In this document: positions 1 through 64,000 of the stretch, piece after piece | Numbering within the stretch: position 1 is the stretch's first letter | Layout: each line of letters begins with the position of its first letter | Assembly: GCA_040384445.1 (NCBI GenBank) | Contig: JAZKJG010000001.1 | Location: 7,650-71,649 of the forward strand | DNA: 64,000 nucleotides | Direction: 5' to 3' | Source: Patescibacteria group bacterium | Lineage (GTDB): Bacteria > Patescibacteriota > Minisyncoccia > Phycocordibacterales > CAIZLB01 | Translations under genes and position numbers: made by a program | Notes under the pieces: generated by a model | What the model was told of the DNA's origin: nothing | Databases searched by the model: none | Seen by the model: only the letters and a program-made list of their open reading frames with translations

Positions 1-2433
1 CTTGATGATTTCGTGACTCTGATAATGCAAATTGCAGATCTATCACATAAGCCTGATGCAGAAATTGATGACGTAGATCACCTAGGTGCTCGACGTGTTA
101 AATTCGTGGGAGAACAACTACAACAGAAAGTTCGACTTGGACTCCTGCAGATCAAGAAAAACATTCAGAACCGAATGTCGACTATTGAAACTGAAGTAAG
201 TCAGCCTATGCAAATGATTGCACCTCGACCACTACAGGCTCGAGTGAAAGAATATTTTAGTACGAACCAGCTTTCACAGTTCATGTCACAGGAAAACATC
301 CTTGCTGAGCTAGAGCATCTTCGAATTGTTACAACTCTTGGACAAGGAGGACTTACTCGAGAACGAGCTGGAGTTGAAGTTCGAGACGTTCACTCATCTC
401 ACTATGGACGAGTATGTCCGATCCATACACCTGAAGGACAAAACATTGGACTTGTGCTTCACCTTGCTGCCTATGCAAAAGTAAACCACTTCGGTATGAT
501 CGAAACTCCTTACGTAACAGTAAAGAACGGAAAGATCACAAAAGAAGTGAAGTATTACGATGCTCTACAGGAAGAAGGGTTTAAAATCGCCCATGCTGCG
601 ATTAACTATGATAAAGATGGAAATATTACAGATGAAATGGTTGAAGTTCGACTAAAAGGAGACCCTATTGTTGTACACAAATCAGAGATCGACCTTATTG
701 ACGTTGCTCCAGAACAACCGTTCTCTATTTCAACTTCTATGATTCCGTTCGTAAACCACGACGATGCCAACCGATCACTCATGGGATCAAACATGCAGAA
801 GCAGGCTACGCCTTGTATCGTTCCAGAAGCAGCATATGTTGCAACAGGTATCGAAGATACGGCGGCTCGAGATACAGGACGAGTTATTCTTGCACCAGAA
901 GATGGAGAAATTACACAAGTTGATGCTTCAGGAATCACAATTACTGGAAAGCGAGAAACAAAAATCCAGCTTGCAGTATTTAACAAAACAAACCAGTTTA
1001 CAGCTTTCCACCAGCGACCAACAGTTTCTCTTGGACAGAAGGTAAAACGAGGTGATGTTCTTGCTGATACATCTACATCTGTAGAAGGACAAGCAGCACT
1101 TGGACAAAATATTTTGATTGCATTCCTTGCATGGAGTGGAGCAAACTACGAAGATGCGATTATTATTTCAGAAAATCTTGTAAAAGAATCTAAATTTACA
1201 ACAATTCACATCGAAGAGTTTGTAATCAACGTTCGAGATACAAAACTAGGGCCCGAAGTCACAACTCACGATATTCCAAATGTATCAGAAGGTAAATTAA
1301 AAGACCTTGATGCAGAAGGTATTGTACGAATCGGGGCTGAAGTTCGACCTGGAGATATTCTGGTTGGAAAAATTACACCAAAAACAGAAACTCAACTTAC
1401 ACCTGAAGAGCGACTTCTACGTTCAATCTTCGGAGATCGAGCTCGAGATGTAAAAGATACATCAAAGCGTCTTGAAAATGGAAAGCGAGGACGAGTTATT
1501 GGAGTAAAAACATTTTCACGAGAACGAGGAGATAAACTTGAATCAGGAATCATTAAACGAATCTACATCGAAGTTGCACTTCTACGAAATGTGTCAGTTG
1601 GAGATAAGTTAGCTGGACGACACGGAAACAAAGGAGTTATCTCAAGAGTTCTTCCGGTTGAAGATATGCCGTACATGGCTGACGGAACACCTGTTGATAT
1701 GATTCTAACTCCTCTTGGAGTTCCATCACGTATGAACCTTGGACAGATTCTTGAACTACACCTTGGGCTTGCAGCTGCAAAACTTGGGTATCAAGCAATC
1801 GTTCCTGCCTTCATGGGACCTACAACAGAAGAGGTTCAAGATGAGCTAGAAAAAGCTGGATACAATCGATCAGGAAAAATGAAATTGTTTGACGGACGAA
1901 CAGGTGATGCATTTGCACAAGATGTTTCAGTTGGATATATGTACATGCTTAAACTTCACCATATGGTTGAAGATAAAATCCACGCGCGATCAACAGGACC
2001 ATACTCACTTATCACTCAGCAACCACTTGGAGGTAAAGCTCAAGGAGGAGGACAGAGATTTGGAGAAATGGAAGTGTGGGCACTTGCTGGTTATGGAGCA
2101 TCATATACGCTTCGAGAAATGCTCACTATTAAATCAGATGATATTGTTGGACGATCTGCAGCCTACGATGCGATTGTAAAAGGAGAGAGATTGAGTGATC
2201 CAAATACACCTGCTTCATTTAACGTACTTCTATCAAACCTACGAGGTCTATGTATAGATGTTGGATTTGACAATGCAGACGGAGTTGAGTTAGATATCGG
2301 ACTCGATGTTGGTCACGATGGAACAGAACAAAATACTCGAGTCGCAGCAGTTGTTCATGAAGATGCGCTTGATGAAGAAGATGAGGATGCAATTACAGAA
2401 GATCTAGGAGATGCTGTTGAAGCAGAACTCTAA
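1..2433 (+). CDS. rpoB: DNA-directed RNA polymerase subunit beta, C-terminal ~810 aa. The 5' end lies upstream of the window (frame open from nt 1).
   Basis: Translation carries conserved RpoB C-terminal blocks (GRHGNKGVISRV, HMVEDKIHARSTGPYSLITQQPLGGKAQ, GGQRFGEMEVWAL). An acidic C-terminal tail follows. rpoC is immediately downstream. Confidence 0.95.
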   Translation, partial: LDDFVTLIMQIADLSHKPDAEIDDVDHLGARRVKFVGEQLQQKVRLGLLQIKKNIQNRMSTIETEVSQPMQMIAPRPLQARVKEYFSTNQLSQFMSQENILAELEHLRIVTTLGQGGLTRERAGVEVRDVHSSHYGRVCPIHTPEGQNIGLVLHLAAYAKVNHFGMIETPYVTVKNGKITKEVKYYDALQEEGFKIAHAAINYDKDGNITDEMVEVRLKGDPIVVHKSEIDLIDVAPEQPFSISTSMIPFVNHDDANRSLMGSNMQKQATPCIVPEAAYVATGIEDTAARDTGRVILAPEDGEITQVDASGITITGKRETKIQLAVFNKTNQFTAFHQRPTVSLGQKVKRGDVLADTSTSVEGQAALGQNILIAFLAWSGANYEDAIIISENLVKESKFTTIHIEEFVINVRDTKLGPEVTTHDIPNVSEGKLKDLDAEGIVRIGAEVRPGDILVGKITPKTETQLTPEERLLRSIFGDRARDVKDTSKRLENGKRGRVIGVKTFSRERGDKLESGIIKRIYIEVALLRNVSVGDKLAGRHGNKGVISRVLPVEDMPYMADGTPVDMILTPLGVPSRMNLGQILELHLGLAAAKLGYQAIVPAFMGPTTEEVQDELEKAGYNRSGKMKLFDGRTGDAFAQDVSVGYMYMLKLHHMVEDKIHARSTGPYSLITQQPLGGKAQGGGQRFGEMEVWALAGYGASYTLREMLTIKSDDIVGRSAAYDAIVKGERLSDPNTPASFNVLLSNLRGLCIDVGFDNADGVELDIGLDVGHDGTEQNTRVAAVVHEDALDEEDEDAITEDLGDAVEAEL

Positions 2434-2469
2434 TCTAACTATTAATCTCTATTAACGTACAACGAATAT

Positions 2470-5400
2470 ATGTTTCAAAATAAAACAATAAAACCAAAAT
2501 CTTCAATCGACGATCTCGATTCAGTATTTATTCGACTCGCATCACCAGAGAAAATTCGAAGTTGGTCACGAGGAGAAGTAAAGCGACCAGAAACAATGAA
2601 CTATAGAACAGGCCGATCAGAGCGTGATGGTCTTTTCTGTGAAAAAATCTTTGGTGCTGAAAAAGATTATGAATGTTACTGTGGAAAATACAAAGGAATC
2701 CGATACAAAGGAATTGTGTGTGAAAAATGTGGAGTAGAAATCACACGATCAATTGTACGACGAGAGCGAATGGGTCACATTGAACTTTGTGTTCCTGTGT
2801 CACATATCTGGTATTTGAAAAACATGCCTTCAAGAATTGCAACAATTCTAGGGATGAATTCAGGTGATGTTGAAAAAGTTGTGTACTTTGCAGGTTACCT
2901 TGTTACAAAAGTTGATGAAAAAGAAAAAGGGAAACTACACAAAGAACTAGATGATGAGTTTAAAACAAAAATGAAGCAGCTTGTTGATGAAAAAACAAAA
3001 GAAGCTCTTCAAAATCTGATGACTGCTACAAAGCAAGAACTTGATCTTATTCAAATTGGAAAAGTGCTTGATGAAAATCAATATCACAAATTCTCATATA
3101 AGTTCGGTGCTGCTTTTGAAGCTATGATCGGAGGAGAAGCTATTTACAATATTCTTAAAGGACTTGATCTTGATCATTTATATACAAAACTAAATGCTGA
3201 TCTTGAAAAAGCTGGTGCGGCTGACAAAGAAAAAATTATTCGACGACTTGGATTTGTAAACGGAATGCGAAAAGCTGACGTTCGACCAGAATGGGCGTTT
3301 ATTAAAGCGCTTCCAGTTATTCCTGCTGCACTTCGACCTATGGTTGCACTTGATGGAGGGCGACAAGCAACATCAGATGTAAACGACTTGTACCGACGAG
3401 TTATTAACCGAAACAATCGACTTAAAAAACTACACGAGATCAAGGCTCCAGACGTAATTCTACGAAACGAGAAACGAATTCTACAGGAAGCTGTTGACGC
3501 TCTTCTGGATAACTCAATGAAGGGAAATGGTGCTGCATTTTCAGGAATCAACCCTGCACAAAAGCGACCTCTAAAATCTATCGCAGATAACCTAAAAGGA
3601 AAGCGAGGTTTGTTCCGACAAAACCTACTTGGAAAACGAGTAGACTACTCAGGACGATCTGTTATTGTTGTAGGTCCAAATCTTAAACTTAACCAATGTG
3701 GACTTCCAAAACACATGGCGCTTGAGTTGTTTAAACCATTCGTAATTGGAGAAATTCTAAAACGAGAATTGGCATTTAACATTCGAGGAGCAAGTAGAAT
3801 GATTGAAGATCAATCAGAAGAAGTGTGGGGAATTCTAGAAAAAGTAATTGTTGGAAAATATGTGCTTCTAAACCGAGCCCCAACTCTTCACCGACTTTCT
3901 GTACAGGCATTCCAGCCAATTCTTATTGAAGGAAATGCGATCCAAGTTCACCCACTTGTATGTTCACCGTTTAACGCCGACTTCGACGGAGATGCGATGG
4001 CCGTTCATGTTCCACTTTCAGAAGAAGCGCAGTATGAAGCTCGAACAATTATGGCATCAGACCGAAACGTTCTTAAGCCAGGAACTGGAGATGCAACTGT
4101 AACTAACAAAATGCTCGACATTGTTCTTGGTTCTTTCTGGGCAACAAAAATTGTTTCAAAAGAGATTGGTGCAGATAAATATTTTGAGTCACCAATGGCA
4201 GCGATCACAGCTCTTGATCATGCTGTAATTGGATATCGAGCGCCAATTAAAGTTCTTGCTCCAACAGGAACTACAAAGTACGCAGAATTTGATGGTAAAT
4301 TATTTGACACAACAGTTGGACGAATTCTATTTAACCAACTTCTACCAGAAACATATCCGTATATTAACCGAGAGGTTAACAAAAATGTGATGAACTCTCT
4401 GATTGATGAACTTATTTTGATCGAAGGAAAAGATAATGTTGCACCACTTATTGATGCAATCAAACAATTTGGATTTGATTTCGCTACAAAGTCAGGAATC
4501 ACATGGAGTATGTCAGATATTGTTATTCCAGAAACAAAATATCCAGTTCTTGATGCGGCTCAGGCAACATCAGATAAGATTATGGAAGCATATCAGCAAG
4601 GATTGCTTTCAGAAGAAGAGAAACATATGAAAATTGTTCGACTATGGCAAGGTGCACAGGCTGATATTGAAAAATTAATTCCTGCAACACTTGATCCAGA
4701 GGGTTCAGTAAACGACATGGTGCTTTCAGGAGCTCGAGGATCACTTGGTAACATTAACCAGATGGTTGGAATGAAAGGACTTATTGCGACAGCTCAAGGA
4801 TCTACAATTGAGCTTCCAATTCGATCTTCATTTAAGGAAGGACTTACACCGATTGAATACTTTATCTCAACTCACGGAGCTCGAAAAGGTATGACTGACA
4901 CGGCTCTTAACACCGCTAAAGCAGGGTACCTAACACGAAAGCTATTCGTACTTGCACAAAGTGTGATGGTAACAGAAATTGATTGTAAAACGAAAGATTC
5001 TATCATCATGACAAAGGCGACTGCGTCAGGAATTCAGACAAACTTCTCAAAAAATCTATTTAGTCGAACTATCGCAAAAGATATCGAGACAAAAGATGGT
5101 GTTGTTCTATTCAAAAAAGGACATATTATTACAAAAGCTGATGCAATTGTAATTGAAAAAGCAGGGATTGAAGAGGTGTCTGTACGATCACCACTTGGAT
5201 GTAAAACACATAGAGGAGTTTGTTCACATTGTTACGGAGCCGACCTCTCAACTGGATCACTTATCGATCTTGGAGAGTCAGTAGGAACAATTGCTGCACA
5301 AGCGATTGGAGAGCCTGGAACACAGTTGACGATGAGAACATTCCACGCCGGAGGAGTTGCGACAGCTGCTGGAGACATCACTGCCGGACTTCCACGAGTT

Positions 5401-6159
5401 GAAGAATTGTTTGAAAACCGAACACCTAAAAATGCAGCAGCTATTGCATCAACAGATGGAATGGTTACAGCTGTTATTGAAAAAGGACATGAAAAAATTA
5501 TCAAAGTACTTTCTGACATTCCATCAAAGAATGCTAAGAAAGGAAGTGAAGTAGAATATTCATTCCACCCTGCCAGAATTGTGTATGTAAAAGTTGGACA
5601 GCATGTATCAAAAGGGCAAATCATGACTGATGGATCAGCGGATGTTGATGCATTGTTTGAGTATGCTGGAAAAGATGTTGCGCAAGCATATATCATTACT
5701 GAAGTTAAGAAAATTTACGAGCTTCAGGGAGATAACCTTTCTCGAAAACATATCGAAATTATCGTTCGAGAAATGTTTAACCGAGTGAAGGTTACAAATA
5801 AAGGAGACAGTATTTTCTCAGAAGGGGATATTGTTGAATCATTTGAATTCTTGATGGCAAATGAACAGCTTGAGATTAACGGAACGCTTCATGCGAAAGG
5901 TAAACATGTAATCATGGGAACTATGGAAGCGTCATTGAACCGACAATCATTCCTTGCAGCTGCATCATTCCAAAATGTAAACAGAATCCTCGTGAACGCC
6001 TCTCTAAAGGGTAACCATGACCCGCTGTATGGTATTATGGAAAATACTTTGATCGGACGTCTTATTCCAGTTGGAACAGGATTCAAGGGAAGTCAGAAGA
6101 GTGAGGCGATCGAAGTGTTACAGGCAGAAATTGCTGCAAACTACGAAGAGCGAGAATAG
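2470..6159 (+). CDS. rpoC: DNA-directed RNA polymerase subunit beta' (1229 aa)
   Basis: N-terminal zinc-binding CysX motifs (CEKIFGAEKDYECYCGKYKG...CEKCGVEI), NADFDGD catalytic motif and conserved SGARG, GEPGTQLTMRTFH blocks. Canonical rpoB-rpoC order. Confidence 0.96.
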   Translation: MFQNKTIKPKSSIDDLDSVFIRLASPEKIRSWSRGEVKRPETMNYRTGRSERDGLFCEKIFGAEKDYECYCGKYKGIRYKGIVCEKCGVEITRSIVRRERMGHIELCVPVSHIWYLKNMPSRIATILGMNSGDVEKVVYFAGYLVTKVDEKEKGKLHKELDDEFKTKMKQLVDEKTKEALQNLMTATKQELDLIQIGKVLDENQYHKFSYKFGAAFEAMIGGEAIYNILKGLDLDHLYTKLNADLEKAGAADKEKIIRRLGFVNGMRKADVRPEWAFIKALPVIPAALRPMVALDGGRQATSDVNDLYRRVINRNNRLKKLHEIKAPDVILRNEKRILQEAVDALLDNSMKGNGAAFSGINPAQKRPLKSIADNLKGKRGLFRQNLLGKRVDYSGRSVIVVGPNLKLNQCGLPKHMALELFKPFVIGEILKRELAFNIRGASRMIEDQSEEVWGILEKVIVGKYVLLNRAPTLHRLSVQAFQPILIEGNAIQVHPLVCSPFNADFDGDAMAVHVPLSEEAQYEARTIMASDRNVLKPGTGDATVTNKMLDIVLGSFWATKIVSKEIGADKYFESPMAAITALDHAVIGYRAPIKVLAPTGTTKYAEFDGKLFDTTVGRILFNQLLPETYPYINREVNKNVMNSLIDELILIEGKDNVAPLIDAIKQFGFDFATKSGITWSMSDIVIPETKYPVLDAAQATSDKIMEAYQQGLLSEEEKHMKIVRLWQGAQADIEKLIPATLDPEGSVNDMVLSGARGSLGNINQMVGMKGLIATAQGSTIELPIRSSFKEGLTPIEYFISTHGARKGMTDTALNTAKAGYLTRKLFVLAQSVMVTEIDCKTKDSIIMTKATASGIQTNFSKNLFSRTIAKDIETKDGVVLFKKGHIITKADAIVIEKAGIEEVSVRSPLGCKTHRGVCSHCYGADLSTGSLIDLGESVGTIAAQAIGEPGTQLTMRTFHAGGVATAAGDITAGLPRVEELFENRTPKNAAAIASTDGMVTAVIEKGHEKIIKVLSDIPSKNAKKGSEVEYSFHPARIVYVKVGQHVSKGQIMTDGSADVDALFEYAGKDVAQAYIITEVKKIYELQGDNLSRKHIEIIVREMFNRVKVTNKGDSIFSEGDIVESFEFLMANEQLEINGTLHAKGKHVIMGTMEASLNRQSFLAAASFQNVNRILVNASLKGNHDPLYGIMENTLIGRLIPVGTGFKGSQKSEAIEVLQAEIAANYEERE

Positions 6160-6186
6160 TACGAACTTTAACGTCTACGCGAAATA

Positions 6187-6260
6187 ACTTTCGCTGCGGC
6201 AGGATGTGACTCATGTATGTGGGTTATATGCTGCTGTAGCGAAAGTTTTTAGCTTTTTAG
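6187..6260 (+). terminator. Candidate intrinsic terminator after rpoC
   Basis: Inverted repeat aactttcgctgcggcag (6187-6203) / ctgctgtagcgaaagtt (6231-6247) around a ~27-nt loop, followed by tttttagcttttt. Confidence 0.45.
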
Positions 6261-6275
6261 CACAGATACAGCATC

Positions 6276-6911
6276 TTGAACTTTAAGACCATAGAACACA
6301 ACGGTATGCCCAGTAGAGCACAGAGAATGATTGCATTTACCCAGCTTTTACACTTTTTTGAAAACGAAGTGATGGAGGAGAGGCTTTCAATGTCGGGAGC
6401 GACGACTGCTATTCAGAATTGGATGAAAGACAATGCGAAACCCTGGTGGGAACTTGAAAAACTCTACCCCGATTGGGTGATAAGTCTTCAAAATTCTGAA
6501 CTAGTTAAGAATGCAAAACTATATATTCCGAGCAAAGAAACCCTTTGGAGGAAGGATCCTTGGCACGAGGATGATGTTGTCCCATTTCTTGAGGCGAGTG
6601 GTAATGCGGAAATGCTGGGAAAGTTAGTACATTTACATCTTGAAGAAAGGAAATTATTGCGCTTAACCCCGAGTCTGGAGGATCTAGAATATTATGAAAA
6701 AGATGAACCAAAACATCGGTGGAAAGTTTGGGATAGAGTGGGTCTGTGGGTATTTGCATGGAAAGCTGCCTGCAAAAATAAACACGGACATGTCTATGTT
6801 AAAGGTATCAGATTTGATCCTAAGACTGGCAAATCTGAATGCAAATGGGTTGCACTAAAGAATATTTATAAACACCCATTCAAAGTCCTTCTTCGCAAAG
6901 AAAACACGTAA
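6276..6911 (+). CDS. Hypothetical protein (211 aa if the TTG start is used; the first in-frame ATG is at 6306)
   Basis: Uninterrupted ORF. A hairpin+T-tract terminator follows at 6931-6974. No recognisable family. Confidence 0.45.
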   Translation: MNFKTIEHNGMPSRAQRMIAFTQLLHFFENEVMEERLSMSGATTAIQNWMKDNAKPWWELEKLYPDWVISLQNSELVKNAKLYIPSKETLWRKDPWHEDDVVPFLEASGNAEMLGKLVHLHLEERKLLRLTPSLEDLEYYEKDEPKHRWKVWDRVGLWVFAWKAACKNKHGHVYVKGIRFDPKTGKSECKWVALKNIYKHPFKVLLRKENT

Positions 6912-6930
6912 AAAAATCGCAAAAAAACGG

Positions 6931-6974
6931 CCCATTTCATGAAAATTGAGATGGGTTTTTTCATTTATTTTTTT
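6931..6974 (+). terminator. Intrinsic terminator (hairpin cccatttca/tgagatggg + T-run)
   Basis: 9-bp stem with one mismatch, 7-nt loop, followed by ttttttcatttattttttt. Confidence 0.55.
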
Positions 6975-7077
6975 ACAAAATGCAAGTTTTTTAAAATGTG
7001 TATAACTTTTAAAAAAACCTTATCCACATTATGTATTTTTGTTTGTTTAAATATAAAAAAAGACATATAATATATAC

Positions 7078-7530
7078 ATGAACGAAACATTTGAAAACAA
7101 ACCAAAAGCTAAGAAAACTTTTACAAAATTAATACTATTACTCATCTCATACGTTATCATCGGCTTCATTGTTTGGAAGCTCGCAACCAAGCAAGTTGGA
7201 GACCCAGTAAAGCTTCAGGAGCAGGCACAAAAAGAGCTCACAACAATTGTTGAAAATGTCGGAAAGATTATGATCATCCCAAGTGACGAAACTCCACAGG
7301 TAGCAATCATCCAGGACGTAGACTCACTGAAGAAAGCACAAGACTTCTTCAAAGATGCGCAGAACGGAGACAAGATTCTAGTTTACACAAAAGCACGTAA
7401 AGCAATCATTTATCGAGATACAACAAATCAAATCGTAAACGTAGCACTGAACATTGGTCCAGTGACTGACGAAACAAACTCAGCTCCAATTCAGCAACAG
7501 CCAACATCAACAACAACATCAGAAAGATAG
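7078..7530 (+). CDS. Hypothetical membrane-anchored protein (N-terminal TM helix, 150 aa)
   Basis: ORF with N-terminal hydrophobic helix LILLLISYVIIGFIVW and a Thr-rich C-terminus. Preceded by AT-rich region with tataat-like box at ~7062. Directly upstream of the giant gene. Confidence 0.5.
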   Translation: MNETFENKPKAKKTFTKLILLLISYVIIGFIVWKLATKQVGDPVKLQEQAQKELTTIVENVGKIMIIPSDETPQVAIIQDVDSLKKAQDFFKDAQNGDKILVYTKARKAIIYRDTTNQIVNVALNIGPVTDETNSAPIQQQPTSTTTSER

Positions 7531-7574
7531 TCAGATAGATTAGGTCGAAGTACATTTGTAAAAGTTATCAATAA

Positions 7575-10500
7575 ATGAAGTTTCCATTTCTCACAAAGAA
7601 ATTAAGTCCAATTGCATTCCTACTTATCATCGGAATGTTTTTTGGCGTATATGGAAACCTGTTTGCCGCTCCTGCAACAGGGTCACTTGGCTTCCAAGGA
7701 CAGTTGTTCAACAACGGAACTGCAGTGACTGGATCTGTAAATGCAACCTTTACATTTTACGATGCGGCAATCGGTGGAAGTGCTCAAGGGTCTACAATCT
7801 TAAAAACGGTAACTGTTGCAAACGGATATTTCGGAACTCAGTTCACAGAATCTGATACAACAGGAATTGATTTTAATCAAGAGCTGTTTATTGAAGTTGT
7901 GGTAAATGGAACAGCGCTTACTCCACGATCTTCAGTGAACTCTGTACCAGTTGCACGTAAGGCATTTGGAACATTTGCATATTCAAGTGCTCCTGCTGTT
8001 GGCGAAGCTGGATCACTGTACTTCAACACAACTTCTGACACTCTTCTTGTTTCTGATGGGACTTCATGGGTGCCAGCTGGAACTGCATCAAGTACTACCC
8101 AGTGGACTACAAACGGAAGTGATTTATATTTCACAACTGGAAATGTAGGAATCGGAACGTCAACACCTGCTGATAAGCTTTCTGTGGTTGGAACTGTTCG
8201 AGCAACATCATTTGTTGGAGACGGATCACAGTTGACTGGAATTCCTGTACTTTCAACATCAAGTGTTCGAAGTATGTTTTCATCAACTGCAACGGGGTTA
8301 ACATACACAGCTGGAACTGGAGTATTCTCACTTGCTGCAGGTTATGTGATTCCACTCACTGCCTCAACAACAGAATGGGCAGCTGCAGCCGCTTCTACAA
8401 CCGCGATGACTCCTGCATATTTCCGAGGACTTGTTTCAAACTCAGTTGCTGGATTAACATACAACCCTACAACTGGAGCAACAACTTTGACAGCTGGATA
8501 CAACATCCCACTTACTGCTTCAACAACTGAGTGGGCATCAGCTGCAGCTTCAACTTCTCCATCTGCAATCAGAGGTTTGTTTTCAAATGGAGCCACTGGA
8601 CTAACATACAACTCATCAACTGGAGCAACATCACTTGCTGCAGGTTATGTAATTCCTCTTTCCGCTTCAACTACAGAATGGGCAGCAGCTTCAGCGTCAA
8701 CTACAGCGATGACACCAAGTTACTTCCGAGGGTTACTTTCAGCAACAGGTCCAATCTCATACAACTCAAGTACTGGTGCATTTACATTCTCAACATCATC
8801 ACTTGGACTCACAACAACAAATATTGCTGAAGGTTCAAATCAATACTTCACTGACGCTCGAGCTCGATCTGCACTTTCAGAATCTGTAACTGGTCTTGAG
8901 TATGCAACAAGTACCGGAATTTTTTCTCTGACTTCTGGATATGTAATTCCAACAACTGCATCAACTTCAGAGTGGGCATCTGCTGCGGCATCAACTACAG
9001 CGATGACACCAAGTTACTTCCGAGGTCTTCTTTCAAACTCAGCAGCGGGTCTTGCATACAACTCATCAACTGGTGCAACAACTCTGACAGCTGGATACAA
9101 TATTCCGCTTACGGCTTCAACGACAGAGTGGTCACAAGCATACGCATCAACTGCTCCATCAGTAATTCGTGGACTATTCTCAAATTCAACAACAGGATTA
9201 ACATATAACTCTTCTACTGGAGCTACTTCACTCACTGCTGGATATGTAATCTCATTAACGGCTTCAACTACAGAATGGGCTACTGCATATGCTTCAACAA
9301 CAGCTCAAACTCCTGCATATTTCCGAGGTCTTCTTTCAAACTCAGTTGCAGGACTAACATACAACTCATCAACTGGTGCAACAACACTCACTGCTGGATA
9401 CAATATTCCGCTTAGTGCATCATCATCTGAATGGGCACTTGCATACGCGTCAACTTCTGCAATGACTCCCGTATATACTCGTGGTCTGTTCTCAAACTCA
9501 ACTACTGGACTTACATACAACTCTGGAACTGGTGCGACATCTTTGACAGCGGGATATGTAATCCCACTTGTCGCATCGACAACAGAATGGGCAGCATCAT
9601 CAGCTTCAACTTCTCCATCTGCAATCAGAGGTTTGTTTTCAAATGGAGCGACTGGGTTAACATACAACTCATCAACCGGAGCAACATCATTCACAGCCGG
9701 ATACTCAATCCCTCTCACGGCTTCATCAACTGAATGGTCATCATTCTTTAACACTCCATCAACTCGTATCACTGCTGGATCAAATTTATCATGGGCAGGA
9801 AATACTCTTAACGCTGCACTTTCATTCTCAACATCTTCAATTAACTATTTACGAAATGTAAGTGGTGGTCTTGAAACTGCAACGTCAACTGATTTCCTAC
9901 GAGCTGCATATTTTACAGCAACAGGAACAACTGCATCTACATTTACAAATGCATCTTCAACAAACTTAACTATCACAGGAAGTTTGTATAATTCATCTTT
10001 GTCAAATGGATGCCTTGAAGTGTCTGGAGGTTTGGTTACTTCAACAGGATCAAACTGTGGAGTTGGAAGTGGAGGAATTACATCTTTGAACGGACAAACA
10101 AACTCATCACAATCATTTGCAACTTCTTCAACTGCTGGAACATTTGGATTCGGCTTTTCTTCAGCAGGTGGAATTCATACACTAAATATTTCTCTTGCAT
10201 CAAGTACAAATACTGGGCTATTAAGTGCTTCAGATTGGACAACTTTTAATAACAAGCAAGGCGTGCTTTCATTTGGAAACTTAACATCAAGTGCAACTGG
10301 ATTGAGTGTGACTGGTGGAACTGGTGCTGTAGTTGGAGCTGGTGCAGCAGTAACATTAGCAGCTGGTTATAGTATTCCTCTTTCAGCCTCAACTACAGAA
10401 TGGTCAGTAGCATACGCGTCAACAACAGCTCTGACTCCTGCATATTTCCGAGCATTGTTGTCTAACTCTGCAACTGGATTAACATATAACTCTGGAACAG

Positions 10501-13500
10501 GAGCAACAAGTTTGACAGCCGGTTATGTAATTCCACTTGTTGCATCAACAACTGAATGGGCTGCAGTTGCTGCATCAACAACTCCATCAGCAATTCGAGG
10601 ACTATTCTCTAACTCTGCAACTGGATTAACATACAACTCAAGTACTGGAGCAACATCATTCACTGCAGGTTACTCGATACCTCTCACGGCTTCATCAACT
10701 GAATGGTCATCATTCTTCAACACTCCATCAACACGAATCACTGCTGGATCAAATTTATCATGGGCAGGAAATACATTGAATGCAAATATTTCAACATCAT
10801 CAATTAACTATCTACGACTTGTAAGTGGTGGTCTTGAAATTTCTACATCAACTGACTTTATTCGTGCAGCATATTTCACAGCAACAAGTACGACAGTTTC
10901 AACATTTGCAGGAGCTGTTGCAATCGGAACAACAACTTCTCTTGCTAAATTTGATGTGAATGCAGGTAGTGCACTGCATGCTAATGCGTTTAATATTTAC
11001 GGAGTTTCAACATTGGGTATAGGTTCAGTATTTGGTCGTATATCAAACACAAACACCACAGGAAGAACTTTATTTTCACTCGGAGAAACATCAGGAGATA
11101 CATCAACTCCATTTTACATCCAACGATATGGTTCAACTCATGCAACCACTCCGAACTTGGTTGAGATTGGAATTGCTACTGCAACAGGCGATATGGCGTT
11201 TCTTACTAATTCTGTAGAGAGATTGCGTGTTACTTCATCTGGAAATGTTGGAATTGGTTCTTCAACTCCATCAGCAACTCTTGGTGTTGCAGGATCACTT
11301 AACGTAACTGGAGCATTCCGAGCAAACGGTGACGCAGGAACTTCAGGACAAATCTTCCAATCAACTGGATCTGGAGCATCATGGATTTCTACATCAACGC
11401 TTAACATTCTTGGTACTACAACAATCCGAACATTGTTCTCATCAACTGCAACAGGTCTGACATATACTTCAGGAACTGGAGTGTTCTCACTTACTGCTGG
11501 ATATGTAATTCCACTCACTGCATCATCATCTGAGTGGGCACTCGCATACGCATCGACTTCGGCAATGACTCCGACATATACTCGTGGTCTGTTCTCAAAC
11601 TCAACTACTGGACTTACATACAACTCTGGAACTGGTGCAACATCTTTGACGGCGGGATATGTGATTCCACTTGTTGCATCGACTACAGAATGGGCAGCAT
11701 CATCAGCTTCAACTTCTCCTTCTGTAATTCGAAGTTTGTTCTCTAACTCTGCAGCAGGTCTTACGTACAGCTCAACAACAGGAGCAACAACTCTCACAGC
11801 TGGATACTCAATACCTCTTACTGCATCATCAACTGAATGGTCATCATTCTTTAACACTCCATCAACAAGAATTACTGCTGGAAATAATCTTTCATGGACT
11901 GGTAATACGTTGAATGCAAGTTTCTCAACATCAAGTGTAAACTATGTACGAATCGTAAGTGGTGGTCTTGAAACTGCAACGTCAACTGATTTTTTACGAG
12001 CTGCATACTTTACTGCAACTTCAACTACAGGTACTTCTACATTTGCAGGACTTGTAGGAATCGGAACAACTACACCGTCTGCCACTCTTGGAGTAAATGG
12101 ATCTATCAATGTTACAGGTGCATTCCGAGCAAACGGTGACGCAGGAACTTCAGGACAAATCTTCCAATCAACTGGATCTGGAGCATCATGGATTTCTACA
12201 TCAACGCTTAACATTCTTGGTACTACAACAATCCGAACATTGTTCTCATCAACTGCAACAGGTCTGACATATACTTCAGGAACTGGAGTGTTCTCACTTA
12301 CTGCTGGATATGTCATTCCTCTTACTGCATCAACTACTGAATGGGCTACTGCATATGCTTCTACAACAGCACTGACTCCAGCATATTTCCGAGGTCTTCT
12401 TTCTAACTCTGCAACAGGTCTTACATACAACTCAACGACTGGCGCCACTTCATTTACGGCTGGATACTCAATACCACTCACTGCATCATCAACAGAATGG
12501 TCATCATTCTTCAACACTCCATCAACTCGAATTACAGCTGGATCAAACCTCACATGGTCTGGAAATACATTGAATGCAAACATTTCAACATCATCTATCA
12601 ACTATCTACGACTTGTAAGTGGAGGATTAGAGACTTCTACTTCAACAGATTTCTTGAGAGCTGCATTCTTTACAGCAACTTCAACTACAGCAACATCGAC
12701 GTTTGCAGGTTATGTTGGAGTTGGAACATCTAGTCCTCTTGCAAAGCTTCATGTATTCGGAGGCACTGCTTCTCCGCAAGTAGTAGTGGATAGTGGAAGT
12801 CAAAATTTGGATTTATATGCAGCAGCAACAACAAGTAACATAGATTTTTCAAGTATACTTTTATTTAGATCAAAGACGTTTGCAAACAGAGGTACAAACA
12901 CAGGAGCTGTTGAATATGGTCGGTTTGATGCAAGTGGTAACTTCCAAGTTGGTACATCAACCGCATTAGGTCGTGTAAATATTCAAGGTGTAAACTCATC
13001 ACCAACAAACGCTGCATTGAGTGTATATAATAGTACAGGAACAAACTTGTTGAATGTGATGAATGGTGGAAATGTTGGAATTGGTTCTTCAACTCCATCA
13101 GCCACTCTTGGTGTTGCAGGATCACTTAACGTAACTGGAGCATTCCGAGCAAACGGTGACGCAGGAACTTCAGGACAAATCTTCCAATCAACTGGATCTG
13201 GAGCATCATGGATTTCTACATCAACGCTTAACATTCTTGGTACTACAACAATCCGAACATTGTTCTCATCAACTGCAACAGGTCTGACATACACATCAGG
13301 AACTGGAGTATTCTCACTTACTGCAGGATATGTGATCCCACTTGTTGCATCATCATCTGAGTGGTCACTCGCATACGCATCGACTTCTGCAATGACTCCG
13401 ACATATACTCGTGGTCTGTTCTCTAACTCAACTACTGGACTTACGTACAACTCTGGAACCGGTGCAACATCTTTGACAGCCGGATATGTGATCCCACTTA

Positions 13501-16500
13501 TTGCTTCAACAACACAATGGGCTACTGCATACGCTTCAACAACAGCACTTACTCCTGCATACTTCCGAGGGTTACTCTCTAACTCTGCAACTGGGTTAAC
13601 ATACAACTCAACAACAGGAGCAACATCATTCACTGCTGGATACTCAATACCTCTTACTGCATCATCAACTGAATGGTCATCATTCTTTAACACTCCATCA
13701 ACAAGAATTACAGCTGGATCAAATCTCACATGGTCTGGAAATACGTTGAATGCAAATATTTCAACATCATCAATCAACTACCTGCGACTGGTAAGTGGAG
13801 GTCTGGAAACTGCAACGTCAACAAACTTCTTGAGAGCTGCATATTTCACAGCGACAAGTACAACAGGAACGAGTACATTTGCAGGAGCTGTTGCAATCGG
13901 AACAACCACATCACCGTATAAACTTGCGGTTATTGGAGATTCGTATTTTTCAGGAAATATAAATGCATTTAGTTATGGTGCAGATGCGTATCATATTTTA
14001 GGTAGTAATCAGCACAATACAGTAACCATAAAGAAAGGTACTGGCTACGGTTCAGGTATTCATTTTGAAGATGGGTCTTCAAACCTATGGGATATATCAA
14101 CAGACAGTAGTAATAATTTTAGTATTTTTAACTACAGCCCTAGTGCAACAGCATTTGCAATAAATAAATCTAATAACTATGTAGGAATTGGAACTTCAAC
14201 TCCAATCTTCGCGTTGGATGTAGTTGGTGCAGCTGGGACTGTTATTCGAGCAAACAGTTCTGGCTCAACATATATTGATGCGAATACTGGAAGTGCTAGT
14301 TCAAATGGTGGATTTTCATTCAGTGCACTTGGAAGTAACAAATGGTTACTCTACAGAGATGGTGATGATGACTCTGTAAATTTTTTCAGTAATACTTTGG
14401 CTCAATCAGTACTAACTATGAATGCTGCTGGAAACGTAGGAATCGGAACAACAACCCCAACAGAAAAACTTTCTATAGCTGGAGCTCTTAATTTAACTGG
14501 CGCATTCAAATCAAACGGAAACGCAGGAACTCTAGGACAAGTATTACAAACAACTGGAACTGGAGTACAGTGGGTTGCAACATCATCACTTGGAATATCA
14601 GGCGGATCACTCTCAGGTGGAACTGATGGATATCTTGCACGATGGACAAGTGCGTCAACACTCAGTTCAGGACTATTCCTAGACAATGGAACAGTGGCAG
14701 GAATCAATGCGACATCTTCATCATATACATTTAATGTAAAAGGAAACTCAGGAGTAAATCCATTTAACGTCGCATCATCAACAGGTACGTCAATGTTTGC
14801 GATTGCAAATAACGGAAGAGTCACTGTGTACGGTGATATTGAAACAGATGATGATATATCAAACACCTTTCTTGGTGTCGGTGCCGGCAAGGGTTCAGTT
14901 CTAGATGGTGGTAGTAACACTGCAGTTGGTAGTGATGCTTTGTACACAAATACAGGAAGTTTTGGAGGTTACGGCTATGACAACACTGCGCTTGGTGCAT
15001 ATTCTCTCTACAGTCTCAATGCTGTAAGCGGAGGAAGTGGCTATGCAAACGTTGCTGTTGGTGTAAAGGCACTTTGGTTAAATGTACTTGGATCAGAAAA
15101 TGTTGCTTTGGGTACAAAAGCTCTTGAGGATATGACAGATGGCTATGGAAACATTGCGATCGGAAACAATGCTGGTAATAATCAAACACTTGGATCATAT
15201 AATATCGTTATCGGTAATGTTGTAAGTCTTGCAAGTACTACTGGAAGTAATCAACTTAATATCGGTAATCTTTTGTTTGGTACAGACTTGGGTACAGGAG
15301 GTGGAATTAGTACAGGAAATATTGGGATTGGGACAAATGCTCCTGCATACAGGCTCGACGTCAATGGTACAGGAAGATTTGTTAGAAGTAGTGTAGACGG
15401 TGCTTTGGTACTTGATAACTCGACGTCAGATGCTAATTCTATCCTGTTTCAAACTGCAGCATCAAATAAATGGTCTACTTACCTAAGTGGGAATGATTTA
15501 AGATTCTATGATTATAGTGGGAATGCTGACAGGCTTACTCTTAAATCAGGAGGTAATGTTGGAATTGGTACAACAACCCCAACAGAAAGGCTTTCAATCG
15601 CAGGTGCACTTAATCTCACAGGTGCATTTAAAGCAAATGGTGATGCAGGATCGGTAGGATATGTCATGATCTCACAAGGAACAAGTACTGCACCGATCTG
15701 GGTTGCAACTTCATCACTTGGATTAAGTGGTGGTGCAGGAGTTGGAACAATAAACTCTGGAACAGCTGGTCAAGTTGCGTTTTATGCAGGAAGTGGAACT
15801 ACAGTTTCTGGAACTTCAACACTATTCTTTAGTGCAGGAAATATTGGAATCGGAACTACAACTCCAGGATACAGACTTACTGTTGATGGAGATGTTTGGC
15901 TTGGAACCACAACACTTGCAAATGGTAATCTTGTTATAGGTAAGGATGGTTCTGTTACATCTCGAGGTCAAGCAGGATCAGTATTCTTAGGATTAGATGC
16001 AGGAAATGGGGCAACTTCTTCAAACAGCTCAAATTTCTTTGGTATATCTGCGGGTCAAAATGCAGCATATGCATCATACTCAAACTTCTTTGGTGAAGAA
16101 GCGGGATATGGTGCAACATATGCAACAAACTCAAACTTCTTCGGAGACTCTGCAGGATACGATGCAACAAACGCCGAAAGTGCAAACTTCTTTGGAAATG
16201 AAGCAGGGGTCAATGCAACTAACGCATTATTCTCAAACTTCTTTGGTGCAGCAGCAGGTTATGGTGCAACTGACGCAGCAAACTCAAACTTCTTTGGTAG
16301 ACAAGCCGGGTCTTATGCAACAGATGCATACAATGCTAACTTTTTTGGAGATTTCGCTGGTAGTGGTGCAACATATGCAACAAACTCAAACTTCTTCGGA
16401 GACTCTGCGGGATACGATGCAACATATGCTTACAATTCAAACTTCTTTGGTGAGCAAGCTGGATATGATGCAGAAAATGCATATGACTCAAACTTTCTTG

Positions 16501-19500
16501 GAAGTAGTGCGGGAGCTTATGCAGACAATGCATCATCATCAAACTTCATTGGAAATGATGCAGGAGCATATTCTATCAACGCAGCCTTCTCAAACTTCTT
16601 AGGGCAAAGCGCAGGGTACGATGCTGATAATGCATTTAACTCAAACTTCATCGGACGAGTTACAGGGTATCAAGCAACAAATGCGCGTGACTCAAACTTC
16701 ATGGGATATGGTGCGGGACAGAGTTCGACAAACGCCGCATTCTCAAACTTCTTTGGAAATAATGCAGGAGGAAATGCTCCAAATGCATCATACTCAAACT
16801 TCCTAGGAGTTAGTGCAGGAGGAAATGCAACAAACGCCGCAAACTCTAACTTTATTGGATATAGTGCAGGAGCAAGTGCTACAAACGCACCTTTCTCAAA
16901 CTTCATTGGATACAATGCAGGAAATAGTGCAACAAACGCATCAACTTCAAACTTTATTGGATATAACGCTGGTAACGCCGCAACAAACGCCGCCTTCTCA
17001 AACTTTATTGGAAATAATGCAGGATATGGTGCAACAAATGCTAATTTCTCGAACATGCAAGGATATAACGCTGGGTATGCTGCGACAGGCGCAGTTGCTT
17101 CAAACTTCTTTGGTTTATCAGCTGGAAGTTATGCAACAGGAGCACATAACGCAAACTTCATTGGAAATAGTGCAGGAGGTTCTGCAACATATGCAGCGTA
17201 TGGAAACTTCATTGGAGCAAACGCAGGAGTAAATGCAACAAATGGAGAATTCTCAACCTTCATTGGATATAACGCCGGTAATGCTGCAACAAACGCATCT
17301 TCATCAGTGTTTATTGGGTATGCAGCAGGACAATCAGCAACAAATGCAAGACAATCAAACTTCATTGGTAATGGTTCAGGTTATCTTGCAACAAATGCAA
17401 CATTGTCAAACTTCTTTGGAATCAATGCGGGAAATAGTGCAACAAACGCTTCGTCATCAAACTTCATAGGTTACGGAACAGGAGCAAGTGCAACAAATGC
17501 CGCATTCTCAAACTTTAGTGGACAAGATGCAGGAGCAAGTGCAACAAATGCATCATACTCAAACTTCTTTGGATCACAGGCTGGTCAACTTGCAACAAAC
17601 GCAGTGAATGCAAACTTCTTTGGACGACAAACAGGATTCCTCGCAACTGACGCGTATGATTCAAACTTCATAGGATATGGTGCTGGATATCTTGCTACAT
17701 ACGCATCATCGTCAAACTTCTTAGGAAGATCAGCAGGATCAGGAGCAACAAACGCTGCTTTCTCAAACTTCATTGGAAATAGTGCAGGAAATAGTGCAAC
17801 GGATGCTATATACTCAAACTTCTTTGGTGTTAATGCAGGAATTTTTGCCACTGGAGCTTCTAACTCAAACTTTATGGGATATAGTGCTGGACATACTGCA
17901 ACAAATGCATATCTTTCAAACTTCCTTGGAAGAGCTGCTGGATCTGGGGCAACATATGCAGCATATTCAAACTTCCTTGGATATAACGCAGGGTTAAATG
18001 CAACAAACGCTGAGTACTCTAACTTTATCGGTAACTCAGCTGGAGAAACTGCCACAAATGCATCTACTTCAAACTTCATTGGAAATAACGCTGGAAAACA
18101 AGCAACGAATGCGTTACTTTCAAACTTTATTGGAAATAGTGCCGGTTACCTTGCAACAAACGCTGCTCTTTCAAACTTTATTGGTAATGGAGCGGGAAAT
18201 AGTGCACCAAACGCAGCGATCTCAAACTTTATTGGATATAACGCAGGAAACGATGCAGACAACGCATCATCATCAAACTTCATCGGATTCCAGGCAGGTA
18301 TGCAGGCAACAAATGCATCATCATCAAACATTATAGGAACATATGCAGGATATCAATCAACTAACGCAGCATACTCAAACTTCATAGGATATGGAGCAGG
18401 ACAGTATGCGACAAATGCGCGTAACTCAAACTTTATCGGACTTGGAGCTGGAGGTGGAGGTGTAGGATCATATGATTCAAACTTCTTTGGTGTGAACGCA
18501 GGATCAAATACAAATTCATATAGATCAAACTTTATTGGATATAATGCAGGAACAGATTCACTAAATGCAACATCATCAAACTTCTTTGGAGAGTATGCTG
18601 GATATGATTCAGACAATGCTGCAAAATCAAACTTCATCGGACATTTTGCTGGGTATAATGCAACAAACGCAACTCGATCAAACTTCATTGGAGAACTTGC
18701 TGGGTTCCAAGCAACTAATGCAATCGACTCAAGCTTCATTGGTCGTCAGGCAGGAGAATATGCAACGAATGCTTCATCTTCAGTGTTTATCGGTCGAACT
18801 GCAGGTGCAAGTGCTGTCAACGCCGCCTTCTCAACATTCATCGGTAATGCAGCAGGAGATAGTGCAACCGGCGCTGATAATGCAATATTCATTGGTAATG
18901 CTCCAGGTTACGCTGCAACAAATACTTCAGATGTAATATTCTTAGGTCGAGCAACAGGACAGTATGCATACAATGCAAGTAACTCATTCTTTGCAGGATA
19001 TGCTGCTGGATACGGTGCAACAAACGCATCAATGATGAATGTTATCGGGTGGAATGCTGGAAATGGAGCTACAGATGCAACATTCTCAAACTTCATGGGA
19101 TACTCTGCAGGGTATGGTGCAACAAACGTATCGTTCTCAAACTTCTTCGGCGCAACTGCTGGATATGGAGCAACATATGCTTCACAATCAAACTTCTTTG
19201 GACAATACGCCGGGCAAAATGCTGTCAATGCAGGTGCTTCAAACTTCTTTGGAGGTGGAGCTGGAGATGGGGCTACAGATGCCGCGAGTTCAAACTTCTT
19301 TGGATTTAATGCAGGAGCATTGGCAACAGATGCATCATTCTCAAACTTCTTAGGACAGTATGCAGGAAAAGATGCAACATATGCTTCACTTTCAAACTTT
19401 ATAGGATTCAGTGCTGGAGAAGATGCAACAAACGCAACTCAATCAATCTTCATTGGGTCAAATGCAGGAAAAAATGCAGCGTTTGCAAACAGCTCTATAT

Positions 19501-21308
19501 TTATTGGGCAAGATGCTGGTTATAACGATACTGTAGATAACTCTTCGAACTATAAATCTTCGATCTTGATTGGAGATTATACATCAACTGGAGGTTTCTC
19601 AAACTCAATTGCTATTGGTCAAGGTACAAAAAACAGTGCGACTGAACAATTAAACTTAGGAGGATTGATTTATGGTTTGGGAATACGGGCAACAACAACA
19701 CCAACAGCGACACCTGTAGTTGGTGGTAAAGTTGGAATTGGAACTTCAACCCCGTCAACAACACTGGATGTATGGGGTAACTTCCAAGTTGGAACTTCTT
19801 CAACACCACTTATATTCGCAAACACTGCAACCGGACGACTTGGAGTTGGAACAAGTGCTCCAGGAGCGTTGCTTGATGTTGGAGGCATAGGAGCATCACC
19901 AACAGGATTCCCTGATATGGTTGCTGGATTTAGAGGAACTGCAAATAACTACATGACTGTTGAGATGCAGAACATAAGTGTTGGAGGAAGTGCAGCAACT
20001 GTATTGTTCCTAAGTGGAATTGGAGGAAGTAATGCAATATCTTTAGGTCAGTATGGTGCAGGAAATTCTGGCTTTACAGGAGGTATTAACAACTATGATG
20101 TATCATTCTTGACTGCTGTAGGTAGTCTTGCTCTGGGTTCAGGGGCTTCAAAAAACATACTGTTCAATATTGGAACAACAGAAGCGGCGCGATTTAACAC
20201 AAGTGGATTCTTAGGTTTAGGAACATCAACTCCATCAACAAGACTTGATGTATGGGGTAATTTCCAAGTTGGAACATCTTCAAATCCAATCATTTTCGCA
20301 AACAGTGGAACTGGACGACTTGGAGTTGGATCATCAACACCGATTGCAATGCTCGCAGTTAAAGGTACTGCAGGTGTAAACCCATTTGTTGTTGCTTCAT
20401 CAACTAACACTCAGATGTTTACGATTACACAAGCTGGAAGTGTGGGAATCGGAAGTTCAACACCAATCGCAACATTCTCACTTACAGGAGTTGGAGGAAC
20501 AAACCCAATCATGATTGCATCATCAACAAATGCCAATATGTTAAGTCTTACACAAACAGGTAGACTTGGGGTTGGTACTTCGAGTCCAGTGCAAAGTTTG
20601 GCTGTTGTAGGAACAATACATTCAACAGTCTTGAACGGAGGTGCAACAACTCTTTCAGTTGATGCAAACGGAAACATTATCAGAACTCCGTCTGATGCAA
20701 CTTTAAAAACACAAGTTGAAACATTAACAAATGCACTTGATAAAGTAAAACAACTTCGAGGTGTGAGTTACCGATGGATTGATACAGAAAGATTTGGTTC
20801 TGATCAAGATATAGGTTTGATTGCACAAGAAGTCGAAACTGTTGTTCCTGAAGTTGTAAAATCAGGAGGAGCATATAAGTCAGTTAACTATCCAAACCTT
20901 GTTGCACTATTAATAGAGGCAATGAAAGAGTTGAATACAAAAGTTGAAAAAATTGCAGCATGGTTTGGAGGAGATCGATTCGATGTACAAGGAGATATTT
21001 GTGTAGACGATGTATGTGTGACGAAAGAGCAATTCAAAGCAATGTTGATCCAAGCACAAAATGGAGGTTCAGGATCATCATACACACCACCAACTCCGGA
21101 TCCTACTCCAACACCTGATCCAACACCAGAACCTACAGATGGAGGAAGTGGTAGTGATGGAGAAGGGACTCCACCGTCTACTGAAGAAACTCCTGCACCA
21201 ACACCAACTCCGACACCTGAGTCAACTCCAGAGCCAACGCCTGAACCTGTTCCAGAACCATCACCAACACCGGCGCCTGAGCCTGCACCTACAGTGGCAG
21301 CAGAATAG
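7575..21308 (+). CDS. Giant secreted repeat protein (4577 aa). Signal peptide. Phage-tail-fibre-like modules. C-terminal intramolecular-chaperone/peptidase S74-like domain. Pro/Thr-rich tail.
   Basis: Single uninterrupted 13.7-kb ORF. N-terminal signal peptide (KLSPIAFLLIIGMFFGVYGNLFAAPA). Repeated VGIGTSTP...KL.V.G motifs. ~48-aa TASTTEW repeats. ~70 copies of a 17-aa SNF(F/I)G..AG..ATNA repeat. C-terminal SDATLKTQV...LRGVSYRW...GLIAQEVETVVPEVV...VNYPNLVALLIEAMKEL block. Confidence 0.9.
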   Translation: MKFPFLTKKLSPIAFLLIIGMFFGVYGNLFAAPATGSLGFQGQLFNNGTAVTGSVNATFTFYDAAIGGSAQGSTILKTVTVANGYFGTQFTESDTTGIDFNQELFIEVVVNGTALTPRSSVNSVPVARKAFGTFAYSSAPAVGEAGSLYFNTTSDTLLVSDGTSWVPAGTASSTTQWTTNGSDLYFTTGNVGIGTSTPADKLSVVGTVRATSFVGDGSQLTGIPVLSTSSVRSMFSSTATGLTYTAGTGVFSLAAGYVIPLTASTTEWAAAAASTTAMTPAYFRGLVSNSVAGLTYNPTTGATTLTAGYNIPLTASTTEWASAAASTSPSAIRGLFSNGATGLTYNSSTGATSLAAGYVIPLSASTTEWAAASASTTAMTPSYFRGLLSATGPISYNSSTGAFTFSTSSLGLTTTNIAEGSNQYFTDARARSALSESVTGLEYATSTGIFSLTSGYVIPTTASTSEWASAAASTTAMTPSYFRGLLSNSAAGLAYNSSTGATTLTAGYNIPLTASTTEWSQAYASTAPSVIRGLFSNSTTGLTYNSSTGATSLTAGYVISLTASTTEWATAYASTTAQTPAYFRGLLSNSVAGLTYNSSTGATTLTAGYNIPLSASSSEWALAYASTSAMTPVYTRGLFSNSTTGLTYNSGTGATSLTAGYVIPLVASTTEWAASSASTSPSAIRGLFSNGATGLTYNSSTGATSFTAGYSIPLTASSTEWSSFFNTPSTRITAGSNLSWAGNTLNAALSFSTSSINYLRNVSGGLETATSTDFLRAAYFTATGTTASTFTNASSTNLTITGSLYNSSLSNGCLEVSGGLVTSTGSNCGVGSGGITSLNGQTNSSQSFATSSTAGTFGFGFSSAGGIHTLNISLASSTNTGLLSASDWTTFNNKQGVLSFGNLTSSATGLSVTGGTGAVVGAGAAVTLAAGYSIPLSASTTEWSVAYASTTALTPAYFRALLSNSATGLTYNSGTGATSLTAGYVIPLVASTTEWAAVAASTTPSAIRGLFSNSATGLTYNSSTGATSFTAGYSIPLTASSTEWSSFFNTPSTRITAGSNLSWAGNTLNANISTSSINYLRLVSGGLEISTSTDFIRAAYFTATSTTVSTFAGAVAIGTTTSLAKFDVNAGSALHANAFNIYGVSTLGIGSVFGRISNTNTTGRTLFSLGETSGDTSTPFYIQRYGSTHATTPNLVEIGIATATGDMAFLTNSVERLRVTSSGNVGIGSSTPSATLGVAGSLNVTGAFRANGDAGTSGQIFQSTGSGASWISTSTLNILGTTTIRTLFSSTATGLTYTSGTGVFSLTAGYVIPLTASSSEWALAYASTSAMTPTYTRGLFSNSTTGLTYNSGTGATSLTAGYVIPLVASTTEWAASSASTSPSVIRSLFSNSAAGLTYSSTTGATTLTAGYSIPLTASSTEWSSFFNTPSTRITAGNNLSWTGNTLNASFSTSSVNYVRIVSGGLETATSTDFLRAAYFTATSTTGTSTFAGLVGIGTTTPSATLGVNGSINVTGAFRANGDAGTSGQIFQSTGSGASWISTSTLNILGTTTIRTLFSSTATGLTYTSGTGVFSLTAGYVIPLTASTTEWATAYASTTALTPAYFRGLLSNSATGLTYNSTTGATSFTAGYSIPLTASSTEWSSFFNTPSTRITAGSNLTWSGNTLNANISTSSINYLRLVSGGLETSTSTDFLRAAFFTATSTTATSTFAGYVGVGTSSPLAKLHVFGGTASPQVVVDSGSQNLDLYAAATTSNIDFSSILLFRSKTFANRGTNTGAVEYGRFDASGNFQVGTSTALGRVNIQGVNSSPTNAALSVYNSTGTNLLNVMNGGNVGIGSSTPSATLGVAGSLNVTGAFRANGDAGTSGQIFQSTGSGASWISTSTLNILGTTTIRTLFSSTATGLTYTSGTGVFSLTAGYVIPLVASSSEWSLAYASTSAMTPTYTRGLFSNSTTGLTYNSGTGATSLTAGYVIPLIASTTQWATAYASTTALTPAYFRGLLSNSATGLTYNSTTGATSFTAGYSIPLTASSTEWSSFFNTPSTRITAGSNLTWSGNTLNANISTSSINYLRLVSGGLETATSTNFLRAAYFTATSTTGTSTFAGAVAIGTTTSPYKLAVIGDSYFSGNINAFSYGADAYHILGSNQHNTVTIKKGTGYGSGIHFEDGSSNLWDISTDSSNNFSIFNYSPSATAFAINKSNNYVGIGTSTPIFALDVVGAAGTVIRANSSGSTYIDANTGSASSNGGFSFSALGSNKWLLYRDGDDDSVNFFSNTLAQSVLTMNAAGNVGIGTTTPTEKLSIAGALNLTGAFKSNGNAGTLGQVLQTTGTGVQWVATSSLGISGGSLSGGTDGYLARWTSASTLSSGLFLDNGTVAGINATSSSYTFNVKGNSGVNPFNVASSTGTSMFAIANNGRVTVYGDIETDDDISNTFLGVGAGKGSVLDGGSNTAVGSDALYTNTGSFGGYGYDNTALGAYSLYSLNAVSGGSGYANVAVGVKALWLNVLGSENVALGTKALEDMTDGYGNIAIGNNAGNNQTLGSYNIVIGNVVSLASTTGSNQLNIGNLLFGTDLGTGGGISTGNIGIGTNAPAYRLDVNGTGRFVRSSVDGALVLDNSTSDANSILFQTAASNKWSTYLSGNDLRFYDYSGNADRLTLKSGGNVGIGTTTPTERLSIAGALNLTGAFKANGDAGSVGYVMISQGTSTAPIWVATSSLGLSGGAGVGTINSGTAGQVAFYAGSGTTVSGTSTLFFSAGNIGIGTTTPGYRLTVDGDVWLGTTTLANGNLVIGKDGSVTSRGQAGSVFLGLDAGNGATSSNSSNFFGISAGQNAAYASYSNFFGEEAGYGATYATNSNFFGDSAGYDATNAESANFFGNEAGVNATNALFSNFFGAAAGYGATDAANSNFFGRQAGSYATDAYNANFFGDFAGSGATYATNSNFFGDSAGYDATYAYNSNFFGEQAGYDAENAYDSNFLGSSAGAYADNASSSNFIGNDAGAYSINAAFSNFLGQSAGYDADNAFNSNFIGRVTGYQATNARDSNFMGYGAGQSSTNAAFSNFFGNNAGGNAPNASYSNFLGVSAGGNATNAANSNFIGYSAGASATNAPFSNFIGYNAGNSATNASTSNFIGYNAGNAATNAAFSNFIGNNAGYGATNANFSNMQGYNAGYAATGAVASNFFGLSAGSYATGAHNANFIGNSAGGSATYAAYGNFIGANAGVNATNGEFSTFIGYNAGNAATNASSSVFIGYAAGQSATNARQSNFIGNGSGYLATNATLSNFFGINAGNSATNASSSNFIGYGTGASATNAAFSNFSGQDAGASATNASYSNFFGSQAGQLATNAVNANFFGRQTGFLATDAYDSNFIGYGAGYLATYASSSNFLGRSAGSGATNAAFSNFIGNSAGNSATDAIYSNFFGVNAGIFATGASNSNFMGYSAGHTATNAYLSNFLGRAAGSGATYAAYSNFLGYNAGLNATNAEYSNFIGNSAGETATNASTSNFIGNNAGKQATNALLSNFIGNSAGYLATNAALSNFIGNGAGNSAPNAAISNFIGYNAGNDADNASSSNFIGFQAGMQATNASSSNIIGTYAGYQSTNAAYSNFIGYGAGQYATNARNSNFIGLGAGGGGVGSYDSNFFGVNAGSNTNSYRSNFIGYNAGTDSLNATSSNFFGEYAGYDSDNAAKSNFIGHFAGYNATNATRSNFIGELAGFQATNAIDSSFIGRQAGEYATNASSSVFIGRTAGASAVNAAFSTFIGNAAGDSATGADNAIFIGNAPGYAATNTSDVIFLGRATGQYAYNASNSFFAGYAAGYGATNASMMNVIGWNAGNGATDATFSNFMGYSAGYGATNVSFSNFFGATAGYGATYASQSNFFGQYAGQNAVNAGASNFFGGGAGDGATDAASSNFFGFNAGALATDASFSNFLGQYAGKDATYASLSNFIGFSAGEDATNATQSIFIGSNAGKNAAFANSSIFIGQDAGYNDTVDNSSNYKSSILIGDYTSTGGFSNSIAIGQGTKNSATEQLNLGGLIYGLGIRATTTPTATPVVGGKVGIGTSTPSTTLDVWGNFQVGTSSTPLIFANTATGRLGVGTSAPGALLDVGGIGASPTGFPDMVAGFRGTANNYMTVEMQNISVGGSAATVLFLSGIGGSNAISLGQYGAGNSGFTGGINNYDVSFLTAVGSLALGSGASKNILFNIGTTEAARFNTSGFLGLGTSTPSTRLDVWGNFQVGTSSNPIIFANSGTGRLGVGSSTPIAMLAVKGTAGVNPFVVASSTNTQMFTITQAGSVGIGSSTPIATFSLTGVGGTNPIMIASSTNANMLSLTQTGRLGVGTSSPVQSLAVVGTIHSTVLNGGATTLSVDANGNIIRTPSDATLKTQVETLTNALDKVKQLRGVSYRWIDTERFGSDQDIGLIAQEVETVVPEVVKSGGAYKSVNYPNLVALLIEAMKELNTKVEKIAAWFGGDRFDVQGDICVDDVCVTKEQFKAMLIQAQNGGSGSSYTPPTPDPTPTPDPTPEPTDGGSGSDGEGTPPSTEETPAPTPTPTPESTPEPTPEPVPEPSPTPAPEPAPTVAAE
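8340..9760 (+). repeat. Intragenic tandem ~48-aa (~144-bp) repeats: IPLTASTTEW.A.AST......RGL.SN...GLTYNS.TGAT.LTAGY
   Basis: Direct reading of translation. Approximately 10 consecutive units. Additional dispersed copies at ~10380-10720, 11500-11860, 12300-12500, 13320-13700. Confidence 0.85.
11237..11700 (+). repeat. Long near-identical intragenic direct repeat, copy A (>95% nt identity to 13070-13510; partial copy at 12107-12310)
   Basis: By eye, the stretch ggaaatgttggaattggttcttcaactccatcagc...ggatatgt and the following ~200 nt recur almost base-for-base. Confidence 0.8.
13070..13510 (+). repeat. Long near-identical intragenic direct repeat, copy B
   Basis: See copy A. Only a handful of substitutions over >400 nt. 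Confidence 0.8.
16030..19520 (+). repeat. Array of ~70 degenerate 17-aa (51-bp) repeats SNF(F/I)G..AG..ATNA.. (coding, inside the giant gene)
   Basis: Strict 17-residue periodicity in translation with invariant N-F-x-G ... A-G ... A-T/x-N/x-A positions. Spurious ORFs in all other frames show the same periodicity. Confidence 0.9.
20688..20965 (+). other. Intramolecular chaperone / peptidase S74-like autoprocessing domain (protein domain inside giant gene 1)
   Basis: The motifs TPSDATLKTQVE, LRGVSYRWID, IGLIAQEVETVVPEVV and VNYPNLVALLIEAMKEL match hallmark blocks of the C-terminal chaperone domain of phage endosialidase/tail-spike proteins (SD.RLK.N cleavage motif; here SDATLK). Confidence 0.7.
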
Positions 21309-21318
21309 TATAAATTAC

Positions 21319-21348
21319 TTGCTATATCATTGAACTAATTGATATAAT
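21319..21348 (+). promoter_or_regulatory. Candidate sigma70-like promoter (ttgcta-18-tataat) for the WxL-like cassette
   Basis: ttgcta at 21319-21324, 18-nt spacer, tataat at 21343-21348, ~30 nt upstream of the 21379 start. Confidence 0.35.
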
Positions 21349-21378
21349 ATAAAAACAAACAAATAATAAAAAACATTC

Positions 21379-22029
21379 ATGACACCCTTACTTAAAAAAA
21401 GCATTACTTCATTTGTTTCAATTACACTATGTACTTTGAGTATATTTATAATCGCAGAACCTGCGATTATAAGTGCGGTTACAGATGATGTAGTTGTCAA
21501 CTTGACTGTTGATTCTGGGATCGCGATTACATCTCCTACCGATGTAACACTTGGATCATCTAACATGGGTGTGTCAGTAAACAGTGCTATTGGAACAGCT
21601 GTGTGGAACGTTAAAACAAACGATCCGGATGGATATTTGTTAACTATTAAAAATGCCTCAACTTCTCCAGCACTAAAGGGAGCTGGTGGAATTGGAAATT
21701 TTGCTGATTACACAGAAGCAGTTGCGAACACTCCTGAACTCTGGGCAGTGGATGCATCAACATATCAGTTTGGTTACTCAGTGAGGGGAACAGATGTGAA
21801 CACTGGTACATATGGATCAGGTGCAGATTGCGGAACAGGTAACACACCAAGTGGAACACTTAAGTATCGACATGCTTCAACAACTGCCATCACAGCAGCT
21901 ACGCGCTCGTCTACAACCACTACGGCTGGAATTGATACAACTGCTTGTTTCGCCGCAGGGCAGAACGGTGTGTATGCAGCCGCAGGTTCATATAGTGCTA
22001 CAATTACAGCAACAGCTACAACACTCTAG
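21379..22029 (+). CDS. Secreted WxL-domain-like surface protein (216 aa)
   Basis: Signal peptide. N-terminal NLTVDSG...VTLG segment (like the LSLDSVP..FDFG block of WxL proteins). WNVKTNDPDGYLLTIK (like V.DNRG..GW.L.V). C-terminal GSYSATITATATTL (like the ..Y.G.ITW.L.. tail). Paralogue of 23075-23824. Confidence 0.6.
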   Translation: MTPLLKKSITSFVSITLCTLSIFIIAEPAIISAVTDDVVVNLTVDSGIAITSPTDVTLGSSNMGVSVNSAIGTAVWNVKTNDPDGYLLTIKNASTSPALKGAGGIGNFADYTEAVANTPELWAVDASTYQFGYSVRGTDVNTGTYGSGADCGTGNTPSGTLKYRHASTTAITAATRSSTTTTAGIDTTACFAAGQNGVYAAAGSYSATITATATTL

Positions 22030-22077
22030 GAAGTGTGCAAGTAAACTGTATATTTCTAAATTTAATCCCAAGATAAT

Positions 22078-23046
22078 ATGAGTCACGTAACGCACATGCT
22101 AAAAAAAAATATTATCAGAGGATTGCTCCTGTGTATAATCATTTTCTCGTCCCAGGCACATGCTGAGGTTGTGAGAACACAACTCAATGTAGATGATACA
22201 AATGACTTTGTTGTTGAACCTGGAAAAACTGAAATATACTTAAATCCTGGGGAATCAATTAAGAAAAGTGTTTCAATAACAAATAGACAAAATAAAAAAG
22301 TTTCGTACTCGATTAAGATCGAAGATTTTGTTGGAACAGAAGACCCAAATAATCCAATTAAACTATTAGGAGAGGAGGCTGGACCGTATTCTCTTAAAAA
22401 TCTTGTAGTTCCTGAATTGGCAGAGTTTACTTTAAATTTTGGGGAACGAATTGTTATACCAATAGAAGTAAATATACCCGTAACAGCAGAACCTCGTGGA
22501 TATTACGGGGCAATAGTTGTATCTAATCAACCAGAAATCGACGATCAAGTTTCAGGGAACTCTGGAGCAGAGGGAAAAACTAGACTCATTTCTAGAATTG
22601 GTTCGCTTTTGCTTGTGAGAGTGAATGGGTTAGGGGAGGAATCAGGAAAGCTTGAAGATTTAAAACTGTTAGGACCTTCAAAATTATTTTATGAAAAAAA
22701 ACCAGCAGGGTTTGAAATATTGTTTAGAAATGATGGAAATGTGCACCTTGTCCCAAGTGGAAAAATTTCTATCACGAATATTATAGGAAAAAAAGTTGCA
22801 GAGCTTCCTGTTGATGCATATTTTGCACTTCCGGATTCTTTGCGATACAGAGAAATCCAGTGGCAAGAAGGATTTGGATTTGGAAGATATAAAGCTAATC
22901 TTTCATTGTATAGGGGGTATGGAAATCAATTCGATGAAGATTCGGTTGTGTTCTGGGTTTTGCCTTGGAAATTATTACTTGCAATATTTGTTATAATTTG
23001 TTTTATATATTATATTTCAAGGAAATTTGAATTTAAAAGAAAGTAA
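22078..23046 (+). CDS. DUF916/DUF3324-like (CscA-like) cell-surface protein, signal peptide + C-terminal TM anchor with basic tail (322 aa)
   Basis: Signal peptide LLLCIIIFSSQAHA. Beta-rich body. C-terminal WVLPWKLLLAIFVIICFIYYISRKFEFKRK anchor. Position between two WxL-like genes matches the csc-type cluster layout. Confidence 0.5.
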   Translation: MSHVTHMLKKNIIRGLLLCIIIFSSQAHAEVVRTQLNVDDTNDFVVEPGKTEIYLNPGESIKKSVSITNRQNKKVSYSIKIEDFVGTEDPNNPIKLLGEEAGPYSLKNLVVPELAEFTLNFGERIVIPIEVNIPVTAEPRGYYGAIVVSNQPEIDDQVSGNSGAEGKTRLISRIGSLLLVRVNGLGEESGKLEDLKLLGPSKLFYEKKPAGFEILFRNDGNVHLVPSGKISITNIIGKKVAELPVDAYFALPDSLRYREIQWQEGFGFGRYKANLSLYRGYGNQFDEDSVVFWVLPWKLLLAIFVIICFIYYISRKFEFKRK

Positions 23047-23074
23047 TTTTGAATTTGTAACATATTAATAATCC

Positions 23075-23824
23075 ATGACACATCGTCATTTTCACAGTTT
23101 CATAATGATACTTCTGACTTTTGTTCCTATCTATGCAATAGGACAAGTGATGCAGAGTACTGTGTACAAGATTGAATCTGACAGTATTAATTTTGGAGGA
23201 GGAAATTCATCAAGTACAAGCTATAGTCTAGAAGATACCTTGGGTGAAATTGCTTCAGGGTATAGTTCGAGTTCTTCTTATGTGATGAATGCAGGCTATC
23301 AACACATGAATGAGTCCACATACATAACTCTAAGTGCTTTGAGCGATTTAAATCTTGGAACAATTGGAGGGTTCGTAGGAGGTGTTGCAACAGGAACTCA
23401 TTCGTGGGTGGTTACTACAAATAACCCTGAAGGATACACACTCACCGCCAAAGCATCAACAGCGCCAGCTCTCACATCTGGTGCGGCATCTTTTGGTGAC
23501 TACGTTCCCGCTGGACCTGACCCTGATCTAAACTTTACAGTTTCTGCAACGAGTTCAAAGTTCGGATTTTCACCTGAAGGTGTGGATGTTGTGCAAAGAT
23601 TTAAGGATAATGGATCGTCATGTAATGCAGGAACATCAAACACAACCGATGCATGTTGGGATGGATTTTCAACTACAACAAAATCTGTATCATTAAGAAA
23701 TTCAAGTAATTTACCATCAGGTTCAACAACGACTATAAAATACCGTGCAGAAATCGGAGCCTCATATTTTCAGGATGCAGGTGATTATTCTGCAATTATA
23801 ACAATTACCGCGCTTGCACTATAA
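23075..23824 (+). CDS. Secreted WxL-domain-like surface protein, second paralogue (249 aa)
   Basis: Signal peptide. ITLSALSDLNLGTIGG. WVVTTNNPEGYTLTAK. C-terminal GDYSAIITITALAL. Alignable with 21379-22029 over the full length. Confidence 0.6.
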   Translation: MTHRHFHSFIMILLTFVPIYAIGQVMQSTVYKIESDSINFGGGNSSSTSYSLEDTLGEIASGYSSSSSYVMNAGYQHMNESTYITLSALSDLNLGTIGGFVGGVATGTHSWVVTTNNPEGYTLTAKASTAPALTSGAASFGDYVPAGPDPDLNFTVSATSSKFGFSPEGVDVVQRFKDNGSSCNAGTSNTTDACWDGFSTTTKSVSLRNSSNLPSGSTTTIKYRAEIGASYFQDAGDYSAIITITALAL

Positions 23825-25182
23825 TGAAAAAAAATGTATTCACGCATGTAAAAATCTTAACTTTAACTAGTATGTGTGTTATGGGTTTAGGTTTGCATGC
23901 GGATATAGATGTTAATTTAATGGTCGAAGGTTGCAATAATGATACTGTGTGTGAAATTCAGTACGGTGAAAGTTTTAATTCATGTCCAAACGATTGTGCC
24001 TATGTTGCGCCAACATCAACTCCTCCAACGCCAGTCACTCCACTGCCATCTGCTGATTCTTCTGGAATACTATTTGGAACTAAGGGTGACACAACATTGC
24101 GATTTGAAAATGTTCATATTACGCACGGACTTGATTCTGCTGTTTTAACATGGAATACGACACGTCCCACTAAGTCATCAATCAGTTGGGGACTGACAGA
24201 TGATTACGCTGAAGGTGTGCTGTCGGAAATTGAATTCATCAAAACACATTCATCAAAAATTAATAATATTATTCCAGGAAAAATATATGTATTTAAAATT
24301 ACGGCAGTAGATGCAGACGGAGTTTATGTAACATATTCTGGAAACTTTTTACTTAAAAAAGAAACCCCTGTACTCTTGCCACTAAACGTTGCTGATTTTA
24401 GAATTTTTACTGCTCCAACAGGAATTGGACTCAGGTGGAATAATGTAAGTGATTTAGAATATGAATATGTACGAATTATTAGGTCCACAACAGGATATCC
24501 TCATAATCCATCAGATGGAAAAGTTGTATATGAGGGTAAGGGACAAAGCTTTGTAGATATAAATGTGCTTGAGGGGGTAAGATATTATTATGCTGCGTTT
24601 GTTCGAAATCAATCCTCACAATATTCTTCAGGAGTTTTAAGGACAGTAATAAAATATAAAAACGGAATCACTCCACTTGATTCTGATGTTGGTTTTCCAT
24701 TTGAAAATGATAATCAGATAGATACTGCAATTCCGTCAAATGTATTCCAACTCACACATCAAGATATAGATTTTATTCAAAATAATACAAAGATCTCTTT
24801 CATATCTTCAGTCGTCCCTGTAAATTCAAGTATTCCGCTAATTGTAAGTGTTCCTAAATTTAATAATTCAGTAGTGTTTTTGACAATGACCTCAAGTGAT
24901 CAGACATATTTATTTGCATACAATGTTAGCGATGATAGATTAGAGGTGCAAATTCCATCCTTGCACACAGATAATTCTATTGAATATTTTCTGTATATAT
25001 TAAATGATGGTACTTTCTATAAGCTTAATCAAGGAACATTCGACCTGTCTCCATCTGTCGATTATACCGACACGAGAAATGGCAAAAAAAGAGCTCAAAA
25101 CCTTAAAGATTTTCTTATAATTATACCTATTGCTGTTTTTTTGATTGCGATTAAATTGATTTATAGAATTTTTAAAAAATAA
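23824..25182 (+). CDS. Surface protein with Cys-rich N-terminal module, Pro/Thr linker, two FN3-like domains and C-terminal TM anchor (452 aa)
   Basis: Signal peptide. CNNDTVCEIQYGESFNSCPNDC. PTSTPPTPVTPLP linker. Two ~90-aa segments with FN3-like W..T and Y.Y.A patterns. Terminal FLIIIPIAVFLIAIKLIYRIFKK. Confidence 0.6.
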   Translation: MKKNVFTHVKILTLTSMCVMGLGLHADIDVNLMVEGCNNDTVCEIQYGESFNSCPNDCAYVAPTSTPPTPVTPLPSADSSGILFGTKGDTTLRFENVHITHGLDSAVLTWNTTRPTKSSISWGLTDDYAEGVLSEIEFIKTHSSKINNIIPGKIYVFKITAVDADGVYVTYSGNFLLKKETPVLLPLNVADFRIFTAPTGIGLRWNNVSDLEYEYVRIIRSTTGYPHNPSDGKVVYEGKGQSFVDINVLEGVRYYYAAFVRNQSSQYSSGVLRTVIKYKNGITPLDSDVGFPFENDNQIDTAIPSNVFQLTHQDIDFIQNNTKISFISSVVPVNSSIPLIVSVPKFNNSVVFLTMTSSDQTYLFAYNVSDDRLEVQIPSLHTDNSIEYFLYILNDGTFYKLNQGTFDLSPSVDYTDTRNGKKRAQNLKDFLIIIPIAVFLIAIKLIYRIFKK

Positions 25183-25191
25183 GCACATTTC

Positions 25192-25226
25192 ACGAAATAA
25201 TTGTTGATAATTGTTTCGTTTTTTCG
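25192..25226 (+). terminator. Intrinsic terminator (12-bp hairpin acgaaataattg/taattgtttcgt + tttttcg)
   Basis: Stem with two G-U pairs, 4-nt loop, followed by T-run. Sits between the cassette and giant gene 2. Confidence 0.5.
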
Positions 25227-25270
25227 TAATTAAAATCTACTGTCTATGATATAATATAACTATATTTCGT

Positions 25271-28200
25271 ATGGGTACATTTATCATAAAGCACGTTCAG
25301 AAAAACTGTAAAAAGTTTTTAAAAACTTTCCTTATCTTAGGATTGTTTTTAATGTGTTTTACTGCATATAGTGTGGTATATGCTGCGTTTAATCCTCAGA
25401 TAAATTACCAGGGAAAACTTACAGATGCTTCAGGTAACCCTGTTGCAAATGGAACATACAATATTGAATTTAAATTGTATACAGTTTCAAGTGGTGGAAG
25501 TCCTATTTGGACAGAAACAAGAACTGGAGGAGATAAGGTTACAATTACAAATGGACTGTTCAGTGTGATGCTTGGAAGTGTAAATTCAATTTCAGGAATT
25601 GATTTTAATCAACCATTATATCTAGGGGTAAATATTGGAGGAACAGGTTCACCATCTTATGACGGTGAAATGACTCCTCGAAAAACTTTCGGTACTGTAC
25701 CTGCATCATTTGTTGCACAGACACTTGAAGGATATCGAGCGATTCAATTTTTGCGAAGTGATGTTATAAATTCAACAAGTACAGGAGCTACGTTTTTAAA
25801 ACTTGAGCAAGCTGGAGCTGGAGCGATTGCAGAATTTATTGGAAATACTTCATCAACAATTCTTGGAATATATTCTGCAGGAGGTGGAGCTGTTGGAATT
25901 GGAACAACAACTCCAACAGAGAAGCTTACTATTGCAAATGGAAATTTGTTACTACAAGGAGAATACGGTGTGAAATGGACAGGAGGTTCTCAACTGTACG
26001 AACAAACTGTTGCAGGGGCTGGAGTTGATAGAATGATTTATCGACCTAATGGAGATCGATTTGATGTTATCGATGAAGCCGGTTCAACGTTCATGGCATC
26101 ATTCAATGTAAGTAATATACAGTTGTTTACTGCAGGTGTTTCAAGATTGTTTATTGATTCTTCAGGAAACCTTGGTATTGGAACTACGACCCAAACAGAA
26201 AAACTCACAATCGCAGGAAACATCAACCTCACCGGTGCATTCAAATCAAACGGAAACGCCGGAACACTGGGACAAGTATTACAAACAACAGGAACTGGGG
26301 TGCAATGGGTTGCAACATCAACTCTTGGAATATCAGGCGGATCACTCTCAGGTGGAACTAATGGGTATCTATCACGATGGACAAGTTCCTCAACTTTGAG
26401 TACGGGATTATTTCTAGACAATGGAACTGTAGCGGGAATTAACGCAACATCTTCATCATACACATTTAATGTAAAAGGATCAGGAGCGCTCGGTGCCTTC
26501 AATGTTGCGTCGTCGACTGGTACTTCGCTCCTCAACGTGAGGGCGAATGGGTATGTAGGAATCGGAACAAACGCTGCTGCATATCAGCTGGATGTAAAAG
26601 CTGATACTTCTGGCATTACTAACGTACTGAACCTAAGTAGTTCTATGACAGGGGCTGGAGATGGTACAGGAATTCTATTCTCTAGTTCTGAGGGAAGTCT
26701 ACATGCGCGTATACGAACCAGTGCCTATACAGGTACAACAGCAGGTTTAATATTCGAAGTAACCCCTTCAACTGATACCTTAACTGAAGCACTGCGTATC
26801 ACAGATACTGGAAATGTAGGAATCGGAACAACAACTCCATCTGCAAAACTAGATGTATGGGGAAATTTGAAAGTAGGAACATCATCAACACCAATTTTGT
26901 TTGCAAACACAGCAACAGGAAAAGTTGGTATTGGAACAGTATCGCCAGCGCATACATTAGATTTGGGAGGAGTAAGTCCGACTTTAAATGTTGGGTTATA
27001 CGGAGGGGGAGGTGCTGCAACTATTCGTATGTTGGGGGAAGCATTGTTTAGTTTCTCTGGTGGAACAGTCGGATCAACTATTGCAATAGGCTCTGCTGAT
27101 ACTTCTGTTGATTTTGACCTTGCGTTCCATGCAGGAGGATCGAACAGAATGTATATAGATGGGGCGACTGGTAATGTTGGAATCGGAACAACAACATCAG
27201 TAGAACTTCTCACAATTGCAGGAAATCTCAACCTCACAGGTGCACTCAAATCAAACGGAAATGCAGGAACTCTCGGACAAATATTACAAACAACAGGAAC
27301 CGGAGTACAATGGGTTGCTACATCATCATTAGGTATTTCAGGTGGAGGAGGATCGGGAACTGTAAACTCTGGACTTCTTGGTCAAGTTGCTTTTTATAGT
27401 GCAAATGGAACAGCGGTTTCAGGAACTTCAACATTGTTTATCACTGGTGAAAAGATTGGAGTTGGAACAACGACTGTAACAGAAAAATTAGTAGTCGATG
27501 GAAATGCTCTTATTACAGGATTACTAAAAGGTGGTACTTCTGCAAATATTAATTTAAATGGACTGTCTAATAACGGTGTAGATTTTAACTATTTAAATGG
27601 AGGTATATTTCGTACTGCAGAAACAAGTATTGCAGGAACAAATGATATATTCTTCCAAGGAGTTCCTGCTACTACTGCTGGATATACCTATCTTGAAGCA
27701 TGGCAATCTGCTGGTTTGATTTTAGGAACGGGAAATTCAACTGCAATTATTTTCAAACCAAACAGAACTGAATACATGCGACTTACTGGAACTGGTGATT
27801 TGGGAATTGGGACATCTACTCCAATTGCAAAACTTGCAGTTACAGGAACAGGAACAACAACAGGTAAAGCTTTCGTTGTTGCAAACTCAAACAATACTCC
27901 GATATTCACAATGCTTGATAATGGAAATATTGGAAATGGTGTAGGCGCTGACCCTGTATCATGGGATTTCCATATACAAAGAACTGGAAATTTGTACGCA
28001 ACCCTACAAAGTTCAACAGGACATTCTACCCTTCGTCTTGTGAGTGCCACAGGGTTGAGCCCCACTCTTCATTTTGGTGACGGGTCAAGTAATCGATGGG
28101 ACGTTGTTTCAAATGGTTCAAACTCAGGAAACCTTGAGTTTAATTCATATTCTGTAGGAAATGTAATGAGTCTAGGTTTGACAACTGGACTTGTAGGAAT

Positions 28201-31200
28201 CGGAACATCTACTCCATCCGCAAAACTGGATGTATGGGGAAATTTGAAGGTAGGTACATCATCAACTCCAACATTGTTTGTAAACACTGCAACAGGAAAA
28301 GTTGGTATTGGATCTTCAACTCCGGTAAGTAAACTTTCTGTTGTGGCATCATCAGGGGTAGCTGTGACATTTGAAAATACAGCAACATGGTCAGGTTCAG
28401 AGTTTGCACTTGATGTAAAAGGTTACTCAAACTTAAGTGGACTCAGGATTAATGCAGCTGACGGAATTAATGCACTCTACAACGGGGCAAATACAACTCT
28501 GGGATTTACAAATAATCAAGGGTATCCAATTACGTTTTCATCATGGAATGGCACAGTAACTGAATTGATGAGAATTGATACAACAAGTGGGAAGATTGGA
28601 ATTGGAACTTCAACAGCAACGGAAATTCTTTCTGTCGCAGGAAATATCAACCTCACCGGTTCATTCAAATCTAACGGAAACGCAGGAACTCTTGGACAAG
28701 TGTTACAAACAACTGGAACAGGAGTACAGTGGGTTGCAACATCATCACTTGGAATAACGGGTGGAGGTATATCAGGAACTGTAAACTCAGGGCTGCTCGG
28801 TCAAGTTGCTTTTTATGATGCCAACGGAACAGTGGTTTCAGGAACTTCAACATTATTTATTACTGGAGAAAAACTTGGTATAGGAACTACAACTCCTGGA
28901 TACAAACTGACTGTTGACGGAGATGTGTGGCTTGGAACTACGACTCTTGCAAATGGTAATCTTGTTATTGGTAAGGATGGCTCTGTTGCATCACGAGGCA
29001 TGCTCCACTCTATTTTCCTTGGGAAAGATTCTGGAACATCTACAGCTGCTACTGGTAATTCAAACTTCTTCGGAAATGGTGCAGGACAATATGCAACAAA
29101 CGCAGATAACTCAAACTTCTTTGGATCTGGAGCAGGAGAATCTGCTACTGAAGCAGCAGGATCAAACTTCTTTGGGGCAGTGGCAGGAAGTGGAGCAACA
29201 TATGCAGCAGGATCAAACTTCTTCGGAGCTGGAGCTGGATTCTCTGCAACAGAAGCTGCATACTCAAACTTCTTCGGAGAAAATACAGGAAGTTTTGCGA
29301 CATATGCTGACAACTCAAACTTCTTTGGTGCCGCTGCAGGAAACAATGCAACAAATGCATCATCATCAAACTTCTTTGGTGCTGCCGCTGGAGACAGTGC
29401 TACAAATGCTTTCAATTCAAACTTCTTTGGAAGATTAGCTGGAGCCGGCGCAGCTAATGCAGCAAACTCAAACTTTGTGGGTTATAACGCTGGAAATAAT
29501 TCAACCAACGCTGCACTCTCAAACTTCATTGGATACAATGCTGGTAACGATGCAACAAACGCATCGTCATCAAACTTCATCGGATTCCTTGCTGGAATGC
29601 AGGCGACAAATGCATCATCATCAAACATTTTTGGATCATATGCAGGTTACCAATCAACGAATGCTGCCTACTCAAACTTCATCGGATATGGTGCAGGACA
29701 GTACGCAACAAATGCACGTAACTCTAACTTCCTAGGACTAGGAGCTGGAGGAGGAGCTGCAGGTGCATATGATTCAAACTTCTTTGGTGTGAACGCAGGA
29801 TCAAATACAAATGCATTTAGATCAAACTTTATGGGATATGAAGCAGGAAGTACTGCAACAAACGCAACCTACTCAAACTTCACTGGATATTATGCTGGAT
29901 ATGGTGCAACCAATGCAAATGACTCTAACTTTATCGGTAGAAATGCGGGATACAATGCAACAAACGCATCAACAACTAACTTCATAGGATATAATGCAGG
30001 ACAAAACGCAACGAATGCAAACTTATCAAACTATATTGGGTACTATGCAGGAAATGGAGCAACAAACGCTTCAAACGTGAATGCACTTGGTGCATATGCA
30101 GGTCAAAATGCAACGAATGCCTCAAACTCATTCTTCGTAGGATATCAAGCAGGAAATAATGCAACAAATGCAAACATGGTAACTGCTATTGGATATCTTG
30201 CAGGATCTGGTGCATCTGATGCCATATTCTCAAACTTCTTTGGATATGGAGCCGGACAAAACGCAACAAACACATCAAACTCAAACTTCTTTGGAGCTAG
30301 TGCAGGGTCAGGAGCTTCACAAGTTTCAAACTCAAACTTCTTTGGGGTAAGTGCAGGTAGTGCTGCAGTAGGTGCAAGTGCATCAAACTTCTTTGGATCT
30401 GGAGCAGGACAAAACGCAACTAACGCAGTATCTTCTAACTTCTTTGGATTTTCAACAGGATCTGGTGCAACCAATGCAATATTCTCTAACTTCTTCGGAC
30501 AATATGCAGGTCAAAATGCAACGAATGCTTCGTACTCAAATTTCTTCGGATTCAATTCGGGATATGGAGCAACTACTGCCCAGAACTCAACATTTATGGG
30601 TCCACAAGCGGGATATCAGGCTGCTAATGCTAATAATGCAATATTCCTAGGGCAAAACTCAGGATACAATGATACGGTAAATAACTCAACCAACTGGAAG
30701 TCTTCAATCCTTATTGGAGATTACACATCAACTGGAGGTTTCTCAAACTCAATCGCTATCGGTCAAGGTACAAAAAACAGTGCAACAGAGCAATTAAACT
30801 TAGGGGGCTTGATTTATGGACTGGGAATACGAGCAACAACAACACCAACTGCCACTCCTGTTTCTGGAGGTCTTGTAGGTATTGGAACTTCAACTCCAGG
30901 AACTATACTTACAATTGTTGCAGATGCTTCTGTTGATAGTGGTTTGTCGGTTATCGGTAACAATAATGGTTTCTTCGAAGGTAATATTCAAAACTTAAGT
31001 TCAGGAGTAAATGCCTCATCTGATTGGGTGGCAACAGCAAATAACGGAGATGATACCATTCATTACATTGATATGGGAATCAACGGTAGTGGAGGAGGAG
31101 CTGCACCATTTACAGGTGCTAACCAGGCGTACCTGTATTCTGTAAGTGATACACTCAACATTGGAGCATTAGGAACCGGAAATACTGTTAACTTCTATAC

Positions 31201-32719
31201 AACTGGTGGAACTTCTCCAGTAGAGAGAATGCGGATTGATAGTTTTGGAAATATTGGAATTGGAACCACAACTGTTCCTGCTTCACTATCATTGGCGAGC
31301 GCAACAACAACTGGTGATGCAATCTCAGTTCATGGACCATTAGGAACGAAACTTTTCAGTGTAAAACTTATTGCTCAAAACTTCGGAGGGCTTGTTGAAT
31401 CAGGAGCATTTATGGGTAACAACTCATTTTTTGCAGAAGAGTTTAACGTAGATACTGCGCTTATCAGTGCTGACAGTGCAGCGATTGGAGATAACGGAGG
31501 TATGTATTTTGATACAACATCTGTTACGTCAACATATTCAGCTACAGACTTCATTGGTGGATACGGAAGACTTGTGGCAAGTACCACAACGGGTGTTGGT
31601 GGATTGATTGGTTTTGGAAATGCTCAGAACAACCTTAGTTTAATGTTCTCTAAAGCAAACTTACCTGTTGTACAGATGAAAGTGAGAACAAATATTAACA
31701 ACACAACAAACGATACTTTTTGGGGGCTTATGGACCAGGCTACTGCTCCAACTGCGAACGACACGGCTCCAGCAAACGGTATATATTTCTGGAATAACAA
31801 CGCAGCAGGAGGATGGCAAGGGGTTGTGCGAAGTGGAGGTGCAAACGTAGGTACAGTAACTTGTCCAGGTGCTATCAGTACTACACAGTTTGCAATAGGA
31901 AGAATTCAGGTAGAAAGTACTTCAACCGTACGATTTTTGATTGATAACGATATTACAACTGACGGAGTTAATATGGTGGATTGTGGAACTGTGACAGGGG
32001 CAAACCCTTCTGCAGCTCTTGGAATCGCACTGTATAATATTCATACAGAAAACACTGCGACAGCAAGAAATATTGATATTGATTATATGCGAGTGTGGCA
32101 AGATGATGCGTCAACATCCTCAGATGAATCACTTGCAGGAGATGTTTCTTCAACTCCAGAAAAACTTACACAGTTCCTAGATAATGGATATCTTGTAGAC
32201 GGACTTGAATTAATGGGCAGAATTCAATCTGAAGATCAAAAAAATGTACTGGAAATTATTACGGATAAGGTGAAGAAAAATATGGAAATAGTTTCGGAAT
32301 TTGTGGCGCTTCGAGTTGTGGCAATGCGAGGATATTTTGAGGAGGTATTTACAAAGAAAATCCACACTGAAAAAATGTGTCTGAAGAAATCAGATGGTTC
32401 TGAGTATTGTGTAAATGGAGATGAGTTGCAATCAATCATGGAAGGAAAGGGTGTGGTGGTATCACCAACAACGAACCAGCCTGAAAATGTAGCCCCTACC
32501 TCTACGTCAACTTCAGATTCAGTGAGTGGTGGGGCAGCAACAAATACTGCTAACGAAGATCCTGATAGTTCCTCACCAACGGTGCAAGAGACTGAACAGC
32601 TCCCTCCTCCATCTGAAACTGTTCAGGAGCCTGCGTTTGAGCCCGAACCAGCACCAGCATCAACACCTGAACCTACTCCAACTTCGACACCAGAAGCTGC
32701 CCCTGCTCCAACAGAGTAG
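25271..32719 (+). CDS. Giant secreted repeat protein 2 (2482 aa), paralogous modules to giant gene 1, distinct C-terminal domain, Pro/Thr/Glu-rich tail
   Basis: Uninterrupted 7.4-kb ORF. Signal peptide/TM. The N-terminal domain is alignable with gene 1 (IDFNQ.L...V..G......PR..FGT). Segments 26190-26510 and 30700-30880 are ~90% identical at nt level to 14440-14790 and 19560-19740. ~32 copies of the 17-aa repeat. No SD.RLK-type chaperone block. Confidence 0.9.
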   Translation: MGTFIIKHVQKNCKKFLKTFLILGLFLMCFTAYSVVYAAFNPQINYQGKLTDASGNPVANGTYNIEFKLYTVSSGGSPIWTETRTGGDKVTITNGLFSVMLGSVNSISGIDFNQPLYLGVNIGGTGSPSYDGEMTPRKTFGTVPASFVAQTLEGYRAIQFLRSDVINSTSTGATFLKLEQAGAGAIAEFIGNTSSTILGIYSAGGGAVGIGTTTPTEKLTIANGNLLLQGEYGVKWTGGSQLYEQTVAGAGVDRMIYRPNGDRFDVIDEAGSTFMASFNVSNIQLFTAGVSRLFIDSSGNLGIGTTTQTEKLTIAGNINLTGAFKSNGNAGTLGQVLQTTGTGVQWVATSTLGISGGSLSGGTNGYLSRWTSSSTLSTGLFLDNGTVAGINATSSSYTFNVKGSGALGAFNVASSTGTSLLNVRANGYVGIGTNAAAYQLDVKADTSGITNVLNLSSSMTGAGDGTGILFSSSEGSLHARIRTSAYTGTTAGLIFEVTPSTDTLTEALRITDTGNVGIGTTTPSAKLDVWGNLKVGTSSTPILFANTATGKVGIGTVSPAHTLDLGGVSPTLNVGLYGGGGAATIRMLGEALFSFSGGTVGSTIAIGSADTSVDFDLAFHAGGSNRMYIDGATGNVGIGTTTSVELLTIAGNLNLTGALKSNGNAGTLGQILQTTGTGVQWVATSSLGISGGGGSGTVNSGLLGQVAFYSANGTAVSGTSTLFITGEKIGVGTTTVTEKLVVDGNALITGLLKGGTSANINLNGLSNNGVDFNYLNGGIFRTAETSIAGTNDIFFQGVPATTAGYTYLEAWQSAGLILGTGNSTAIIFKPNRTEYMRLTGTGDLGIGTSTPIAKLAVTGTGTTTGKAFVVANSNNTPIFTMLDNGNIGNGVGADPVSWDFHIQRTGNLYATLQSSTGHSTLRLVSATGLSPTLHFGDGSSNRWDVVSNGSNSGNLEFNSYSVGNVMSLGLTTGLVGIGTSTPSAKLDVWGNLKVGTSSTPTLFVNTATGKVGIGSSTPVSKLSVVASSGVAVTFENTATWSGSEFALDVKGYSNLSGLRINAADGINALYNGANTTLGFTNNQGYPITFSSWNGTVTELMRIDTTSGKIGIGTSTATEILSVAGNINLTGSFKSNGNAGTLGQVLQTTGTGVQWVATSSLGITGGGISGTVNSGLLGQVAFYDANGTVVSGTSTLFITGEKLGIGTTTPGYKLTVDGDVWLGTTTLANGNLVIGKDGSVASRGMLHSIFLGKDSGTSTAATGNSNFFGNGAGQYATNADNSNFFGSGAGESATEAAGSNFFGAVAGSGATYAAGSNFFGAGAGFSATEAAYSNFFGENTGSFATYADNSNFFGAAAGNNATNASSSNFFGAAAGDSATNAFNSNFFGRLAGAGAANAANSNFVGYNAGNNSTNAALSNFIGYNAGNDATNASSSNFIGFLAGMQATNASSSNIFGSYAGYQSTNAAYSNFIGYGAGQYATNARNSNFLGLGAGGGAAGAYDSNFFGVNAGSNTNAFRSNFMGYEAGSTATNATYSNFTGYYAGYGATNANDSNFIGRNAGYNATNASTTNFIGYNAGQNATNANLSNYIGYYAGNGATNASNVNALGAYAGQNATNASNSFFVGYQAGNNATNANMVTAIGYLAGSGASDAIFSNFFGYGAGQNATNTSNSNFFGASAGSGASQVSNSNFFGVSAGSAAVGASASNFFGSGAGQNATNAVSSNFFGFSTGSGATNAIFSNFFGQYAGQNATNASYSNFFGFNSGYGATTAQNSTFMGPQAGYQAANANNAIFLGQNSGYNDTVNNSTNWKSSILIGDYTSTGGFSNSIAIGQGTKNSATEQLNLGGLIYGLGIRATTTPTATPVSGGLVGIGTSTPGTILTIVADASVDSGLSVIGNNNGFFEGNIQNLSSGVNASSDWVATANNGDDTIHYIDMGINGSGGGAAPFTGANQAYLYSVSDTLNIGALGTGNTVNFYTTGGTSPVERMRIDSFGNIGIGTTTVPASLSLASATTTGDAISVHGPLGTKLFSVKLIAQNFGGLVESGAFMGNNSFFAEEFNVDTALISADSAAIGDNGGMYFDTTSVTSTYSATDFIGGYGRLVASTTTGVGGLIGFGNAQNNLSLMFSKANLPVVQMKVRTNINNTTNDTFWGLMDQATAPTANDTAPANGIYFWNNNAAGGWQGVVRSGGANVGTVTCPGAISTTQFAIGRIQVESTSTVRFLIDNDITTDGVNMVDCGTVTGANPSAALGIALYNIHTENTATARNIDIDYMRVWQDDASTSSDESLAGDVSSTPEKLTQFLDNGYLVDGLELMGRIQSEDQKNVLEIITDKVKKNMEIVSEFVALRVVAMRGYFEEVFTKKIHTEKMCLKKSDGSEYCVNGDELQSIMEGKGVVVSPTTNQPENVAPTSTSTSDSVSGGAATNTANEDPDSSSPTVQETEQLPPPSETVQEPAFEPEPAPASTPEPTPTSTPEAAPAPTE
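29060..30670 (+). repeat. Array of ~32 17-aa (51-bp) SNFFG..AG..ATNA repeats inside giant gene 2
   Basis: Same periodic motif as 16030-19520. Confidence 0.9.
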
Positions 32720-32724
32720 TGGAG

Positions 32725-32920
32725 AAATATGGGTGGTATGGTAAAATATAAGGGTCTCCTAATAGTCGGCTTAGACCTTTCTTATCGGGGAGTCTACCGT
32801 AGTTAAAGAAACCGTGGTTTCTTTCTCGCGACACCCACCTAGCTTAAACACTAGGTCCGACTACTTGGGAGGCTTTATCAATACTTACTTTATGTTATAT
32901 TAAGTACTGATAAAGCCTAT
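32725..32920 (+). ncRNA. Candidate structured RNA / cis-regulatory leader of unknown class upstream of the VanZ-like gene
   Basis: GC content (~47%) is above local background. Perfect hairpin aaagaaacc-gtg-ggtttcttt (32806-32826). Hairpin cctag-cttaaaca-ctagg. Long-range complementarity ctcctaatagtcggc (32756-32770) with gtccgactacttgggag (32864-32880). 16-bp hairpin ggctttatcaatactt / aagtactgataaagcc ending 3 nt before the ATG at 32921. Confidence 0.35.
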
Positions 32921-33331
32921 ATGACACCAGAGATATATTCATGGAAAAAACCATTTTTTAGCGCAGCAGCATGTTTATTTGTGCTATTGATATTGAACGA
33001 TGTTGCAGTTCAACTTGCTTTATATTGGGGATACAAATGGCTTGATATACCATTTCATTTCATTGGAGGATTTGGAGTAGGTTTGGCAAGTATTGGACTA
33101 CTACGGATCGCATTTCCAGGTGAAAAATATATAAATAGTCCTCAGCTTTTATATACTGTACTTCTTACATTGTTTGTTGGTGCTTCATGGGAAGCAGTAG
33201 AAACGTATTATGACGTGTCTGTTCTCTTTGGTGGAAATTTCTGGTTTGATACATATAAAGATTTGCTTATGGATACACTTGGTGGGATACTTAGCTACAT
33301 ATGTTTCCATCCGCGCAAAAAAAATCTGTAA
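32921..33331 (+). CDS. VanZ-like family small membrane protein (136 aa)
   Basis: Four predicted TM helices. C-terminal WEAVE...DTYKDLLMDTLGGILSY matches the VanZ E..Q...R...D.LaNtlGa.lG motif pattern. Confidence 0.5.
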   Translation: MTPEIYSWKKPFFSAAACLFVLLILNDVAVQLALYWGYKWLDIPFHFIGGFGVGLASIGLLRIAFPGEKYINSPQLLYTVLLTLFVGASWEAVETYYDVSVLFGGNFWFDTYKDLLMDTLGGILSYICFHPRKKNL

Positions 33332-34728
33332 ATACAGAGACACAAGAATCAGCCGAAATTACATTTTGTGGAGGAGTGTCCTCAGTAACAGGAGCAAATT
33401 TTCTGCTCAATATTAAAAAACAAGGTACTCAAAAAAAGATACTTGTAGATTGTGGTATGGAACAGGGAAGTGAGAAAGCAAAGATTTATAATGCATCTCC
33501 ATTTATATTTGATCCAAAAGAAATCGAAATACTTCTTGTAACTCATGCACATATGGATCATATTGGACTCATTCCAAAACTTGTTCGACATGGCTTCAGA
33601 GGTGTTATATATAGTACTCCTGAGACCCGAGACTTGTGTGTGTTTATGCTTGATGATGCACTAAAATTAGTTACCCAAGAAGCAGAAGAACATCATGTTG
33701 ATCCTCTCTATGAGGCAGAAGATTTAAAGCTTGCATTTACACTGTGGAAAACAATCCCATACCATACTGAGTTTAGTTTAGGTGATGATGTGAATGTGTA
33801 TCTCAAAGATGCAGGTCATGTCCTCGGGTCATCAATGTTCGAGATTCGTGTACCTTTAAACGGTATCACGCGTAAGTTTTTGTTTACAGGTGATCTTGGA
33901 AATAGTCCATGTCCGATTTTAAAAGATACTGAATCAATAGAAGGAGTTGACTATGTTGTTATGGAAAGTGTGTACGGCGATAGAAATCATGAAGATAAAG
34001 CGGAGCGACTGCAGAAATTGCAAATGAATATCGAAGATATTATCGAACGAAACGGAGTGTTGCTTATCCCATCATTTTCTCTCGAAAAAACACAAGAGGT
34101 ACTTTTTGAAATAAATAAATTATTCGAAGATGGACATGTCCGAGAGATTCCTGTATATCTCGATTCACCACTCGCAAGTAAGCTGCTCCCTATTTATAAA
34201 AAATATACAAAAGATTATAATAAAGAAGCAACAGACAGAAGAATGAAAGGTGATGATATTTTAAATTTTAAAACACTTAAAATTATCGGGAGTGCAGAAG
34301 AATCAAAGGCAATAAAGTTTTCTAAAAATCCAAAGATTATTATGGCAGGTTCAGGTATGTCTACTGGAGGAAGAATTATGCACCACGAATTAAATTATCT
34401 TGATGATGACAATACGATTATCTTATTCATGGGATTTCAGGCGCTTGGAACCTTAGGACGTCAGATTCGGGATGGTGAAAAAAACGTACGAATATATAAT
34501 CATGATGTACATATTCGGGCTGAGATTCGTACAATTGACGGGTATTCAGGGCACAAGGATTCTGATAACCTTCAGGAGTTTGTTTCTACTGCTGCTGATA
34601 CTGTGAAAAAAATCTTTGTAACTATGGGTGAGACAAAATCAGCGCTCTTCTTAGTACAGCGCCTCAGAGACTATCAGGGACTTGATGCGATGCATCCTGA
34701 ACAAGGTCAGACAATTGTGCTACATTAA
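33301..34728 (+). CDS. MBL-fold metallo-hydrolase, beta-CASP ribonuclease family (475 aa)
   Basis: [17 protein letters not shown]...ILVDCGM motif 1. HAHMDHIG (HxHxDH) motif 2. Length and C-terminal domain consistent with beta-CASP RNases. The start overlaps the preceding gene by 31 nt, so a later start is possible. Confidence 0.8.
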
Positions 34729-34736
34729 TATCGTAC

Positions 34737-35612
34737 ATGACCCCTGCTCAGATACAATCAAGAATAGATGAAATAGAGCTTGCAATGCTTGAGAGTGATT
34801 TTTGGGTGGATAGCATAAAGGCTCAAGGGATCATGAAAGAATTGCAACAACTGAAAGCAGATCTTGTTGCTGGAGATTTTTCTCAAGTTGATGCAATCGT
34901 GAGTATTATATCTGGTGCAGGAGGTGACGATGCAGAAGATTTTGTAGGAATGCTTTTTTCAATGTATCAAAAGTTTTGTCAGAAAAATGGATGGGGGATG
35001 AGTATACTTCATGATCAACCTAATACTCTTGGAGGATATAAACAAATCATGTTTGAAATAAAAGGCAGGGGATCATATGGAATATTAAAAAATGAATCAG
35101 GTGTTCATCGACTTGTGCGAACATCTCCGTTTAATTCAAAAGGATTACGCCATACTTCTTTTGCACTTGTTGAAGTAGTTCCAAAACTTGACAAGGTGCT
35201 TGACGATTTCAAGTTGGATGAAAGTGAATTAGATATCACAACTCAGAAAGCTGGAGGCCCTGGAGGACAAAACGTAAACAAAAGAGAAACGGCAGTGCGT
35301 ATTGTTCATAAGCCAACAGGTATTTCTGTTCATGTTACAACTGAACGAGCACAAGCACAAAACAAAGAAAAGGCACTTCATATTATCCAAGCAAAACTTT
35401 TGAAAAAAAGAGATGATGATATGAAAGCAAAAGAAAAAGGATTGTCGACTACTGCGCATATTCAAATTGAGTGGGGATCACAGATTAGATCGTATGTGTT
35501 GCATCCATACAAGATGGTGAAAGATCATAGAACAGAATATGAGACAAGTTCGGTGGATGATGTTCTTGAGGGTGATATTGAAGGATTTTTGGAGGCTGAG
35601 AAGGGGTTGTAA
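34737..35612 (+). CDS. prfB: Peptide chain release factor 2 (short form, 291 aa, no frameshift site visible)
   Basis: SPF tripeptide ([10 protein letters not shown]) and GGQ motif ([10 protein letters not shown]). The start lies 8 nt after the upstream stop, so no room for a frameshifted leader. Confidence 0.85.
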
Positions 35613-35623
35613 AATAAAAAACA

Positions 35624-35648
35624 CCTCACCTGGATTGAACAGGTGAGG
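35624..35648. terminator. Bidirectional intrinsic terminator between convergent prfB and the 35663-36214 gene
   Basis: Perfect 9-bp stem cctcacctg/caggtgagg, 7-nt loop. A-run upstream (T-run on minus strand) and T-rich tract downstream. Confidence 0.6.
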
Positions 35649-35662
35649 GAAGTTTGATTTTG

Positions 35663-36214
35663 TCATTTGCCTGACAACACTTTATCAAAGAGTCCGGCAA
35701 GATTACCAATGGCAGGTTGAGGAGCAGGTGGTTCGACAATAATTACTTTTACTTGTGTTACTACGAACTCAGGAAGTGTTGCTGCAATCTGATTTCTCAG
35801 TCGAGCTATCTGCATGATCCCTGCTTCCTTATGTTCGGAAGATGCTTTTCTGTGGGCAAACTCATCTTTGGATTCAAAGTTGGCTTCGGCTTTGAACCAG
35901 GAATATTTTCTTTTTTCTTTTTTACCAAGCTCGAAAGGCTCTCCGTTCTGTTGAGGAATAAATCCTCTGAGAAAACTTTTTGTCAAAGCTTGTACTGCTT
36001 CTCGTTCATTTCCGCCTTGTTTGAACAGTTCGGACAAGTGCATGCTGTGTGGTCCAATACCGACGGCAACAGTTGCAACGCAGGGGAAACAGAAGGCTAA
36101 AATAAGCATGTCTTGTGTGGCATCGTACCCACGAGGAATATGAATATCCTTTTCCAGTCCATTACGTAACCAGTAAATCAAATCTGGGCGACCACTAATT
36201 AGTTTTGATTCCAT
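35663..36214 (-). CDS. Hypothetical protein (183 aa), no family recognised
   Basis: ORF with protein-like composition. Terminator hairpin downstream on the minus strand. Preceded by a long structured leader ending in its own terminator. Confidence 0.5.
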   Translation of the reverse strand: MESKLISGRPDLIYWLRNGLEKDIHIPRGYDATQDMLILAFCFPCVATVAVGIGPHSMHLSELFKQGGNEREAVQALTKSFLRGFIPQQNGEPFELGKKEKRKYSWFKAEANFESKDEFAHRKASSEHKEAGIMQIARLRNQIAATLPEFVVTQVKVIIVEPPAPQPAIGNLAGLFDKVLSGK

Positions 36215-36302
36215 ACAAAGTTCTTTCTATTGTTGAGTTGAATTGACTATTTGTATAATACTATTAATTACTATATTTGTCAAATTTAATAATGAATATG
36301 GC

Positions 36303-36341
36303 AAAATAAAAAACCCGCAGCCCTGGTGAGAAGGCTGCGGG
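36303..36341 (-). terminator. Intrinsic terminator on the minus strand (9-bp GC-rich stem cccgcagcc/ggctgcggg + U-tract)
   Basis: On the minus strand the hairpin is followed by ttttttatttt (plus-strand aaaataaaaaa at 36304-36313). Confidence 0.7.
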
Positions 36342-36636
36342 TAAACTATTTCGAGTACATGCCTGTAAAGGTTGTCGTTTACTTTAGTTTATTGGGAAAA
36401 TGTGCAAGGTTTACGGTGATGAATCTTCATCGGGCGCAGTATCGATTGAGGCGATCAGGGGTCCCAAAACCACCTCCCCTCTTATTTGTAGTCGTAGACG
36501 TGGTTGTGGGTGTATCCGGGTAGAAAATTACCCGATGGCGTTGACGCAGACGATTGGATGTCATAGTCGTATTGGCTATATGGAAATGGAGACTGTCAGA
36601 GTCGACCGTGCAAGAAACAAGGTTCTCGTAAGCTCC
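36303..36636 (-). ncRNA. Candidate ~330-nt minus-strand leader RNA / riboregulator or stand-alone ncRNA (class unknown)
   Basis: Bounded by a consensus promoter (36644-36672) and a strong intrinsic terminator (36303-36341). GC ~48% versus ~38% background. Multiple local hairpins, for example aucggguaauuuucuacccggau. Confidence 0.4.
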
Positions 36637-36643
36637 ATCCGTC

Positions 36644-36672
36644 AGTATATGACCCTGCAATCCGTATGTCAA
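36644..36672 (-). promoter_or_regulatory. sigma70-type promoter on the minus strand: TTGACA-17 nt-TATACT
   Basis: Reverse complement of 36644-36672 reads ttgaca tacggattgcagggtca tatact. Perfect -35, 17-nt spacer, 5/6 -10. Confidence 0.6.
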
Positions 36673-36708
36673 CTATTTTCTATAAATAGCAAACGATACA
36701 ATATATCC

Positions 36709-38412
36709 ATGCAACCCCACAAAACAAAAAACAAGGTACTGAGTACTAAGAGTAGAAAATATATTTTTGTCATCGGTGGGGTAATGTCGGGAGTTGGAAA
36801 AGGAATCGCTACAAGTTCTATTGGTCTCATTTTAAAGTCTAAAGGTTATAAAATAAATTTAATAAAAGCTGACCCATACCTCAACGTCGATGCGGGAACT
36901 ATGAATCCCACAGAACACGGTGAGGTTTTTGTTATGCAGAACGGACTTGAGACTGATCAGGATATGGGAAACTATGAACGTTTTTTAAATGAAGATATTA
37001 GTCAGTTGAACTATATGACAAGTGGAATGGTATATAAGTCGGTGATCGATAGAGAACGGGCGCTCGGATACGGAGGAAAATGTGTAGAAGCAATTCCACA
37101 TGTTCGAGATGAAATTATTTCTCGATTTGAAAAAACAGCAAACGAACACGATAGTGATATTACGCTTGTTGAGATTGGGGGAACTATTGGTGACTATCAA
37201 AACGTGATGTTTATGGAAGCGGCACGAACCATGAAAATTCAACACCCAAAAGATGTGATTGTGATTGTTGTATCGTATGTTCCAATTCCAGGAACAATAG
37301 GTGAGATGAAATCAAAGCCAACCCAAAATGCTATTCGACAGTTAAATGGATATGGTTTGCATGCTGATTTTGTGATTGCACGAAGTGAAGTACCACTGGA
37401 CGAAAAACGAAAAGAAAAAATTGCAGTATCATGCAACGTTCCTCAGCAAAATGTAATCTCTGCACCAGACATTAAAAGTATTTATGATGTGCCAATAAAC
37501 TTTGAAAAAGATAAAATTGCAGATGCTCTCCTTGAGAGTTTGTATATGGATGCTTCTAAGGTAGGAAAAGCTGCTCGGGAAAAAGGTGCAGAGCTATGGA
37601 AAGGCTGGAATTCATTTGTGAAAAAAGTACATGCAAAAAGAACTAAGACTGTTCGTATTGCGATGATTGGAAAATACTTTGATAGCGGTGACTTTACGTT
37701 GTCTGACTCCTATCTATCTGTTATAGAGGCACTTAAGACTGCTGCAGCACACGCTGGAGCACAGATTGAGATAGAGTGGATTGACAGTAAGAAGATTGAG
37801 AAAGGAACGGTTAAATTATCTGAAGTATTTAAACGATGTGGAGGATTAATTGTTCCTGGAGGATTCGGTACGACTGGTGTTGAAGGGATTCTTTCGGCAA
37901 TTCAGTATGTTCGAGAGAAGAAAATTCCATTCCTTGGGATTTGTTATGGAATGCAACTTGCGGTTATCGAATATGCACGAACAGTTTGCAAATTAAAAGG
38001 AGCACATACAACAGAGATTGAAAAAACTGCAGCACATAAAATTGTAGATATTATGGAATCTCAGAAAAGTAATTTAACACAGTTCGTTATGGGAGGAAGT
38101 ATGAGGCTTGGTTCGTATACATGTAAATTAGCGAAGGGAAGTTTGTGTGAAAAATTATATAAATCAAATTCTGTAATTGAAAGACATAGGCATCGATATG
38201 AAGTTAATAATGAATATGTTCCACAGTTGGAGAAGGCGGGGTTGGTATTTTCTGGAACTTCACCGGACGGAAAGTTGATGGAGATGATTGAGTTGCCTAC
38301 AAGTAAACATCCGTATTTTACTGCGACTCAAGCACATCCTGAGTTTCGTTCAAGACCAGTAGGTAGTCATCCGCTTTTTGATGGGTTGATTAAGGCGGTG
38401 ATGGGGAGATAA
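36709..38412 (+). CDS. pyrG: CTP synthase (567 aa; start chosen at the ATG matching the conserved N-terminus, not the upstream in-frame ATG at 36400)
   Basis: The KYIFVIGGVMSGVGKGI P-loop-like N-terminus typical of PyrG. C-terminal glutamine amidotransferase block LGICYGMQ with catalytic Cys and HPEF. Confidence 0.9.
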   Translation: MQPHKTKNKVLSTKSRKYIFVIGGVMSGVGKGIATSSIGLILKSKGYKINLIKADPYLNVDAGTMNPTEHGEVFVMQNGLETDQDMGNYERFLNEDISQLNYMTSGMVYKSVIDRERALGYGGKCVEAIPHVRDEIISRFEKTANEHDSDITLVEIGGTIGDYQNVMFMEAARTMKIQHPKDVIVIVVSYVPIPGTIGEMKSKPTQNAIRQLNGYGLHADFVIARSEVPLDEKRKEKIAVSCNVPQQNVISAPDIKSIYDVPINFEKDKIADALLESLYMDASKVGKAAREKGAELWKGWNSFVKKVHAKRTKTVRIAMIGKYFDSGDFTLSDSYLSVIEALKTAAAHAGAQIEIEWIDSKKIEKGTVKLSEVFKRCGGLIVPGGFGTTGVEGILSAIQYVREKKIPFLGICYGMQLAVIEYARTVCKLKGAHTTEIEKTAAHKIVDIMESQKSNLTQFVMGGSMRLGSYTCKLAKGSLCEKLYKSNSVIERHRHRYEVNNEYVPQLEKAGLVFSGTSPDGKLMEMIELPTSKHPYFTATQAHPEFRSRPVGSHPLFDGLIKAVMGR

Positions 38413-38428
38413 ATGATATACTAATTCG

Positions 38429-39151
38429 ATGAATCCTAAAATAAAATATTCTTTGATTACTCTTTTAATTATTATTGTGATCACTTTATCATTCGGGATA
38501 ATTCGAATGTACTTGTTAGTTAAGAAAACAAAAGTTCTCATAAAAAATGCAGTACCATATGAACGATCACTTCCAGAAAGTGATATGAAAATTCTAGTTC
38601 TGGGAGATAGTACAGCATATGGAACGGGATCTCTAAAAAATTCTGAAACAACTGCAGGGAGGCTGGGAGAATTATTTCCACAAGCGGATGTAAAGACTAT
38701 TGTTGAAAATGGACTAAAGCTCGAAGGGTTATTGGAGAAAGTAAGTAGTATTGATCCGAATGAAAAGTATTCTATTATTCTTATTCAAATTGGAGCGAAT
38801 GATATTATTCGACTTACGAATATGAAAGATATAGAAGCTCGTATTGACACGCTTGTTGACAAACTAAGTAAGCAAACCAAGAAGCTTATTTTTATGCATT
38901 CAGGAAATGTGGGTGACTCAGAATTTTTCCCATCTTATGTTCAACCAATTCTTACGAGTAGATCTAATAAGGTTCGAGAAATATATATAAAGACTGCAGA
39001 AAAGCATAACGCATTTTATGTTGATGTAATTGGATCAGATATTCCAAAGATTATAGAAGTTGATCCAAGTAAATATTATGCGAATGATTTACTGCATTTA
39101 TCAGGTGAAGGGTATGGGTTATGGTTTGATGAGATTAGAAAGGGGTTATAA
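38429..39151 (+). CDS. SGNH/GDSL-family hydrolase with N-terminal TM anchor (240 aa)
   Basis: LVLGDSTAYGTG (GDS block I). IQIGANDI (block III). NDLLHLSGEG (D..H block V). Confidence 0.7.
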   Translation: MNPKIKYSLITLLIIIVITLSFGIIRMYLLVKKTKVLIKNAVPYERSLPESDMKILVLGDSTAYGTGSLKNSETTAGRLGELFPQADVKTIVENGLKLEGLLEKVSSIDPNEKYSIILIQIGANDIIRLTNMKDIEARIDTLVDKLSKQTKKLIFMHSGNVGDSEFFPSYVQPILTSRSNKVREIYIKTAEKHNAFYVDVIGSDIPKIIEVDPSKYYANDLLHLSGEGYGLWFDEIRKGL

Positions 39152-39166
39152 TGCTATACTAAACCT

Positions 39167-39568
39167 ATGAAAAAAGGATTCCACACAAACATAGAAAAAG
39201 ACACTATTGAAAATAGTAATTTTAGAAAAGTACTCTACACTGCGAAACATATGCAGTTAGTGTTAATGTCTTTAAAACCAAACGAAGATATTGGTTCTGA
39301 AGTTCATCCTGACAATGATCAATTTTTCCGATTTGATAAAGGAGAAGGAAAGGTGATTGTAGGTGAGACAGAGTATCTTGTAAAAGATGGAGATACTGTT
39401 ATTGTTCCAGCAGGAACTGAACATAATGTGATTAACACATCATCTGATGAGGATTTAAAATTATATACGATATATACACCATCGCATCATAAAGATGGAA
39501 TTGTCCGAGCGACGAAGCAAGAGGCGATGGACAACGAGGAAGATTTTGATGGAGTGACCACGGAGTAA
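39167..39568 (+). CDS. Cupin-domain protein (133 aa)
   Basis: G.EVHPDNDQFF...GEG....GE.EY.VKDGDTVIVPAGTEHNV two-motif cupin signature. Confidence 0.65.
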   Translation: MKKGFHTNIEKDTIENSNFRKVLYTAKHMQLVLMSLKPNEDIGSEVHPDNDQFFRFDKGEGKVIVGETEYLVKDGDTVIVPAGTEHNVINTSSDEDLKLYTIYTPSHHKDGIVRATKQEAMDNEEDFDGVTTE

Positions 39569-39575
39569 AAGAAAA

Positions 39576-39612
39576 GCCCTCACAAGATGTAAAGTCCGTG
39601 AGGGCTTTTCTT
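39576..39612. terminator. Bidirectional intrinsic terminator between convergent genes
   Basis: gccctcac / gtgagggc 8-bp stem with T-runs on both strands. Confidence 0.5.
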
Positions 39613-39628
39613 GTGAGGGCAGTGGAAC

Positions 39629-39970
39629 CTATTTTTTATCCCAAGCTCGTGCGAAAACAACGACATTGCTGTAGTGGAGTCCGTAAGGAGAATCGATATT
39701 CCAGCAAATGTTGTTCTCAGCAATGCTCTGAATGGCGGACTTGAAATTTTCGCTTTCAGGGTTATTTTGTGAGATTTGATACTCACACCATTTCCGAGCT
39801 TTTTGCTTGCACTCATGGCTGATCTCCATTCGTGTGCTGCCGTTTTCGGAAACAAGCACGGTGACTTCCTGGTTCCTTTTGGCGGTTGCTGCTCCTGCCC
39901 TGAAGGCAAAGAGTCCAGAAATAATAATTCCCAAAGCAAATAGTAAACAGTAAATATCCATTTTCTTCAT
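39629..39970 (-). CDS. Small secreted hypothetical protein (113 aa)
   Basis: Clear signal peptide MKKMDIYCLLFALGIIISGLFAFRAGAATA. Preferred over the overlapping out-of-frame ORF 39580-39939. Confidence 0.5.
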   Translation of the reverse strand: MKKMDIYCLLFALGIIISGLFAFRAGAATAKRNQEVTVLVSENGSTRMEISHECKQKARKWCEYQISQNNPESENFKSAIQSIAENNICWNIDSPYGLHYSNVVVFARAWDKK

Positions 39971-40050
39971 GATTGAATGTTGTATACAAATTGTTTGTGA
40001 TCCTTGTACATTATATCATAAACAACACAAAAGTCAACTATAACTCAACC

Positions 40051-40081
40051 AAAAAACCCGAGGGTGCAACTCGGGTTTTTT
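40051..40081. terminator. Bidirectional intrinsic terminator (acccgag-ggtgcaa-ctcgggt flanked by A-run and T-run)
   Basis: Directly downstream of the minus-strand gene ending at 40102. Confidence 0.6.
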
Positions 40082-40101
40082 AGTATCTATCTCAACATTA
40101 A

Positions 40102-41010
40102 TTAAAATGGAGAGTAGATAACGTATTCTGCAGAAGTCTGAACATTTCCACTTACATCAGTTGATTGTAAGATAAGAAATCTTGGAGTTGTTGAAGCTAA
40201 TAGAGGTAAATCAAATGAATGATTTGTCTGTAGTGTTGATGAACTCATGTTTGGAGACGTATTTACATTGAGTGAACTTGTTCCATAGAATAGTTTTGAT
40301 GTTGCAGGCTCATTTGTTTTCCATGAGATCTTCAATAGGTTTGAAGTGATTGCAGTCATGATGTTACTAATCACTGGAGCAGTTGTATCACTTGAAGTAG
40401 ATGTTGTGAATGAGTTAACTCCAGATAGAGTTACATTTCCAGAACTATCTCGAACAGCAAGTACTACGTAGTATGTTGTGTTTGGAATTAGATTTCGTAG
40501 TACTACTGAACCGTTAGTTCGTACTCCTACTTCATCTACCATACTCATACTTCCGTTTGTACTGTATACACTGTTAAGCATTCCTCCTGTTGAGGTTGTA
40601 GTTGCTTTTACAAGTACTGGTGTAGTTGTTCCGTAAAATACAACACCTCGAGTTTTTTCATTTGTAGTCCAGTTTGTGTCAGCTCGTACACTTTGTGGAT
40701 TTACATTAAATGAGTTAATTACTGGAGCAACTGTATCAACAGTTGATGATGCGTGTGGAATATAGTTTAACTTTTTAAAGATTCCGTATGGAAGCTTACA
40801 GTTGGCAGAAATAGAGATTTCTCCTTTGTTTTCTTTCCAACCATTTTTTATAAGCTGTCCGAATGCATGGACACATGTATTGTTTTTCTTATTTTCTTTT
40901 TTGTCTTTGTCATGTTCCTTCGCGAAGCCTAGCGCAGGAGTCAGAACGAGTGCGAGCATGAAAGCTAGACTTGTTATAGTTTTTACTTTTGTATTGCGTA
41001 TTATTTTCAT
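40102..41010 (-). CDS. Secreted protein with two FN3-like domains (302 aa)
   Basis: Signal peptide. Repeated TVAPVI..F.V.P......W.T.E.T...V.YGT / TTAPVISN......L.ISWKTNEPATSKLFYGTS segments. Confidence 0.6.
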   Translation of the reverse strand: MKIIRNTKVKTITSLAFMLALVLTPALGFAKEHDKDKKENKKNNTCVHAFGQLIKNGWKENKGEISISANCKLPYGIFKKLNYIPHASSTVDTVAPVINSFNVNPQSVRADTNWTTNEKTRGVVFYGTTTPVLVKATTTSTGGMLNSVYSTNGSMSMVDEVGVRTNGSVVLRNLIPNTTYYVVLAVRDSSGNVTLSGVNSFTTSTSSDTTAPVISNIMTAITSNLLKISWKTNEPATSKLFYGTSSLNVNTSPNMSSSTLQTNHSFDLPLLASTTPRFLILQSTDVSGNVQTSAEYVIYSPF

Positions 41011-41140
41011 ATGTTTATTTTATGTAGGTATTTAGTTGATAAATAATTGCACATATCTTTGCCCTACATAGGTTATGACGGGTGGGGGTGACAACTCTTA
41101 CATGCTATGTAAGAATGAGCATATTGACACGTCTCTATAT

Positions 41141-41662
41141 ATGAAGCAACAACATATGACCCAAAAATTCATAGACCTTCACAATGCAAACTCAGATGCG
41201 CTCTTTCGCTACTGCTACTTCAGGGTGTCTGACAGGGAACAGGCTGTTGACCTAGTTCAGGAGACGTTTTTGAAGCTCTGGGATGCCTTTGTGAAGGATT
41301 CTACAGAGATTAAGAATGCCAGAGCCTTACTCTATAAAATAGCCTCAAACCTTATTATAGATTGGTATAGAAAGAAGAAGGCTGTATCCTTGGATGAACT
41401 CCTTGATTTCGAACAGACGGAAGCATATCTCAATCTTGCTGATGGATCTCACGAAATGATGGAAATTGAAAGTGATGGAAAAAAAGCGCTTCAGTACATT
41501 TCAAAACTTGAACCAACATATCAACGCGTCGTCTATCTGCGATATGTAGAAGATCTATCGCCAAAAGAAATTGCAGAAGTTGTCGGACTCTCAGTCAATG
41601 TTGTCTCGGTACGAATTAATAGAGGGATACAAGAATTAAAAAAAATATATGGATTACAATAA
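41141..41662 (+). CDS. ECF-type RNA polymerase sigma-70 family factor (start set at MKQQHMT; ORF is open from 41075)
   Basis: Region 2 (DLVQETFLKLWDAF) and region 4 HTH (YQRVVYLRYVEDLSPKEIAEVVGLSVNVVSVRINRGIQELKK). Confidence 0.8.
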   Translation: MKQQHMTQKFIDLHNANSDALFRYCYFRVSDREQAVDLVQETFLKLWDAFVKDSTEIKNARALLYKIASNLIIDWYRKKKAVSLDELLDFEQTEAYLNLADGSHEMMEIESDGKKALQYISKLEPTYQRVVYLRYVEDLSPKEIAEVVGLSVNVVSVRINRGIQELKKIYGLQ

Positions 41663-42332
41663 CCCATTTAAAAAAGGAATACATGATATTAAAAAACTTT
41701 CTCTTTCTACACATGAAAAAGAGAGTATGTTGGCTCGTTTGACGCAACATACTGTAAACAGTCCAATCAAAGAAGCGTTGAGATCAACGTGGTTTACGTT
41801 TGCATATAAACACACCTATGCTTTGGCGCTTGCTGCTGTGGTGGTTATTATTGGTGGAAATATTTCATATGCTGCAGCACAGTCGTTGCCAGGAGATTTA
41901 CTGTATCCGATTAAGATTCATGTAAATGAAAAAGTACAGGGAGTTTTGAAGATTACTCCAAAAGCTACGGCAAAATGGGAAGAAAAGAAAATAGAAAAAA
42001 GACTTGATGAAGTAAATACACTTGTTGAGAAAGGAAAATTTGATTCTGAAAAAAGAATACAGGTTGAGAAAGAGGTGAAGAAAAATGTTGATACAATTCG
42101 TAAACAAAAAAATAACTCTAAAAATGTAAACCTATCAGAAACAGTTGATGTGAAGCTGAAGAAAAATCAGCAAAACAATGAGGTAAAGATTCTTGAAGGA
42201 AAAATTCAAGACGAATTAAAATCATTCAAAAACAAGGATACAGACGAAGACAAAGAAAACAAAAAGGAAGAAAAGGTTAAGCTGAAACTTGACCGTCAGA
42301 ATCTTTTTGAGCAATCAAAGCATCAAGAGTAA
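41649..42332 (+). CDS. Putative anti-sigma factor, single-pass membrane protein with Lys-rich extracytoplasmic domain (227 aa)
   Basis: Overlaps the sigma gene by 14 nt. ~55-aa cytoplasmic N-terminus, TM helix ALALAAVVVIIGGNISYAAA, coiled-coil-like K/E-rich tail. Confidence 0.5.
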   Translation: MDYNNPFKKGIHDIKKLSLSTHEKESMLARLTQHTVNSPIKEALRSTWFTFAYKHTYALALAAVVVIIGGNISYAAAQSLPGDLLYPIKIHVNEKVQGVLKITPKATAKWEEKKIEKRLDEVNTLVEKGKFDSEKRIQVEKEVKKNVDTIRKQKNNSKNVNLSETVDVKLKKNQQNNEVKILEGKIQDELKSFKNKDTDEDKENKKEEKVKLKLDRQNLFEQSKHQE

Positions 42333-42687
42333 ATCCATCTTTTCCGTGAAGGAAAACAGCAACAGCTGCAACTGCTATTCCAAAGTCTCGCACGCCGGTG
42401 GCATCAAATCCTACAATATATACAATCTCGAACATATGAAGTGCAAGCAGTAGTGCTGCCGTCCGTGTCCAAAATCCAAGTAGTAGTGCAGTACCAAAGA
42501 CGATTTCAAAGATACCATTTAAAAGCACAAGCGTCTCTGCATTTATCTTACTTAGATTCACGATACTTTCAGGTACATACAATACCCACTGTACCTGATC
42601 TGAAACCTGACTATATCCAAACCAGAGGAATACAAGTGATATTCCGATTCTAAGTATTGTTGGTGCGAGATATGCAAATTTATTCAT
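42277..42687 (-). CDS. DoxX-family membrane protein (136 aa)
   Basis: LRIGISLVFLWFGYSQV N-terminal DoxX signature. Four TM helices. Confidence 0.7.
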   Translation of the reverse strand: MNKFAYLAPTILRIGISLVFLWFGYSQVSDQVQWVLYVPESIVNLSKINAETLVLLNGIFEIVFGTALLLGFWTRTAALLLALHMFEIVYIVGFDATGVRDFGIAVAAVAVFLHGKDGFTLDALIAQKDSDGQVSA

Positions 42688-42707
42688 ATCTACATTCTAC
42701 CATACTG

Positions 42708-43574
42708 CTAAAACAAACTTCCAGGAAAATTTGGAGAAATAAAAGCGGATCCATCAGCTCGAACAAGAATATACTCAAAAGACACTGAACCTTTTAGTTT
42801 TTCCGGATCAGTAAAAAAGAGGGCGGTTGTTAATCCGTCAGCGAGCATGGTTGAATCTGCAACAACCCAGATCGCAATAATATCTCTTGGAGATTCTTGA
42901 GTTTCTGGATTGATAATGTGATGATACTTATTCCATGCTCGTCGATTACCTGAAGAACCACAAATACTACAATTTAAAATTTCTGCAATCCCTATGGCCT
43001 GTTCTGGATTTTCCGGGTGTTCTAATCCTACGCGAATTGCTTCGCCTCGGTGATGCATATCTCCTCCAGCATCCACTGTAAAATCTTGAATACCAGCAGC
43101 CATTATCATTTCACTTACAACATCTACAATATATCCTTTTCCGAGTGCCCCAAAATCAAGTTGAATCGGAACAAATGTTGTGAGTGTATTTGTTTCGTCA
43201 TCATATTTCATAACATTATCCCACAACAGAGTTGGTTGAATAATTTCTTTCGGAGTGAGGGAATACTCTGGATCATATCCAGTATCTACAAGTGTCTGAC
43301 CGATAAGCGGTGTAACTTTTCCATCTGAAAGATCATACAGTTTTCTGTACATGCCAAAAAGTATTTTTCCGTCTGGGGGAAATTGATAGATACCAGCCTC
43401 ATCTGAAATTTGTGTTACGAGCGAATCTTTTCTAAATCGTGAGTATTGAGATTCAAACAGTTCGATTCGCCCACGTATTGCAGAAAAAATACTGGAAGTA
43501 TCAGGTGTACTCTCAGTATCTTTAATGTCTATCTGCCAAGTTGTGCCAATCGCTTTGAATGTTTGGCTTGGCAT
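42708..43574 (-). CDS. apbE: FAD:protein FMN transferase (ApbE family), 288 aa
   Basis: Family-typical length and blocks: TTWQI (N-terminal beta-strand), GALGKGYIVD, DAGGDM. Confidence 0.8.
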   Translation of the reverse strand: MPSQTFKAIGTTWQIDIKDTESTPDTSSIFSAIRGRIELFESQYSRFRKDSLVTQISDEAGIYQFPPDGKILFGMYRKLYDLSDGKVTPLIGQTLVDTGYDPEYSLTPKEIIQPTLLWDNVMKYDDETNTLTTFVPIQLDFGALGKGYIVDVVSEMIMAAGIQDFTVDAGGDMHHRGEAIRVGLEHPENPEQAIGIAEILNCSICGSSGNRRAWNKYHHIINPETQESPRDIIAIWVVADSTMLADGLTTALFFTDPEKLKGSVSFEYILVRADGSAFISPNFPGSLF

Positions 43575-43579
43575 ATGAA

Positions 43580-44089
43580 CTATATTCGCTGTGCGTCGTC
43601 TTTAATTTTTCCTAGTGCATCGTTGAATCCAATTGGAGTAAGTGATGAACCAGATACTTTTGTAAGTGTAAGAGATGAAATATTTTTTCCAATAACTTGA
43701 GTTCTGTATCCTGCTGCAAATTGCTCCTGCATTTTGATTGAGATTGCGTTTTCAGCAAGTCCTTTAAATGTAGCATCTGTTACAATATCATTTTCAATCA
43801 CAACAGAAACGTTTACTTGCTCTTTTCCTGCTGGAGACGTATATGTTCCTGTTGCAGAATATGTACCATTTTTAAATGCGGTAACCGCTGTTGAAGTTCC
43901 TGTAGTGGTTGTAGTAGTAATAGTGGTTGTTGCAGCTCCAGTTGAATTCTCGTCTTGGGTTACAGGTGGTAACTCGTCTTTTTTACCGTTCAGTGCTAAT
44001 GCAACAGCTCCTGCTGCAAGTCCAAGAAAGATAAGGAAGCCAATAATTGATTTTGTGTTTGAATTTGATGTGTTTTCCATATTTTTCAT
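43580..44089 (-). CDS. FMN-binding domain protein, membrane-anchored with Thr-rich linker (start set at MKNMENT)
   Basis: N-terminal TM. TTTITTTTTTGT linker. C-terminal ~100 aa resembling NqrC/RnfG-type FMN-binding domains (candidate flavinylation threonines in YSATGTYTSPAG). Adjacent to apbE. Confidence 0.55.
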   Translation of the reverse strand: MKNMENTSNSNTKSIIGFLIFLGLAAGAVALALNGKKDELPPVTQDENSTGAATTTITTTTTTGTSTAVTAFKNGTYSATGTYTSPAGKEQVNVSVVIENDIVTDATFKGLAENAISIKMQEQFAAGYRTQVIGKNISSLTLTKVSGSSLTPIGFNDALGKIKDDAQRI

Positions 44090-44139
44090 TATACGCACAT
44101 ATACTACTTTTTTCAAACAATTAGGGGTATACTGTATAC

Positions 44140-44703
44140 ATGCAAACAACAAACACAAACAAAATAGCTATTGCGGTTATATTAATAGTTTTAATTGGTC
44201 TAGTGGTGTATGTAGGTACAAAATCTGATGGTGTGACAAATACTGATGGAACAGCTACAACAACAGTAAGTACTTCAACAACTAATGGAACAAATAATTC
44301 AAAGGGTGGTGTTACAGCAAAACCAGGACAAATTATTACAGTTACACCAAAACAAAACCCTCTTGCTGGTACAAGTTGGATTTGGACAGATACAATTTTT
44401 ATGAATAAGGCAACAAACATGATTCCAGCAAAATCAAAATTTGTGATTACGTTTGGAACAGATGGAGCAGTAACAAGTTCAACTGACTGTAACTCTGTTG
44501 CAGGAAGATATGCAGTAAATAACGATAGGATGAATATCGTTTCTCTTACATCTACACTTATGGCATGTCAGGGAGCAACACTTGAAGCAGAGTATGTTAA
44601 ACAGCTTTCTCAAGTTACAAACTATACATTTGAAAGTTTGAACGAACTTGATCTTGTTGTAGCAAATGGTACATCAACAATGTCATTTACTCGACGACAG
44701 TAA
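44140..44703 (+). CDS. META-domain (HslJ-like, DUF306) protein with N-terminal TM anchor (187 aa)
   Basis: TM helix. Thr-rich linker. WIWTDT...FGTDGAV...CN..AGRY......M.I..LTSTLMAC pattern typical of META domains. Confidence 0.5.
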   Translation: MQTTNTNKIAIAVILIVLIGLVVYVGTKSDGVTNTDGTATTTVSTSTTNGTNNSKGGVTAKPGQIITVTPKQNPLAGTSWIWTDTIFMNKATNMIPAKSKFVITFGTDGAVTSSTDCNSVAGRYAVNNDRMNIVSLTSTLMACQGATLEAEYVKQLSQVTNYTFESLNELDLVVANGTSTMSFTRRQ

Positions 44704-44784
44704 TTTTAAAGTCTTATAAATTCTTTAAAACCTCACTCTGGAACACCCAGGGTGGGGTTTTGGTATTTATGGTACAATCGATTT

Positions 44785-46503
44785 ATGAACTTCAAAGATT
44801 TGGTAAAAACCTATAAGGGGTGGACTATTTCAATCATTCTACTCGGGTTTGTTGCAAATGTGCTTGCCTTATCAGTTCCTAAGTTTGCTGCGGAAGCAAT
44901 AGACGATGGAATGTTTTCAACATGGACACCAACACTTACTATTCTTGTAATTATTGCATGTGCGACACTCATTGTTGCTGCAATCCAGATGTATGTATCT
45001 ACATATTTATCTGAAAAAATTGCCCTAGATCTCCGAAACACTCTTATCAACAAAATATCTAAACAATCTTTCCAGTATGTTGATGAATCTACTCCTGGAA
45101 ATCTTCAGACTGTGTTTACTGCAGATGTTGATGCGGTGAAGATGGTAATCTCTCAAGGATTCGTAACACTGTTCGGTGCCGTTCTGACACTTTTAGGTAG
45201 TGCATATTTTTTGTTGACTACAAACTTTCGGCTGGGTTTGTATACGCTCGCGGTGATTCCATTTCTTGGATTAAGCTTCTTTTTAATTTTTGGAACGGTT
45301 GCAAAGCTTTTTCAAGAGGCGCAGGAAAACATGGAAAGTATATATGCGCATATTAACGAAACAGTTACAGGGTCTGGACTCATCAGAGTATTGAATGCAG
45401 GTAAAAGTGAGATCAAAAAATTTACAGCAGTAATCACAGATTCAAAACGAATTGGTATGGGAATTGTAAAAGGATTTGCAGCTCTCATACCTGCTGTTAC
45501 GTTTCTGGCAAATGTCGCTACGCTTATTATTATTTGGTTTGGGGGTCGACAGGTGATTAGTCAGACGATGACTATCGGAGATTTTAGTGCATTCTTGTCG
45601 TATTCTGCAATGTTTATTTGGCCACTTTTTGTATTGTCATTTGTAGGAACTGCGATTTCTCGAGGTGTAATTTCACTTAAAAGAATTAGTGAAGTTGTGA
45701 ATGCAAATGTAAGAGAAGAATCGGGAACATATGACGGTCCTATTAAAGGAGATATTGAATTTAAAAATGTATCACTCGTGTATAAAACTGCACTTGGGGA
45801 AGAAAAAACTGTGCTGAAAAATATTTCATTTAAAATTAAAGCTCAAACAAAAAATGCAATCGTAGGTCCAACAGCAGCAGGAAAGTCACAGCTCTTTTAT
45901 CTGATGTCAGGATTAGTGCAACCAACGAGTGGAGAAGTTTGGATTGATGGGCGACCGATGAGTGAATACAAAATAAGTAGTTTCTTAACTCATGTTGGAT
46001 TGGTCTTTCAAGATAGTATTTTATTTAACACAACGGTGCGCGAGAATGTGGCATTTACAAATGAACAAATCCACAACGATGAATCACTTCAAAAAGCCCT
46101 AGATACTGCAGAGTTATCATTGCTTATTAAAGAACTTCCTAAAGGGTTAGATACTCTCGTAAGTGAGCGTGGAACAAGTTTGTCTGGAGGACAGAAACAA
46201 CGTCTTATGCTTGCCCGAGCTCTGGCTGTAAATCCTCAAATTCTGCTTCTTGATGACTTTACTGCTCGAGTGGATCAAAGTACTGAGAAGTCTATTCTTG
46301 CAAATGTAGCAACAAACTATCCTGATGCGACACTTGTTTCTATTACGCAAAAAATTGAACCAATTAAAAACTACGAGCAAATAATTGTTCTTATGGAAGG
46401 TGAGGTTGTTGGGATTGGAACTCATGATTCGTTGCTCAACGATTCATTTGAATATAAGCAAATTTTTGAATCTCAAATGTCTACTGAAACATTAACAAAA
46501 TAA
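44785..46503 (+). CDS. ABC transporter, fused permease/ATP-binding protein (MsbA-like exporter; start set at MNFKDL, ORF open from GTG 44752)
   Basis: Six-TM N-terminal domain. Walker A GPTAAGKSQ. Signature LSGGQKQR. Walker B ILLLDD. Confidence 0.85.
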   Translation: MNFKDLVKTYKGWTISIILLGFVANVLALSVPKFAAEAIDDGMFSTWTPTLTILVIIACATLIVAAIQMYVSTYLSEKIALDLRNTLINKISKQSFQYVDESTPGNLQTVFTADVDAVKMVISQGFVTLFGAVLTLLGSAYFLLTTNFRLGLYTLAVIPFLGLSFFLIFGTVAKLFQEAQENMESIYAHINETVTGSGLIRVLNAGKSEIKKFTAVITDSKRIGMGIVKGFAALIPAVTFLANVATLIIIWFGGRQVISQTMTIGDFSAFLSYSAMFIWPLFVLSFVGTAISRGVISLKRISEVVNANVREESGTYDGPIKGDIEFKNVSLVYKTALGEEKTVLKNISFKIKAQTKNAIVGPTAAGKSQLFYLMSGLVQPTSGEVWIDGRPMSEYKISSFLTHVGLVFQDSILFNTTVRENVAFTNEQIHNDESLQKALDTAELSLLIKELPKGLDTLVSERGTSLSGGQKQRLMLARALAVNPQILLLDDFTARVDQSTEKSILANVATNYPDATLVSITQKIEPIKNYEQIIVLMEGEVVGIGTHDSLLNDSFEYKQIFESQMSTETLTK

Positions 46504-46508
46504 ATTAT

Positions 46509-48260
46509 ATGACTTCACTTACATATGTATTAGAAAAAGGAAAAAATACGAGTGCCTCACTAAAGGATTTTTATGTGTATCTTAAGGAGGACAAGGTGAA
46601 AATGATTTTCGCTTCTATCTGCATTTTCCTGAACTCAATTGTAAACATGTTGGCCCCATATCTGATCGGAAAAGCAGTTGATACATATATTTCTGTTGGT
46701 AATGAAGCAGGACTTCTTACTATTGTATATATATTAATGATTGCATTTGTATTTACTTTAATCACTGGTTACGTGCGAGAAATTCTTATAGGTCAAATTT
46801 CTCAAGGTGCATTATATAAACTTCGAGATGCTCTGTTTAAAAAACTGCAATCACTTCCAATTGCGTTTTTCAATCAAAACAAAGCTGGAGATTTGATGTC
46901 TCGAATTAACAATGATACAGATAAAATCAATCAATTTCTTTCACAAAGTGTGAGTCAGTTTATTGGTATCCTATTCACACTAGTTGGAATTCTTTGTTTT
47001 ACATTTTCAATGAATGTAAAAATGACGCTTGTAATGATGTCATCAATCGCACTTCTGTATGTAATTACATGGTTACTCACTCCATGGATTCGAAGAGAAA
47101 ACAAAAAGAGTCTTGAAGCAGTAGGAAATTTTTCTGCAACTCTGCAAGAAAACCTAACAAACTTCCGAGTTGTTGCAGCATACGGTAAGAGAGATTATTT
47201 ACAAAAAAGTTTATCAACTGCGAACGAAGGGACTTTTAAAAGCGCACTTTCATCAGGCGTAGGAAACAGAGTATTCGAGCCGATCTATGATTTCGGTGGG
47301 GCAGCTGCACTTATTGCAGTTCTGGCATATGGATTTCATTTGATATCTATTGGTGAAGTAACCATAGGTGTACTTATTGCCTTTGTTGCATATACACAAA
47401 AGTTTTATGACCCTATGCGGTATCTTGCTGCTATATTCGGTACAGTACAACTTGCTACTGCTGCATGGACCCGAGTGCAAGAAATTTTCCAGTTAAAAAA
47501 CAATTTAAAATCTCCTGAGTCGTTACCAGAGAAAGTGGATGAATATTCACAACACAAAGATTTAAGATTGGAACTTCAAGATGTATCATTTGCATATGAA
47601 GGGGGTGAATCCGTGATTGAAAACGCGAATCTGCAATTTGAAAAAGGAAAAACATACGCACTTATTGGTCCGACAGGAGGAGGAAAGTCAACGCTTGCAA
47701 GTTTGATGACTCATTTGTATGATCCAACTTCTGGAAATATTTATCTGAACGGTAAAAATATTTACATGTATACACAAGAAGAAAGAGCAAAAGAAATTAG
47801 TGTGATACTTCAGGATCCTATTCTCTTCAACGGTACGGTTGCTGAAAATATCACATATGGAAATGATGTTGAGAATTTGGAAAAAGTTCTTGAGGAAAAA
47901 GGATTTAAGGATGTTATTACTCGATTTGAAAGTGGATTAACAACATTGGTAAGCCAAAACGGTGCAGGATTAAGTATTGGACAGAAACAATTGATTTCAT
48001 TTATGCGGGCAATTCTCCGATCTCCTAAACTATTGATTCTTGATGAGGCAACTGCAAACATTGATACGGTAACTGAAGCAATGCTTAATAAGACGCTTGA
48101 GATTTTGCCTAAAGACACAACGAAAGTAATCATTGCACATCGATTAAACACCATTAAAGAGGCTGATGAGATTATGTTTGTAAATGGTCATCATGTAACT
48201 CCTGCAGGTAGTTACGAACACGCTATCTCACTTATCTCTGCTGCTAAGCGAAACAGTTAA
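46509..48260 (+). CDS. ABC transporter, fused permease/ATP-binding protein (second half of probable heterodimeric exporter)
   Basis: Six-TM domain. Walker A GPTGGGKST. Signature LSIGQKQL. Walker B LLILDEATANID. 5-nt gap from the preceding paralogue. Confidence 0.85.
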   Translation: MTSLTYVLEKGKNTSASLKDFYVYLKEDKVKMIFASICIFLNSIVNMLAPYLIGKAVDTYISVGNEAGLLTIVYILMIAFVFTLITGYVREILIGQISQGALYKLRDALFKKLQSLPIAFFNQNKAGDLMSRINNDTDKINQFLSQSVSQFIGILFTLVGILCFTFSMNVKMTLVMMSSIALLYVITWLLTPWIRRENKKSLEAVGNFSATLQENLTNFRVVAAYGKRDYLQKSLSTANEGTFKSALSSGVGNRVFEPIYDFGGAAALIAVLAYGFHLISIGEVTIGVLIAFVAYTQKFYDPMRYLAAIFGTVQLATAAWTRVQEIFQLKNNLKSPESLPEKVDEYSQHKDLRLELQDVSFAYEGGESVIENANLQFEKGKTYALIGPTGGGKSTLASLMTHLYDPTSGNIYLNGKNIYMYTQEERAKEISVILQDPILFNGTVAENITYGNDVENLEKVLEEKGFKDVITRFESGLTTLVSQNGAGLSIGQKQLISFMRAILRSPKLLILDEATANIDTVTEAMLNKTLEILPKDTTKVIIAHRLNTIKEADEIMFVNGHHVTPAGSYEHAISLISAAKRNS

Positions 48261-48261
48261 T

Positions 48262-48504
48262 ATGTATTTTGTGTATATTCTGAAGTGTAATGATGGAACG
48301 TTGTATACCGGTTCGACAAATGATATTGAGAAAAGAGTGGTTACACATAACTCAGGTGCTACTGGTGCAAAATATACAAAAGCGAGGCGCCCAGTAGAAC
48401 TTATATATCAAGAAGAATTTGAAACAAAAAGCCAGGCACTCAAAAGAGAATGGGAAATAAAAAAGTTATCTCGCCGAGATAAGCTTACGCTTTTTTCTCA
48501 ATAA
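48262..48504 (+). CDS. GIY-YIG domain protein (YhbQ/UPF0213-like, 80 aa)
   Basis: FVYILKCNDGTLYTGSTNDIEKRVVTHN GIY-YIG motif. Start 1 nt after the upstream stop. Confidence 0.75.
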   Translation: MYFVYILKCNDGTLYTGSTNDIEKRVVTHNSGATGAKYTKARRPVELIYQEEFETKSQALKREWEIKKLSRRDKLTLFSQ

Positions 48505-49066
48505 TTCTCATACCCCAAGGTGATGATTCTGGAAGCCGTTCTTTCCTTGAAAGTCTAAATTGATAGAGTGAAAATATAATTGTGACAAGGGTGGCGATAC
48601 CTTTGTAGACAACCCAGTCTTCTGCGGTTAAATTAATTCGTGCTATTTCATTTGCAACTGTTAATATGGTGAACAAAATTGCCCATCTATATGTGAGCAT
48701 TCTCCAGCCAGCATCTGTCATTGCAAATAGTCCCCGAAAAAGAGGTTGTAAAAGTGATTTTTGAAAGGCGAGTCCTATAAATAAAACTGCTGCAAATATT
48801 CCATTGTATAACGTATCTTTAATGATTATAAAAAATGGATTATTAAGAATAATGGTAAGTAATCCAAATCCAATAACACTCACTCCAACAATGAGTGGGA
48901 ACCATGCAAGCTCTCTTCGTTCTAAAAAGGCAATAATAAGCGAGAGAGATGTGAGTACTACAAAAATAAGAACCGCTGTCATAAAACTCAGTAATTCTGA
49001 GGTGATCAGGAATACGATAATTGGCCCAAATTCGATACTGAGGTTTAAGAATAGTTTTTTTAACAT
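48485..49066 (-). CDS. YciB/IspZ-family inner-membrane (septation protein A-like) protein (start set at MLKKLF)
   Basis: Five TM helices. The NNPFFIIIKDTLYNGIFAAVLFIGLAFQKSLLQPLFRG...W..L...WA.LF...TVANEI region aligns by eye with E. coli YciB. Confidence 0.55.
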   Translation of the reverse strand: MLKKLFLNLSIEFGPIIVFLITSELLSFMTAVLIFVVLTSLSLIIAFLERRELAWFPLIVGVSVIGFGLLTIILNNPFFIIIKDTLYNGIFAAVLFIGLAFQKSLLQPLFRGLFAMTDAGWRMLTYRWAILFTILTVANEIARINLTAEDWVVYKGIATLVTIIFSLYQFRLSRKERLPESSPWGMRIIEKKA

Positions 49067-49314
49067 GCTGTAAGTATATATGATTGAACGTGAATGTGTA
49101 GTATAATAACAATGGTGCAACTTATTAACATAATCATATAAAAAATATTATGCTTACAACAATCGCAACAATATTATTAATCCTATGGCTACTAGGTGTA
49201 GTTGGAGTGTACACAATCGGTAACTTCATCCACATCCTATTGGTTGTAGCAATTGTTATGTTTCTTATCAGAGTTATCCAGGGTCGAAACCCTATCCAAT
49301 AATCCCTTACATAT

Positions 49315-49611
49315 ATGATCATCTTTCTTGTTGTCGGTCTTATCCTCGGCGCACTTAGTGTAGTGTTCGCATTGCAAAATGTTGTGCCAATCACTGTCAC
49401 TTTCTTTGTTTGGCAAATGGAAGGTTCTCTTGCTTTAATTCTTCTGTTAGCTGTTCTCATGGGTGTTATCATCTGTGGGATGCTCAGTATTCCAGAAATG
49501 ATTCGGAATCACTTGAGATTTAAAGCATTGAAAAAAGAACTTGCAGCAGTAAAAGCAGAAAAAGACAGAGTGATAATTCATGACACAGATATTATTCCAC
49601 CTTTAATATAG
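49315..49611 (+). CDS. LapA-domain (DUF1049) small membrane protein (98 aa)
   Basis: Two TM helices with FALQNVVPITVTF signature, followed by a charged coiled tail (LKKELAAVKAEKDR). Confidence 0.55.
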   Translation: MIIFLVVGLILGALSVVFALQNVVPITVTFFVWQMEGSLALILLLAVLMGVIICGMLSIPEMIRNHLRFKALKKELAAVKAEKDRVIIHDTDIIPPLI

Positions 49612-49679
49612 GTTGAATGTATACGTATAAAACACCAGCAGAGTTTAATCTCACTGGTGTTTTATATTTATATAATAAA

Positions 49680-50456
49680 TCAGAAACATTTATTCTGCTT
49701 AACTCGTTCGAGCGCAAGTATAAGTATGATTGCTACAACCCATACAGAAGAGAATACAAGGAATGCTGATGAGCCATTGTCGATCGTCAGATACACATTA
49801 AATGCCCAATGAATAAGACAGGCTAATACTATTCCAAACCAAATATACGCTTCTTTTTTCCAAAATGATTTACAAAACGAGAGTCCGATGCAGACAGAAA
49901 GTGCTCCTGAAGATGCAACATGGAGCACACTTGAACCAATAAATCGCATATATCCTGTAATAATAGATTCAAGTGTTGCACCAGCAAGAAGGGGTTGTAT
50001 AAGATATAGTGTGTTTTCCATTGCAGCAAATCCAACAGCTGCAGTCATAAGATAAATAAACCCATCAATCGGTTCATCAAATATTTTTGTTTTAAATGCA
50101 ATCACATATGCTGCGCCAAATTTTGTGACTTCTTCTATGATTACAAAAATAAGTGTCAGAAGATGATTGTTTCCGAGTTGGTGCTCAAAATCAGTTACAC
50201 CAATTGACGTGGCTTTTCCAATAAGAAAGACTGCAATACTCTTTTGTAGAAGGTATGAAATAAATACAGCAAGCATCCCCAGAAGAAATACTTTTACAAT
50301 TACCACTCGTGGTTCTTTATGTTCGTGTTTTTCATGCATCCAAAACCAAAGCCAAAAAAGTGCAGGTACAAATCCACCAAGTAGTGCATATACAAAAACA
50401 GTTATTGTTTGTGGGGAAGAAGAAAGTATATGCAGAAGGATCTCGTGTGCATTCAT
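49680..50456 (-). CDS. PrsW-like intramembrane metalloprotease family protein (258 aa)
   Basis: Multi-TM. EEVTK (EExxK). FAAMEN (FxxxE). HWAFN (HxxxN). Confidence 0.55.
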   Translation of the reverse strand: MNAHEILLHILSSSPQTITVFVYALLGGFVPALFWLWFWMHEKHEHKEPRVVIVKVFLLGMLAVFISYLLQKSIAVFLIGKATSIGVTDFEHQLGNNHLLTLIFVIIEEVTKFGAAYVIAFKTKIFDEPIDGFIYLMTAAVGFAAMENTLYLIQPLLAGATLESIITGYMRFIGSSVLHVASSGALSVCIGLSFCKSFWKKEAYIWFGIVLACLIHWAFNVYLTIDNGSSAFLVFSSVWVVAIILILALERVKQNKCF

Positions 50457-50463
50457 ATATCAG

Positions 50464-51687
50464 CTAGTATACCTCATCTATTCGCCATCCTCCACGTGCG
50501 ACGAGTGAATCCAAATCTGTAACGAAGCTTTTTTGTTGTAGTAATCCTTGAATACCTGCTAATCCGATCATGATTGCATTATCTGTTGCTAGATCAAACT
50601 CGGGTTTAAAGCAGAATACATCGTTTGATACACACCATGAATCAATAGTTTCTCGGATATATGTATTGGCAATAACACCTCCAGCCACGATAAGAGTTTT
50701 TGTTTCTGGTTTTAATGTGTATGCAAAATTTAATTTTCGAGCCAAGACTTCCACCACAGATTCTTCAAATTCGTAGCAAATGAGATTTAAAATTTCTTCT
50801 GATATTTCCTGAACTTTTTTAATATCTCTTACTAAGTACAAGACTGCGGTTTTTAATCCTGAAAATGAAAAATCGAGATTCTGGCTATGGATCATTGGGC
50901 GAGGGAGTTTAATATTGTATTTCTCACACAGTTTCGTAGCCTTTTCTTTTGTGTATACATCTCGAATTACTTTCGCATGCCAACTGATTGCAGGGCCACC
51001 AGGATATGGAAGATTTAAAATCCGTGCAGCTTTATCATATGCTTCTCCAACCGCATCGTCTCGAGTTTTTCCGATCACTTCGTATGTTCCCCAATTTTCT
51101 ATTGCCACAACCTCTGTGTGACCTCCAGATATAAGAAGTGCAAGAGCAGGGAATACGATGTCTGATTTTTCTGCAAGAAGCACTGATGCTATATGACCCT
51201 CCATATGATTCACTGGTAGGATTGATAAATCCCAAAGGATTGATAAAAATTTTGTAAATGAAATTCCAACCCAGAGCGCAGGTTCAAGTCCAGGCCCTGC
51301 AGTTACAACAAGTGCATCGATGTGTGGTTTAGAGTATAAAATACTATTCTCATTTTCTAATTCCTTTTTACAAATTTCTTGTAGTTCGGTTTCTCTATCT
51401 AAATGTTTGATAGCTTCTTGAATTTTTTCAACACTCAAAGAAATTTTAGAATATGCAACATTTTTCTTTGCTATGGTCTCAGTCACCACATTTCCCAAAA
51501 GATGCATGAGGTTATGACCATGTTCACGTTTCGCAAGCATAGGGAATACTCCACCATATGGAGCGTGGGCATCAATCTGACTATGTAAGGCGTTTGCAAG
51601 GGAAATGTACTTGTTCGTATCAGAATACTGTACAAATGCTACTCCCGTTTCATCACAGCTTGTTTCTATGGCTAGAACCGTTTTCAT
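50464..51687 (-). CDS. tsaD: tRNA N6-adenosine threonylcarbamoyltransferase TsaD (407 aa, with ~40-60 aa of insertions)
   Basis: MKTVLAIETSCDETGVAFV N-terminus. VNHMEGH metal site. VAGGVIAN and FKPEFDLATDNAIMIG C-terminal blocks. Confidence 0.88.
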   Translation of the reverse strand: MKTVLAIETSCDETGVAFVQYSDTNKYISLANALHSQIDAHAPYGGVFPMLAKREHGHNLMHLLGNVVTETIAKKNVAYSKISLSVEKIQEAIKHLDRETELQEICKKELENENSILYSKPHIDALVVTAGPGLEPALWVGISFTKFLSILWDLSILPVNHMEGHIASVLLAEKSDIVFPALALLISGGHTEVVAIENWGTYEVIGKTRDDAVGEAYDKAARILNLPYPGGPAISWHAKVIRDVYTKEKATKLCEKYNIKLPRPMIHSQNLDFSFSGLKTAVLYLVRDIKKVQEISEEILNLICYEFEESVVEVLARKLNFAYTLKPETKTLIVAGGVIANTYIRETIDSWCVSNDVFCFKPEFDLATDNAIMIGLAGIQGLLQQKSFVTDLDSLVARGGWRIDEVY

Positions 51688-51780
51688 GTTGTTTATACTG
51701 ACACATTAAGTGGGGTATGTAAATTGCACGTATAATTGTCAACAGTGACGTTTTCAAGAATTATAACGTATACTTATGAT

Positions 51781-52764
51781 ATGAAAAAAACAATACAAGT
51801 GTTAGCTTTTGCAGTTGTTGCAATCGTAGCACCACATATACACGCTGGAGTTGTTGAAAATAAAGTTGTAACTCTTTTATCTCAGACTCTTATTAATGAA
51901 ACTGTAGACTCTGCAGTTTCATTTGATATTGGGGTAAATGCAAAAACCACAACAACACAAGTAGGTGAAAAAACTAAGACAGAAAACATGTCAGGATCTG
52001 CAAATTTTGTTGCTATAAGTAACGTTGCAACAAAATTAAGCCAGGTAAAAGGAAATATTTCTTTAAAAGCACCTCAATTACCACAAGCCATATCTCTACC
52101 GTTACAAGTGATTAGTCAAGAAGATTCCACAAACAAGGCAACTGTATATTTTTTAATGTACCCCGAGTATTCTGTAATTGCAAAAATGTTTTTAGGTACT
52201 GATGCACTAGATAAAATATCAGGTAAATGGATTAAGGTAAGTTCTGGAGAATTTTTCAATCAAACAAAATCTTCACCTGAAAAAGATAGTGCTCGAGCAA
52301 AATATAAATCAGTGTGGAATAATACTACATGGTTTACGGCAAAGTCACTGAAAAATGGTAATGTGACAACATATACGATTAAGCCAAATCCAGCAGTTCT
52401 CTATGCAAAATTAGAAAAATCAGGTGCATTTACTACTAGTTCATATACAACACCTGCAGAAAAAGCTAAGAAAAAGGCTGCAATACTTTCTATGCTTCGA
52501 AATGCAGTGATTCAGCTAGATGAAAAAGATGGGAAACTGGCAGGATATAGAGTTACGTTCTCAATTACTGACAAAAACACATCATCGACGTATAATAGTA
52601 AAAATAAAAAAGTAGCTGTAACTGATACTACATTTGCAAATGTAACAATCAAAGGCGCTTTACTTCCAAATCAAATCATTACACTTCCTGCAGCATCAGA
52701 TACACTTACTCAAGAAGCTCTTGAAAATTTGATGTCAAGTCCATCGACAATAAGAGGCTATTAA
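51781..52764 (+). CDS. Secreted hypothetical protein (start set at MKKTIQVLAF signal peptide; ORF open from 51736)
   Basis: Signal peptide. Thr/Lys-rich beta-type composition. No family recognised. Confidence 0.5.
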   Translation: MKKTIQVLAFAVVAIVAPHIHAGVVENKVVTLLSQTLINETVDSAVSFDIGVNAKTTTTQVGEKTKTENMSGSANFVAISNVATKLSQVKGNISLKAPQLPQAISLPLQVISQEDSTNKATVYFLMYPEYSVIAKMFLGTDALDKISGKWIKVSSGEFFNQTKSSPEKDSARAKYKSVWNNTTWFTAKSLKNGNVTTYTIKPNPAVLYAKLEKSGAFTTSSYTTPAEKAKKKAAILSMLRNAVIQLDEKDGKLAGYRVTFSITDKNTSSTYNSKNKKVAVTDTTFANVTIKGALLPNQIITLPAASDTLTQEALENLMSSPSTIRGY

Positions 52765-52887
52765 TAGCCATATACAAAAAAACACCTTTTCTTATGTATA
52801 TATTTGTACATACAAGAATAAGATTACATATCTTTGATATGGTCTTAAAATTAAGAAGGTGTTTATATTTTTTAATCTATGAAAGTT

Positions 52888-53745
52888 TTAACTTGGGTAA
52901 AACATCATAGTGGGTCGGTCAGAAAAGAAACAAGGGTGATAGCTTCCTGACCATCGAGGGTGGTACATAAATCTTGAGAGTAGGATTTGCTGGATTGACT
53001 TGGTTTGTTTCAGGATCTGCTCTAATAAATAGATCTTAAAACCAAATCGATATGCTGAAGCGTTCACAACGCCAAACTCTAGAGAAGTTTCTTTTCTGTA
53101 TACAAACTTCTGTTCAAACTCTGCAAATTCCTTCAAATTCATTCGGGAACTGAACTTTTCTTGCGTTATTTGTTCGCAAAATAAATCCAAATCGAAGTGA
53201 GTTAAAAAAATCGCATTGCTGAGTGCAAGATCATGCTTCAAATTGATCGGTTCCTCATCACCAAAATCGTTTTCGGGTAGGGGATCTTTTTTGATAGGGA
53301 AATCAGATAGGGTTGTAACTAAATCTTTTCCAGAAAAAATAAGATCTACAAATACTGAATATGGATTATCTAATATTTGAGAGTAAATCTCTGGAAGCTT
53401 ACTTTTAGCAGGCTTAAAGTTAAGTGCTTTTTCAATCAACTCAAGCTGATAATGCTGCATATCAATTGACGGGCAAATGCATGGTAATATTGATAGTTGT
53501 TCAACCGCTTTTGTGAAAGCAGGAGAGCTCTTATCATATTTCTGCCGTGGCCGCTTTTTTTCTTGGAGTTTGTACCTCAGGAGTATATTTACTGGATGGT
53601 GAGGTTCAAAATGATCCAGCAGTAGATTAAGTTGATGAATTTGAAACTTTCGCTCCCATTCTAATTCCTTAGTCTGTTCTTTTAATTGCTTTTGGGCACG
53701 CCTCAAACTATTTAGCATGCGTTTAGGTGGCAATCTTCGTTTCAT
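52888..53745 (-). CDS. Hypothetical protein (285 aa)
   Basis: Long ORF, basic N-terminus, no recognisable motifs. Divergent from gyrA. Confidence 0.4.
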   Translation of the reverse strand: MKRRLPPKRMLNSLRRAQKQLKEQTKELEWERKFQIHQLNLLLDHFEPHHPVNILLRYKLQEKKRPRQKYDKSSPAFTKAVEQLSILPCICPSIDMQHYQLELIEKALNFKPAKSKLPEIYSQILDNPYSVFVDLIFSGKDLVTTLSDFPIKKDPLPENDFGDEEPINLKHDLALSNAIFLTHFDLDLFCEQITQEKFSSRMNLKEFAEFEQKFVYRKETSLEFGVVNASAYRFGFKIYLLEQILKQTKSIQQILLSRFMYHPRWSGSYHPCFFSDRPTMMFYPS

Positions 53746-53910
53746 TGTAATGTTCTATACGTTGTTGGTGGCAGGGAAACTGTTTCCATGCACAAAGCAA
53801 GATTACAACAATATATTTAATATGTCAAATATTTCAATACTATATAATGTCACATATTTATACAAACTCAAGTCTAACCATCATCAAAATATGTTATACT
53901 TACGTCCATT

Positions 53911-56394
53911 ATGGCAAAAAGCAAAGCATCCAACCCAGCAGAAGAACCTGAAATTGTAGTACCAGCCCACATAAACGTTATCCCAAGAGGAATTGTAGAA
54001 GAGATGCAAGAGTCATATATTGACTACGCCATGTCAGTTATTACTGAGCGTGCACTTCCAGATATCCGAGATGGTCTAAAGCCAGTACAGAGAAGAATTC
54101 TTTTCGCCATGCATAAGATGGGACTTGTCCCAACAGCAAAGTTTAAGAAAAGTGCAACAGTGATCGGAGAAACTATGGGTAACTACCACCCACACGGTGA
54201 TGCTGCTATTTATCAAACTATGGTAAATATGGTGCAGGACTTTAGTATGAGATATCCTCTGATTTGGGGACAGGGTAACTTCGGAAACATTGACGGGTAT
54301 CCAGCTGCTGCACACCGATATACTGAGTCACGAATGGCAAAAATCGCTCCATTCATGCTAGCTGATATTGAAAAGAATACAGTAGATTTTCGCCCAAACT
54401 ATGATGGAACAAAGCGAGAGCCGACCGTTCTTCCGACAGTTATTCCAAACATGCTTCTGAACGGAACTCTAGGTATTGCTGTAGGTATGGCAACAAACAT
54501 TCCTCCTCATAACTTGGGAGAGATTGTTGACGCCACAAACCATCTTATTGATAATCCAGAAGCAACAACTTCTGATCTCTTGGAGTTTGTAAAAGGACCT
54601 GATTTTCCAACAGGAGGGATTATTTTTGATAAAAAAGCGATTGAGATAGCAGAGACTCATGGAAAAGGTGGAGTTGTTATGCGAGGTGAGGCTGAGATTG
54701 TTGAAGAGAAAGCAGGACAAGCCAAGATTGTGATTACGTCTATTCCGTATCGAGTGAACAAAGCATCACTTATCGAAAGTGTGGCTGATCTTGTGCGAGA
54801 CAAAAAACTTGAAGGGATCAAGGATATTCGAGATGAATCAACAACTGATATTCGAATTGTAATTGATTTGAAAAATGGAGCATATCCACAAAATATTTTA
54901 AACTTCCTATACAAACATACTCAGCTCGAGTCTACGTTCCACTACAATATTGTTGCGCTTGTAGACGGTGCACCTCAGACATTGTCATTGCGATCATCAC
55001 TTGATCATTTTATTACACACAGAAAATCAGTTATTAAACGAAGAACAGAGTTTGATTTACTAAAAGCCAAAGATAGAGCACATATTTTAGAGGGTCTTAA
55101 AAAGGCACTCGATCATATTGATGAGATTATTGCTCTTATCAAGAGAAGTAAAGATACTCCTACTGCACATACAAACTTGATGAAAGAGTTTAAGTTTTCT
55201 GATAGACAGTCTACTGCTATTCTTGAAATGAAACTTCAGCGACTTGCATCCCTAGAGCGAAAGAAGATTGAGGATGAACTTAAAGCTGTACAGGCTCTTA
55301 TTAAAGATCTTGAAGATATTCTTAAGAATCCAAAACGAGTTATTACAATTATTAAAGATGAGTTATCGGACATTAAAGCAAAATTTGGTGATGCGCGCCG
55401 AACCCGAGTTGTTGCCCATGGTATCCAAAACTTCTCTATTGAAGATGTGATTGCGGATGAAGAAAGTGTGCTCGTACTTACATCGGGTGGATATATTAAA
55501 CGAACAAATCCAGACGAGTACAAGAAGCAACGACGTGGAGGGGTTGGAGTGGTTGATGTAGATGTAAAAGAAGAGGATTTTATTACGCATCTTGTTTCTG
55601 CAACGATGCATAACGATCTTCTGTTCTTTACAGACAAAGGAAAAGCGTACCAGATCAAAATGTATGATATTCCAGAAGGTAAACGAGCTACGCGAGGTAA
55701 GTCTATTCAAAACTTCCTTTCACTTTCACAGGATGAGAAGGTAACCTCTATTCTTCCAATGCCAAAAGAAGTGAAGAAAGGAAGTGATCTATCTCTGATG
55801 TTGATTACAAAAGATGGAGTTGGAAAACGAGTTGGAATTGACAGTTTCAAAGATGTACGAAGAAGTGGAATTATTTCTATAAGTCTTGATGCAGGGGATC
55901 AACTTATTTCAGCGTCTTTTGTAGAACCAAAAGATACTGTGATTCTTGTATCATCGGATGCGCAGTCTATCCGATTCTCAGTCGAAGAAGTACGAGAAAT
56001 GGGACGAGCAGCAGGAGGTGTGCGAGCAATGAAGCTTGATAAGGGTGCATATATAGTAGGTGCAATCCCTGTAAAAGCTGGAAGCAAAGATGAAGCAGAG
56101 CTTCTTACTGTATCTACAAAAGGATACGGAAAGAAAACTTCTCTTGATGAATATAAAGTACAAGGGCGAGGAGGATCAGGAATTAAAACATTTAAAGTAA
56201 CAGAAAAAACTGGAGATCTTATTGCAGCACAGGTTGTAACTGAAGAGATTGAAGAAGTGGTAGCTATTTCAAAGAAGAGTCAGGTGATTCGATGTGAACT
56301 TAAAGAGATTCCAAATCTAGGACGTGATACACAAGGTGTACGAATTATGAAGCTTCGAGAAGGTGATTCACTTGCATCAGTTGTTGGAGTTTAA
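53911..56394 (+). CDS. gyrA: DNA gyrase subunit A (827 aa)
   Basis: RALPDIRDGLKPVQRRIL. AAHRYTESRM active-site Tyr region. GyrA-box-like QRRGG.G near the C-terminal beta-pinwheel repeats. Confidence 0.95.
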   Translation: MAKSKASNPAEEPEIVVPAHINVIPRGIVEEMQESYIDYAMSVITERALPDIRDGLKPVQRRILFAMHKMGLVPTAKFKKSATVIGETMGNYHPHGDAAIYQTMVNMVQDFSMRYPLIWGQGNFGNIDGYPAAAHRYTESRMAKIAPFMLADIEKNTVDFRPNYDGTKREPTVLPTVIPNMLLNGTLGIAVGMATNIPPHNLGEIVDATNHLIDNPEATTSDLLEFVKGPDFPTGGIIFDKKAIEIAETHGKGGVVMRGEAEIVEEKAGQAKIVITSIPYRVNKASLIESVADLVRDKKLEGIKDIRDESTTDIRIVIDLKNGAYPQNILNFLYKHTQLESTFHYNIVALVDGAPQTLSLRSSLDHFITHRKSVIKRRTEFDLLKAKDRAHILEGLKKALDHIDEIIALIKRSKDTPTAHTNLMKEFKFSDRQSTAILEMKLQRLASLERKKIEDELKAVQALIKDLEDILKNPKRVITIIKDELSDIKAKFGDARRTRVVAHGIQNFSIEDVIADEESVLVLTSGGYIKRTNPDEYKKQRRGGVGVVDVDVKEEDFITHLVSATMHNDLLFFTDKGKAYQIKMYDIPEGKRATRGKSIQNFLSLSQDEKVTSILPMPKEVKKGSDLSLMLITKDGVGKRVGIDSFKDVRRSGIISISLDAGDQLISASFVEPKDTVILVSSDAQSIRFSVEEVREMGRAAGGVRAMKLDKGAYIVGAIPVKAGSKDEAELLTVSTKGYGKKTSLDEYKVQGRGGSGIKTFKVTEKTGDLIAAQVVTEEIEEVVAISKKSQVIRCELKEIPNLGRDTQGVRIMKLREGDSLASVVGV

Positions 56395-56421
56395 GGGTAG
56401 AAACGTTATACTATAATCAAT

Positions 56422-57765
56422 ATGAGCATCACAAAAGACCTGAATATATTTCAACTTGTCACCATGGCTATATTTTTAGTTATCGGTGCAATTGGAATCG
56501 TATTATTTGCAACGAGTAAGGCAGGTATTGGTTCAAAAGGATATAAAGCAGAAGTGTGGGGAGTACTTCCAAAATCTGTCATCGATACTTCTCTCGATTC
56601 ATATAGAATTCAAGGGATTGATCCAAACTTCACGTATACAGAATTTCCTGAAGTTGGGTTTGGTCAAGCGATACTTCAAGCGGTTGCTGAAGGTCGAGGA
56701 CCTGATGCGATTATTTTCCCTGACACTATGTATTTTGGTCAGGTAAATAAGCTCGTTACAATTCCTTCAGAAACAATTTCTGCAAAAACATTTGAAGAGA
56801 CATATATTGATGCTGGAAGAAAATTTGGTGTTGTTGGAGGAATTAAAGCTTTTCCACTTGTAGTAGATCCGATTGTAATGTATTACAACCGAGACATGTT
56901 TACATCGGCTGGAATTCTAATTCCACCAAAGACATGGAAAGAAGTGAGTGATCTTACAAACAAAATTGCGCGAAAACGAGATGATGGAGTTCTAGATCGA
57001 GCTTTTGTGGCGCTTGGAGAATATTCGAACATAAATCATGCCAAGGAAATTATATATACTCTACTTTCACAAGCTGGTGTTCGAATGAGTTTTTATGATG
57101 CTGGAATTAGCTCGTATAGTTCTGGTATTACAAAATCACAACAATCTGAGCTCGAGGCTGGTGCTATCTCTGCATCAGAAAAAACTCGTTCAGTGCTTTC
57201 GTATTACACTGAATTTGCAAACCCCTTGAAATCTACATATTCATGGAATAGATCTTTTTCTTCATCTAGAGATGCATTTCTTGCGCAAAACTTAGCTGTG
57301 TACTTTGGTCCAGGAAGTGAAGTCGAATACATGAGAAGTCGAAACCCAAATCTTAACTTCGCTATTGCTCCAGTTCCGCAAGAGAATTCTGATTTTAAAT
57401 CAGTACACGGAAAAACATACGCACTTGGGTTTTTGATTACATCAAAAAATGTAAAAGGTGCATATGACGAGGTGACAAAATTCTTTACTGCAGATCCTAT
57501 GATGGAGGGGTTGGCAAATGCAATGAGAATTGCTCCTGCAAAACGATCTCTTATTATCACTTCAAAATCAGCTCTAAACAGTGCAGATCTTGGTGTGATC
57601 TATGATTCAGCCGTATACGCAGGCACATGGATGGATCCAAATCCTGCTGCGTCAGATGATATTTTGACAACCCTCATCGAGGCAATCACAAGTGGTAAGC
57701 AAACTATTTCAGAGTCTATACAAGACGCCTCAGATAGATTGGATCGATTATATAACCCACAATAG
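56422..57765 (+). CDS. Extracellular solute-binding protein (family-1-like), N-terminal TM anchor (447 aa)
   Basis: TM helix. GPDAIIFPD. PLVVDPIVMYYNRDMFTSAGILIPPKTWKEV (MalE-like block). No adjacent permease/ATPase genes. Confidence 0.6.
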   Translation: MSITKDLNIFQLVTMAIFLVIGAIGIVLFATSKAGIGSKGYKAEVWGVLPKSVIDTSLDSYRIQGIDPNFTYTEFPEVGFGQAILQAVAEGRGPDAIIFPDTMYFGQVNKLVTIPSETISAKTFEETYIDAGRKFGVVGGIKAFPLVVDPIVMYYNRDMFTSAGILIPPKTWKEVSDLTNKIARKRDDGVLDRAFVALGEYSNINHAKEIIYTLLSQAGVRMSFYDAGISSYSSGITKSQQSELEAGAISASEKTRSVLSYYTEFANPLKSTYSWNRSFSSSRDAFLAQNLAVYFGPGSEVEYMRSRNPNLNFAIAPVPQENSDFKSVHGKTYALGFLITSKNVKGAYDEVTKFFTADPMMEGLANAMRIAPAKRSLIITSKSALNSADLGVIYDSAVYAGTWMDPNPAASDDILTTLIEAITSGKQTISESIQDASDRLDRLYNPQ

Positions 57766-57782
57766 TGTGATATTATAAAGCT

Positions 57783-58094
57783 ATGGGAAATTTTTTAAAA
57801 CTTCAATGCTTTGGTGAGCAAGCTGGATGTGGGTGGAAAGAATTAGAGCCGTTAGTAACTGGTATCTTAAAAAATTTATTAATCATCGGAATGTTTATTG
57901 CAGCAGTTATGATTTCGTACACAGGGTGGATTTTGTTTAAAGGTATGGGCGACCCTTCTGCACGAAGTAAAGCACGAGCAAAGTTAATTAATATTGTGAT
58001 CGGACTTATTATTCTCTTTGGTGCGTACTTTATAGTAGATTTGGTATTGACACAGCTTGGGGTAAAAGGTGACTATAGAAAAATAGGTATTTAA
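57783..58094 (+). CDS. Small two-TM pilin-like protein, paralogue 1 (VirB2/TrbC-like topology)
   Basis: Helix-loop-helix: LLIIGMFIAAVMISYTGWILF / KGMGDPSARSKARAK / LINIVIGLIILFGAYFIV. Confidence 0.55.
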   Translation: MGNFLKLQCFGEQAGCGWKELEPLVTGILKNLLIIGMFIAAVMISYTGWILFKGMGDPSARSKARAKLINIVIGLIILFGAYFIVDLVLTQLGVKGDYRKIGI

Positions 58095-58115
58095 AAGCTA
58101 TAATTATATATACAT

Positions 58116-58382
58116 ATGCAAATTCCGAATCCGACAAAATTTAATGATCTGACACAAATTGTGGCAGTAGTTGTAAACGTTGTACAAATTCTTCTTATCA
58201 TGGCTACGACTCTATATCTGATCTATGCAGGTCTGATGTTTGTGACAGCACGAGGAGATTCTGCAAAGCTTACAAAAGCGCGAGACGCGTTACTTTGGGG
58301 AATGGTTGGAGCTGCACTTATTCTTGCAGCACGAGTTCTCGTGACAACATTACAAGGGACAGTTAATAGCGTATTAGGATAA
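58116..58382 (+). CDS. Small two-TM pilin-like protein, paralogue 2
   Basis: TARGDSAKLTKARDALLWGMVGAALIL loop + TM2, homologous to paralogue 1. Confidence 0.55.
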   Translation: MQIPNPTKFNDLTQIVAVVVNVVQILLIMATTLYLIYAGLMFVTARGDSAKLTKARDALLWGMVGAALILAARVLVTTLQGTVNSVLG

Positions 58383-58386
58383 TTTT

Positions 58387-58929
58387 ATGAAATATATATT
58401 TTTATTTTTACTTTTGGTTACTGCGGGAGGTGTTGGAGCACAAGGTGTTGATTATAAAGCGAATCCAAATTTTTATACAGACAATGTTGCTCAATCAAAT
58501 GCGAGCGGAGGATTGCTTAATACATCAGACAGTAATACAAGTGGAGGGCAAGTAAATACGTCTGGAGGTAATTTTAGTGGTGGGCAAATAAACACTTCGG
58601 GTGGTAACTACAGTGGTGGTCAACTTCAAGAGATAAGTAAGCCTAATCTTACAATCGTAGGAATTACAAACTGGTTTGTTCAAATTCTAAATTATATCGG
58701 TATCCTTATCTTCACTGCAGCACTTGTATGTTTCTTGTATGGAGTCTTCCTGCTTATGTTTGTTCATGGTGCGAGTGACGAATCTCGATCAAAAGGTAAA
58801 AAATTTATTACATGGGGAATCGTTTCTCTGTTTGTTATGACATCGACTTGGGGACTTGTAAACATTCTACGATCTTCAATCTTTGGTTCAAGTGGGGGAA
58901 GTACCTTGTATATCCCACAACTAAAGTAG
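58387..58929 (+). CDS. Small two-TM pilin-like protein, paralogue 3, with signal peptide and Gly/Asn-rich 8-aa repeats
   Basis: Signal peptide. SGGQVNTSGGNFSGGQINTSGGNYSGGQ repeats. HGASDESRSKGKKFITWGIVSLFVMTSTWGLVNILRS. Confidence 0.55.
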   Translation: MKYIFLFLLLVTAGGVGAQGVDYKANPNFYTDNVAQSNASGGLLNTSDSNTSGGQVNTSGGNFSGGQINTSGGNYSGGQLQEISKPNLTIVGITNWFVQILNYIGILIFTAALVCFLYGVFLLMFVHGASDESRSKGKKFITWGIVSLFVMTSTWGLVNILRSSIFGSSGGSTLYIPQLK

Positions 58930-58977
58930 TATACTATATACGTATTTATTAATTAATTAAACAATCATTATTTCTAT

Positions 58978-59367
58978 ATGAAATTATTACTATCAATATT
59001 AACCTTAGCCCTTACTCCTGTTTTTGCTTTTGCACAGGGAGCAGCACCAGTAACTCGAACAGTTGATGGATTTCTAAACTACCTTATCTACATTGCAGGA
59101 CGAGCACTTCCACTTCTTATTCTAGCTGCTGTTGTTCTACTCCTTTTTGGAATCGTAAATACATTTTTCTTCCAAAGTGATGGTGAAAAGAGAAAAGAAG
59201 GAAAGTCATTTATCATATGGGGAATTGTTGCATTGTTTGTTATGGTATCAGTATGGGGACTTGTAAACATCCTACGTTCAACTTTCCAGCTTGATAATAA
59301 TAATATTCCATCAGCTCCTACTATCCCAGTACAGAACGCACCGATGGCAGTACCTACAACAAACTAA
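58978..59367 (+). CDS. Small two-TM pilin-like protein, paralogue 4, with signal peptide
   Basis: SDGEKRKEGKSFIIWGIVALFVMVSVWGLVNILRS, near-identical core to paralogue 3. Confidence 0.55.
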   Translation: MKLLLSILTLALTPVFAFAQGAAPVTRTVDGFLNYLIYIAGRALPLLILAAVVLLLFGIVNTFFFQSDGEKRKEGKSFIIWGIVALFVMVSVWGLVNILRSTFQLDNNNIPSAPTIPVQNAPMAVPTTN

Positions 59368-59438
59368 AGAATAGTTGTTGCTATAAAAACCTAACGATGA
59401 GTTAGGTTTTTTTGGTATCTGTATTATAATAAACACAT

Positions 59439-59732
59439 ATGAATTCAGCACTCGTGATTATATCTAAAATTAATCAAAATATTCTTAATCCAATTATAAT
59501 CATACTATTCGGGGTCGCGATGATTTATTTCTTGTTTGGAGTTCTAGAATATTTATGGAAATCAAAGTCAGATCCTGCTGCAATTCAAACAGGCGCAAAG
59601 CATATGGGGTGGGGATTATTCGGAATGTTCGTCATGGTTTCTGTGTTTGGGTTCTTACAGTTTATTATTAATACATTGCCGATTGATACGACAACGAAGG
59701 ATAATGTAAACAAAGTATTGCCGTTAAATTAA
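59439..59732 (+). CDS. Small two-TM pilin-like protein, paralogue 5
   Basis: KSKSDPAAIQTGAKHMGWGLFGMFVMVSVFGFLQFI core. Confidence 0.5.
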   Translation: MNSALVIISKINQNILNPIIIILFGVAMIYFLFGVLEYLWKSKSDPAAIQTGAKHMGWGLFGMFVMVSVFGFLQFIINTLPIDTTTKDNVNKVLPLN

Positions 59733-59740
59733 AAAAAGAA

Positions 59741-59776
59741 CCCCTAGCGGCTCGGGTGAGCTACTAGGGGTTTGAG
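59741..59776. terminator. Bidirectional intrinsic terminator (cccctag ... ctagggg)
   Basis: 7-bp stem. A-run upstream, T-rich downstream. Lies between convergent genes. Confidence 0.5.
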
Positions 59777-59786
59777 TTTGATGCGG

Positions 59787-60479
59787 TTAGGATTTAACCT
59801 CTGCATCCAGTCCGATTTCAGCGACTATAGGAGTGGGATCATCCTTATCTTGGATGATCCTGATACCTGAAATGTTCTTGACATCACTGAGACTGAAGGG
59901 GTGAAGTTCACCCCATTTGTTGTTCTGCCAGTCCCAAGTTCTTCCTTGGCCGTCCCCGATGTGTTTGATTCTGAGTTTTGAGGAAGGTTTCCCTTTCTCA
60001 GTGATGATCATGTCGTAAACGACCGGACCTTCACAACTCACGACCGCCCGTTTGTATTTGGCGACCGGGATCATCTGCATCTCTTCGCCATCCTTCAGGA
60101 CGTACCATCCACGCAATTCCTTGCGAGTAGGTTTAAAGATCCCGTGGGGACCACCTTCATCGCTGTAGAACATGAAGTTGAGCCCCTTGAATTCCAACCG
60201 AGGAACATTTCTGTCCTGGTAGAGACTCTTTTCGATAATAGTTGTTTTCTTGGTTTCTGTTACCGAAACGGAGCCGTCGAGGCTACGGCTGACGGTTGGG
60301 GGAGGTGTGGGGGTGGAAGGTGTTTCGGGTTCGAGGTTGACGTTTGTTACTGTAGTGCTTTGAGGAACTGGTTGCGACAGGATCCTCAATTGTCTTTCGG
60401 TATGACAACTTTTGACTTTGAGTGCAAAGAAGATAAACACAGCAAAGGCCATTACGGCACCAATTCTTATTTTAGTCAT
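59787..60479 (-). CDS. Hypothetical membrane-anchored protein (230 aa)
   Basis: N-terminal TM. Pro/Thr linker. Globular C-terminal domain. No family recognised. Confidence 0.45.
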   Translation of the reverse strand: MTKIRIGAVMAFAVFIFFALKVKSCHTERQLRILSQPVPQSTTVTNVNLEPETPSTPTPPPTVSRSLDGSVSVTETKKTTIIEKSLYQDRNVPRLEFKGLNFMFYSDEGGPHGIFKPTRKELRGWYVLKDGEEMQMIPVAKYKRAVVSCEGPVVYDMIITEKGKPSSKLRIKHIGDGQGRTWDWQNNKWGELHPFSLSDVKNISGIRIIQDKDDPTPIVAEIGLDAEVKS

Positions 60480-60577
60480 ATGTGTAGCTTTCTGGTAAAG
60501 GACTCGTTCATGATTTCTCCTGCTTCCATCATGGAAGTAGTCTCACAAACATGTATATATTATACCATTATTAAGGT

Positions 60578-60641
60578 AAAAAAGCAAGTATAATAAAATC
60601 CCGCAAGGAAACCCTTATTTATAGGGTAAATCCTTGCGGGA
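60578..60641 (-). terminator. Intrinsic terminator on the minus strand (11-bp stem tcccgcaagga/tccttgcggga with nested hairpin, then U-tract)
   Basis: Immediately downstream (minus sense) of the stop at 60658. The rc shows ttttattatacttgctttttt after the stem. Confidence 0.6.
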
Positions 60642-60657
60642 ATGATGTAGTAGGCTG

Positions 60658-62061
60658 TTATTTTCTATCCTTCTTCGAACTGTCGATATTGAGGAATGTT
60701 CCTGAGGCAGCCTTACCTGCAAGTTCAATTGTCTGACGAGTTCCTTCCTTACGTTCAACCTGTTCCTTGGCTTCTTTCATTGAAATCATATCATCACCTT
60801 TGAGTTCTGTCGGTGTGCCGATCATGTTGAGATCCTTCCACGTTTCCAGGATCTTTTCATTGGTGTTTTTGAGATCAATACGTTCGGTCTCTTCGTCGAT
60901 TATCTGAGCCGCTTTCCTCTGCATTGCCCGAACGATATCCGGATACTCGTTTTCTATGTCTTTAACTCGGATATCAAGAAGATCGAAGCCTAGATTGTTG
61001 AGTAACGTATGCGCACTCTCTGGACCTCTTTCATCCATTATTTCTTTAGAGAGTGTGTCTGTGGCTGCCTTTAAGATATCAATGTTGGGGAAGCGTTTAA
61101 CTTCATTTCCATCTTTATCCAATTTAACCTTTTCAATCTCGTCTAGTACAGGCATCTGCACAAAACGGAAGATGACAGCATTAATTGCAGCAACAACTCG
61201 TCTCTCTTTGTCTCCTGCGAGTTTCAAGTATGCACGTGTGCTGTTAGGGCGATACTCGAACGAAACGTCAAACTTAGCTCTGAAGCCATTACCTTCAACG
61301 ATGAATGGTTCACGCTTGCCATCTTTTCCAAGCAAGCCAATTGTAACATTTTCCTTTTGAAATGGGACTGTTAAAATTTCCGTCCCAATCCATTTCGGCA
61401 GCCCAAGACAGGTAAAGCCATGGTGAATATCATCGAATATAGGCTTTCCGAAATAAAGAATTACTCCTCTAAAGTTAAGCCCGATAGTTGTTGAATCAAA
61501 GCTATCCCAGACAGAATAGACTACTCCAAGCAACAGAATCAAGTCGAAGGCAGATTTGAAAAATCCACTTCCGCCAAGAGGGATGTAGAGCAGTGTATTC
61601 AGAATTGTCCAGATAACATATGTTCCAACTGTATGGAAAGAAATGAAGAATATGAATCGGCATAAGTTGCTCTCAGTATTTGACAACCGAGGTCCAACAA
61701 GTTCCGAAGGCATACCTTTATCTCCTTTAATTTCGACTGCTGGTTTTTTAAGCCAAGCATATATCCCCCAAGTTCCCAAGAGAACCAAGGTTGTAATGAT
61801 AAGCGGTGTTGCAATTGTTTCCGGATTCAGATTAATCTGGTCCCTAGGAAGCACTGTGCTATTCAGCCACATGATTCCTAGAACAGAGAGCAGGGTTGTG
61901 ATAGGGATTATCCAGAAGAAAATCAACCGATGCATCCTTCCTCTCCTGACTCTCTCATTCTCGATCTGCAGATGCAGTTCTTTAGATATTACTCTTTCCA
62001 TAACGGTATAGGTGTTGGGTTTGGTGTTAAAGATCCAAGGAAGTCTCTCTTCCTTACCCAT
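60658..62061 (-). CDS. SPFH/band-7 domain membrane protein (467 aa)
   Basis: N-terminal multi-TM region, then SPFH-like core (FDVSFEYRP...ERRVVAAINAVIFRFV...LLDIRVKDIENEYPDIVRAMQRKAAQIIDEE) and a coiled-coil tail. Confidence 0.6.
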   Translation of the reverse strand: MGKEERLPWIFNTKPNTYTVMERVISKELHLQIENERVRRGRMHRLIFFWIIPITTLLSVLGIMWLNSTVLPRDQINLNPETIATPLIITTLVLLGTWGIYAWLKKPAVEIKGDKGMPSELVGPRLSNTESNLCRFIFFISFHTVGTYVIWTILNTLLYIPLGGSGFFKSAFDLILLLGVVYSVWDSFDSTTIGLNFRGVILYFGKPIFDDIHHGFTCLGLPKWIGTEILTVPFQKENVTIGLLGKDGKREPFIVEGNGFRAKFDVSFEYRPNSTRAYLKLAGDKERRVVAAINAVIFRFVQMPVLDEIEKVKLDKDGNEVKRFPNIDILKAATDTLSKEIMDERGPESAHTLLNNLGFDLLDIRVKDIENEYPDIVRAMQRKAAQIIDEETERIDLKNTNEKILETWKDLNMIGTPTELKGDDMISMKEAKEQVERKEGTRQTIELAGKAASGTFLNIDSSKKDRK

Positions 62062-62095
62062 GTATTATACCTTATTTTACCCTAAAAATCAACCC

Positions 62096-63643
62096 CTAGT
62101 GTGACAAATGCTTCAATCGTCTTGCTGGTGCTCGTAGAAGCCCAAATATAGCCTTCTTAAGGCTAAAATGAGGCATAGCTGCTCTCATAAACGGTACAAA
62201 CACTCCAATACTAAACAGAGCCCATGCAGTGTTATTTACCACTGATGCTGACAAACCTTCTCTCATTACGGCCACTGTAAATCCAACCACGAACAATACT
62301 ATGTAAGAAATATGAGGAAGAATGAGTAATGGAAAATTTCCCTTGATAGCAGTCTTTGATGTTACTGAAAATGTATTTTTTGTCCCAGTTATAGCTGCCC
62401 ATAGTGCTTGAAAATGAATCCAGAATCCACTCATTGCAAATGAAAGTGCGATAAATGTAAATTGAAAGTTAGATGTGACCGACAGGTTGTACACAGAAAG
62501 TAAAATGTATGGAAGGAAAATCACAGCCAAAAGCATTGAAGAAATTTCAATTGGTATCAATCCTGTAAATAGAAAAACAATCGGCAATAGTATATTGATT
62601 GCAACAACAATTCCTGAAAGGAAAAAAGTTACTGCAGAAAGGTATTGAATCTTTTGAGCCAAAGTTAACCCTTTTCTCATGATCACGTTGTATTTAAAAA
62701 TTACGTCGAGTGCTCCTCGAGCCCATCTGAATTGTTGTTTTGTGTATGATAGAAAATCTTCTGGCGCTAAACCTTCAGCAAGAACTTCAGGAAGATAAAA
62801 TGAATTCCATCCTTTTTCATGAATGAACATTCCTGTTGCAAAATCTTCCGCAATACTTTCGGTACACATTCCTCCAACTTGTGAGAGTGCTTCTCGTGAG
62901 ATCACCATATTTGTTCCACACATTGTTGCGGCGTTCAGTCTGTTTTTTCCTCGACAGATTGGACCGTAAAATAATTCTTGTTGTTCCCATGCTGCACGAG
63001 TCACACGATTTACATACGCGTTTTTATAGTACTGAGGTGTTTGTACAAATCCCATATTTTGATCTACAAAATACGGCATAGTTTTTTCAAGGAAGTCTGG
63101 ATATGGAACATGATCTGCATCAAAAATTACAATGTATGGCGCTTTGGTTTGTCCAATTGCATTGTTAATGTTTCCAGCTTTTGCACCACCGTTCTCTTGT
63201 CGTGTAAAACATGTAACCCTAAGCTCTTTTCCGAGCGCTTCGATTTCTTGCCAGTTATCTTTACCTGCCACGAATCCATCATTTAAAATATACACTGTAT
63301 GATTCGGATAGTGCATATCTCGTGCCGCCGTTACTGTGGTTCGAACGATGTCAGTAGGCTCTCCTGCAACTGTAATAAACACATCAACGTGAGGAGTAAA
63401 TTCTGCATGTACTCGAACAGCATGTTTCATATCCCAAACTGTATATAGATATGTAAGAGCCTGCCATGTGTGAAAAACTTCACCTACAATTACAAGGGTA
63501 AAGAGGAATGCATTTCCAGGACTAAAGAGAAAAGTAATAGCGGCAAAATAGATGAGAGATGCAGCACCTGTAATCAAGATCAGTATTTTTGAAGAATACT
63601 CAGCTAGAAAAGTTTTTCGAGATGGAGATGATGTGTATGTCAT
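62096..63643 (-). CDS. Processive family-2 glycosyltransferase, cellulose/chitin-synthase-like (515 aa)
   Basis: N-terminal TM. YILNDG and IVIFDADH D-motifs. QQFRWARG (QxxRW) motif. C-terminal multi-TM channel-like region. Confidence 0.8.
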   Translation of the reverse strand: MTYTSSPSRKTFLAEYSSKILILITGAASLIYFAAITFLFSPGNAFLFTLVIVGEVFHTWQALTYLYTVWDMKHAVRVHAEFTPHVDVFITVAGEPTDIVRTTVTAARDMHYPNHTVYILNDGFVAGKDNWQEIEALGKELRVTCFTRQENGGAKAGNINNAIGQTKAPYIVIFDADHVPYPDFLEKTMPYFVDQNMGFVQTPQYYKNAYVNRVTRAAWEQQELFYGPICRGKNRLNAATMCGTNMVISREALSQVGGMCTESIAEDFATGMFIHEKGWNSFYLPEVLAEGLAPEDFLSYTKQQFRWARGALDVIFKYNVIMRKGLTLAQKIQYLSAVTFFLSGIVVAINILLPIVFLFTGLIPIEISSMLLAVIFLPYILLSVYNLSVTSNFQFTFIALSFAMSGFWIHFQALWAAITGTKNTFSVTSKTAIKGNFPLLILPHISYIVLFVVGFTVAVMREGLSASVVNNTAWALFSIGVFVPFMRAAMPHFSLKKAIFGLLRAPARRLKHLSH

Positions 63644-64000
63644 ATGTTTTTTACTTTATATACATAAAGGTTTAAATGAGGAGAAAAGTTTTTTACTTCA
63701 ATTCTTTCATATGTATTGTCTAAGTATTCTTGAATATTTTTCTCGTATCCTTGATCATATCCAAGAAGAACGTAAAATCGTGCATAATCTTTTGACCACG
63801 CTGTAAAAGTATCAATCATGTATTGTTCCGAAAAATCAGGAACTTTTTTTATATCTTCAAATCTTTTCCAAATAGGGAATGTCATCAACTGAGTATCTCC
63901 TTTGTAGTAATATTCAACTGGGTAAGTGATAAACGGAGCGCTCACAATAAATGCATCGTTCGCCTTGGCATGTTCTGCCACATACTCAGCAGCACCTCTA
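63640..64000 (-). CDS. Hypothetical protein, partial (5' end beyond the window), probably co-transcribed with the glycosyltransferase
   Basis: ORF open to the window edge. Overlaps the GT2 start by 4 nt. Confidence 0.35.
   Translation of the reverse strand, partial: RGAAEYVAEHAKANDAFIVSAPFITYPVEYYYKGDTQLMTFPIWKRFEDIKKVPDFSEQYMIDTFTAWSKDYARFYVLLGYDQGYEKNIQEYLDNTYERIEVKNFSPHLNLYVYKVKNI

What the first reader, a model, noticed from the sequence alone, without database searches (positions are those of the whole stretch)
7575..32719. Cell-surface locus: two giant fibre-like proteins bracket a WxL/DUF916-like cassette
Two giant secreted proteins (4577 and 2482 aa) share interchangeable sequence modules. 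They flank a four-gene cassette (WxL-like, DUF916-like, WxL-like, FN3 anchored protein). Together this looks like one adhesin or surface-fibre apparatus. The giants carry phage-tail-fibre hallmarks: VGIGTxTP collar-like motifs, beta-roll repeats and, in the larger one, a C-terminal autoproteolytic chaperone domain. The cassette resembles a Firmicute csc-type peptidoglycan-docking complex. I do not know this combination as a described system. It may be a mechanism for non-covalently docking very large trimeric fibres on the wall of a monoderm cell, perhaps for host or episymbiont attachment.
Basis: partly seen in the sequence, partly recalled or inferred. Interest (0 to 1): 0.85.

Follow-up and report, generated by a model that had tools for sequence, protein, structure and literature searches.

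The report
CPR pilus-like cassette carrying tail-fibre adhesins
In an uncultured ultra-small (CPR/Patescibacteria) bacterium, a conserved four-gene pilus-type assembly cassette is permanently linked to a hypervariable phage-tail-fibre-like surface protein; it is a new variant of the recently described "Pam" pilus, and its chaperone is also related to the WxL-interacting protein of Gram-positive bacteria.

Summary
All six ORFs are at the stated coordinates. The giants share 50-57% identical modules and 12-13 GIGT motifs. Giant A has a Peptidase_S74 domain, and both giants hit phage tail-fibre families. RTX-type beta-roll repeats are absent.

- c2 is a remote homolog of the Firmicute WxL-interacting protein (DUF916). 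Its model's best PDB match is E. faecium WxLIP, and a broad family profile hits WxLIP at E 1e-11. Chaperone-usher chaperones are the next-best fold matches.
- c4 is an FnIII protein with a C-terminal membrane helix, like PamR.

The cassette is therefore a Paceibacteria-type relative of the CPR "Pam" pilus (2026 preprint). It lacks the two-domain major pilins.

Across 67 species-level loci the order c1-c2-c3-c4 is fixed. In 35 of 38 informative loci a fibre gene follows. Only its ~105-residue N-terminal module is conserved, and giant A carries a diverged copy. An upstream giant is rare.

Verdict: a new variant of a known kind. Physical docking of the fibre is inferred, not shown.

The parts
7575..21308 (+). 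Giant A (4577 aa): signal peptide, diverged N-terminal module, long Ser/Thr/Ala/Gly-rich fibre with 12 GIGT motifs, C-terminal Peptidase_S74 domain, Cys pair and Pro/Thr-rich tail. A genome-specific second fibre gene.
   Evidence: ORF; composition and motifs; Pfam S74; PHROG 'long tail fiber distal subunit' E 5e-12; an upstream giant is seen in only about 4 of 37 relatives.
7686..7973 (+). Giant A residues 38-133: diverged copy of the conserved fibre N-terminal module.
   Evidence: The module HMM aligns positions 7-105 at 31 bits, E 1e-11, with filters off. BLAST of A 5-204 against B 4-221 gives 30% identity, E 4.5e-8.
15162..19772 (+). Giant A residues 2530-4066: shaft modules shared with giant B.
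   Evidence: BLASTP gives 50% identity over 923 aa and 57% over 709 aa.
20691..20861 (+). Giant A residues 4373-4429: Peptidase_S74 intramolecular chaperone domain starting 'SDATLK'.
   Evidence: Pfam PF13884 E 9.1e-17, 61.5 bits; sequence.
21379..22029 (+). c1 (216 aa): signal peptide, N-terminal alternating-hydrophobic strand 'VVVNLTVDSG', and a single pilin-type beta-sandwich ending in a G-x-Y-x-A-x-I-T-x-T-A-x-x-L C-terminus. Inferred polymerising subunit. Present in 1-3 copies in relatives.
   Evidence: Paralog of c3 (36% identity, E 1e-17; hhalign 99.9%); conserved N-terminal strand; copy number.
22078..23046 (+). c2 (322 aa): signal peptide, two Ig-like beta-sandwich domains and a C-terminal TM helix (297-321). 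A WxLIP/DUF916-family, PapD-like membrane-anchored chaperone.
   Evidence: AF2 model pLDDT 84. Foldseek top hits are WxLIP 9i25/9i1y at E 1.4e-12, followed by CfaA, CsuC, Caf1M and DraB. Profile A4 hits WxLIP at E 1e-11, and PF06030 is hit by 24 of 41 divergent members. The family spans 6258 clusters.
22498..22623 (+). c2 residues 141-182: long beta-hairpin with a disordered acidic tip and the invariant 'SRIGS' strand. Candidate donor (G1-like) strand.
   Evidence: Secondary structure and low-pLDDT stretch 157-167; invariant S172 R173 I174 G175 S176; aligned to WxLIP 123-150. The donor role is inferred.
23075..23824 (+). c3 (249 aa): signal peptide, conserved N-terminal extension of about 55 aa (three S-x-x-Y-x-[ILM] repeats, residues 26-79), then a pilin-type beta-sandwich (80-249). 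Distant PamT homolog.
23824..25182 (+). c4 (452 aa): signal peptide, N-terminal strand 'IDVNLMVEG', 4-Cys motif, Pro/Thr linker, FnIII domains and a C-terminal TM. PamR-like membrane tether. Its start overlaps the c3 stop (TAATG).
   Evidence: fn3 in 19 of 25 family members; profile against FnIII structures E 6e-17. N-terminal motif shared with c1 (hhalign 14 columns, P 2.5e-5). c3 and c4 overlap in 27 of 53 loci.
25271..32719 (+). Giant B (2482 aa): signal peptide, conserved N-terminal module, hypervariable tail-fibre-like shaft with 13 GIGT motifs, C-terminal Cys pair and Pro/Thr-rich tail, and no detectable S74. The conserved fifth gene of the operon.
   Evidence: ORF. PHROG tail fibre E 7.9e-24 and 2.7e-17. 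A downstream homolog is present in 35 of 38 loci.
25391..25705 (+). Giant B residues 41-145: the only conserved part of the fibre family (about 66% identity across 26 homologs). Inferred docking or adaptor module.
   Evidence: Conservation profile; module HMM E 1.9e-59; unrelated to c1-c4 by hhalign.
28115..30916 (+). Giant B residues 949-1882: shaft modules shared with giant A.

Best explanation
The window comes from a Patescibacteria (Paceibacteria-type CPR) chromosome. The locus is a conserved operon, c1-c2-c3-c4-fibre. It encodes a Sec-exported, membrane-anchored surface structure assembled by chaperone-assisted strand complementation, and that structure displays a long phage-tail-fibre-like adhesin.

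Proposed mechanism. c2 stays in the membrane through its C-terminal helix. It caps the incomplete Ig-fold subunits c1 and c3 with a strand from its long domain-1 hairpin. This is what chaperone-usher chaperones do, what the Pam chaperones are predicted to do, and what WxLIP is predicted to do for WxL. c1 (1-3 gene copies) polymerises through its N-terminal strand. c4 carries the same N-terminal strand motif plus FnIII domains and a TM helix, so it would end the chain and tether it to the membrane. c3 is PamT-like and would act as the distal or adaptor subunit. The fibre has a signal peptide, a conserved ~105-aa N-terminal module, a hypervariable shaft and tip, and in giant A an S74 domain, a family that assists trimer folding and then removes itself. 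The fibre would be coupled to this base through its conserved N-terminal module, exposing a rapidly evolving binding tip, plausibly for host-cell attachment. Giant A is a second, diverged fibre gene peculiar to this genome.

Shown here: gene order and its conservation, the homologies, the folds, and the pattern of module conservation. Inferred: donor-strand exchange, the order of subunits, fibre docking, trimerisation, and host binding.
For: - Source and context: locus tags V4686_00085 and V4686_00090 of a Patescibacteria MAG. Housekeeping genes flank the locus (rpoB, rpoC, RNase J, prfB, pyrG, gyrA).
- c2: two beta-sandwich domains plus a TM helix, pLDDT 84. The top fold match is WxLIP at E 1.4e-12, followed by CU chaperones at E 3e-9 to 1e-7. 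Sequence-level link to WxLIP at E 1e-11, and PF06030 in 24 of 41 divergent members. An invariant 'SRIGS' strand follows a disordered hairpin tip.
- c1 is a paralog of c3.
- c1 and c4 share the post-signal-peptide motif [VI]xV[TN]LxV (hhalign P 2.5e-5).
- c4: FnIII plus TM, matching the described PamR architecture.
- Operon: median intergenic gaps are 16, 7 and -1 nt, and c3/c4 overlap in 27 of 53 loci.
- Fibre linkage: 35 of 38 loci have a fibre gene after c4. Only residues ~41-145 are conserved (66% against 10-20% elsewhere), and complete lengths range from 500 to 2165 aa. Giant A carries the module too.
- More divergent CPR loci (L065, L068-L071) keep two tandem c2 paralogs followed by a fibre with the same module.
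- The Pam preprint reports a tail-fibre-like protein at the centre of pam neighbourhoods.
- S74 and tail-fibre PHROG hits.
Against: - No complex prediction or experiment links the fibre module to any cassette protein. The module shows no profile similarity to pilin domains, so the mode of docking is unknown.
- The link to Pam rests on one sub-threshold model (37.6 bits against a cutoff of 240). The c2 and c4 families hit no Pam-named NCBIfam model, and no Pam sequences were available for direct comparison.
- The two-domain major pilins PamA and PamB, which define the solved Pam filament, are absent.
- Three of 38 loci lack the adjacent fibre.
- Relatives have a ~120-aa HTH-TM gene between c4 and the fibre, which suggests the fibre may be separately regulated.
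- The fibres could anchor themselves through an uncleaved signal anchor.
Confidence: 0.6

Rival explanations
1. The cassette is a WxL/Csc-type complex that docks non-covalently on peptidoglycan. c1 and c3 bind the cell wall like WxL domains. c2 (WxLIP/CscA-like) stabilises them by inserting a strand. The giants are the large cargo proteins held on the wall.
For: c2 is the closest structural and sequence relative of E. faecium WxLIP and has the same architecture of DUF916-like domain, second Ig domain and TM helix (PMC10599100). The gene content parallels csc clusters (small secreted proteins, WxLIP, an anchored protein, a large protein); this parallel is from my own knowledge. The C-terminal strand of c1/c3, 'YSAxITxTA', resembles the WxL 'YxGxLxWxL' pattern.
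Confidence: 0.15
2. The cassette and the giants are functionally independent. The cassette builds a plain Pam-like pilus. The giants are self-anchored surface adhesins that merely share a 'surface-protein island' next to the rpoBC/str region.
For: The fibre module has no detectable similarity to any cassette protein. A separate HTH-TM gene and a gap of about 520 bp lie between c4 and the fibre in 31 relatives. The Nomurabacteria loci L003 and L004, and L029 and L053, have the cassette without an adjacent fibre. Each giant has its own signal peptide or possible signal anchor.
Against: Adjacency holds in 35 of 38 species-level loci at 44-59% c2 identity. It also holds in much more divergent loci (25-30% c2 identity) where the rest of the neighbourhood differs. 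Only the N-terminal ~105 aa of the fibre is under strong constraint, as expected for an interface with conserved partners. The Pam preprint finds the same association independently.
Confidence: 0.2
3. The giants are prophage or phage-remnant tail-fibre genes, and the locus is a degraded mobile element.
For: Giant A has Peptidase_S74 and both giants hit tail-fibre PHROGs. A phage-type contig, L073, encodes a 953-aa protein sharing shaft modules at 57% identity in the best segment.
Against: The window has no other phage genes near the locus. The flanks are rpoB, rpoC, RNase J, prfB and pyrG, and no tRNA genes were found. Both giants have secretion signals. The locus sits at the same chromosomal position (near rpoBC, rpsL-rpsG-fusA or prfB-pyrG) in many species. 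The fibre is always linked to the cellular cassette.
Confidence: 0.03

Closest known systems
Pam pilus operon of CPR bacteria (Ca. Mycosynbacter amalyticus; Troman et al., bioRxiv 10.64898/2026.03.03.709456)
   Same: Found in a CPR host. All components carry Sec signal peptides. The subunits have an Ig-like pilin fold and c3 is a PamT homolog of the same size (25.6 kDa). The chaperone is a two-domain PapD-like protein kept in the membrane by a C-terminal TM helix. There is an FnIII protein with a C-terminal TM helix and an N-terminal strand (PamR-like). A tail-fibre-like protein sits in the neighbourhood. There is no usher and no transenvelope machine.
   Different: The two-domain major pilins (PamA 55 kDa, PamB 39 kDa) are absent, and c1 and c3 are single-domain. 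There is one chaperone instead of two (PamC and PamD). c4 is larger than PamR (452 aa against 32.8 kDa). Only PamT is linked at sequence level, far below the equivalog cutoff. [quoted passage not shown] The chromosomal setting is the rpoBC/str region, whereas the preprint describes an ATP synthase neighbourhood. The fibre gene is an obligatory operon member with a conserved N-terminal module, a feature the preprint does not describe.
WxL / Csc clusters of Lactobacillales and Bacillales (WxL proteins plus WxLIP = DUF916-DUF3324-TM; PMC10599100; PDB 9i25, 9i1y)
   Same: c2 is a remote homolog of WxLIP and has the same architecture of two Ig-like domains plus a TM helix. A hairpin in domain 1 is predicted to complete the partner's beta-sandwich. 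The cluster combines small secreted beta-sandwich proteins, an anchored protein and a very large surface protein. The host is monoderm.
   Different: There is no WxL domain (no Pfam hit, no dual W-x-L motif). The partner subunits have a CU-pilin fold and PamT homology. The large protein has no C-terminal WxL domain, and its conserved part is N-terminal. The window c2 itself is below the Pfam threshold. Peptidoglycan binding is untested.
Chaperone-usher pili (Pap/Fim, CFA/I, archaic Csu)
   Same: c2 has the fold of the chaperone (CfaA, CsuC, Caf1M, DraB) and c3 has the fold of the pilin (CsuA/B, FimH pilin domain, CupE, FimA, PapK). The subunits have N-terminal alternating-hydrophobic strands. 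Their conserved C-terminal strand has Gly at -14 and an aromatic residue; the comparison with CU pilin C-termini is from memory.
   Different: There is no outer membrane and no usher. The chaperone is membrane-tethered. There is no sequence-level homology (the A4 profile finds no CU chaperone in the PDB). The terminator is an FnIII membrane protein.
Phage tail fibres and tailspikes with a C-terminal intramolecular chaperone (Peptidase_S74: K1F endosialidase, T5 L-shaped tail fibre)
   Same: Giant A has an S74 domain with the 'SDxxxK' start. Both giants have tail-fibre PHROG modules and the layout of a conserved N-terminal attachment module with a variable distal part. At least one phage contig shares shaft modules.
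   Different: The genes are cellular and chromosomal, carry secretion signals, are far longer (2482-4577 aa), and are linked to a pilus-type cassette rather than a baseplate. Giant B lacks S74.

Membership tests
WxL/Csc cluster | WxLIP component: DUF916 (PF06030 WxLIP_PGBD), a second Ig-like domain (DUF3324) and a C-terminal TM helix | tested here: met
   The architecture is present in the AF2 model. The best PDB fold match is WxLIP 9i25_C at E 1.4e-12. Broad family profile A4 hits EfmWxLIP1 at E 1e-11 over the DUF916 region, and 24 of 41 divergent members hit PF06030. Caveat: the window protein and its close relatives are below Pfam detection.
WxL/Csc cluster | WxL domain (Pfam WxL) with two Trp-x-Leu motifs in the small secreted proteins | tested here: not met
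   c1 and c3 give no Pfam hit and none of 120 c3 homologs has one. Profile A5 finds no WxL chain in the PDB at E<=10. The only motifs are W-N-V and W-A-V in c1 and W-V-V in c3, and the C-terminal strand has no Trp. The WxL chain is absent from the top 50-60 fold hits.
WxL/Csc cluster | Large protein with a C-terminal WxL domain | tested here: not met
   The giants have no Pfam WxL hit. Their C-termini are S74 or a Cys pair followed by a Pro/Thr-rich tail. The conserved module is N-terminal.
WxL/Csc cluster | Non-covalent peptidoglycan binding | not testable with these tools
   Requires biochemistry.
CPR Pam pilus | PamT tip pilin (NCBIfam NF058579, equivalog cutoff 240 bits) | tested here: inconclusive
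   c3 scores 37.6 bits, E 1.6e-9. All 43 family members match, best E 7e-15. It is the same length as PamT (profile 241 positions; PamT 25.6 kDa). This makes c3 a distant homolog but not an equivalog.
CPR Pam pilus | PapD/FimC-like chaperone retained in the membrane by a C-terminal TM helix (PamC/PamD) | tested here: met
   The c2 fold matches CU chaperones at E 3e-9 to 1e-7 with TM-score (normalised by target length) of about 0.5, and the model has a C-terminal helix at 297-321. Direct comparison with PamC/D sequences was not possible.
CPR Pam pilus | Two-domain major pilins (nine-strand NTD, linker donor strand, truncated Ig CTD; PamA/PamB) | tested here: not met
   c1 (216 aa) and c3 (249 aa) each contain one beta-sandwich. 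No other secreted pilin-like ORF lies in the operon.
CPR Pam pilus | PamR: FnIII protein with an N-terminal strand and a C-terminal TM helix | tested here: met
   The c4 family has fn3 in 19 of 25 members and its profile hits FnIII structures at E 6e-17. The C-terminal TM segment and the N-terminal strand motif shared with c1 are visible in the sequence. This is an architectural match only. No sequence comparison with PamR was possible, and c4 is larger.
CPR Pam pilus | Tail-fibre-like protein co-localised with the operon | tested here: met
   Giant A and giant B in the window; 35 of 38 related loci; preprint statement.
CPR Pam pilus | Filament formed by donor-strand exchange | not testable with these tools
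   Structure-prediction jobs were exhausted, and complex prediction or cryo-EM is needed. The only indirect support is from conserved N-terminal strands.
Chaperone-usher pili | Outer-membrane usher | tested here: not met
   No usher-like Pfam hit on any locus protein.
Chaperone-usher pili | Incomplete Ig-fold pilin and two-domain chaperone | tested here: met
Peptidase_S74 fibre/tailspike proteins | C-terminal S74 intramolecular chaperone domain | tested here: met
   Giant A: 61.5 bits against a cutoff of 22, residues 4373-4429, 'SDATLK' start. Giant B: not met (no hit; only 23% identity to A's C-terminus). Autoproteolysis itself is not testable here.
RTX / beta-roll proteins | Tandem GGxGxD nonapeptide repeats | tested here: not met
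   2 motifs in 4577 aa and 0 in 2482 aa.

The most novel reading that the evidence does not exclude
The CPR Pam pilus, this Paceibacteria cassette and the Firmicute WxL/WxLIP clusters are branches of one ancient monoderm assembly system. In it a membrane-tethered DUF916-type chaperone completes incomplete Ig-fold subunits by strand donation. In Paceibacteria this system has been specialised into a short, membrane-tethered socket that holds interchangeable, hypervariable phage-tail-fibre-like adhesins through a conserved ~105-residue N-terminal adaptor. That would make it a cellular counterpart of a phage baseplate-fibre joint, used by episymbionts to switch host specificity.
Probability: 0.3. 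Interest if true: 0.8.

Novelty: new variant of a known kind. Interest (0 to 1): 0.6.

Why it matters
CPR bacteria make up a large share of bacterial diversity and live attached to other cells, yet how most of them recognise and hold a host is unknown.

This locus defines a very widespread cassette. Its chaperone family spans thousands of sequence clusters, and the cassette is a conserved single-copy operon next to core genes in Paceibacteria. It is locked to a fast-evolving tail-fibre-like protein, which makes it a strong candidate for the host-attachment and specificity organelle of this class.

The locus also supplies a link that the searchable literature does not contain. The chaperone-like component is homologous to DUF916/WxLIP of lactobacilli, enterococci and Listeria. 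WxL clusters could therefore be reinterpreted as relatives of a donor-strand assembly system, and the Pam pilus would gain relatives outside the CPR.

The conserved adaptor with a variable fibre gives a concrete, testable handle: complex prediction, pull-downs, or cryo-ET of enrichment cultures.

Tried and rejected
- Pfam and NCBIfam on the window cassette proteins gave nothing except the sub-threshold PamT hit.
- The single-family profile A1 against the PDB was not significant for WxLIP (E 0.14). The link became significant only after divergent paralogs were added (A4).
- NCBIfam scans of the c2 and c4 families found no Pam-named model. Ten proteins from the divergent loci returned only one weak PamT hit.
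- Searching with the 120-aa fibre module in the 5.8-billion-protein set returned only contig-truncated fragments, so it gave no architecture information.
- The top 150 of the exhaustive representative search reached only E 1e-52, so the distant tail (possible Firmicute members) was not visible.
- hhalign of the fibre module against c1, c2, c3 and c4 was negative, so the idea that the fibre carries a cryptic pilin domain was rejected.
- PDB sequence searches with the whole giants gave no hits.
- Promoter and terminator scans were not above shuffle expectation.
- Self-BLAST found no internal repeats in the giants at E below 1e-10.
- The Pam preprint's supplement holds no sequences, so PamC, PamD and PamR could not be compared directly.
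- RTX beta-roll, Hep_Hag/YadA and prophage readings were rejected.
Full report
**1. What is in the sequence**

Six + strand genes lie in a row: giant A 7575-21308 (4577 aa), c1 21379-22029 (216 aa), c2 22078-23046 (322 aa), c3 23075-23824 (249 aa), c4 23824-25182 (452 aa) and giant B 25271-32719 (2482 aa). The gaps between them are 70, 48, 28, -1 and 88 nt.

The surroundings are ordinary chromosome. rpoB and rpoC lie upstream. RNase J, prfB, CTP synthase and, further on, gyrA lie downstream. There are no tRNA genes and nothing phage-like nearby. Exact matches in the protein collection identify the source as a 'Patescibacteria group bacterium' MAG, locus tags V4686_00085 and V4686_00090.

**2. 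The giants**

- Both are Ser/Thr/Ala/Gly/Asn-rich with hydrophobic signal-like N-termini.
- They share long modules: A 2530-3412 matches B 949-1842 at 50% identity, and A 3375-4066 matches B 1225-1882 at 57%.
- The motif GIG[TS] ('nVGIGTtTPsakL') occurs 12 and 13 times.
- Giant A has a clear Peptidase_S74 domain at 4373-4429 (E 9e-17), starting 'SDATLK'. A Cys pair and a Pro/Thr-rich tail follow it. Giant B has no detectable S74 and only 23% identity to A's C-terminus.
- PHROGs supports tail-fibre ancestry. B hits 'tail fiber protein' at E 8e-24 and 3e-17. A hits 'long tail fiber protein distal subunit' at E 5e-12.
- RTX-type beta-roll motifs are essentially absent. There are no Hep_Hag/YadA hits and no PDB sequence relatives.

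**3. The cassette**

Pfam sees nothing in the window's c1-c3 and only a sub-threshold fn3 in c4. The identifications below come from structure prediction, family profiles and synteny.

*c2.*
- The AlphaFold model built on 43 homologs has pLDDT 84. It shows a signal helix, two beta-sandwich domains and a C-terminal TM helix at 297-321.
- Its best PDB match is the E. faecium WxL-interacting protein (9i25_C 'bound to long WxL', and 9i1y) at E 1.4e-12. Classical chaperone-usher chaperones follow directly: CfaA, CsuC, Caf1M, DraB, CupB2 and EcpB.
- At sequence level the close family alone is not significant against WxLIP (E 0.14).
- A profile that includes divergent paralogs hits EfmWxLIP1 at E 1e-11 over the DUF916 domain. 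In addition, 24 of 41 divergent members individually hit Pfam PF06030 WxLIP_PGBD, the former DUF916.
- The family is very large: 6258 clusters at 50% identity with E<=1e-3.
- A long hairpin (141-182) has a disordered acidic tip followed by the invariant 'SRIGS' strand. By alignment it lies where WxLIP has the hairpin that is predicted to insert into WxL and complete its sandwich (PMC10599100). The equivalence to that hairpin is my inference.

*c3 and c1.*
- c3 gives a sub-threshold hit to NCBIfam NF058579 'CPR-type pilus protein PamT' (E 1.6e-9, 37.6 bits against a cutoff of 240). All 43 family members give this hit, best E 7e-15, so it is a family-wide homology signal and not a one-off.
- In the c3 model, residues 80-249 form a confident beta-sandwich. 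Residues 23-79 are unstructured although they are the most conserved part of the family. They contain three S-x-x-Y-x-[ILM] repeats.
- c1 is a paralog of c3 without the extension (36% identity, E 1e-17; hhalign 99.9%).
- A broad c1/c3 profile finds no WxL chain in the PDB. The dual W-x-L motif is absent. None of 120 c3 homologs carries a Pfam domain.
- The 'WxL-like' label is therefore not supported.

*c4.* The family contains FnIII: 19 of 25 members hit fn3, and the profile hits titin/neogenin FnIII at E 6e-17. There is also an N-terminal 4-Cys motif and a C-terminal TM segment.

*Shared N-terminal strand.* Directly after their signal peptides, c1 (consensus TDxVxVTLxVDSG) and c4 (GIxVNLxVxG) carry the same alternating-hydrophobic strand motif. 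It is the only region where their profiles match (14 columns, P 2.5e-5).

**4. The relevant literature**

A 2026 preprint (bioRxiv 10.64898/2026.03.03.709456) solved the 'Pam' pili of the CPR bacterium Ca. Mycosynbacter amalyticus. According to that paper:
- PamA and PamB are two-domain pilins joined by donor-strand exchange.
- PamC and PamD are PapD/FimC-like chaperones with a C-terminal TM helix.
- PamT is a single-domain tip pilin.
- PamR is an RbmA-like FnIII protein with an N-terminal strand and a C-terminal TM helix, proposed to terminate the filament and tether it.
- A 'tail fibre-like protein' is central in the neighbourhood network.
- Homologs were found only in CPR, mainly Saccharimonadia and Microgenomatia.

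The preprint does not mention WxL or DUF916. No paper in the library links WxL to donor-strand systems.

The window's cassette matches this architecture component by component (c3/PamT, c2/PamC-D, c4/PamR, giants/tail-fibre-like protein). It lacks the two-domain major pilins and has a single chaperone.

**5. Synteny**

A scan of one genome per species with the c2 profile returned 67 loci, essentially all Patescibacteria: Paceibacteria, Nomurabacteria, Minisyncoccia, Taylorbacteria and Moranbacteria.

- In every core locus the order is c1 (1-3 copies), c2, c3, c4, with median gaps of 16, 7 and -1 nt. c3 and c4 overlap in 27 of 53 loci.
- Of 38 loci with c4 and more than 1.5 kb of downstream sequence, 35 carry a large gene whose N-terminus matches giant B (E 1e-33 to 1e-68). 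Complete lengths are 500-2165 aa, and truncated ones exceed 2460 aa.
- Conservation is confined to residues ~41-145 (about 66% identity). It then collapses to 10-20% apart from the GIGT motifs.
- Giant A residues 38-133 are a diverged copy of this module (31 bits, E 1e-11).
- In 31 relatives a ~120-aa HTH-plus-TM gene sits between c4 and the fibre. It is missing from the window.
- A large upstream surface gene, the giant A position, is rare: about 4 of 37 loci. Most large upstream ORFs are EF-G.
- More divergent loci (L065, L068-L071; c2 identity 25-30%) have secreted proteins of about 350 aa with the PamT-like 'SNYxL...GxGG' N-terminus, a second class of about 340-360 aa, and two tandem c2 paralogs. 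A fibre with the same 'GINKxINFQGK' module follows them. The chaperone-fibre linkage therefore extends well beyond the close family.

**6. Mechanism**

The best-supported reading is a Sec-exported, usher-less, membrane-tethered structure assembled by donor-strand complementation and exchange.
- c2 acts as the membrane-bound chaperone.
- c1 is the repeating subunit.
- c3 is the PamT-like distal or adaptor subunit.
- c4 terminates the chain and tethers it to the membrane.
- The fibre, trimerised with the help of S74 in giant A, is the variable binding element. It is joined to the base through its conserved N-terminal module.

The layout of a conserved N-terminal joint with a hypervariable distal part is that of phage tail fibres. 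One phage-type contig shares shaft modules, which suggests module exchange with phages.

The evidence is uneven.
- Shown here: gene order and its conservation, folds, homologies and the conservation pattern.
- Inferred: strand exchange, subunit order, fibre docking, trimerisation and host binding.
- Weakest step: docking of the fibre. The module has no profile similarity to any cassette protein, and no complex prediction could be run.

**7. Rivals**

- A true WxL/Csc peptidoglycan-docking complex has c2 in its favour, but it fails on the WxL domain itself.
- Independent neighbours is disfavoured by the 35-of-38 linkage and the module conservation. It is not excluded.
- A prophage origin is contradicted by the genomic context.

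**8. Novelty and score**

The kind of system is known, as the Pam pilus (2026 preprint) and the WxL/WxLIP clusters. This locus is a distinct Paceibacteria variant. Two points are not in the searchable literature:
- its chaperone family is homologous to DUF916/WxLIP, bridging a CPR system and a Firmicute system;
- the tail-fibre-like gene is an integral, conserved operon member defined by a ~105-aa N-terminal module.

I rate it 'new variant of a known kind', interest 0.6.

Noticed in passing
L058:13793-14149, L001:13287-13646 and 29 other related loci; absent from the window (c4-to-giant-B gap 25183-25270 is only 88 nt): A conserved protein of about 120 aa lies between c4 and the fibre gene in 31 relatives. 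It has an N-terminal HTH-like segment ('SEAAKMSGYTQDYLGYLIRTGEMKGKKLGRNW') followed by a TM segment, so it may be a membrane-tethered regulator of the fibre gene. tblastn finds no copy anywhere in the 64-kb window.
   Followed up: partly
window 7078-7530 (+), 150 aa, immediately upstream of giant A: A small protein with an N-terminal TM segment and no Pfam or NCBIfam hit. Homologs recur beside the system in other genomes: upstream of c1 in L045 and L061, and downstream of the fibre in L065, L069 and L071. It may be an accessory component.
   Followed up: partly
L073 (IMGVR_UViG_3300006805_002151) 7788-10649: A viral-collection contig with no cassette genes and an amidase-like ORF nearby encodes a 953-aa protein sharing shaft modules with giant B residues 206-676 (57% identity in the best segment). 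This suggests module exchange between phage tail fibres and these cellular fibres.
   Followed up: partly
L065, L068, L069, L070, L071 (about 5-12 kb in each locus): Divergent CPR loci (Moranbacteria and others) have two tandem c2-like chaperone paralogs (about 350 and 315 aa). Before them lie secreted proteins of about 340-360 aa with 'YIRLDR'-type N-termini and proteins of about 350 aa with a PamT-like 'SNYxL..GFGSGG' N-terminus. After them lies a fibre with the same N-terminal module. This is probably closer to the canonical pam layout. L065 also has type IV pilin-like genes upstream.
   Followed up: partly
window 34737-35612 (+): The release-factor ORF is only 291 aa, and its PCRF match starts at profile position 92. 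The N-terminal part may be encoded upstream of a programmed frameshift, as in prfB, or it may be truly shortened. The homolog in L001 is 301 aa.
   Followed up: no
window 36400-38412 (+): The CTP synthase is 670 aa, with about 120 extra N-terminal residues before the CTP_synth_N domain. The homolog in L001 is 558 aa.
   Followed up: no
window 40102-41010 (-): A further FnIII-like secreted protein (Pur_ac_phosph_N and fn3_SORL1 hits) lies downstream of the locus on the opposite strand. Its relation to c4 was not examined.
   Followed up: no
window 6276-6911 (+), 211 aa: An ORF between rpoC and the locus has only a very weak Tox-HNH-HHH hit (E 0.1). No homologs were seen next to the cassette in relatives.
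   Followed up: no

Follow-up and report, generated by a model that had tools for sequence, protein, structure and literature searches.

The C-terminal end of a giant open reading frame (ORF) of 4577 aa (7575..21308, + strand), lying in a 64,000-nt stretch of a Patescibacteria chromosome (the window), encodes an S74 intramolecular chaperone domain with an intact Ser-Lys dyad. By sequence comparison, the extension that follows is a conserved two-part add-on, consisting of a cysteine-containing module (Cys module) and a low-complexity acidic tail. This combination is an undescribed variant add-on to S74. We propose that the product of the ORF is a precursor, exported by Sec, that would mature into a very long, homotrimeric surface fibre of a CPR bacterium; the chaperone, the Cys module and the tail would be cut off after trimerisation, none of them serving as an anchor. 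We assign this reading a probability of roughly 0.55.

Positions 20688..21308 translate in frame into P4372-SDATLK...AAE*, the end of the giant ORF. The four motifs quoted in a preliminary description of this region (SDATLK, LRGVSYRW, GLIAQEVETVVPEVV and NYPNLVALLIEAMKEL) were all found in the translation, and the S74-like domain proposed there was confirmed by several searches. Pfam PF13884 (Peptidase_S74) matched aa 4373-4429 over the full profile (positions 1-58 of 58), with 61.5 bits against a cutoff of 22 and an E value of 9e-17, far beyond chance. A profile search of PDB sequences retrieved tail fibres, the MyRF ICA, an L-shaped fibre of T5 type and the appendage of GA-1, in each case with the Ser and Lys aligned; SDATLK fell opposite SDERLK, SDRRIK and SDERHK in tail-fibre and appendage chains of known structure. 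The AF2 model had pLDDT values of 90-97 across the S74 part, with a long helix at H112-134 (model numbering). With this model, Foldseek returned 7dc3 MyRF ICA (E 3e-6), the endoNF chaperone 3gw6 and 3gud of GA-1, as well as 325 viral proteins (tail-fibre models) at E <= 1e-3. On these profile and model matches, aa 4373-4461 (20691..20957, +) is an S74 intramolecular-chaperone domain, with a core made of an alpha/beta part and a 23-residue helix. Public annotation had already flagged the S74 part; source records of family members read 'tail fiber domain-containing protein' or 'Chaperone of endosialidase'.

The catalytic motif, S4373-D-A-T-L-K4378 (20691..20708, +), contains the putative dyad. 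Ser4373 and Lys4378 (alignment columns S46 and K51) were unchanged in all 36 aligned relatives, divergent 'SLRxTK' variants included. The scissile bond is predicted at P4372|S4373 from two precedents, the Ser1264/Lys1269 dyad of T5 pb1, which has a 133-aa chaperone (PMC4690869), and S782 of Bd3182, a fibre of chromosomal bacterial origin in which the S782A mutation stops processing (PMC10769870).

The stretch after the dyad is unusually long. Among the 118 closest S74 relatives, a median of 97 residues follows the Ser and only six have more than 140, against 204 in the giant ORF. Beyond the Pfam model, 148 residues remain; if the chaperone is taken to close with its long helix, at aa 4461, the number is 116, and with that boundary the earlier figure of about 115 is right. 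The extension had been called atypical, which holds for its length. It is not a peculiarity of a single gene, since the profile of the Cys module matched at least 355 cluster representatives (50 % identity clusters) at E <= 1e-3 and 120 at E <= 1e-10.

The Cys module covers aa 4462-4497 (WFGGDRFDVQGDICVDDVCVTKEQFKAMLIQAQNGG; 20958..21065, +) and is predicted to form short strands, a beta-hairpin with C4476 and C4481, and one helix. In the single-chain AF2 model, the strands (148-150 and 153-155) and the helix (157-168) had pLDDT values of about 85, and the two Cys residues sat on neighbouring hairpin strands immediately after the long helix. The 36-residue consensus is WF..RF.V.G.ICVDDVCVTKEQFK..L, with W, F, C, D, C, F and K as its unchanged positions. 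An HMM built from the module set gave 78 bits on the giant ORF and matched nothing else in the window, and no match covering the module was found in Pfam, NCBIfam or PDB. S74 was detectable in 131 of 146 module-bearing sequences, lying upstream at a modal distance of about 105 residues (125 sequences scored by HMM); the spacing from the S74 serine to the module was almost always close to this value. The remaining 15 were mostly N-terminally truncated fragments or divergent S-x4-K variants recognised by eye, and only P0218, P0241 and P0220 stood as module carriers without a detectable S74. In this set, the module is tightly coupled to S74 and not to any anchor, and its co-occurrence with S74 at a nearly constant spacing suggests that the extension is functionally part of the chaperone. 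Of the 64 members with 1000 aa or more, 11 have no cysteines other than those of the module; the giant ORF has four in its 4577 residues, 53 % of which are Ser, Thr, Ala or Gly. All organism-named carriers of the module and tail are CPR bacteria. Scanning 2.9 million IMG/VR viral contigs with two Cys-motif patterns did not find the motif. The scan gave four relatives only, all matching just the S74 part, and L011, the one that was translated, stops directly after the helix. The module thus appears not to be of phage origin.

The tail occupies aa 4498-4577 (21066..21305, +) and ends in ...PAPTVAAE, the true C-terminus. It is Pro/Thr-rich, as described earlier, with 27 Pro, 16 Thr, 10 Glu and 8 Ser and neither Lys nor Arg among the last 79 residues. 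Its PTPDPTP stretch had been taken for a linker; that stretch is the C-terminus itself and joins nothing. No secondary structure was assigned to the tail in the AF2 model. Across the family, the tails are hypervariable in sequence, with a median length of 83 aa, 0.4 % K+R and 21 % D+E. The final residue was Glu in 52 of 139 tails (18.7 expected) and the terminus -PTE in 13 (0.45 expected). The counts of -E, -TE and -PTE were reached in 0 of 2000 shuffles, a test that ignores sequence relatedness.

The rest of the giant ORF probably encodes a secreted fibre, judging from a single N-terminal hydrophobic segment, a shared N-terminal domain and a pair of S74 and non-S74 paralogues. The sole hydrophobic 19-residue window in the 4577 residues fell within aa 5-35, in a predicted Sec-type signal peptide (aa 1-33; 7575..7673, +) whose boundary, MKFPFLTKKLSPIAFLLIIGMFFGVYGNLFA|AP, was placed by eye. 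A beta-sandwich domain follows (aa 34-130; 7674..7964, +), and after it a 'GSLYFN...LxVSDGTSW' motif. This domain is common to both giant paralogues and to family members, and homologues with a matching signal peptide and N-terminal domain support the start of the ORF. Units of about 50 aa (TGLTYNSSTGATSLTAGYVIPLTASTTEW...) inside super-repeats of 270-380 aa then make up a repeat region (8269..13832, +; direct-repeat families D3-D7, 60-96 % DNA identity), and the protein autocorrelation peaked at lags of about 52, 101, 199 and 352 residues. About 70 tandem 17-residue repeats, SNF[FI]GxxAGxxATNAxx, occupy aa 2802-3990 (15978..19544, +). In the register listing, their spacing was exactly 17 aa in 63 of 66 cases; at the DNA level they form a 51-nt unit in 68 copies of 60-70 % identity, and the region had no sequence match in Pfam or PDB. 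Residues 3991-4372 (19545..20690, +) are predicted to form the stalk at the distal end of the mature fibre, or its tip; they have repeated (N)VGIGTSTPxxxLxV motifs and end in ...VDANGNIIRTP. Together with S74, their profile weakly matched the Bdellovibrio Bd3182 stalk in PDB (8ojn/8onb/8onc, E 5e-4).

A second giant ORF (2482 aa; 25271..32719, +) shares the N-terminal domain and the 17-aa repeats and lacks S74. BLASTP aligned it at 50-57 % identity with aa 2530-4066 of the first ORF, a stretch that takes in the 17-aa repeat region. It had no Pfam match and is recorded at NCBI as a 'hypothetical protein' (MES2985513.1). Between the two giants lie four secreted or membrane-anchored ORFs (21379..25182, +), in a layout that agrees with the CPR Pam pilus operon (bioRxiv 10.64898/2026.03.03.709456). 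The ORF at 23075..23824 matched NCBIfam NF058579 CPR_pilus_PamT at E 1.6e-9, under the equivalog cutoff, and the ORF at 21379 is its paralogue (36 % identity, E 1e-17). Both the ORF at 22078 and that at 23824 have a signal peptide and, in the C-terminal part, a hydrophobic stretch with a basic end that was taken by eye for a transmembrane helix; the latter ORF also gave a non-significant fn3 hint (E 0.079).

The preliminary description had suggested that the released fragment might be anchored or retained, and this part of it found no support, while the domain, the dyad and the long extension did. The hydrophobicity profile of all 4577 residues showed no transmembrane segment after S74, and neither Pfam nor NCBIfam detected a sorting signal, of LPXTG type or otherwise, or a domain that binds the wall. 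The proposal is thus unsupported, because no known anchor was found. Retention by non-covalent means, in which the precursor C-terminus or the released chaperone trimer is kept on the envelope by the Cys module and the acidic tail, through divalent-cation bridges to wall polymers or an unknown receptor, and the S74 cut frees the fibre or leaves a functional cap, seems unlikely to us. It would explain why so many clusters keep the add-on, whereas a discarded chaperone needs no extra parts, and the K/R-poor acidic tails with their non-random ends would fit it, with the reservation on relatedness given above. The non-S74 paralogue likewise has a PT-rich acidic tail, ending in -PAPTE, and in MYRF an S74-type chaperone domain lies upstream of a membrane anchor and cleavage parts the two halves (PMC3742443, PMC3742440). 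However, the hypervariability of the tails fits a spacer rather than a ligand, and the module is tied to S74 and not to other fibre termini, its HMM giving no match on the paralogue. By analogy with the MAT fibres of Bdellovibrio, the N-terminal domain is also the likelier cell-proximal end.

Still less probable is that S74 only trimerises the chains and does not cleave, the chaperone, Cys module and tail staying as the distal end of the mature fibre. The PT-rich tail, perhaps glycosylated, would then belong to the host-contact surface. Low-complexity, hypervariable tails rich in Pro, Thr and Ser resemble the O-glycosylated mucin-type linkers of other proteins, hypervariability would suit a surface under diversifying selection, and the Cys module is kept beyond the apparent need of a throw-away piece. 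Against this, the invariance of both dyad residues is expected only if catalysis is selected. The SDxxxK S74 proteins tested so far, T5 pb1 (PMC4690869) and Bd3182 (PMC10769870), all self-cleave, and in T5 a retained chaperone blocks receptor binding (PMC4690869).

The description of the protein as chromosomal was correct. The giant ORF sits on a 314,435-bp contig of a Patescibacteria MAG, close behind rpoB (13..2433) and rpoC (2470..6159) and ahead of RF, CTP synthase, TsaD and gyrA. That the region is a tail-fibre gene of a prophage, or the ORF an error of assembly or gene calling, is very improbable despite the S74 family being best known from phages and the gene being highly repetitive: no phage genes occur in the 64-kb window, GC in the gene (0.41-0.43) is close to that of the rest of the window (0.34-0.43), orthologues occupy other chromosomal settings in CPR MAGs (in L002 and L008, for example, with gatB and gap on either side), the Cys motif was missing from the viral contigs scanned, and the divergence of the internal repeats argues against a repeat-collapse artefact.

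In the cleavage model that we favour, the S74 chaperone would register three chains after export and template the folding of the preceding stalk. The Cys module, with its C-x4-C hairpin and helix, might act as a disulfide-stapled, foldon-like clamp that prolongs the helical bundle of the chaperone and, outside the cell, helps to nucleate the trimer or to lock it. Many close S74 relatives manage with 82-100 residues beyond the Ser and lack the module, so S74 can function without such a clamp. The polyanionic, disordered tail of about 80 residues may improve solubility, act as a spacer or ease export. When the trimer has formed correctly, Lys4378 would activate Ser4373 to cut its own chain, leaving a mature fibre of about aa 34-4372 with the N-terminal beta-sandwich near the cell and a new distal tip exposed. 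The 205-residue fragment would be set free; clamp and tail would have acted before cleavage and would depart with the chaperone, neither being a membrane or cell-wall anchor. Phage tail fibres and Bdellovibrio MAT fibres share this building plan, and in the MAT family an S74 and a non-S74 paralogue adjoin, as the two giants do here. Against this model, the conservation of the module and the non-random C-terminus suggest that the fragment may have a separate role once it is free, and P0218 and P0241 carry the module with no detectable S74.

The open reading frame at 7575..21308 (+) encodes a giant protein of 4577 residues, and the S74-like domain proposed in the preliminary description lies in frame at its end, at 20688..21308. 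Peptidase_S74 (PF13884, 'chaperone of endosialidase') was the sole Pfam family in the entire protein. It matched residues 4373-4429 at a score of 61.5 bits (cutoff 22 bits, E 9e-17), and the alignment spanned the complete profile, positions 1-58 of 58. The motifs quoted earlier were all there, in the order P4372-SDATLK...LRGVSYRW...GLIAQEVETVVPEVV...NYPNLVALLIEAMKEL, followed by the Pro/Thr-rich end and the stop codon. The Ser-Lys dyad of the S-D-x-x-x-K motif stands at the domain start as S4373-DATL-K4378. An alignment of 36 family members served for dyad conservation, for a profile search of PDB sequences and for structure prediction. Both dyad residues were invariant in all 36 members, and divergent subfamilies ('SLRxTK', 'SSEALK') retained S-x4-K. 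The 36-member profile matched 8jov, a putative tail fibre (2e-17), and 7dc3, the MyRF ICA domain (4e-11), as well as 6f45 (long tail fibre distal subunit), 8hqz (L-shaped tail fibre assembly chain) and 3gud (GA-1 neck appendage chaperone). The Ser and Lys of the giant lined up with SDERLK, SDRRIK and SDERHK of the solved chains. The first residue of the 3gud chain is exactly the aligned Ser, the site of cleavage.

The AlphaFold2 model of residues 4328-4577, a monomer model, contained the chaperone fold, with an α/β part and a long helix, at pLDDT 90-97 over the S74 domain. The chaperone closed with a 23-residue helix at residues 4439-4461. The best Foldseek matches in the PDB were 7dc3 (E 3e-6), the endoNF chaperone 3gw6 and GA-1 3gud. 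In addition, 325 predicted viral tail-fibre proteins matched the model at E <= 1e-3. Pfam, PDB profile, fold and dyad agreed with one another, and the domain very probably works as an S74 chaperone of a secreted fibre. In the tail fibre pb1 of phage T5, Ser1264, activated by Lys1269, cuts only once the triple β-helix is in place, and is released as part of the 133-residue chaperone (PMC4690869). Such processing was also shown for the chromosomal bacterial fibre Bd3182, in which the S782A substitution blocks it (PMC10769870). By analogy with these homologues, the giant would cleave itself between P4372 and S4373.

The rest of the giant has the arrangement of a long, exported, repetitive fibre. 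A signal-peptide-like N-terminus (residues 5-35) is followed by a β-sandwich domain (residues 34-130), which occurs also in family members; a homologue search with this domain returned 2 matches only. After the N-terminal domain come repeats of about 50 residues within larger super-repeats. About 70 tandem repeats of 17 residues, SNF[FI]GxxAGxxATNAxx, then run in exact register from 15978 to 19544 (+), residues 2802-3990, with a 51-nt DNA unit of 60-70 % identity. These 17-residue repeats had no Pfam or PDB sequence match, and may form a β-solenoid or β-roll fibre shaft of an undescribed repeat class. Between these repeats and the predicted cleavage site lies a stalk in which (N)VGIGTSTPxxxL motifs abound. 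The DNA repeats of the gene have diverged (60-96 % identity), and homologues share both the signal peptide and the N-terminal domain; the reading frame is therefore neither an artefact of repeat collapse nor the product of a wrong start.

The part of the giant that follows the chaperone is unusually long. It has 204 residues after the Ser, while the 118 closest SDxxxK S74 relatives have a median of 97 (range 82-236), with more than 140 in only 6 of them. The domain is thus not at the extreme C-terminus, a position that is typical of the phage proteins and not strictly defining, as the MYRF case illustrates. The preliminary description had called this location atypical and had counted about 115 residues after the domain. 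The comparison with the relatives supports the former, and the count is correct because the model ends the chaperone with the helix at residues 4439-4461, leaving 116 residues.

This extension has two parts. The first is a 36-residue Cys module (residues 4462-4497, 20958..21065), W4463-F-GGDRFDVQGDI-C4476-VDDV-C4481-VTKEQFKAMLIQAQNGG, in which W, F, C, D, C, F and K are invariant in the family alignment. It was modeled as short strands and one helix, with a hairpin that places both cysteines on facing strands (pLDDT about 85). The second is an acidic tail of 79-80 residues (residues 4498-4577, 21066..21305) with no predicted structure. It contains 27 Pro, 16 Thr, 10 Glu and 8 Ser, with no Lys or Arg and no F, W, L, I, M or C, and terminates in ...PEPAPTVAAE. 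There are just 4 cysteines among the 4577 residues of the giant. The other two, at residues 813 and 828 (10011..10058), lie 15 apart in a unique stretch between repeat blocks (SNGCLEVSGGLVTSTGSNCGVG), and might pair to give a second disulfide loop.

The Cys module is not represented by any entry of Pfam, NCBIfam or the PDB. When 1.84 billion cluster representatives were searched exhaustively by HMMER with a module-only profile, 355 proteins matched at E <= 1e-3, 120 of them at E <= 1e-10; a word-indexed homologue search with the same profile gave 4 fragments only. Among the 150 matches listed (up to 2564 residues long), the module generally lay within about 170 residues of the C-terminus. An S74 domain was detected by our own HMM in 125 of 146 module-bearing sequences, at a modal distance of about 105 residues upstream of the module, and Pfam found a divergent S74 in 6 more. 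The remainder were mostly N-terminally truncated fragments, or S-x4-K variants as judged by eye. In only three proteins of the 146 (P0218, P0241 and P0220) could no S74 be detected alongside the module. These are perhaps fragments, or a sign of independent use of the module. P0220 has two module copies within an Arg-rich, possibly mistranslated sequence. For P0241 we suspected a Peptidase_G2-type chaperone before the module, and Pfam found none. The tight coupling to S74 speaks for the module as a chaperone accessory.

Rather than being peculiar to one gene, the module marks a whole family. Its two cysteines were the only cysteines of the protein in 11 of the 64 members with at least 1000 residues. 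All module bearers with an organism label belonged to the CPR (Kaiserbacteria, Paceibacterota, Taylorbacteria, 'Saccharibacteria' MAGs and Patescibacteria group). When the two best-conserved patterns of the Cys motif were run against 2.9 million viral contigs of IMG/VR, neither the module nor the acidic tail turned up. The scan yielded 4 relatives, all sharing the S74 part only, and the single viral locus translated among them (L011) ends directly after the chaperone helix. In one module-bearing relative (ENA contig locus L008, 4812..10909) the gene is called as two genes, of 1713 and 302 residues, in different frames. The fibre sequence runs on across the junction, which was read in L008; the same layout occurs in L009 and L010, and the 302-residue product is listed on 24 contigs. 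The split in L008 reflects either a frameshift or an assembly error.

The tails that follow the module cannot be aligned across the family, and share a composition. Their median length is 83 residues, with 66 % T+S+P+E+D, 21 % D+E, 0.4 % K+R and 5 % hydrophobic residues. The last residue was E in 52 of 139 tails (18.7 expected), and the ends TE and PTE were found 24 and 13 times against 2.8 and 0.45 expected. None of 2000 shuffles, which treat the sequences as unrelated and leave kinship uncontrolled, reached the observed counts. This biased -E/-TE/-PTE end may be a terminal recognition feature. A Paceibacterota relative (L004, 587..1666) has the same S74 core and 'AAWF' and then, in place of the CVDDVC module, another kind of insert with Cys (GIILYDEDTGKPYCLTIVSGQVRTRSGNC) and a poly-Glu tail. 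Because this insert differs from the CVDDVC module, at least two kinds of add-on occur at this position. Two further related proteins (P0010 and P0008) have a cysteine-free coiled coil and an acidic tail there.

The preliminary description had suggested that the released fragment might be anchored or retained, and for this we found no positive support. Outside residues 5-35, no 19-residue window of the 4577-residue protein had a mean Kyte-Doolittle value above 1.6; hence there is no transmembrane helix after the chaperone, and the signal peptide is the only hydrophobic segment. We found no sortase-type (LPXTG) or other C-terminal sorting signal, and the end has neither a hydrophobic stretch nor Lys or Arg. 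NCBIfam, which includes models of C-terminal sorting signals, gave nothing but noise at E <= 1, and neither Pfam nor NCBIfam detected a wall-binding domain in the giant. What speaks for retention is the biased tail ends (-E, -TE, -PTE) and the example of MYRF, in which the S74-type domain precedes a C-terminal half that is retained. As for a trimeric autotransporter adhesin, Pfam found no YadA, Hep_Hag or anchor domain in the 4577-residue protein; one relative (P0243) had a sub-threshold YadA_head match (E 1.8e-4).

The phage CIMCDs (endoNF 3GW6, T5 pb1 and GA-1 3GUD) have in common with the giant the Pfam family, the SDxxxK motif at the domain start, the fold, and the position of the chaperone at the C-terminal end of a long repetitive fibre. 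The chaperone core of the giant is compact, however, with about 90 residues compared with 133 in T5 pb1, and is followed by the 36-residue Cys module and the 80-residue acidic tail. Unlike the phage proteins, the giant is a chromosomal bacterial protein exported by Sec, and therefore its folding must occur outside the cytoplasm. MYRF gave the best fold match (E 3e-6), and also has its S74-type domain away from the extreme C-terminus. Cleavage of MYRF separates the N-terminal trimer from the C-terminal remainder. That remainder consists of a transmembrane helix and a large luminal region, whereas that of the giant consists of the 36-residue Cys module and a soluble acidic tail without a hydrophobic segment. 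A further comparison is with the foldon of T4 fibritin, a trimerization unit of about 30 residues that forms a β-hairpin directly after a helical trimer at the fibre C-terminus. The foldon is cysteine-free and is not removed. The Cys module is likened to it by its proposed role; the two have no sequence relationship, and the trimeric arrangement of the module is only proposed.

A second giant of 2482 residues (NCBI MES2985513.1, 'hypothetical') is encoded 4 kb downstream, at 25271..32719 (+). It is a paralogue of the S74 giant. The N-terminal domains of the two are 33 % identical (E 2e-9), and the 17-residue repeats recur in the second giant at about 28900..31100. The repeat regions are 50-57 % identical over about 1500 residues, near-identical stretches included. 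Pfam found no S74 in the second giant, so that S74 and non-S74 paralogues occur together in one genome, as in the MAT family. Toward its C-terminus, a region of globular appearance and a helix precede the C-x8-C stretch MCLKKSDGSEYCVNGDELQSIM, and the protein closes with an acidic, PT-rich tail whose last residues are -PAPTE. We considered MCLKKSDGSEYCVNGDELQSIM as a divergent Cys module and rejected it: the module HMM was silent, phmmer found no relatives, and the resemblance is visual only.

The closest bacterial counterpart is the MAT family of Bdellovibrio, to which Bd3182 belongs. That family comprises 13 S74 and 8 non-S74 members with variable tips (PMC10769870); their N-terminal domain is invariable, and its presumed place is the surface of the predator. 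The giant resembles these fibres in being chromosomal and in having a signal-peptide-like N-terminus and then a conserved β-rich domain, a candidate counterpart of the one in the MAT fibres. Both are also long fibres that end in S74 with SDxxxK, both come from an organism that lives by attaching to other cells, and both have S74 and non-S74 paralogues within one genome. The pair of giants mirrors the MAT family in this respect. At the sequence level, we found a weak match to the Bd3182 stalk (8ojn/8onb, E 5e-4). There are clear differences as well. The giant is about 4-5 times longer than the MAT fibres described there (4577 versus about 1000 residues), and its repeats, with 17-residue and about 50-residue units, differ from theirs. 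Scaled in proportion to Bd3182 (922 residues, about 550 Å), the fibre would measure roughly 0.25-0.3 µm. The giant comes from a CPR bacterium, whereas the MAT fibres come from a diderm predator. The CPR are generally taken to lack an outer membrane. For the MAT fibres, the passages of PMC10769870 considered here make no mention of a Cys module or tail beyond S74.

The gene for the giant is chromosomal. Immediately upstream lie rpoB and rpoC, and downstream are genes for RF, CTP synthase, an ECF sigma factor, ABC exporters, TsaD and gyrA. RpoC, GyrA and the neighboring proteins are encoded on one 314,435-bp contig of a Patescibacteria MAG, whereas an exact-sequence query with the giant itself matched no record. 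The GC content is 0.41-0.43 in the giant gene and 0.34-0.43 elsewhere in the window. We found no tRNA genes in the 64-kb window, and no phage gene among the open reading frames scanned. A promoter and terminator scan of the 70-nt gap 3' of the giant gave counts at chance level and no terminator. The CTP synthase frame (36400..38412, +) comprises 670 residues when translated mechanically; its Pfam match, by contrast, sets in at residue 120, and the protein recorded at NCBI has 567 residues. Translation probably begins some 100 codons after the first start codon.

Four genes directly downstream of the S74 fibre gene, at 21379..25182 (+), resemble a small pam pilus operon of the CPR type. Two of them (21379..22029 and 23075..23824, +) are pilin-like paralogues with 36 % identity to each other. 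The latter matched the NCBIfam model CPR_pilus_PamT ('CPR-type pilus protein PamT') with E 1.6e-9, under the equivalog cutoff. Two other proteins encoded between the giants have a signal peptide and, by eye, a C-terminal transmembrane helix. One, of 322 residues, is like the PamC/D chaperones, and the other, of 452 residues, is like PamR and has a non-significant hint of FnIII (E 0.079). A pam operon layout as among these four genes was described in a 2026 preprint, which reports that a 'tail fibre-like protein' co-localizes with pam operons in CPR genomes and offers no analysis of that protein (bioRxiv 10.64898/2026.03.03.709456). In the 14 other loci fetched, 10 of them from CPR (L001-L004, L006 and L008-L010 included), the fibre genes had no pam-like genes in their vicinity. 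Because these loci are without pam-like genes, the link between fibre and pam is not general in this sample.

Taken together, the observations suggest the following course of assembly, to which we assign a probability of roughly 0.55 as a whole. The chains would be exported via Sec, and the C-terminal chaperone would align three of them in register outside the cell. Folding of the stalk would then proceed from the C-terminus, and Ser4373 would cleave the bond between P4372 and S4373. Export, stalk folding and cleavage have strong homology to tested systems. The 205-residue fragment, of about 21 kDa, would finally depart, exposing the mature fibre tip to bind a host cell; for this uncultivated organism, surface location and binding of prey or host are suggested by the architecture only. 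We propose tentatively, at less than even odds, a specific role for the add-on. The disulfide-stapled hairpin and helix might extend the chaperone as a foldon-type clamp, and the acidic tail devoid of Lys and Arg might hold this end soluble and off the envelope. A more far-reaching proposal seems to us unlikely. It takes the C-x4-C hairpin module and the polyanionic tail, free of Lys and Arg and biased toward -PTE, as a new CPR-specific assembly or targeting device for extracellular trimerization without a periplasm. Such a device might also keep the released cap, or the uncleaved fibre, docked on the envelope, and the fibre and the adjacent Pam-type pilus would together form a host-attachment apparatus of episymbionts.

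That S74 occurs on chromosomal bacterial fibres is already known from the Bdellovibrio MAT work, and pipelines already annotate relatives of the giant as 'tail fiber domain-containing protein' or 'Chaperone of endosialidase'. In our literature search, no paper linked the CPR to S74 or to intramolecular chaperones, and a giant-gene preprint makes no mention of S74. The new part is the Cys module, which is without a database family; together with the acidic tail it provides a simple searchable signature for this class of fibres. If the module is a portable trimerization clamp, it could find use in protein engineering. The extension also raises the question of how a phage chaperone, normally cytoplasmic, was adapted to fold a 4500-residue trimer extracellularly. 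The CPR, or Patescibacteria, are thought to live attached to other microbes, and little is known of the means of attachment. At this locus of a small genome, a fibre gene of 13.7 kb, whose product carries a chaperone of the self-cleaving phage type, is joined by a paralogue lacking S74 and by a probable Pam pilus operon. These three elements follow the logic of the prey-recognition fibres of Bdellovibrio.

What the first reader, a model, noticed from the sequence alone, without database searches (positions are those of the whole stretch)
21319..25182. WxL-like / DUF916-like (csc-type) surface cassette in a genome that otherwise does not look Firmicute
The two small secreted proteins carry the three WxL hallmarks in the correct order. 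Trp is replaced by Tyr or Ala in two of the motifs (GYLLT, ITATATTL). The protein between them has the DUF916 topology (signal peptide, C-terminal TM plus basic tail). The fourth has FN3 domains and a TM anchor instead of an LPXTG motif. This looks like a divergent csc-like cluster. Adjacent ttgcta-18-tataat promoter and downstream terminator suggest one operon.
Basis: partly seen in the sequence, partly recalled or inferred. Interest (0 to 1): 0.7.

Follow-up and report, generated by a model that had tools for sequence, protein, structure and literature searches.

The report
Minimal Pam-like pilus operon in CPR
A strongly conserved four-gene operon in a Patescibacteria (CPR) genome encodes two pilin-like secreted proteins, a membrane-anchored chaperone that is a distant relative of the WxL-interacting protein of Firmicutes, and a fibronectin-type membrane anchor; it most likely builds a small surface fibre of the recently described Pam type without an usher.

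Summary
Four co-directional genes lie at 21379-25182: A 216 aa, B 322 aa, C 249 aa, D 452 aa. They have the stated topologies, a promoter-like site and a terminator hairpin. The contig is a Patescibacteria MAG, not a Firmicute. The order A(n)-B-C-D recurs in 55 related CPR loci.

- None of the three Pfam models hits the window proteins at E<=10. WxL hits none of 95 family members.
- B is nevertheless a real remote homologue of WxLIP (DUF916+DUF3324+TM). hhalign gives 97% (E 1e-10). The DUF916 part alone gives 92%. Its three best PDB fold matches are E. faecium WxLIP, followed by chaperone-usher chaperones.
- D has two FN3 domains, a C-terminal TM helix and an N-terminal strand resembling that of A, like PamR.

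Best reading: a minimal, single-chaperone variant of the Pam pilus, with single-domain subunits, assembled by donor-strand exchange. Homology of A and C to WxL domains is unproven (hhalign 1-3%). The Pam preprint never mentions WxL. A common ancestry of Pam pili and WxL/csc clusters is therefore the interesting open lead.

The parts
21319..21348 (+). Promoter-like site TTGCTA-18 nt-TATAAT with TG upstream of the -10 hexamer, 31 nt before the start of gene A
   Evidence: 10 of 12 matches. The count of such sites in the region is not above shuffles, so this is consistent with a promoter but not proof. The sequence can be read.
21379..22029 (+). Gene A, 216 aa. A secreted single-domain pilin-like subunit, proposed to be the major subunit. 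After the signal peptide comes a conserved strand, VTDDVVVNLTVDSGIAI. It has one Cys pair (151/190) and ends ..YSATITATATTL.
   Evidence: Paralogue of C. Present in 1-3 tandem copies in related loci. N-terminal strand conservation. No Pfam or NCBIfam hit.
22078..23046 (+). Gene B, 322 aa. Signal peptide, two Ig-like beta-sandwich domains, C-terminal TM helix and a basic tail. A membrane-anchored chaperone of the WxLIP / PapD type.
   Evidence: AF2 model, pLDDT 85.6. Foldseek top 3 are E. faecium WxLIP, followed by the chaperones CfaA, CsuC, Caf1M, CupB2, EcpB, DraB and FimC. hhalign against WxLIP gives 97%. 16 of 44 family members hit PF06030 and 13 of 44 hit the MSP domain. It is the most conserved of the four genes (mean column identity 68%).
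23075..23824 (+). Gene C, 249 aa. Signal peptide, then a conserved 55-aa N-terminal extension (residues about 26-78, S-x-x-Y repeats) that AF2 leaves disordered, then a pilin-like beta-sandwich core (79-249) with Cys183/Cys194. A PamT-like subunit, proposed to sit at the tip.
23824..25182 (+). Gene D, 452 aa. Signal peptide, N-terminal strand DIDVNLMVEG, a four-Cys knot, a Pro-rich linker, two FN3 domains, a further domain, a C-terminal TM helix and a basic tail. Proposed PamR-like terminator and membrane anchor.
   Evidence: fn3 hit in 36 of 39 family members. PDB tandem-FN3 hits at E 6e-15. Invariant L32, C37, C43, C54 and C58. Similarity of its N-terminal strand to that of A.
25192..25224 (+). 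Intrinsic-terminator-like hairpin (12-bp stem, 4-nt loop) followed by a U-run, 10 nt after the stop codon of D
   Evidence: dG -9.7 kcal/mol, z -2.8; 2 of 200 shuffles fold as well. Sequence.
7575..21308 (+). Context, not shown to be part of the system. A giant 4577-aa surface protein with a Peptidase_S74 (tail-fibre intramolecular chaperone) domain near its C-terminus, immediately upstream of the cassette.
   Evidence: Peptidase_S74 at E 1.2e-17. Giant S74 proteins also lie next to the cassette in L002 and L003. The Pam preprint reports a tail fibre-like protein co-localised with pam operons.
25271..32719 (+). Context. A second giant surface protein (2482 aa), immediately downstream, sharing repeat modules with the upstream one.
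   Evidence: No Pfam hit at E<=0.001, S74 included, in its last 700 aa.

Best explanation
The cassette is a minimal, usher-less, chaperone-assisted donor-strand fibre system of the Pam (CPR-type pilus) kind.

Proposed mechanism.
1. All four proteins are exported by Sec.
2. B stays in the cytoplasmic membrane by its C-terminal helix. Like PapD/FimC and like Firmicute WxLIP, it holds newly exported A and C by lending a beta-strand to their incomplete beta-sandwich. The likely donor is the conserved ..LISRIGSLLLV.. strand that follows the flexible loop 156-168.
3. C, the PamT-like subunit with a 55-aa N-terminal extension, starts the fibre and ends up at its tip.
4. Copies of A then add from the base. 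Each inserts its N-terminal strand (VTDxVVVxLxVDSG) into the groove of the previous subunit.
5. D ends growth by inserting its similar N-terminal strand (IxVNLxVxG) into the last A. Its C-terminal TM helix ties the fibre to the membrane, and its two FN3 domains span the wall.
6. The fibre probably serves attachment to a host cell, possibly together with the neighbouring giant tail-fibre-like proteins.

Shown here: gene order and its conservation; protein topologies; homology of B to WxLIP and its chaperone-like fold; the pilin-like fold of C; homology of the C family to PamT; FN3 domains in D; the conserved N-terminal strands.

Inferred, not shown: strand donation, polymerisation, the order of subunits, and the function.
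For: - Operon anatomy and conservation: A(n)-B-C-D in 55 CPR loci. A is duplicated in 10 of them plus one extra downstream copy, as expected for a major subunit.
- B model: two Ig-like domains plus a TM helix. Top PDB fold hits are WxLIP (E 2e-12), one of them solved bound to a long WxL protein, then chaperone-usher chaperones at E 1e-9 to 1e-7.
- hhalign of B against WxLIP: 97%. Ectodomain only: 87.5%. Domain 1 only: 92.4%. Controls: 0.1-0.2%.
- For WxLIP, AF2 predicts a loop strand inserting into a gap of the WxL sandwich (PMC10599100).
- All 50 C-family members hit NCBIfam CPR_pilus_PamT, best E 7e-15.
- The A/C core aligns over 160 columns with the C-terminal domain of larger pilins from related two-chaperone CPR operons (30%, E 5e-4). 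The N-terminal extension of C matches their N-terminal repeats (74%, E 3e-5).
- D matches the described PamR architecture: N-terminal strand, two FnIII domains and a C-terminal TM helix.
- A PSSM built from the N-terminal strand of A finds its best match at the mature N-terminus of D in 10 of 40 D proteins (about 0.65 expected). The window D scores above the 99th percentile of shuffles.
- Giant S74 tail-fibre-like neighbours, as reported for pam operons.
- B is the most conserved protein and D the least (68% against 31% mean column identity). That pattern fits an internal chaperone and exposed parts.
Against: - No filament has been seen for this clade, and no complex was modelled (no multimer prediction was available).
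- The PamT match is far below the equivalog cut-off (37.6 against 240 bits) and covers only the N-terminal half.
- No NCBIfam Pam model hits A, B or D.
- The subunits are single-domain, unlike the two-domain PamA, PamB and PamE. There is one chaperone instead of two.
- The similarity between the N-terminal strands of A and D is weak in most genomes. 30 of 40 D proteins score best elsewhere, and most scores lie within the shuffle range.
- The roles of the chaperones, PamT and PamR are themselves AlphaFold-based proposals in a preprint.
- The nearest experimentally studied relatives of B, the WxLIPs, are not known to build fibres.
Confidence: 0.55

Rival explanations
1. A csc/WxL-type cell-surface complex rather than a fibre. 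B (WxLIP-like) binds and stabilises A and C as single copies on the cell envelope. They form a non-polymeric platform, possibly peptidoglycan-binding, as proposed for the WxL clusters of Lactobacillales and Bacillales. D replaces the LPXTG protein as the anchored partner.
For: - B is homologous to WxLIP.
- The gene order small subunit - chaperone-like protein - second subunit mirrors WxL - WxLIP - large WxL in E. faecium and on plasmids.
- The three motif positions of A and C line up colinearly with the WxL hallmarks in greedy hhalign alignments.
- Genuine WxL proteins can also lack Trp: pXO1 has ..LTYSIV.., and a Listeria plasmid protein has GYDVVL and ..TVTVAVV...
Against: - The WxL HMM hits none of 95 A- and C-family members.
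- hhalign probability is 1-3%.
- The C family is homologous to PamT of a proven pilus system.
- A and D carry conserved N-terminal strands, which a static platform does not need.
- Tandem duplication of A fits a major structural subunit.
Confidence: 0.25
2. An accessory module for the neighbouring giant tail-fibre-like proteins. The chaperone and small subunits fold, dock or tether the 4577-aa and 2482-aa surface proteins to the membrane, for example by strand exchange with a terminal strand of the giant protein, rather than forming a fibre of their own.
For: - The cassette is flanked on both sides by giant surface proteins in the window.
- Giant proteins with a Peptidase_S74 domain lie next to it in L002 and L003.
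- Giant ORFs also follow the tandem chaperones in the distant loci L078-L081.
- The Pam preprint finds a tail fibre-like protein central in the pam neighbourhood network.
Against: - In L004 and many other loci the cassette sits among housekeeping genes (rpsL-rpsG-fusA, FKBP, ABC transporters) with no adjacent S74 giant.
- The cassette has its own promoter-like site and terminator.
- The N-termini of the giant proteins do not resemble the strand shared by A and D (read).
- The A, B, C and D HMMs found no related domain in the giant ORFs.
Confidence: 0.12
3. Four unrelated secreted or membrane proteins that happen to be adjacent. The motifs would be chance similarities in Thr/Ser/Ala-rich beta proteins.
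For: Low-complexity T/S/A-rich composition. The promoter-like count is not above chance. The WxL similarity is not significant.
Against: Fixed order and sizes in 55 loci across Paceibacteria, Nomurabacteria and Minisyncoccia. Translational overlap of C and D. Significant homologies of B and C to components of known surface-assembly systems.
Confidence: 0.03

Closest known systems
Pam pilus of Candidatus Mycosynbacter amalyticus (Saccharimonadia, CPR); Troman et al. 2026 preprint 10.64898/2026.03.03.709456; NCBIfam NF058579 (PamT) and NF058581 (Pam pilin)
   Same: - CPR-restricted and Sec-exported, with no usher or trans-envelope machine.
- A PapD-like chaperone kept in the membrane by a C-terminal TM helix.
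- Ig-like subunits proposed to assemble by donor-strand exchange.
- A PamT-like subunit (C family, 50 of 50 hits to NF058579).
- A PamR-like protein with an N-terminal strand, two FnIII domains and a C-terminal TM helix.
- A tail-fibre-like giant neighbour.
   Different: - Lineage: Paceibacteria, Nomurabacteria and Minisyncoccia, rather than the Saccharimonadia and Microgenomatia highlighted in the preprint.
- Four genes only, with one chaperone instead of PamC plus PamD.
- Structural subunits of about 185 aa with a single domain, instead of the two-domain PamA (55 kDa), PamB (39 kDa) and PamE.
- PamT score far below the NCBIfam cut-off.
- Pam models do not detect A, B or D.
- No ATP-synthase neighbourhood in the window.
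WxL / WxLIP (csc) cell-surface clusters of Lactobacillales and Bacillales (Siezen 2006, PMC1534035; Hassan 2022/2023, PMC9772566 and PMC10599100; PDB 9i1y and 9i25)
   Same: - B shares the architecture of WxLIP: signal peptide, DUF916-like Ig domain, second Ig domain, C-terminal TM helix and basic tail.
- B is detectably homologous to WxLIP and is its best structural match.
- A small secreted beta-sandwich protein is encoded just upstream and a second one just downstream.
- A strand from the WxLIP loop is predicted to complete the partner's sandwich.
- An anchored fourth protein is present.
   Different: - The Pfam WxL, DUF916 and DUF3324 models do not reach the window proteins.
- Domain 2 is not recognisable as DUF3324 by sequence.
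- A and C lack both Trp residues and show no significant profile similarity to WxL domains.
- There is no large multi-domain WxL adhesin.
- The anchor is a TM helix, not an LPXTG sorting signal.
- The host is a CPR bacterium, not a Firmicute.
Archaic chaperone-usher pili (Csu of Acinetobacter, CupE of Pseudomonas; SCPU-domain pilins)
   Same: - CsuC and other chaperone-usher chaperones follow WxLIP among the matches of B.
- One C-family member weakly hits the SCPU Pfam model.
- The logic of chaperone plus donor-strand subunits is the same.
   Different: - No usher and no outer membrane.
- The chaperone is membrane-anchored rather than free in the periplasm.
- The terminator/anchor is an FN3 membrane protein.
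- There is no significant sequence similarity.

Membership tests
WxL domain (Pfam PF13731) | Significant match to the WxL HMM | tested here: not met
   No hit at E<=10 for A or C. 0 of 50 C-family and 0 of 45 A-family members at E<=1. A locally built WxL HMM does not rank A or C among its top window ORFs.
WxL domain (Pfam PF13731) | Two Trp-x-Leu motifs on adjacent strands, preceded by D-x-R-G | tested here: not met
   A has GYLLT and ITATATTL. C has GYTLT and ITITALAL. Neither has Trp at either position, and the turn is 3 residues shorter. Caveat: some annotated WxL proteins also lack Trp.
WxL domain (Pfam PF13731) | Profile-profile or fold similarity to genuine WxL domains | tested here: inconclusive
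   [not shown]
WxL domain (Pfam PF13731) | Non-covalent binding to peptidoglycan | not testable with these tools
   Needs a binding assay.
WxLIP (DUF916 PF06030 + DUF3324 PF11797 + TM) | Match to PF06030 above the gathering threshold | tested here: not met
   The window B protein has no hit at E<=10. 16 of 44 family members give weak hits, best E 8.7e-4.
WxLIP (DUF916 PF06030 + DUF3324 PF11797 + TM) | Remote homology of the N-terminal domain to DUF916 | tested here: met
   hhalign, full length 97.0% (E 1.2e-10); ectodomain 87.5%; domain 1 92.4% (E 5e-7); cross-controls 0.1-0.2%. The PDB profile search ranks EfmWxLIP1 first, but at E 0.07. A local WxLIP HMM picks B as the only window ORF, at E 4e-4.
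WxLIP (DUF916 PF06030 + DUF3324 PF11797 + TM) | Second domain recognisable as DUF3324 | tested here: not met
   No Pfam hit. hhalign of domain 2 alone gives 0.8%. Only the fold and the position agree; the Foldseek alignment spans about 270 columns.
WxLIP (DUF916 PF06030 + DUF3324 PF11797 + TM) | Two perpendicular Ig-like domains followed by a C-terminal TM helix; best structural match to solved WxLIP | tested here: met
   AF2 model. Foldseek top 3 are 9i25_C, 9i1y_A and 9i1y_B at E 2e-12 to 7e-12. TM-scores are only 0.38-0.48.
Pam (CPR-type) pilus | PamT equivalog (NF058579, cut-off 240 bits) | tested here: not met
   C scores 37.6 bits, E 1.6e-9, over residues 10-129 only. Homology is clear at family level, with 50 of 50 members matching, best E 7e-15. 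C is a homologue, not an equivalog.
Pam (CPR-type) pilus | PapD/FimC-like chaperone with a C-terminal TM helix | tested here: met
   Direct comparison with PamC and PamD was not possible because their sequences were not obtainable here.
Pam (CPR-type) pilus | Two-domain pilins (nine-strand N-terminal sandwich, linker strand, truncated Ig C-terminal domain) | tested here: not met
   A and C have a single beta-sandwich core of about 170 aa. That core aligns weakly with the C-terminal domain of larger pilins from related two-chaperone CPR loci (30%, E 5e-4).
Pam (CPR-type) pilus | PamR-like terminator: N-terminal strand, two FnIII domains, C-terminal TM helix | tested here: met
Pam (CPR-type) pilus | Restricted to CPR; tail-fibre-like neighbour | tested here: met
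   All 67 genome loci come from CPR-type MAGs, apart from a few bins with odd labels. S74 giants lie next to the cassette in the window, L002 and L003.
Pam (CPR-type) pilus | Subunits form an extracellular filament by donor-strand exchange | not testable with these tools
   Needs multimer modelling, cryo-EM or biochemistry.
Chaperone-usher pili | Outer-membrane usher encoded with the chaperone and pilins | tested here: not met
   No usher-sized beta-barrel gene lies in the cassette or its flanks.

The most novel reading that the evidence does not exclude
The membrane-anchored chaperones of CPR Pam pili and the WxL-interacting proteins of Firmicutes would be one ancient family. This four-gene cassette would be the minimal form that bridges them, with single-domain subunits and a WxL-cluster-like gene order. 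WxL/csc clusters and Pam pili would then be two branches of a monoderm, usher-less system built on a chaperone and donor strands. That would predict either that WxL proteins are handled (and perhaps polymerised) by strand exchange, or that the CPR system began as a surface complex.
Probability: 0.4. Interest if true: 0.8.

Novelty: new variant of a known kind. Interest (0 to 1): 0.62.

Why it matters
CPR bacteria are a large, mostly uncultured part of bacterial diversity that live attached to other cells. How they attach is largely unknown.

- A conserved core-genome operon for a second, non-type-IV surface fibre would extend the just-described Pam system beyond Saccharimonadia and Microgenomatia. 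The lineages concerned here are Paceibacteria, Nomurabacteria and Minisyncoccia.
- B-type chaperone relatives number 6318 clusters at 50% identity in public data. The cassette would also define the minimal parts list for such a fibre.
- The demonstrable homology of its chaperone to Firmicute WxLIP gives a mechanistic hypothesis, donor-strand complementation, for the long-puzzling WxL/csc clusters of enterococci, listeriae and lactobacilli.
- It also suggests a deep evolutionary link between surface-assembly systems of monoderm bacteria and the chaperone-usher pili of diderm bacteria.

Tried and rejected
- Sequence searches of the PDB with single proteins and family profiles gave nothing significant for A, C, or the larger pilins of related loci. 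PamA and PamB appear not to be in the copy searched. For B they gave only a non-significant first-ranked hit to EfmWxLIP1.
- The weak top hit 'BtpiA' (9jdi_C) could not be traced in the literature.
- A 126-aa EfmWxLIP1 fragment used as query returned only gene fragments. I therefore collected WxL clusters from a Logan E. faecium contig and from plasmids.
- Enlarging the WxL alignment from 11 to 25 domains, and the CPR subunit alignment to 116 sequences, raised hhalign probability only from about 1% to 3%. WxL homology therefore remains undemonstrated.
- NCBIfam Pam models did not recognise the pilins or chaperones of the distant two-chaperone loci, apart from one match to the N-terminal part of PamT. 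Those loci could not be certified as genuine pam operons.
- The HMMs for A, B, C and D find no further copies in the window, except an FN3-related ORF at 40102-41010.
- Chance adjacency was rejected on synteny.
- A mobile-island origin was rejected. The neighbours are rpoB/rpoC, RF-2, CTP synthase or rpsL-rpsG-fusA, and the GC content of the cassette (34-36%) matches the rest of the genome rather than standing out.

Full report
**What is there**

The interval 21319-25182 holds four co-directional ORFs:
- A, 21379-22029, 216 aa
- B, 22078-23046, 322 aa
- C, 23075-23824, 249 aa
- D, 23824-25182, 452 aa

They are separated by 48 and 28 nt, and C overlaps D by one base (TAATG). Upstream lies TTGCTA-18-TATAAT with a TG extension (21319-21348). 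Such sites are no more frequent here than in shuffled sequence. Ten bases after the stop codon of D lies a 12-bp hairpin followed by a U-run (25192-25224; dG -9.7 kcal/mol, z -2.8).

Hydropathy and the AF2 helices show an N-terminal signal-like segment in all four proteins. B and D also have a C-terminal TM helix with a basic tail. A and C are paralogues (36% identity over 171 aa, E 1e-17).

**Whose genome, and is it more than chance**

B and C are identical to hypothetical proteins V4686_00085 and V4686_00090 of a 'Patescibacteria group bacterium' MAG with a 314-kb contig.

The window is ordinary chromosome. It carries rpoB, rpoC, two unknown ORFs, a 4577-aa giant protein with a Peptidase_S74 domain, the cassette, and a 2482-aa giant protein. 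After these come an RNase J-like gene, an RF-1/PCRF-domain release-factor gene, CTP synthase and a GDSL lipase.

A scan of one genome per GTDB species found 67 loci. Essentially all are CPR MAGs: Paceibacteria/Paceibacterota, Nomurabacteria, Minisyncoccia and Taylorbacteria, with more distant relatives in Moraniibacteria. Classifying their ORFs with family HMMs gives the order A(n)-B-C-D in 55 loci: ABCD 44, AABCD 8, AAABCD 2, ABCDA 1. Among the close loci, the rest are cut by contig ends; the distant loci L074-L082 have a different architecture (see 'A and C') (examples).

The B profile finds 6318 cluster representatives at E<=1e-3 among 1.84 billion. This is a large, conserved, core-genome operon of one CPR branch.

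hmmscan against Pfam gives no hit at E<=10 to WxL, DUF916 or DUF3324 for any of the four proteins. WxL is also absent from all 50 C-family and 45 A-family members. The picture changes when families and structures are used.

**B is a remote WxLIP homologue with a chaperone fold**

- 16 of 44 B-family members give weak hits to PF06030 (now named WxLIP_PGBD), and 13 hit the MSP domain.
- The AF2 model (pLDDT 85.6) has two beta-sandwich domains, one flexible loop (156-168) and a C-terminal helix.
- Against the whole PDB, its three best Foldseek matches are E. faecium WxLIP structures: 9i25_C, solved bound to a long WxL protein, and 9i1y_A and 9i1y_B (E 2e-12 to 7e-12). Next come a Vpr fibril and RbmA, together with a long run of chaperone-usher chaperones: CfaA, CsuC, Caf1M, CupB2, EcpB, DraB and FimC.
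- I collected genuine WxL clusters from an E. faecium contig and 14 plasmids and ran profile-profile comparisons. B family against 16 WxLIPs gives 97.0% (E 1.2e-10). With signal peptide and TM helix removed it gives 87.5% (E 3.6e-6). Domain 1 against the DUF916 part gives 92.4%. Domain 2 against the DUF3324 part gives 0.8%. Swapped-domain controls give 0.1-0.2%.

So the DUF916-like call is right at the level of remote homology. The DUF3324 call rests on fold and position only.

Hassan et al. (PMC10599100) report that AF2 places a loop strand of WxLIP into a gap of the WxL sandwich. That is the logic of a pilus chaperone.

**A and C are pilin-like subunits, and C is a PamT homologue**

- NCBIfam gives C a hit to NF058579, 'CPR-type pilus protein PamT' (E 1.6e-9; 37.6 bits against a cut-off of 240; residues 10-129).
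- All 50 C-family members hit this model, best E 7e-15.
- The AF2 model of C has a confident beta-sandwich core (79-249, pLDDT above 90). Its strongly conserved N-terminal extension (23-78) is left disordered.
- Foldseek finds nothing significant, but the list is rich in chaperone-usher pilins. CsuA/B has probability 0.96 and TM 0.60.
- No WxL chain appears in either list.
- hhalign of the A/C core against 11 or 25 WxL domains gives only 0.7-3.3%. The short local hits fall on the GY.L / GW.L motif and on the C-terminal Y...TxT / Y...TW.L motif. A greedy alignment is colinear through all three hallmarks.
- Some annotated WxL proteins themselves lack Trp.

WxL homology of A and C is therefore possible but not shown.

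Distant CPR loci (L075, L078-L081) carry 334-390-aa pilins ending ..DYTDTWTIIGAGSF. These are followed by two tandem B-like chaperones and a giant ORF, which recalls the PamC/PamD arrangement. The A/C core aligns with the C-terminal domain of those pilins over 160 columns (30%, E 5e-4). The extension of C aligns with their N-terminal repeats (74%, E 3e-5).

**D is an FN3 membrane anchor with a donor-like strand**

- 36 of 39 D-family members hit fn3 (best E 1e-8). The profile hits tandem-FN3 proteins in the PDB at E 6e-15.
- After the signal peptide, D begins with a conserved strand, I-x-V-N-L-x-V-x-G. A four-Cys knot follows (invariant L32, C37, C43, C54, C58).
- Mature A begins with V-T-D-x-V-V-V-x-L-x-V-D-S-G-I.
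- In this genome the two strands read DDVVVNLTVDSG (A) and DIDVNLMVEG (D).
- A PSSM of the A strand finds its best match at the mature N-terminus of D in 10 of 40 D proteins, against about 0.65 expected. Only a few scores exceed the shuffle range.

This matches the description of PamR in the preprint: RbmA-like, two FnIII domains, a C-terminal TM helix and an extra N-terminal strand predicted to plug the last pilin.

**How it most likely works**

The preprint 10.64898/2026.03.03.709456 solved two filaments from Ca. Mycosynbacter amalyticus. It proposed a CPR-specific pilus with these features:
- It is assembled without an usher by membrane-anchored PapD-like chaperones.
- It is nucleated by PamT and terminated by PamR.
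- Its operon is accompanied by a tail fibre-like protein.

Every element has a counterpart here, so I read the cassette as a minimal Pam-type system. B is the chaperone, C the tip, A the major subunit (it is often duplicated) and D the terminator and anchor.

The differences are real:
- one chaperone instead of two;
- single-domain subunits of about 185 aa instead of the two-domain PamA, PamB and PamE;
- a different CPR class;
- no recognition of A, B or D by NCBIfam Pam models.

Polymerisation, subunit order and function are inferences. Confidence in the mechanism is about 0.55. Confidence that B is a WxLIP/PapD-type chaperone is higher.

**Rivals**

1. A non-polymeric csc/WxL-like surface complex (0.25). 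It is supported by the homology of B and by the gene order. It is weakened by the pilin-like fold, the PamT homology and the conserved N-terminal strands.
2. An accessory module for the flanking giant S74 proteins (0.12). It is supported by co-localisation in some loci but not in others.
3. Chance adjacency (0.03). It is excluded by synteny.

**Novelty**

The kind of system (Pam pilus) was described in 2026, so this is a new variant of a known kind. What appears unreported in the searchable literature is the link between Pam-type chaperones and WxLIP. The preprint contains no mention of WxL, DUF916 or DUF3324. No paper in the library links WxL with donor-strand or chaperone-usher assembly.

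If the subunits too prove homologous, Pam pili and the WxL/csc clusters of Firmicutes would be branches of one monoderm system built on a chaperone and donor strands.

**Limits**

- Only two structure predictions and three fold searches were available.
- No multimer modelling or pairwise superposition was possible.
- PamA to PamD sequences could not be obtained.
- Taxon labels come from MAG record titles.

Noticed in passing
window 7575-21308 and 25271-32719: Two giant surface proteins (4577 and 2482 aa) flank the cassette. They share long near-identical modules, for example ..SILIGDYTSTGGFSNSIAIGQGTKNSATEQLNLGGLIYGLGIRATTTPTATPV.., and long runs of an SNF-containing ~20-aa repeat. Only the first has a Peptidase_S74 (tail-fibre chaperone) domain, and both end in Pro/Thr/Glu-rich tails.
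   Followed up: partly
window 23150-23308 (C residues 26-78): The N-terminal extension of C (three S-x-x-Y-x-hydrophobic repeats: YKIESDSINFGG / SYSLEDTLGE / SYVMNAGY) is among the most conserved parts of the family, and it is the part shared with PamT. AF2 nevertheless leaves it disordered (pLDDT below 50). It probably folds only on a partner. Its role is unexplained.
   Followed up: partly
L074-L082 (e.g. L078 7-5852, L080 1104-6661): Distant CPR relatives have 1-3 pilins of 334-390 aa ending ..DYTDTWTIIGAGSF. Two tandem B-like membrane-anchored chaperones and a giant ORF follow. This looks like the two-chaperone Pam layout, but NCBIfam Pam models hardly recognise it.
   Followed up: partly
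L013 (pXO1 77943-79704), L087, L088: On pXO1-like Bacillus plasmids the WxL/WxLIP pair sits a few small ORFs downstream of a CpaF/VirB11-family ATPase gene. The pXO1 WxL protein has Tyr in place of the second Trp (..LTYSIVTGP). A Listeria plasmid WxL protein (L014) has GYDVVL and ..TVTVAVVQGP, so Trp is not invariant in annotated WxL proteins.
   Followed up: no
window 40102-41010 (- strand): A 302-aa ORF elsewhere in the window matches the D-family HMM at E 8e-12, presumably through an FN3 domain. It was not examined further.
   Followed up: no
window 6276-6911 and 7078-7530: Two ORFs (211 aa, and 150 aa with one N-terminal TM segment) lie between rpoC and the first giant gene. They have no Pfam hit and no similarity to the cassette proteins.
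   Followed up: partly
PDB 9jdi_C 'BtpiA': The only (non-significant, E 0.37) PDB sequence hit of the C-family profile is a protein called BtpiA. The alignment falls on the ..W-T-[VI]-x-x-D-x-x-x-G-Y-x-L.. motif. No paper mentioning it was found.
   Followed up: partly
L006 2281-3436: In this E. faecium locus A contig the WxLIP gene is split by a frameshift into 143-aa and 257-aa ORFs. The 143-aa product is on record from 9 contigs, so the split may be a real pseudogene in some strains.
   Followed up: no
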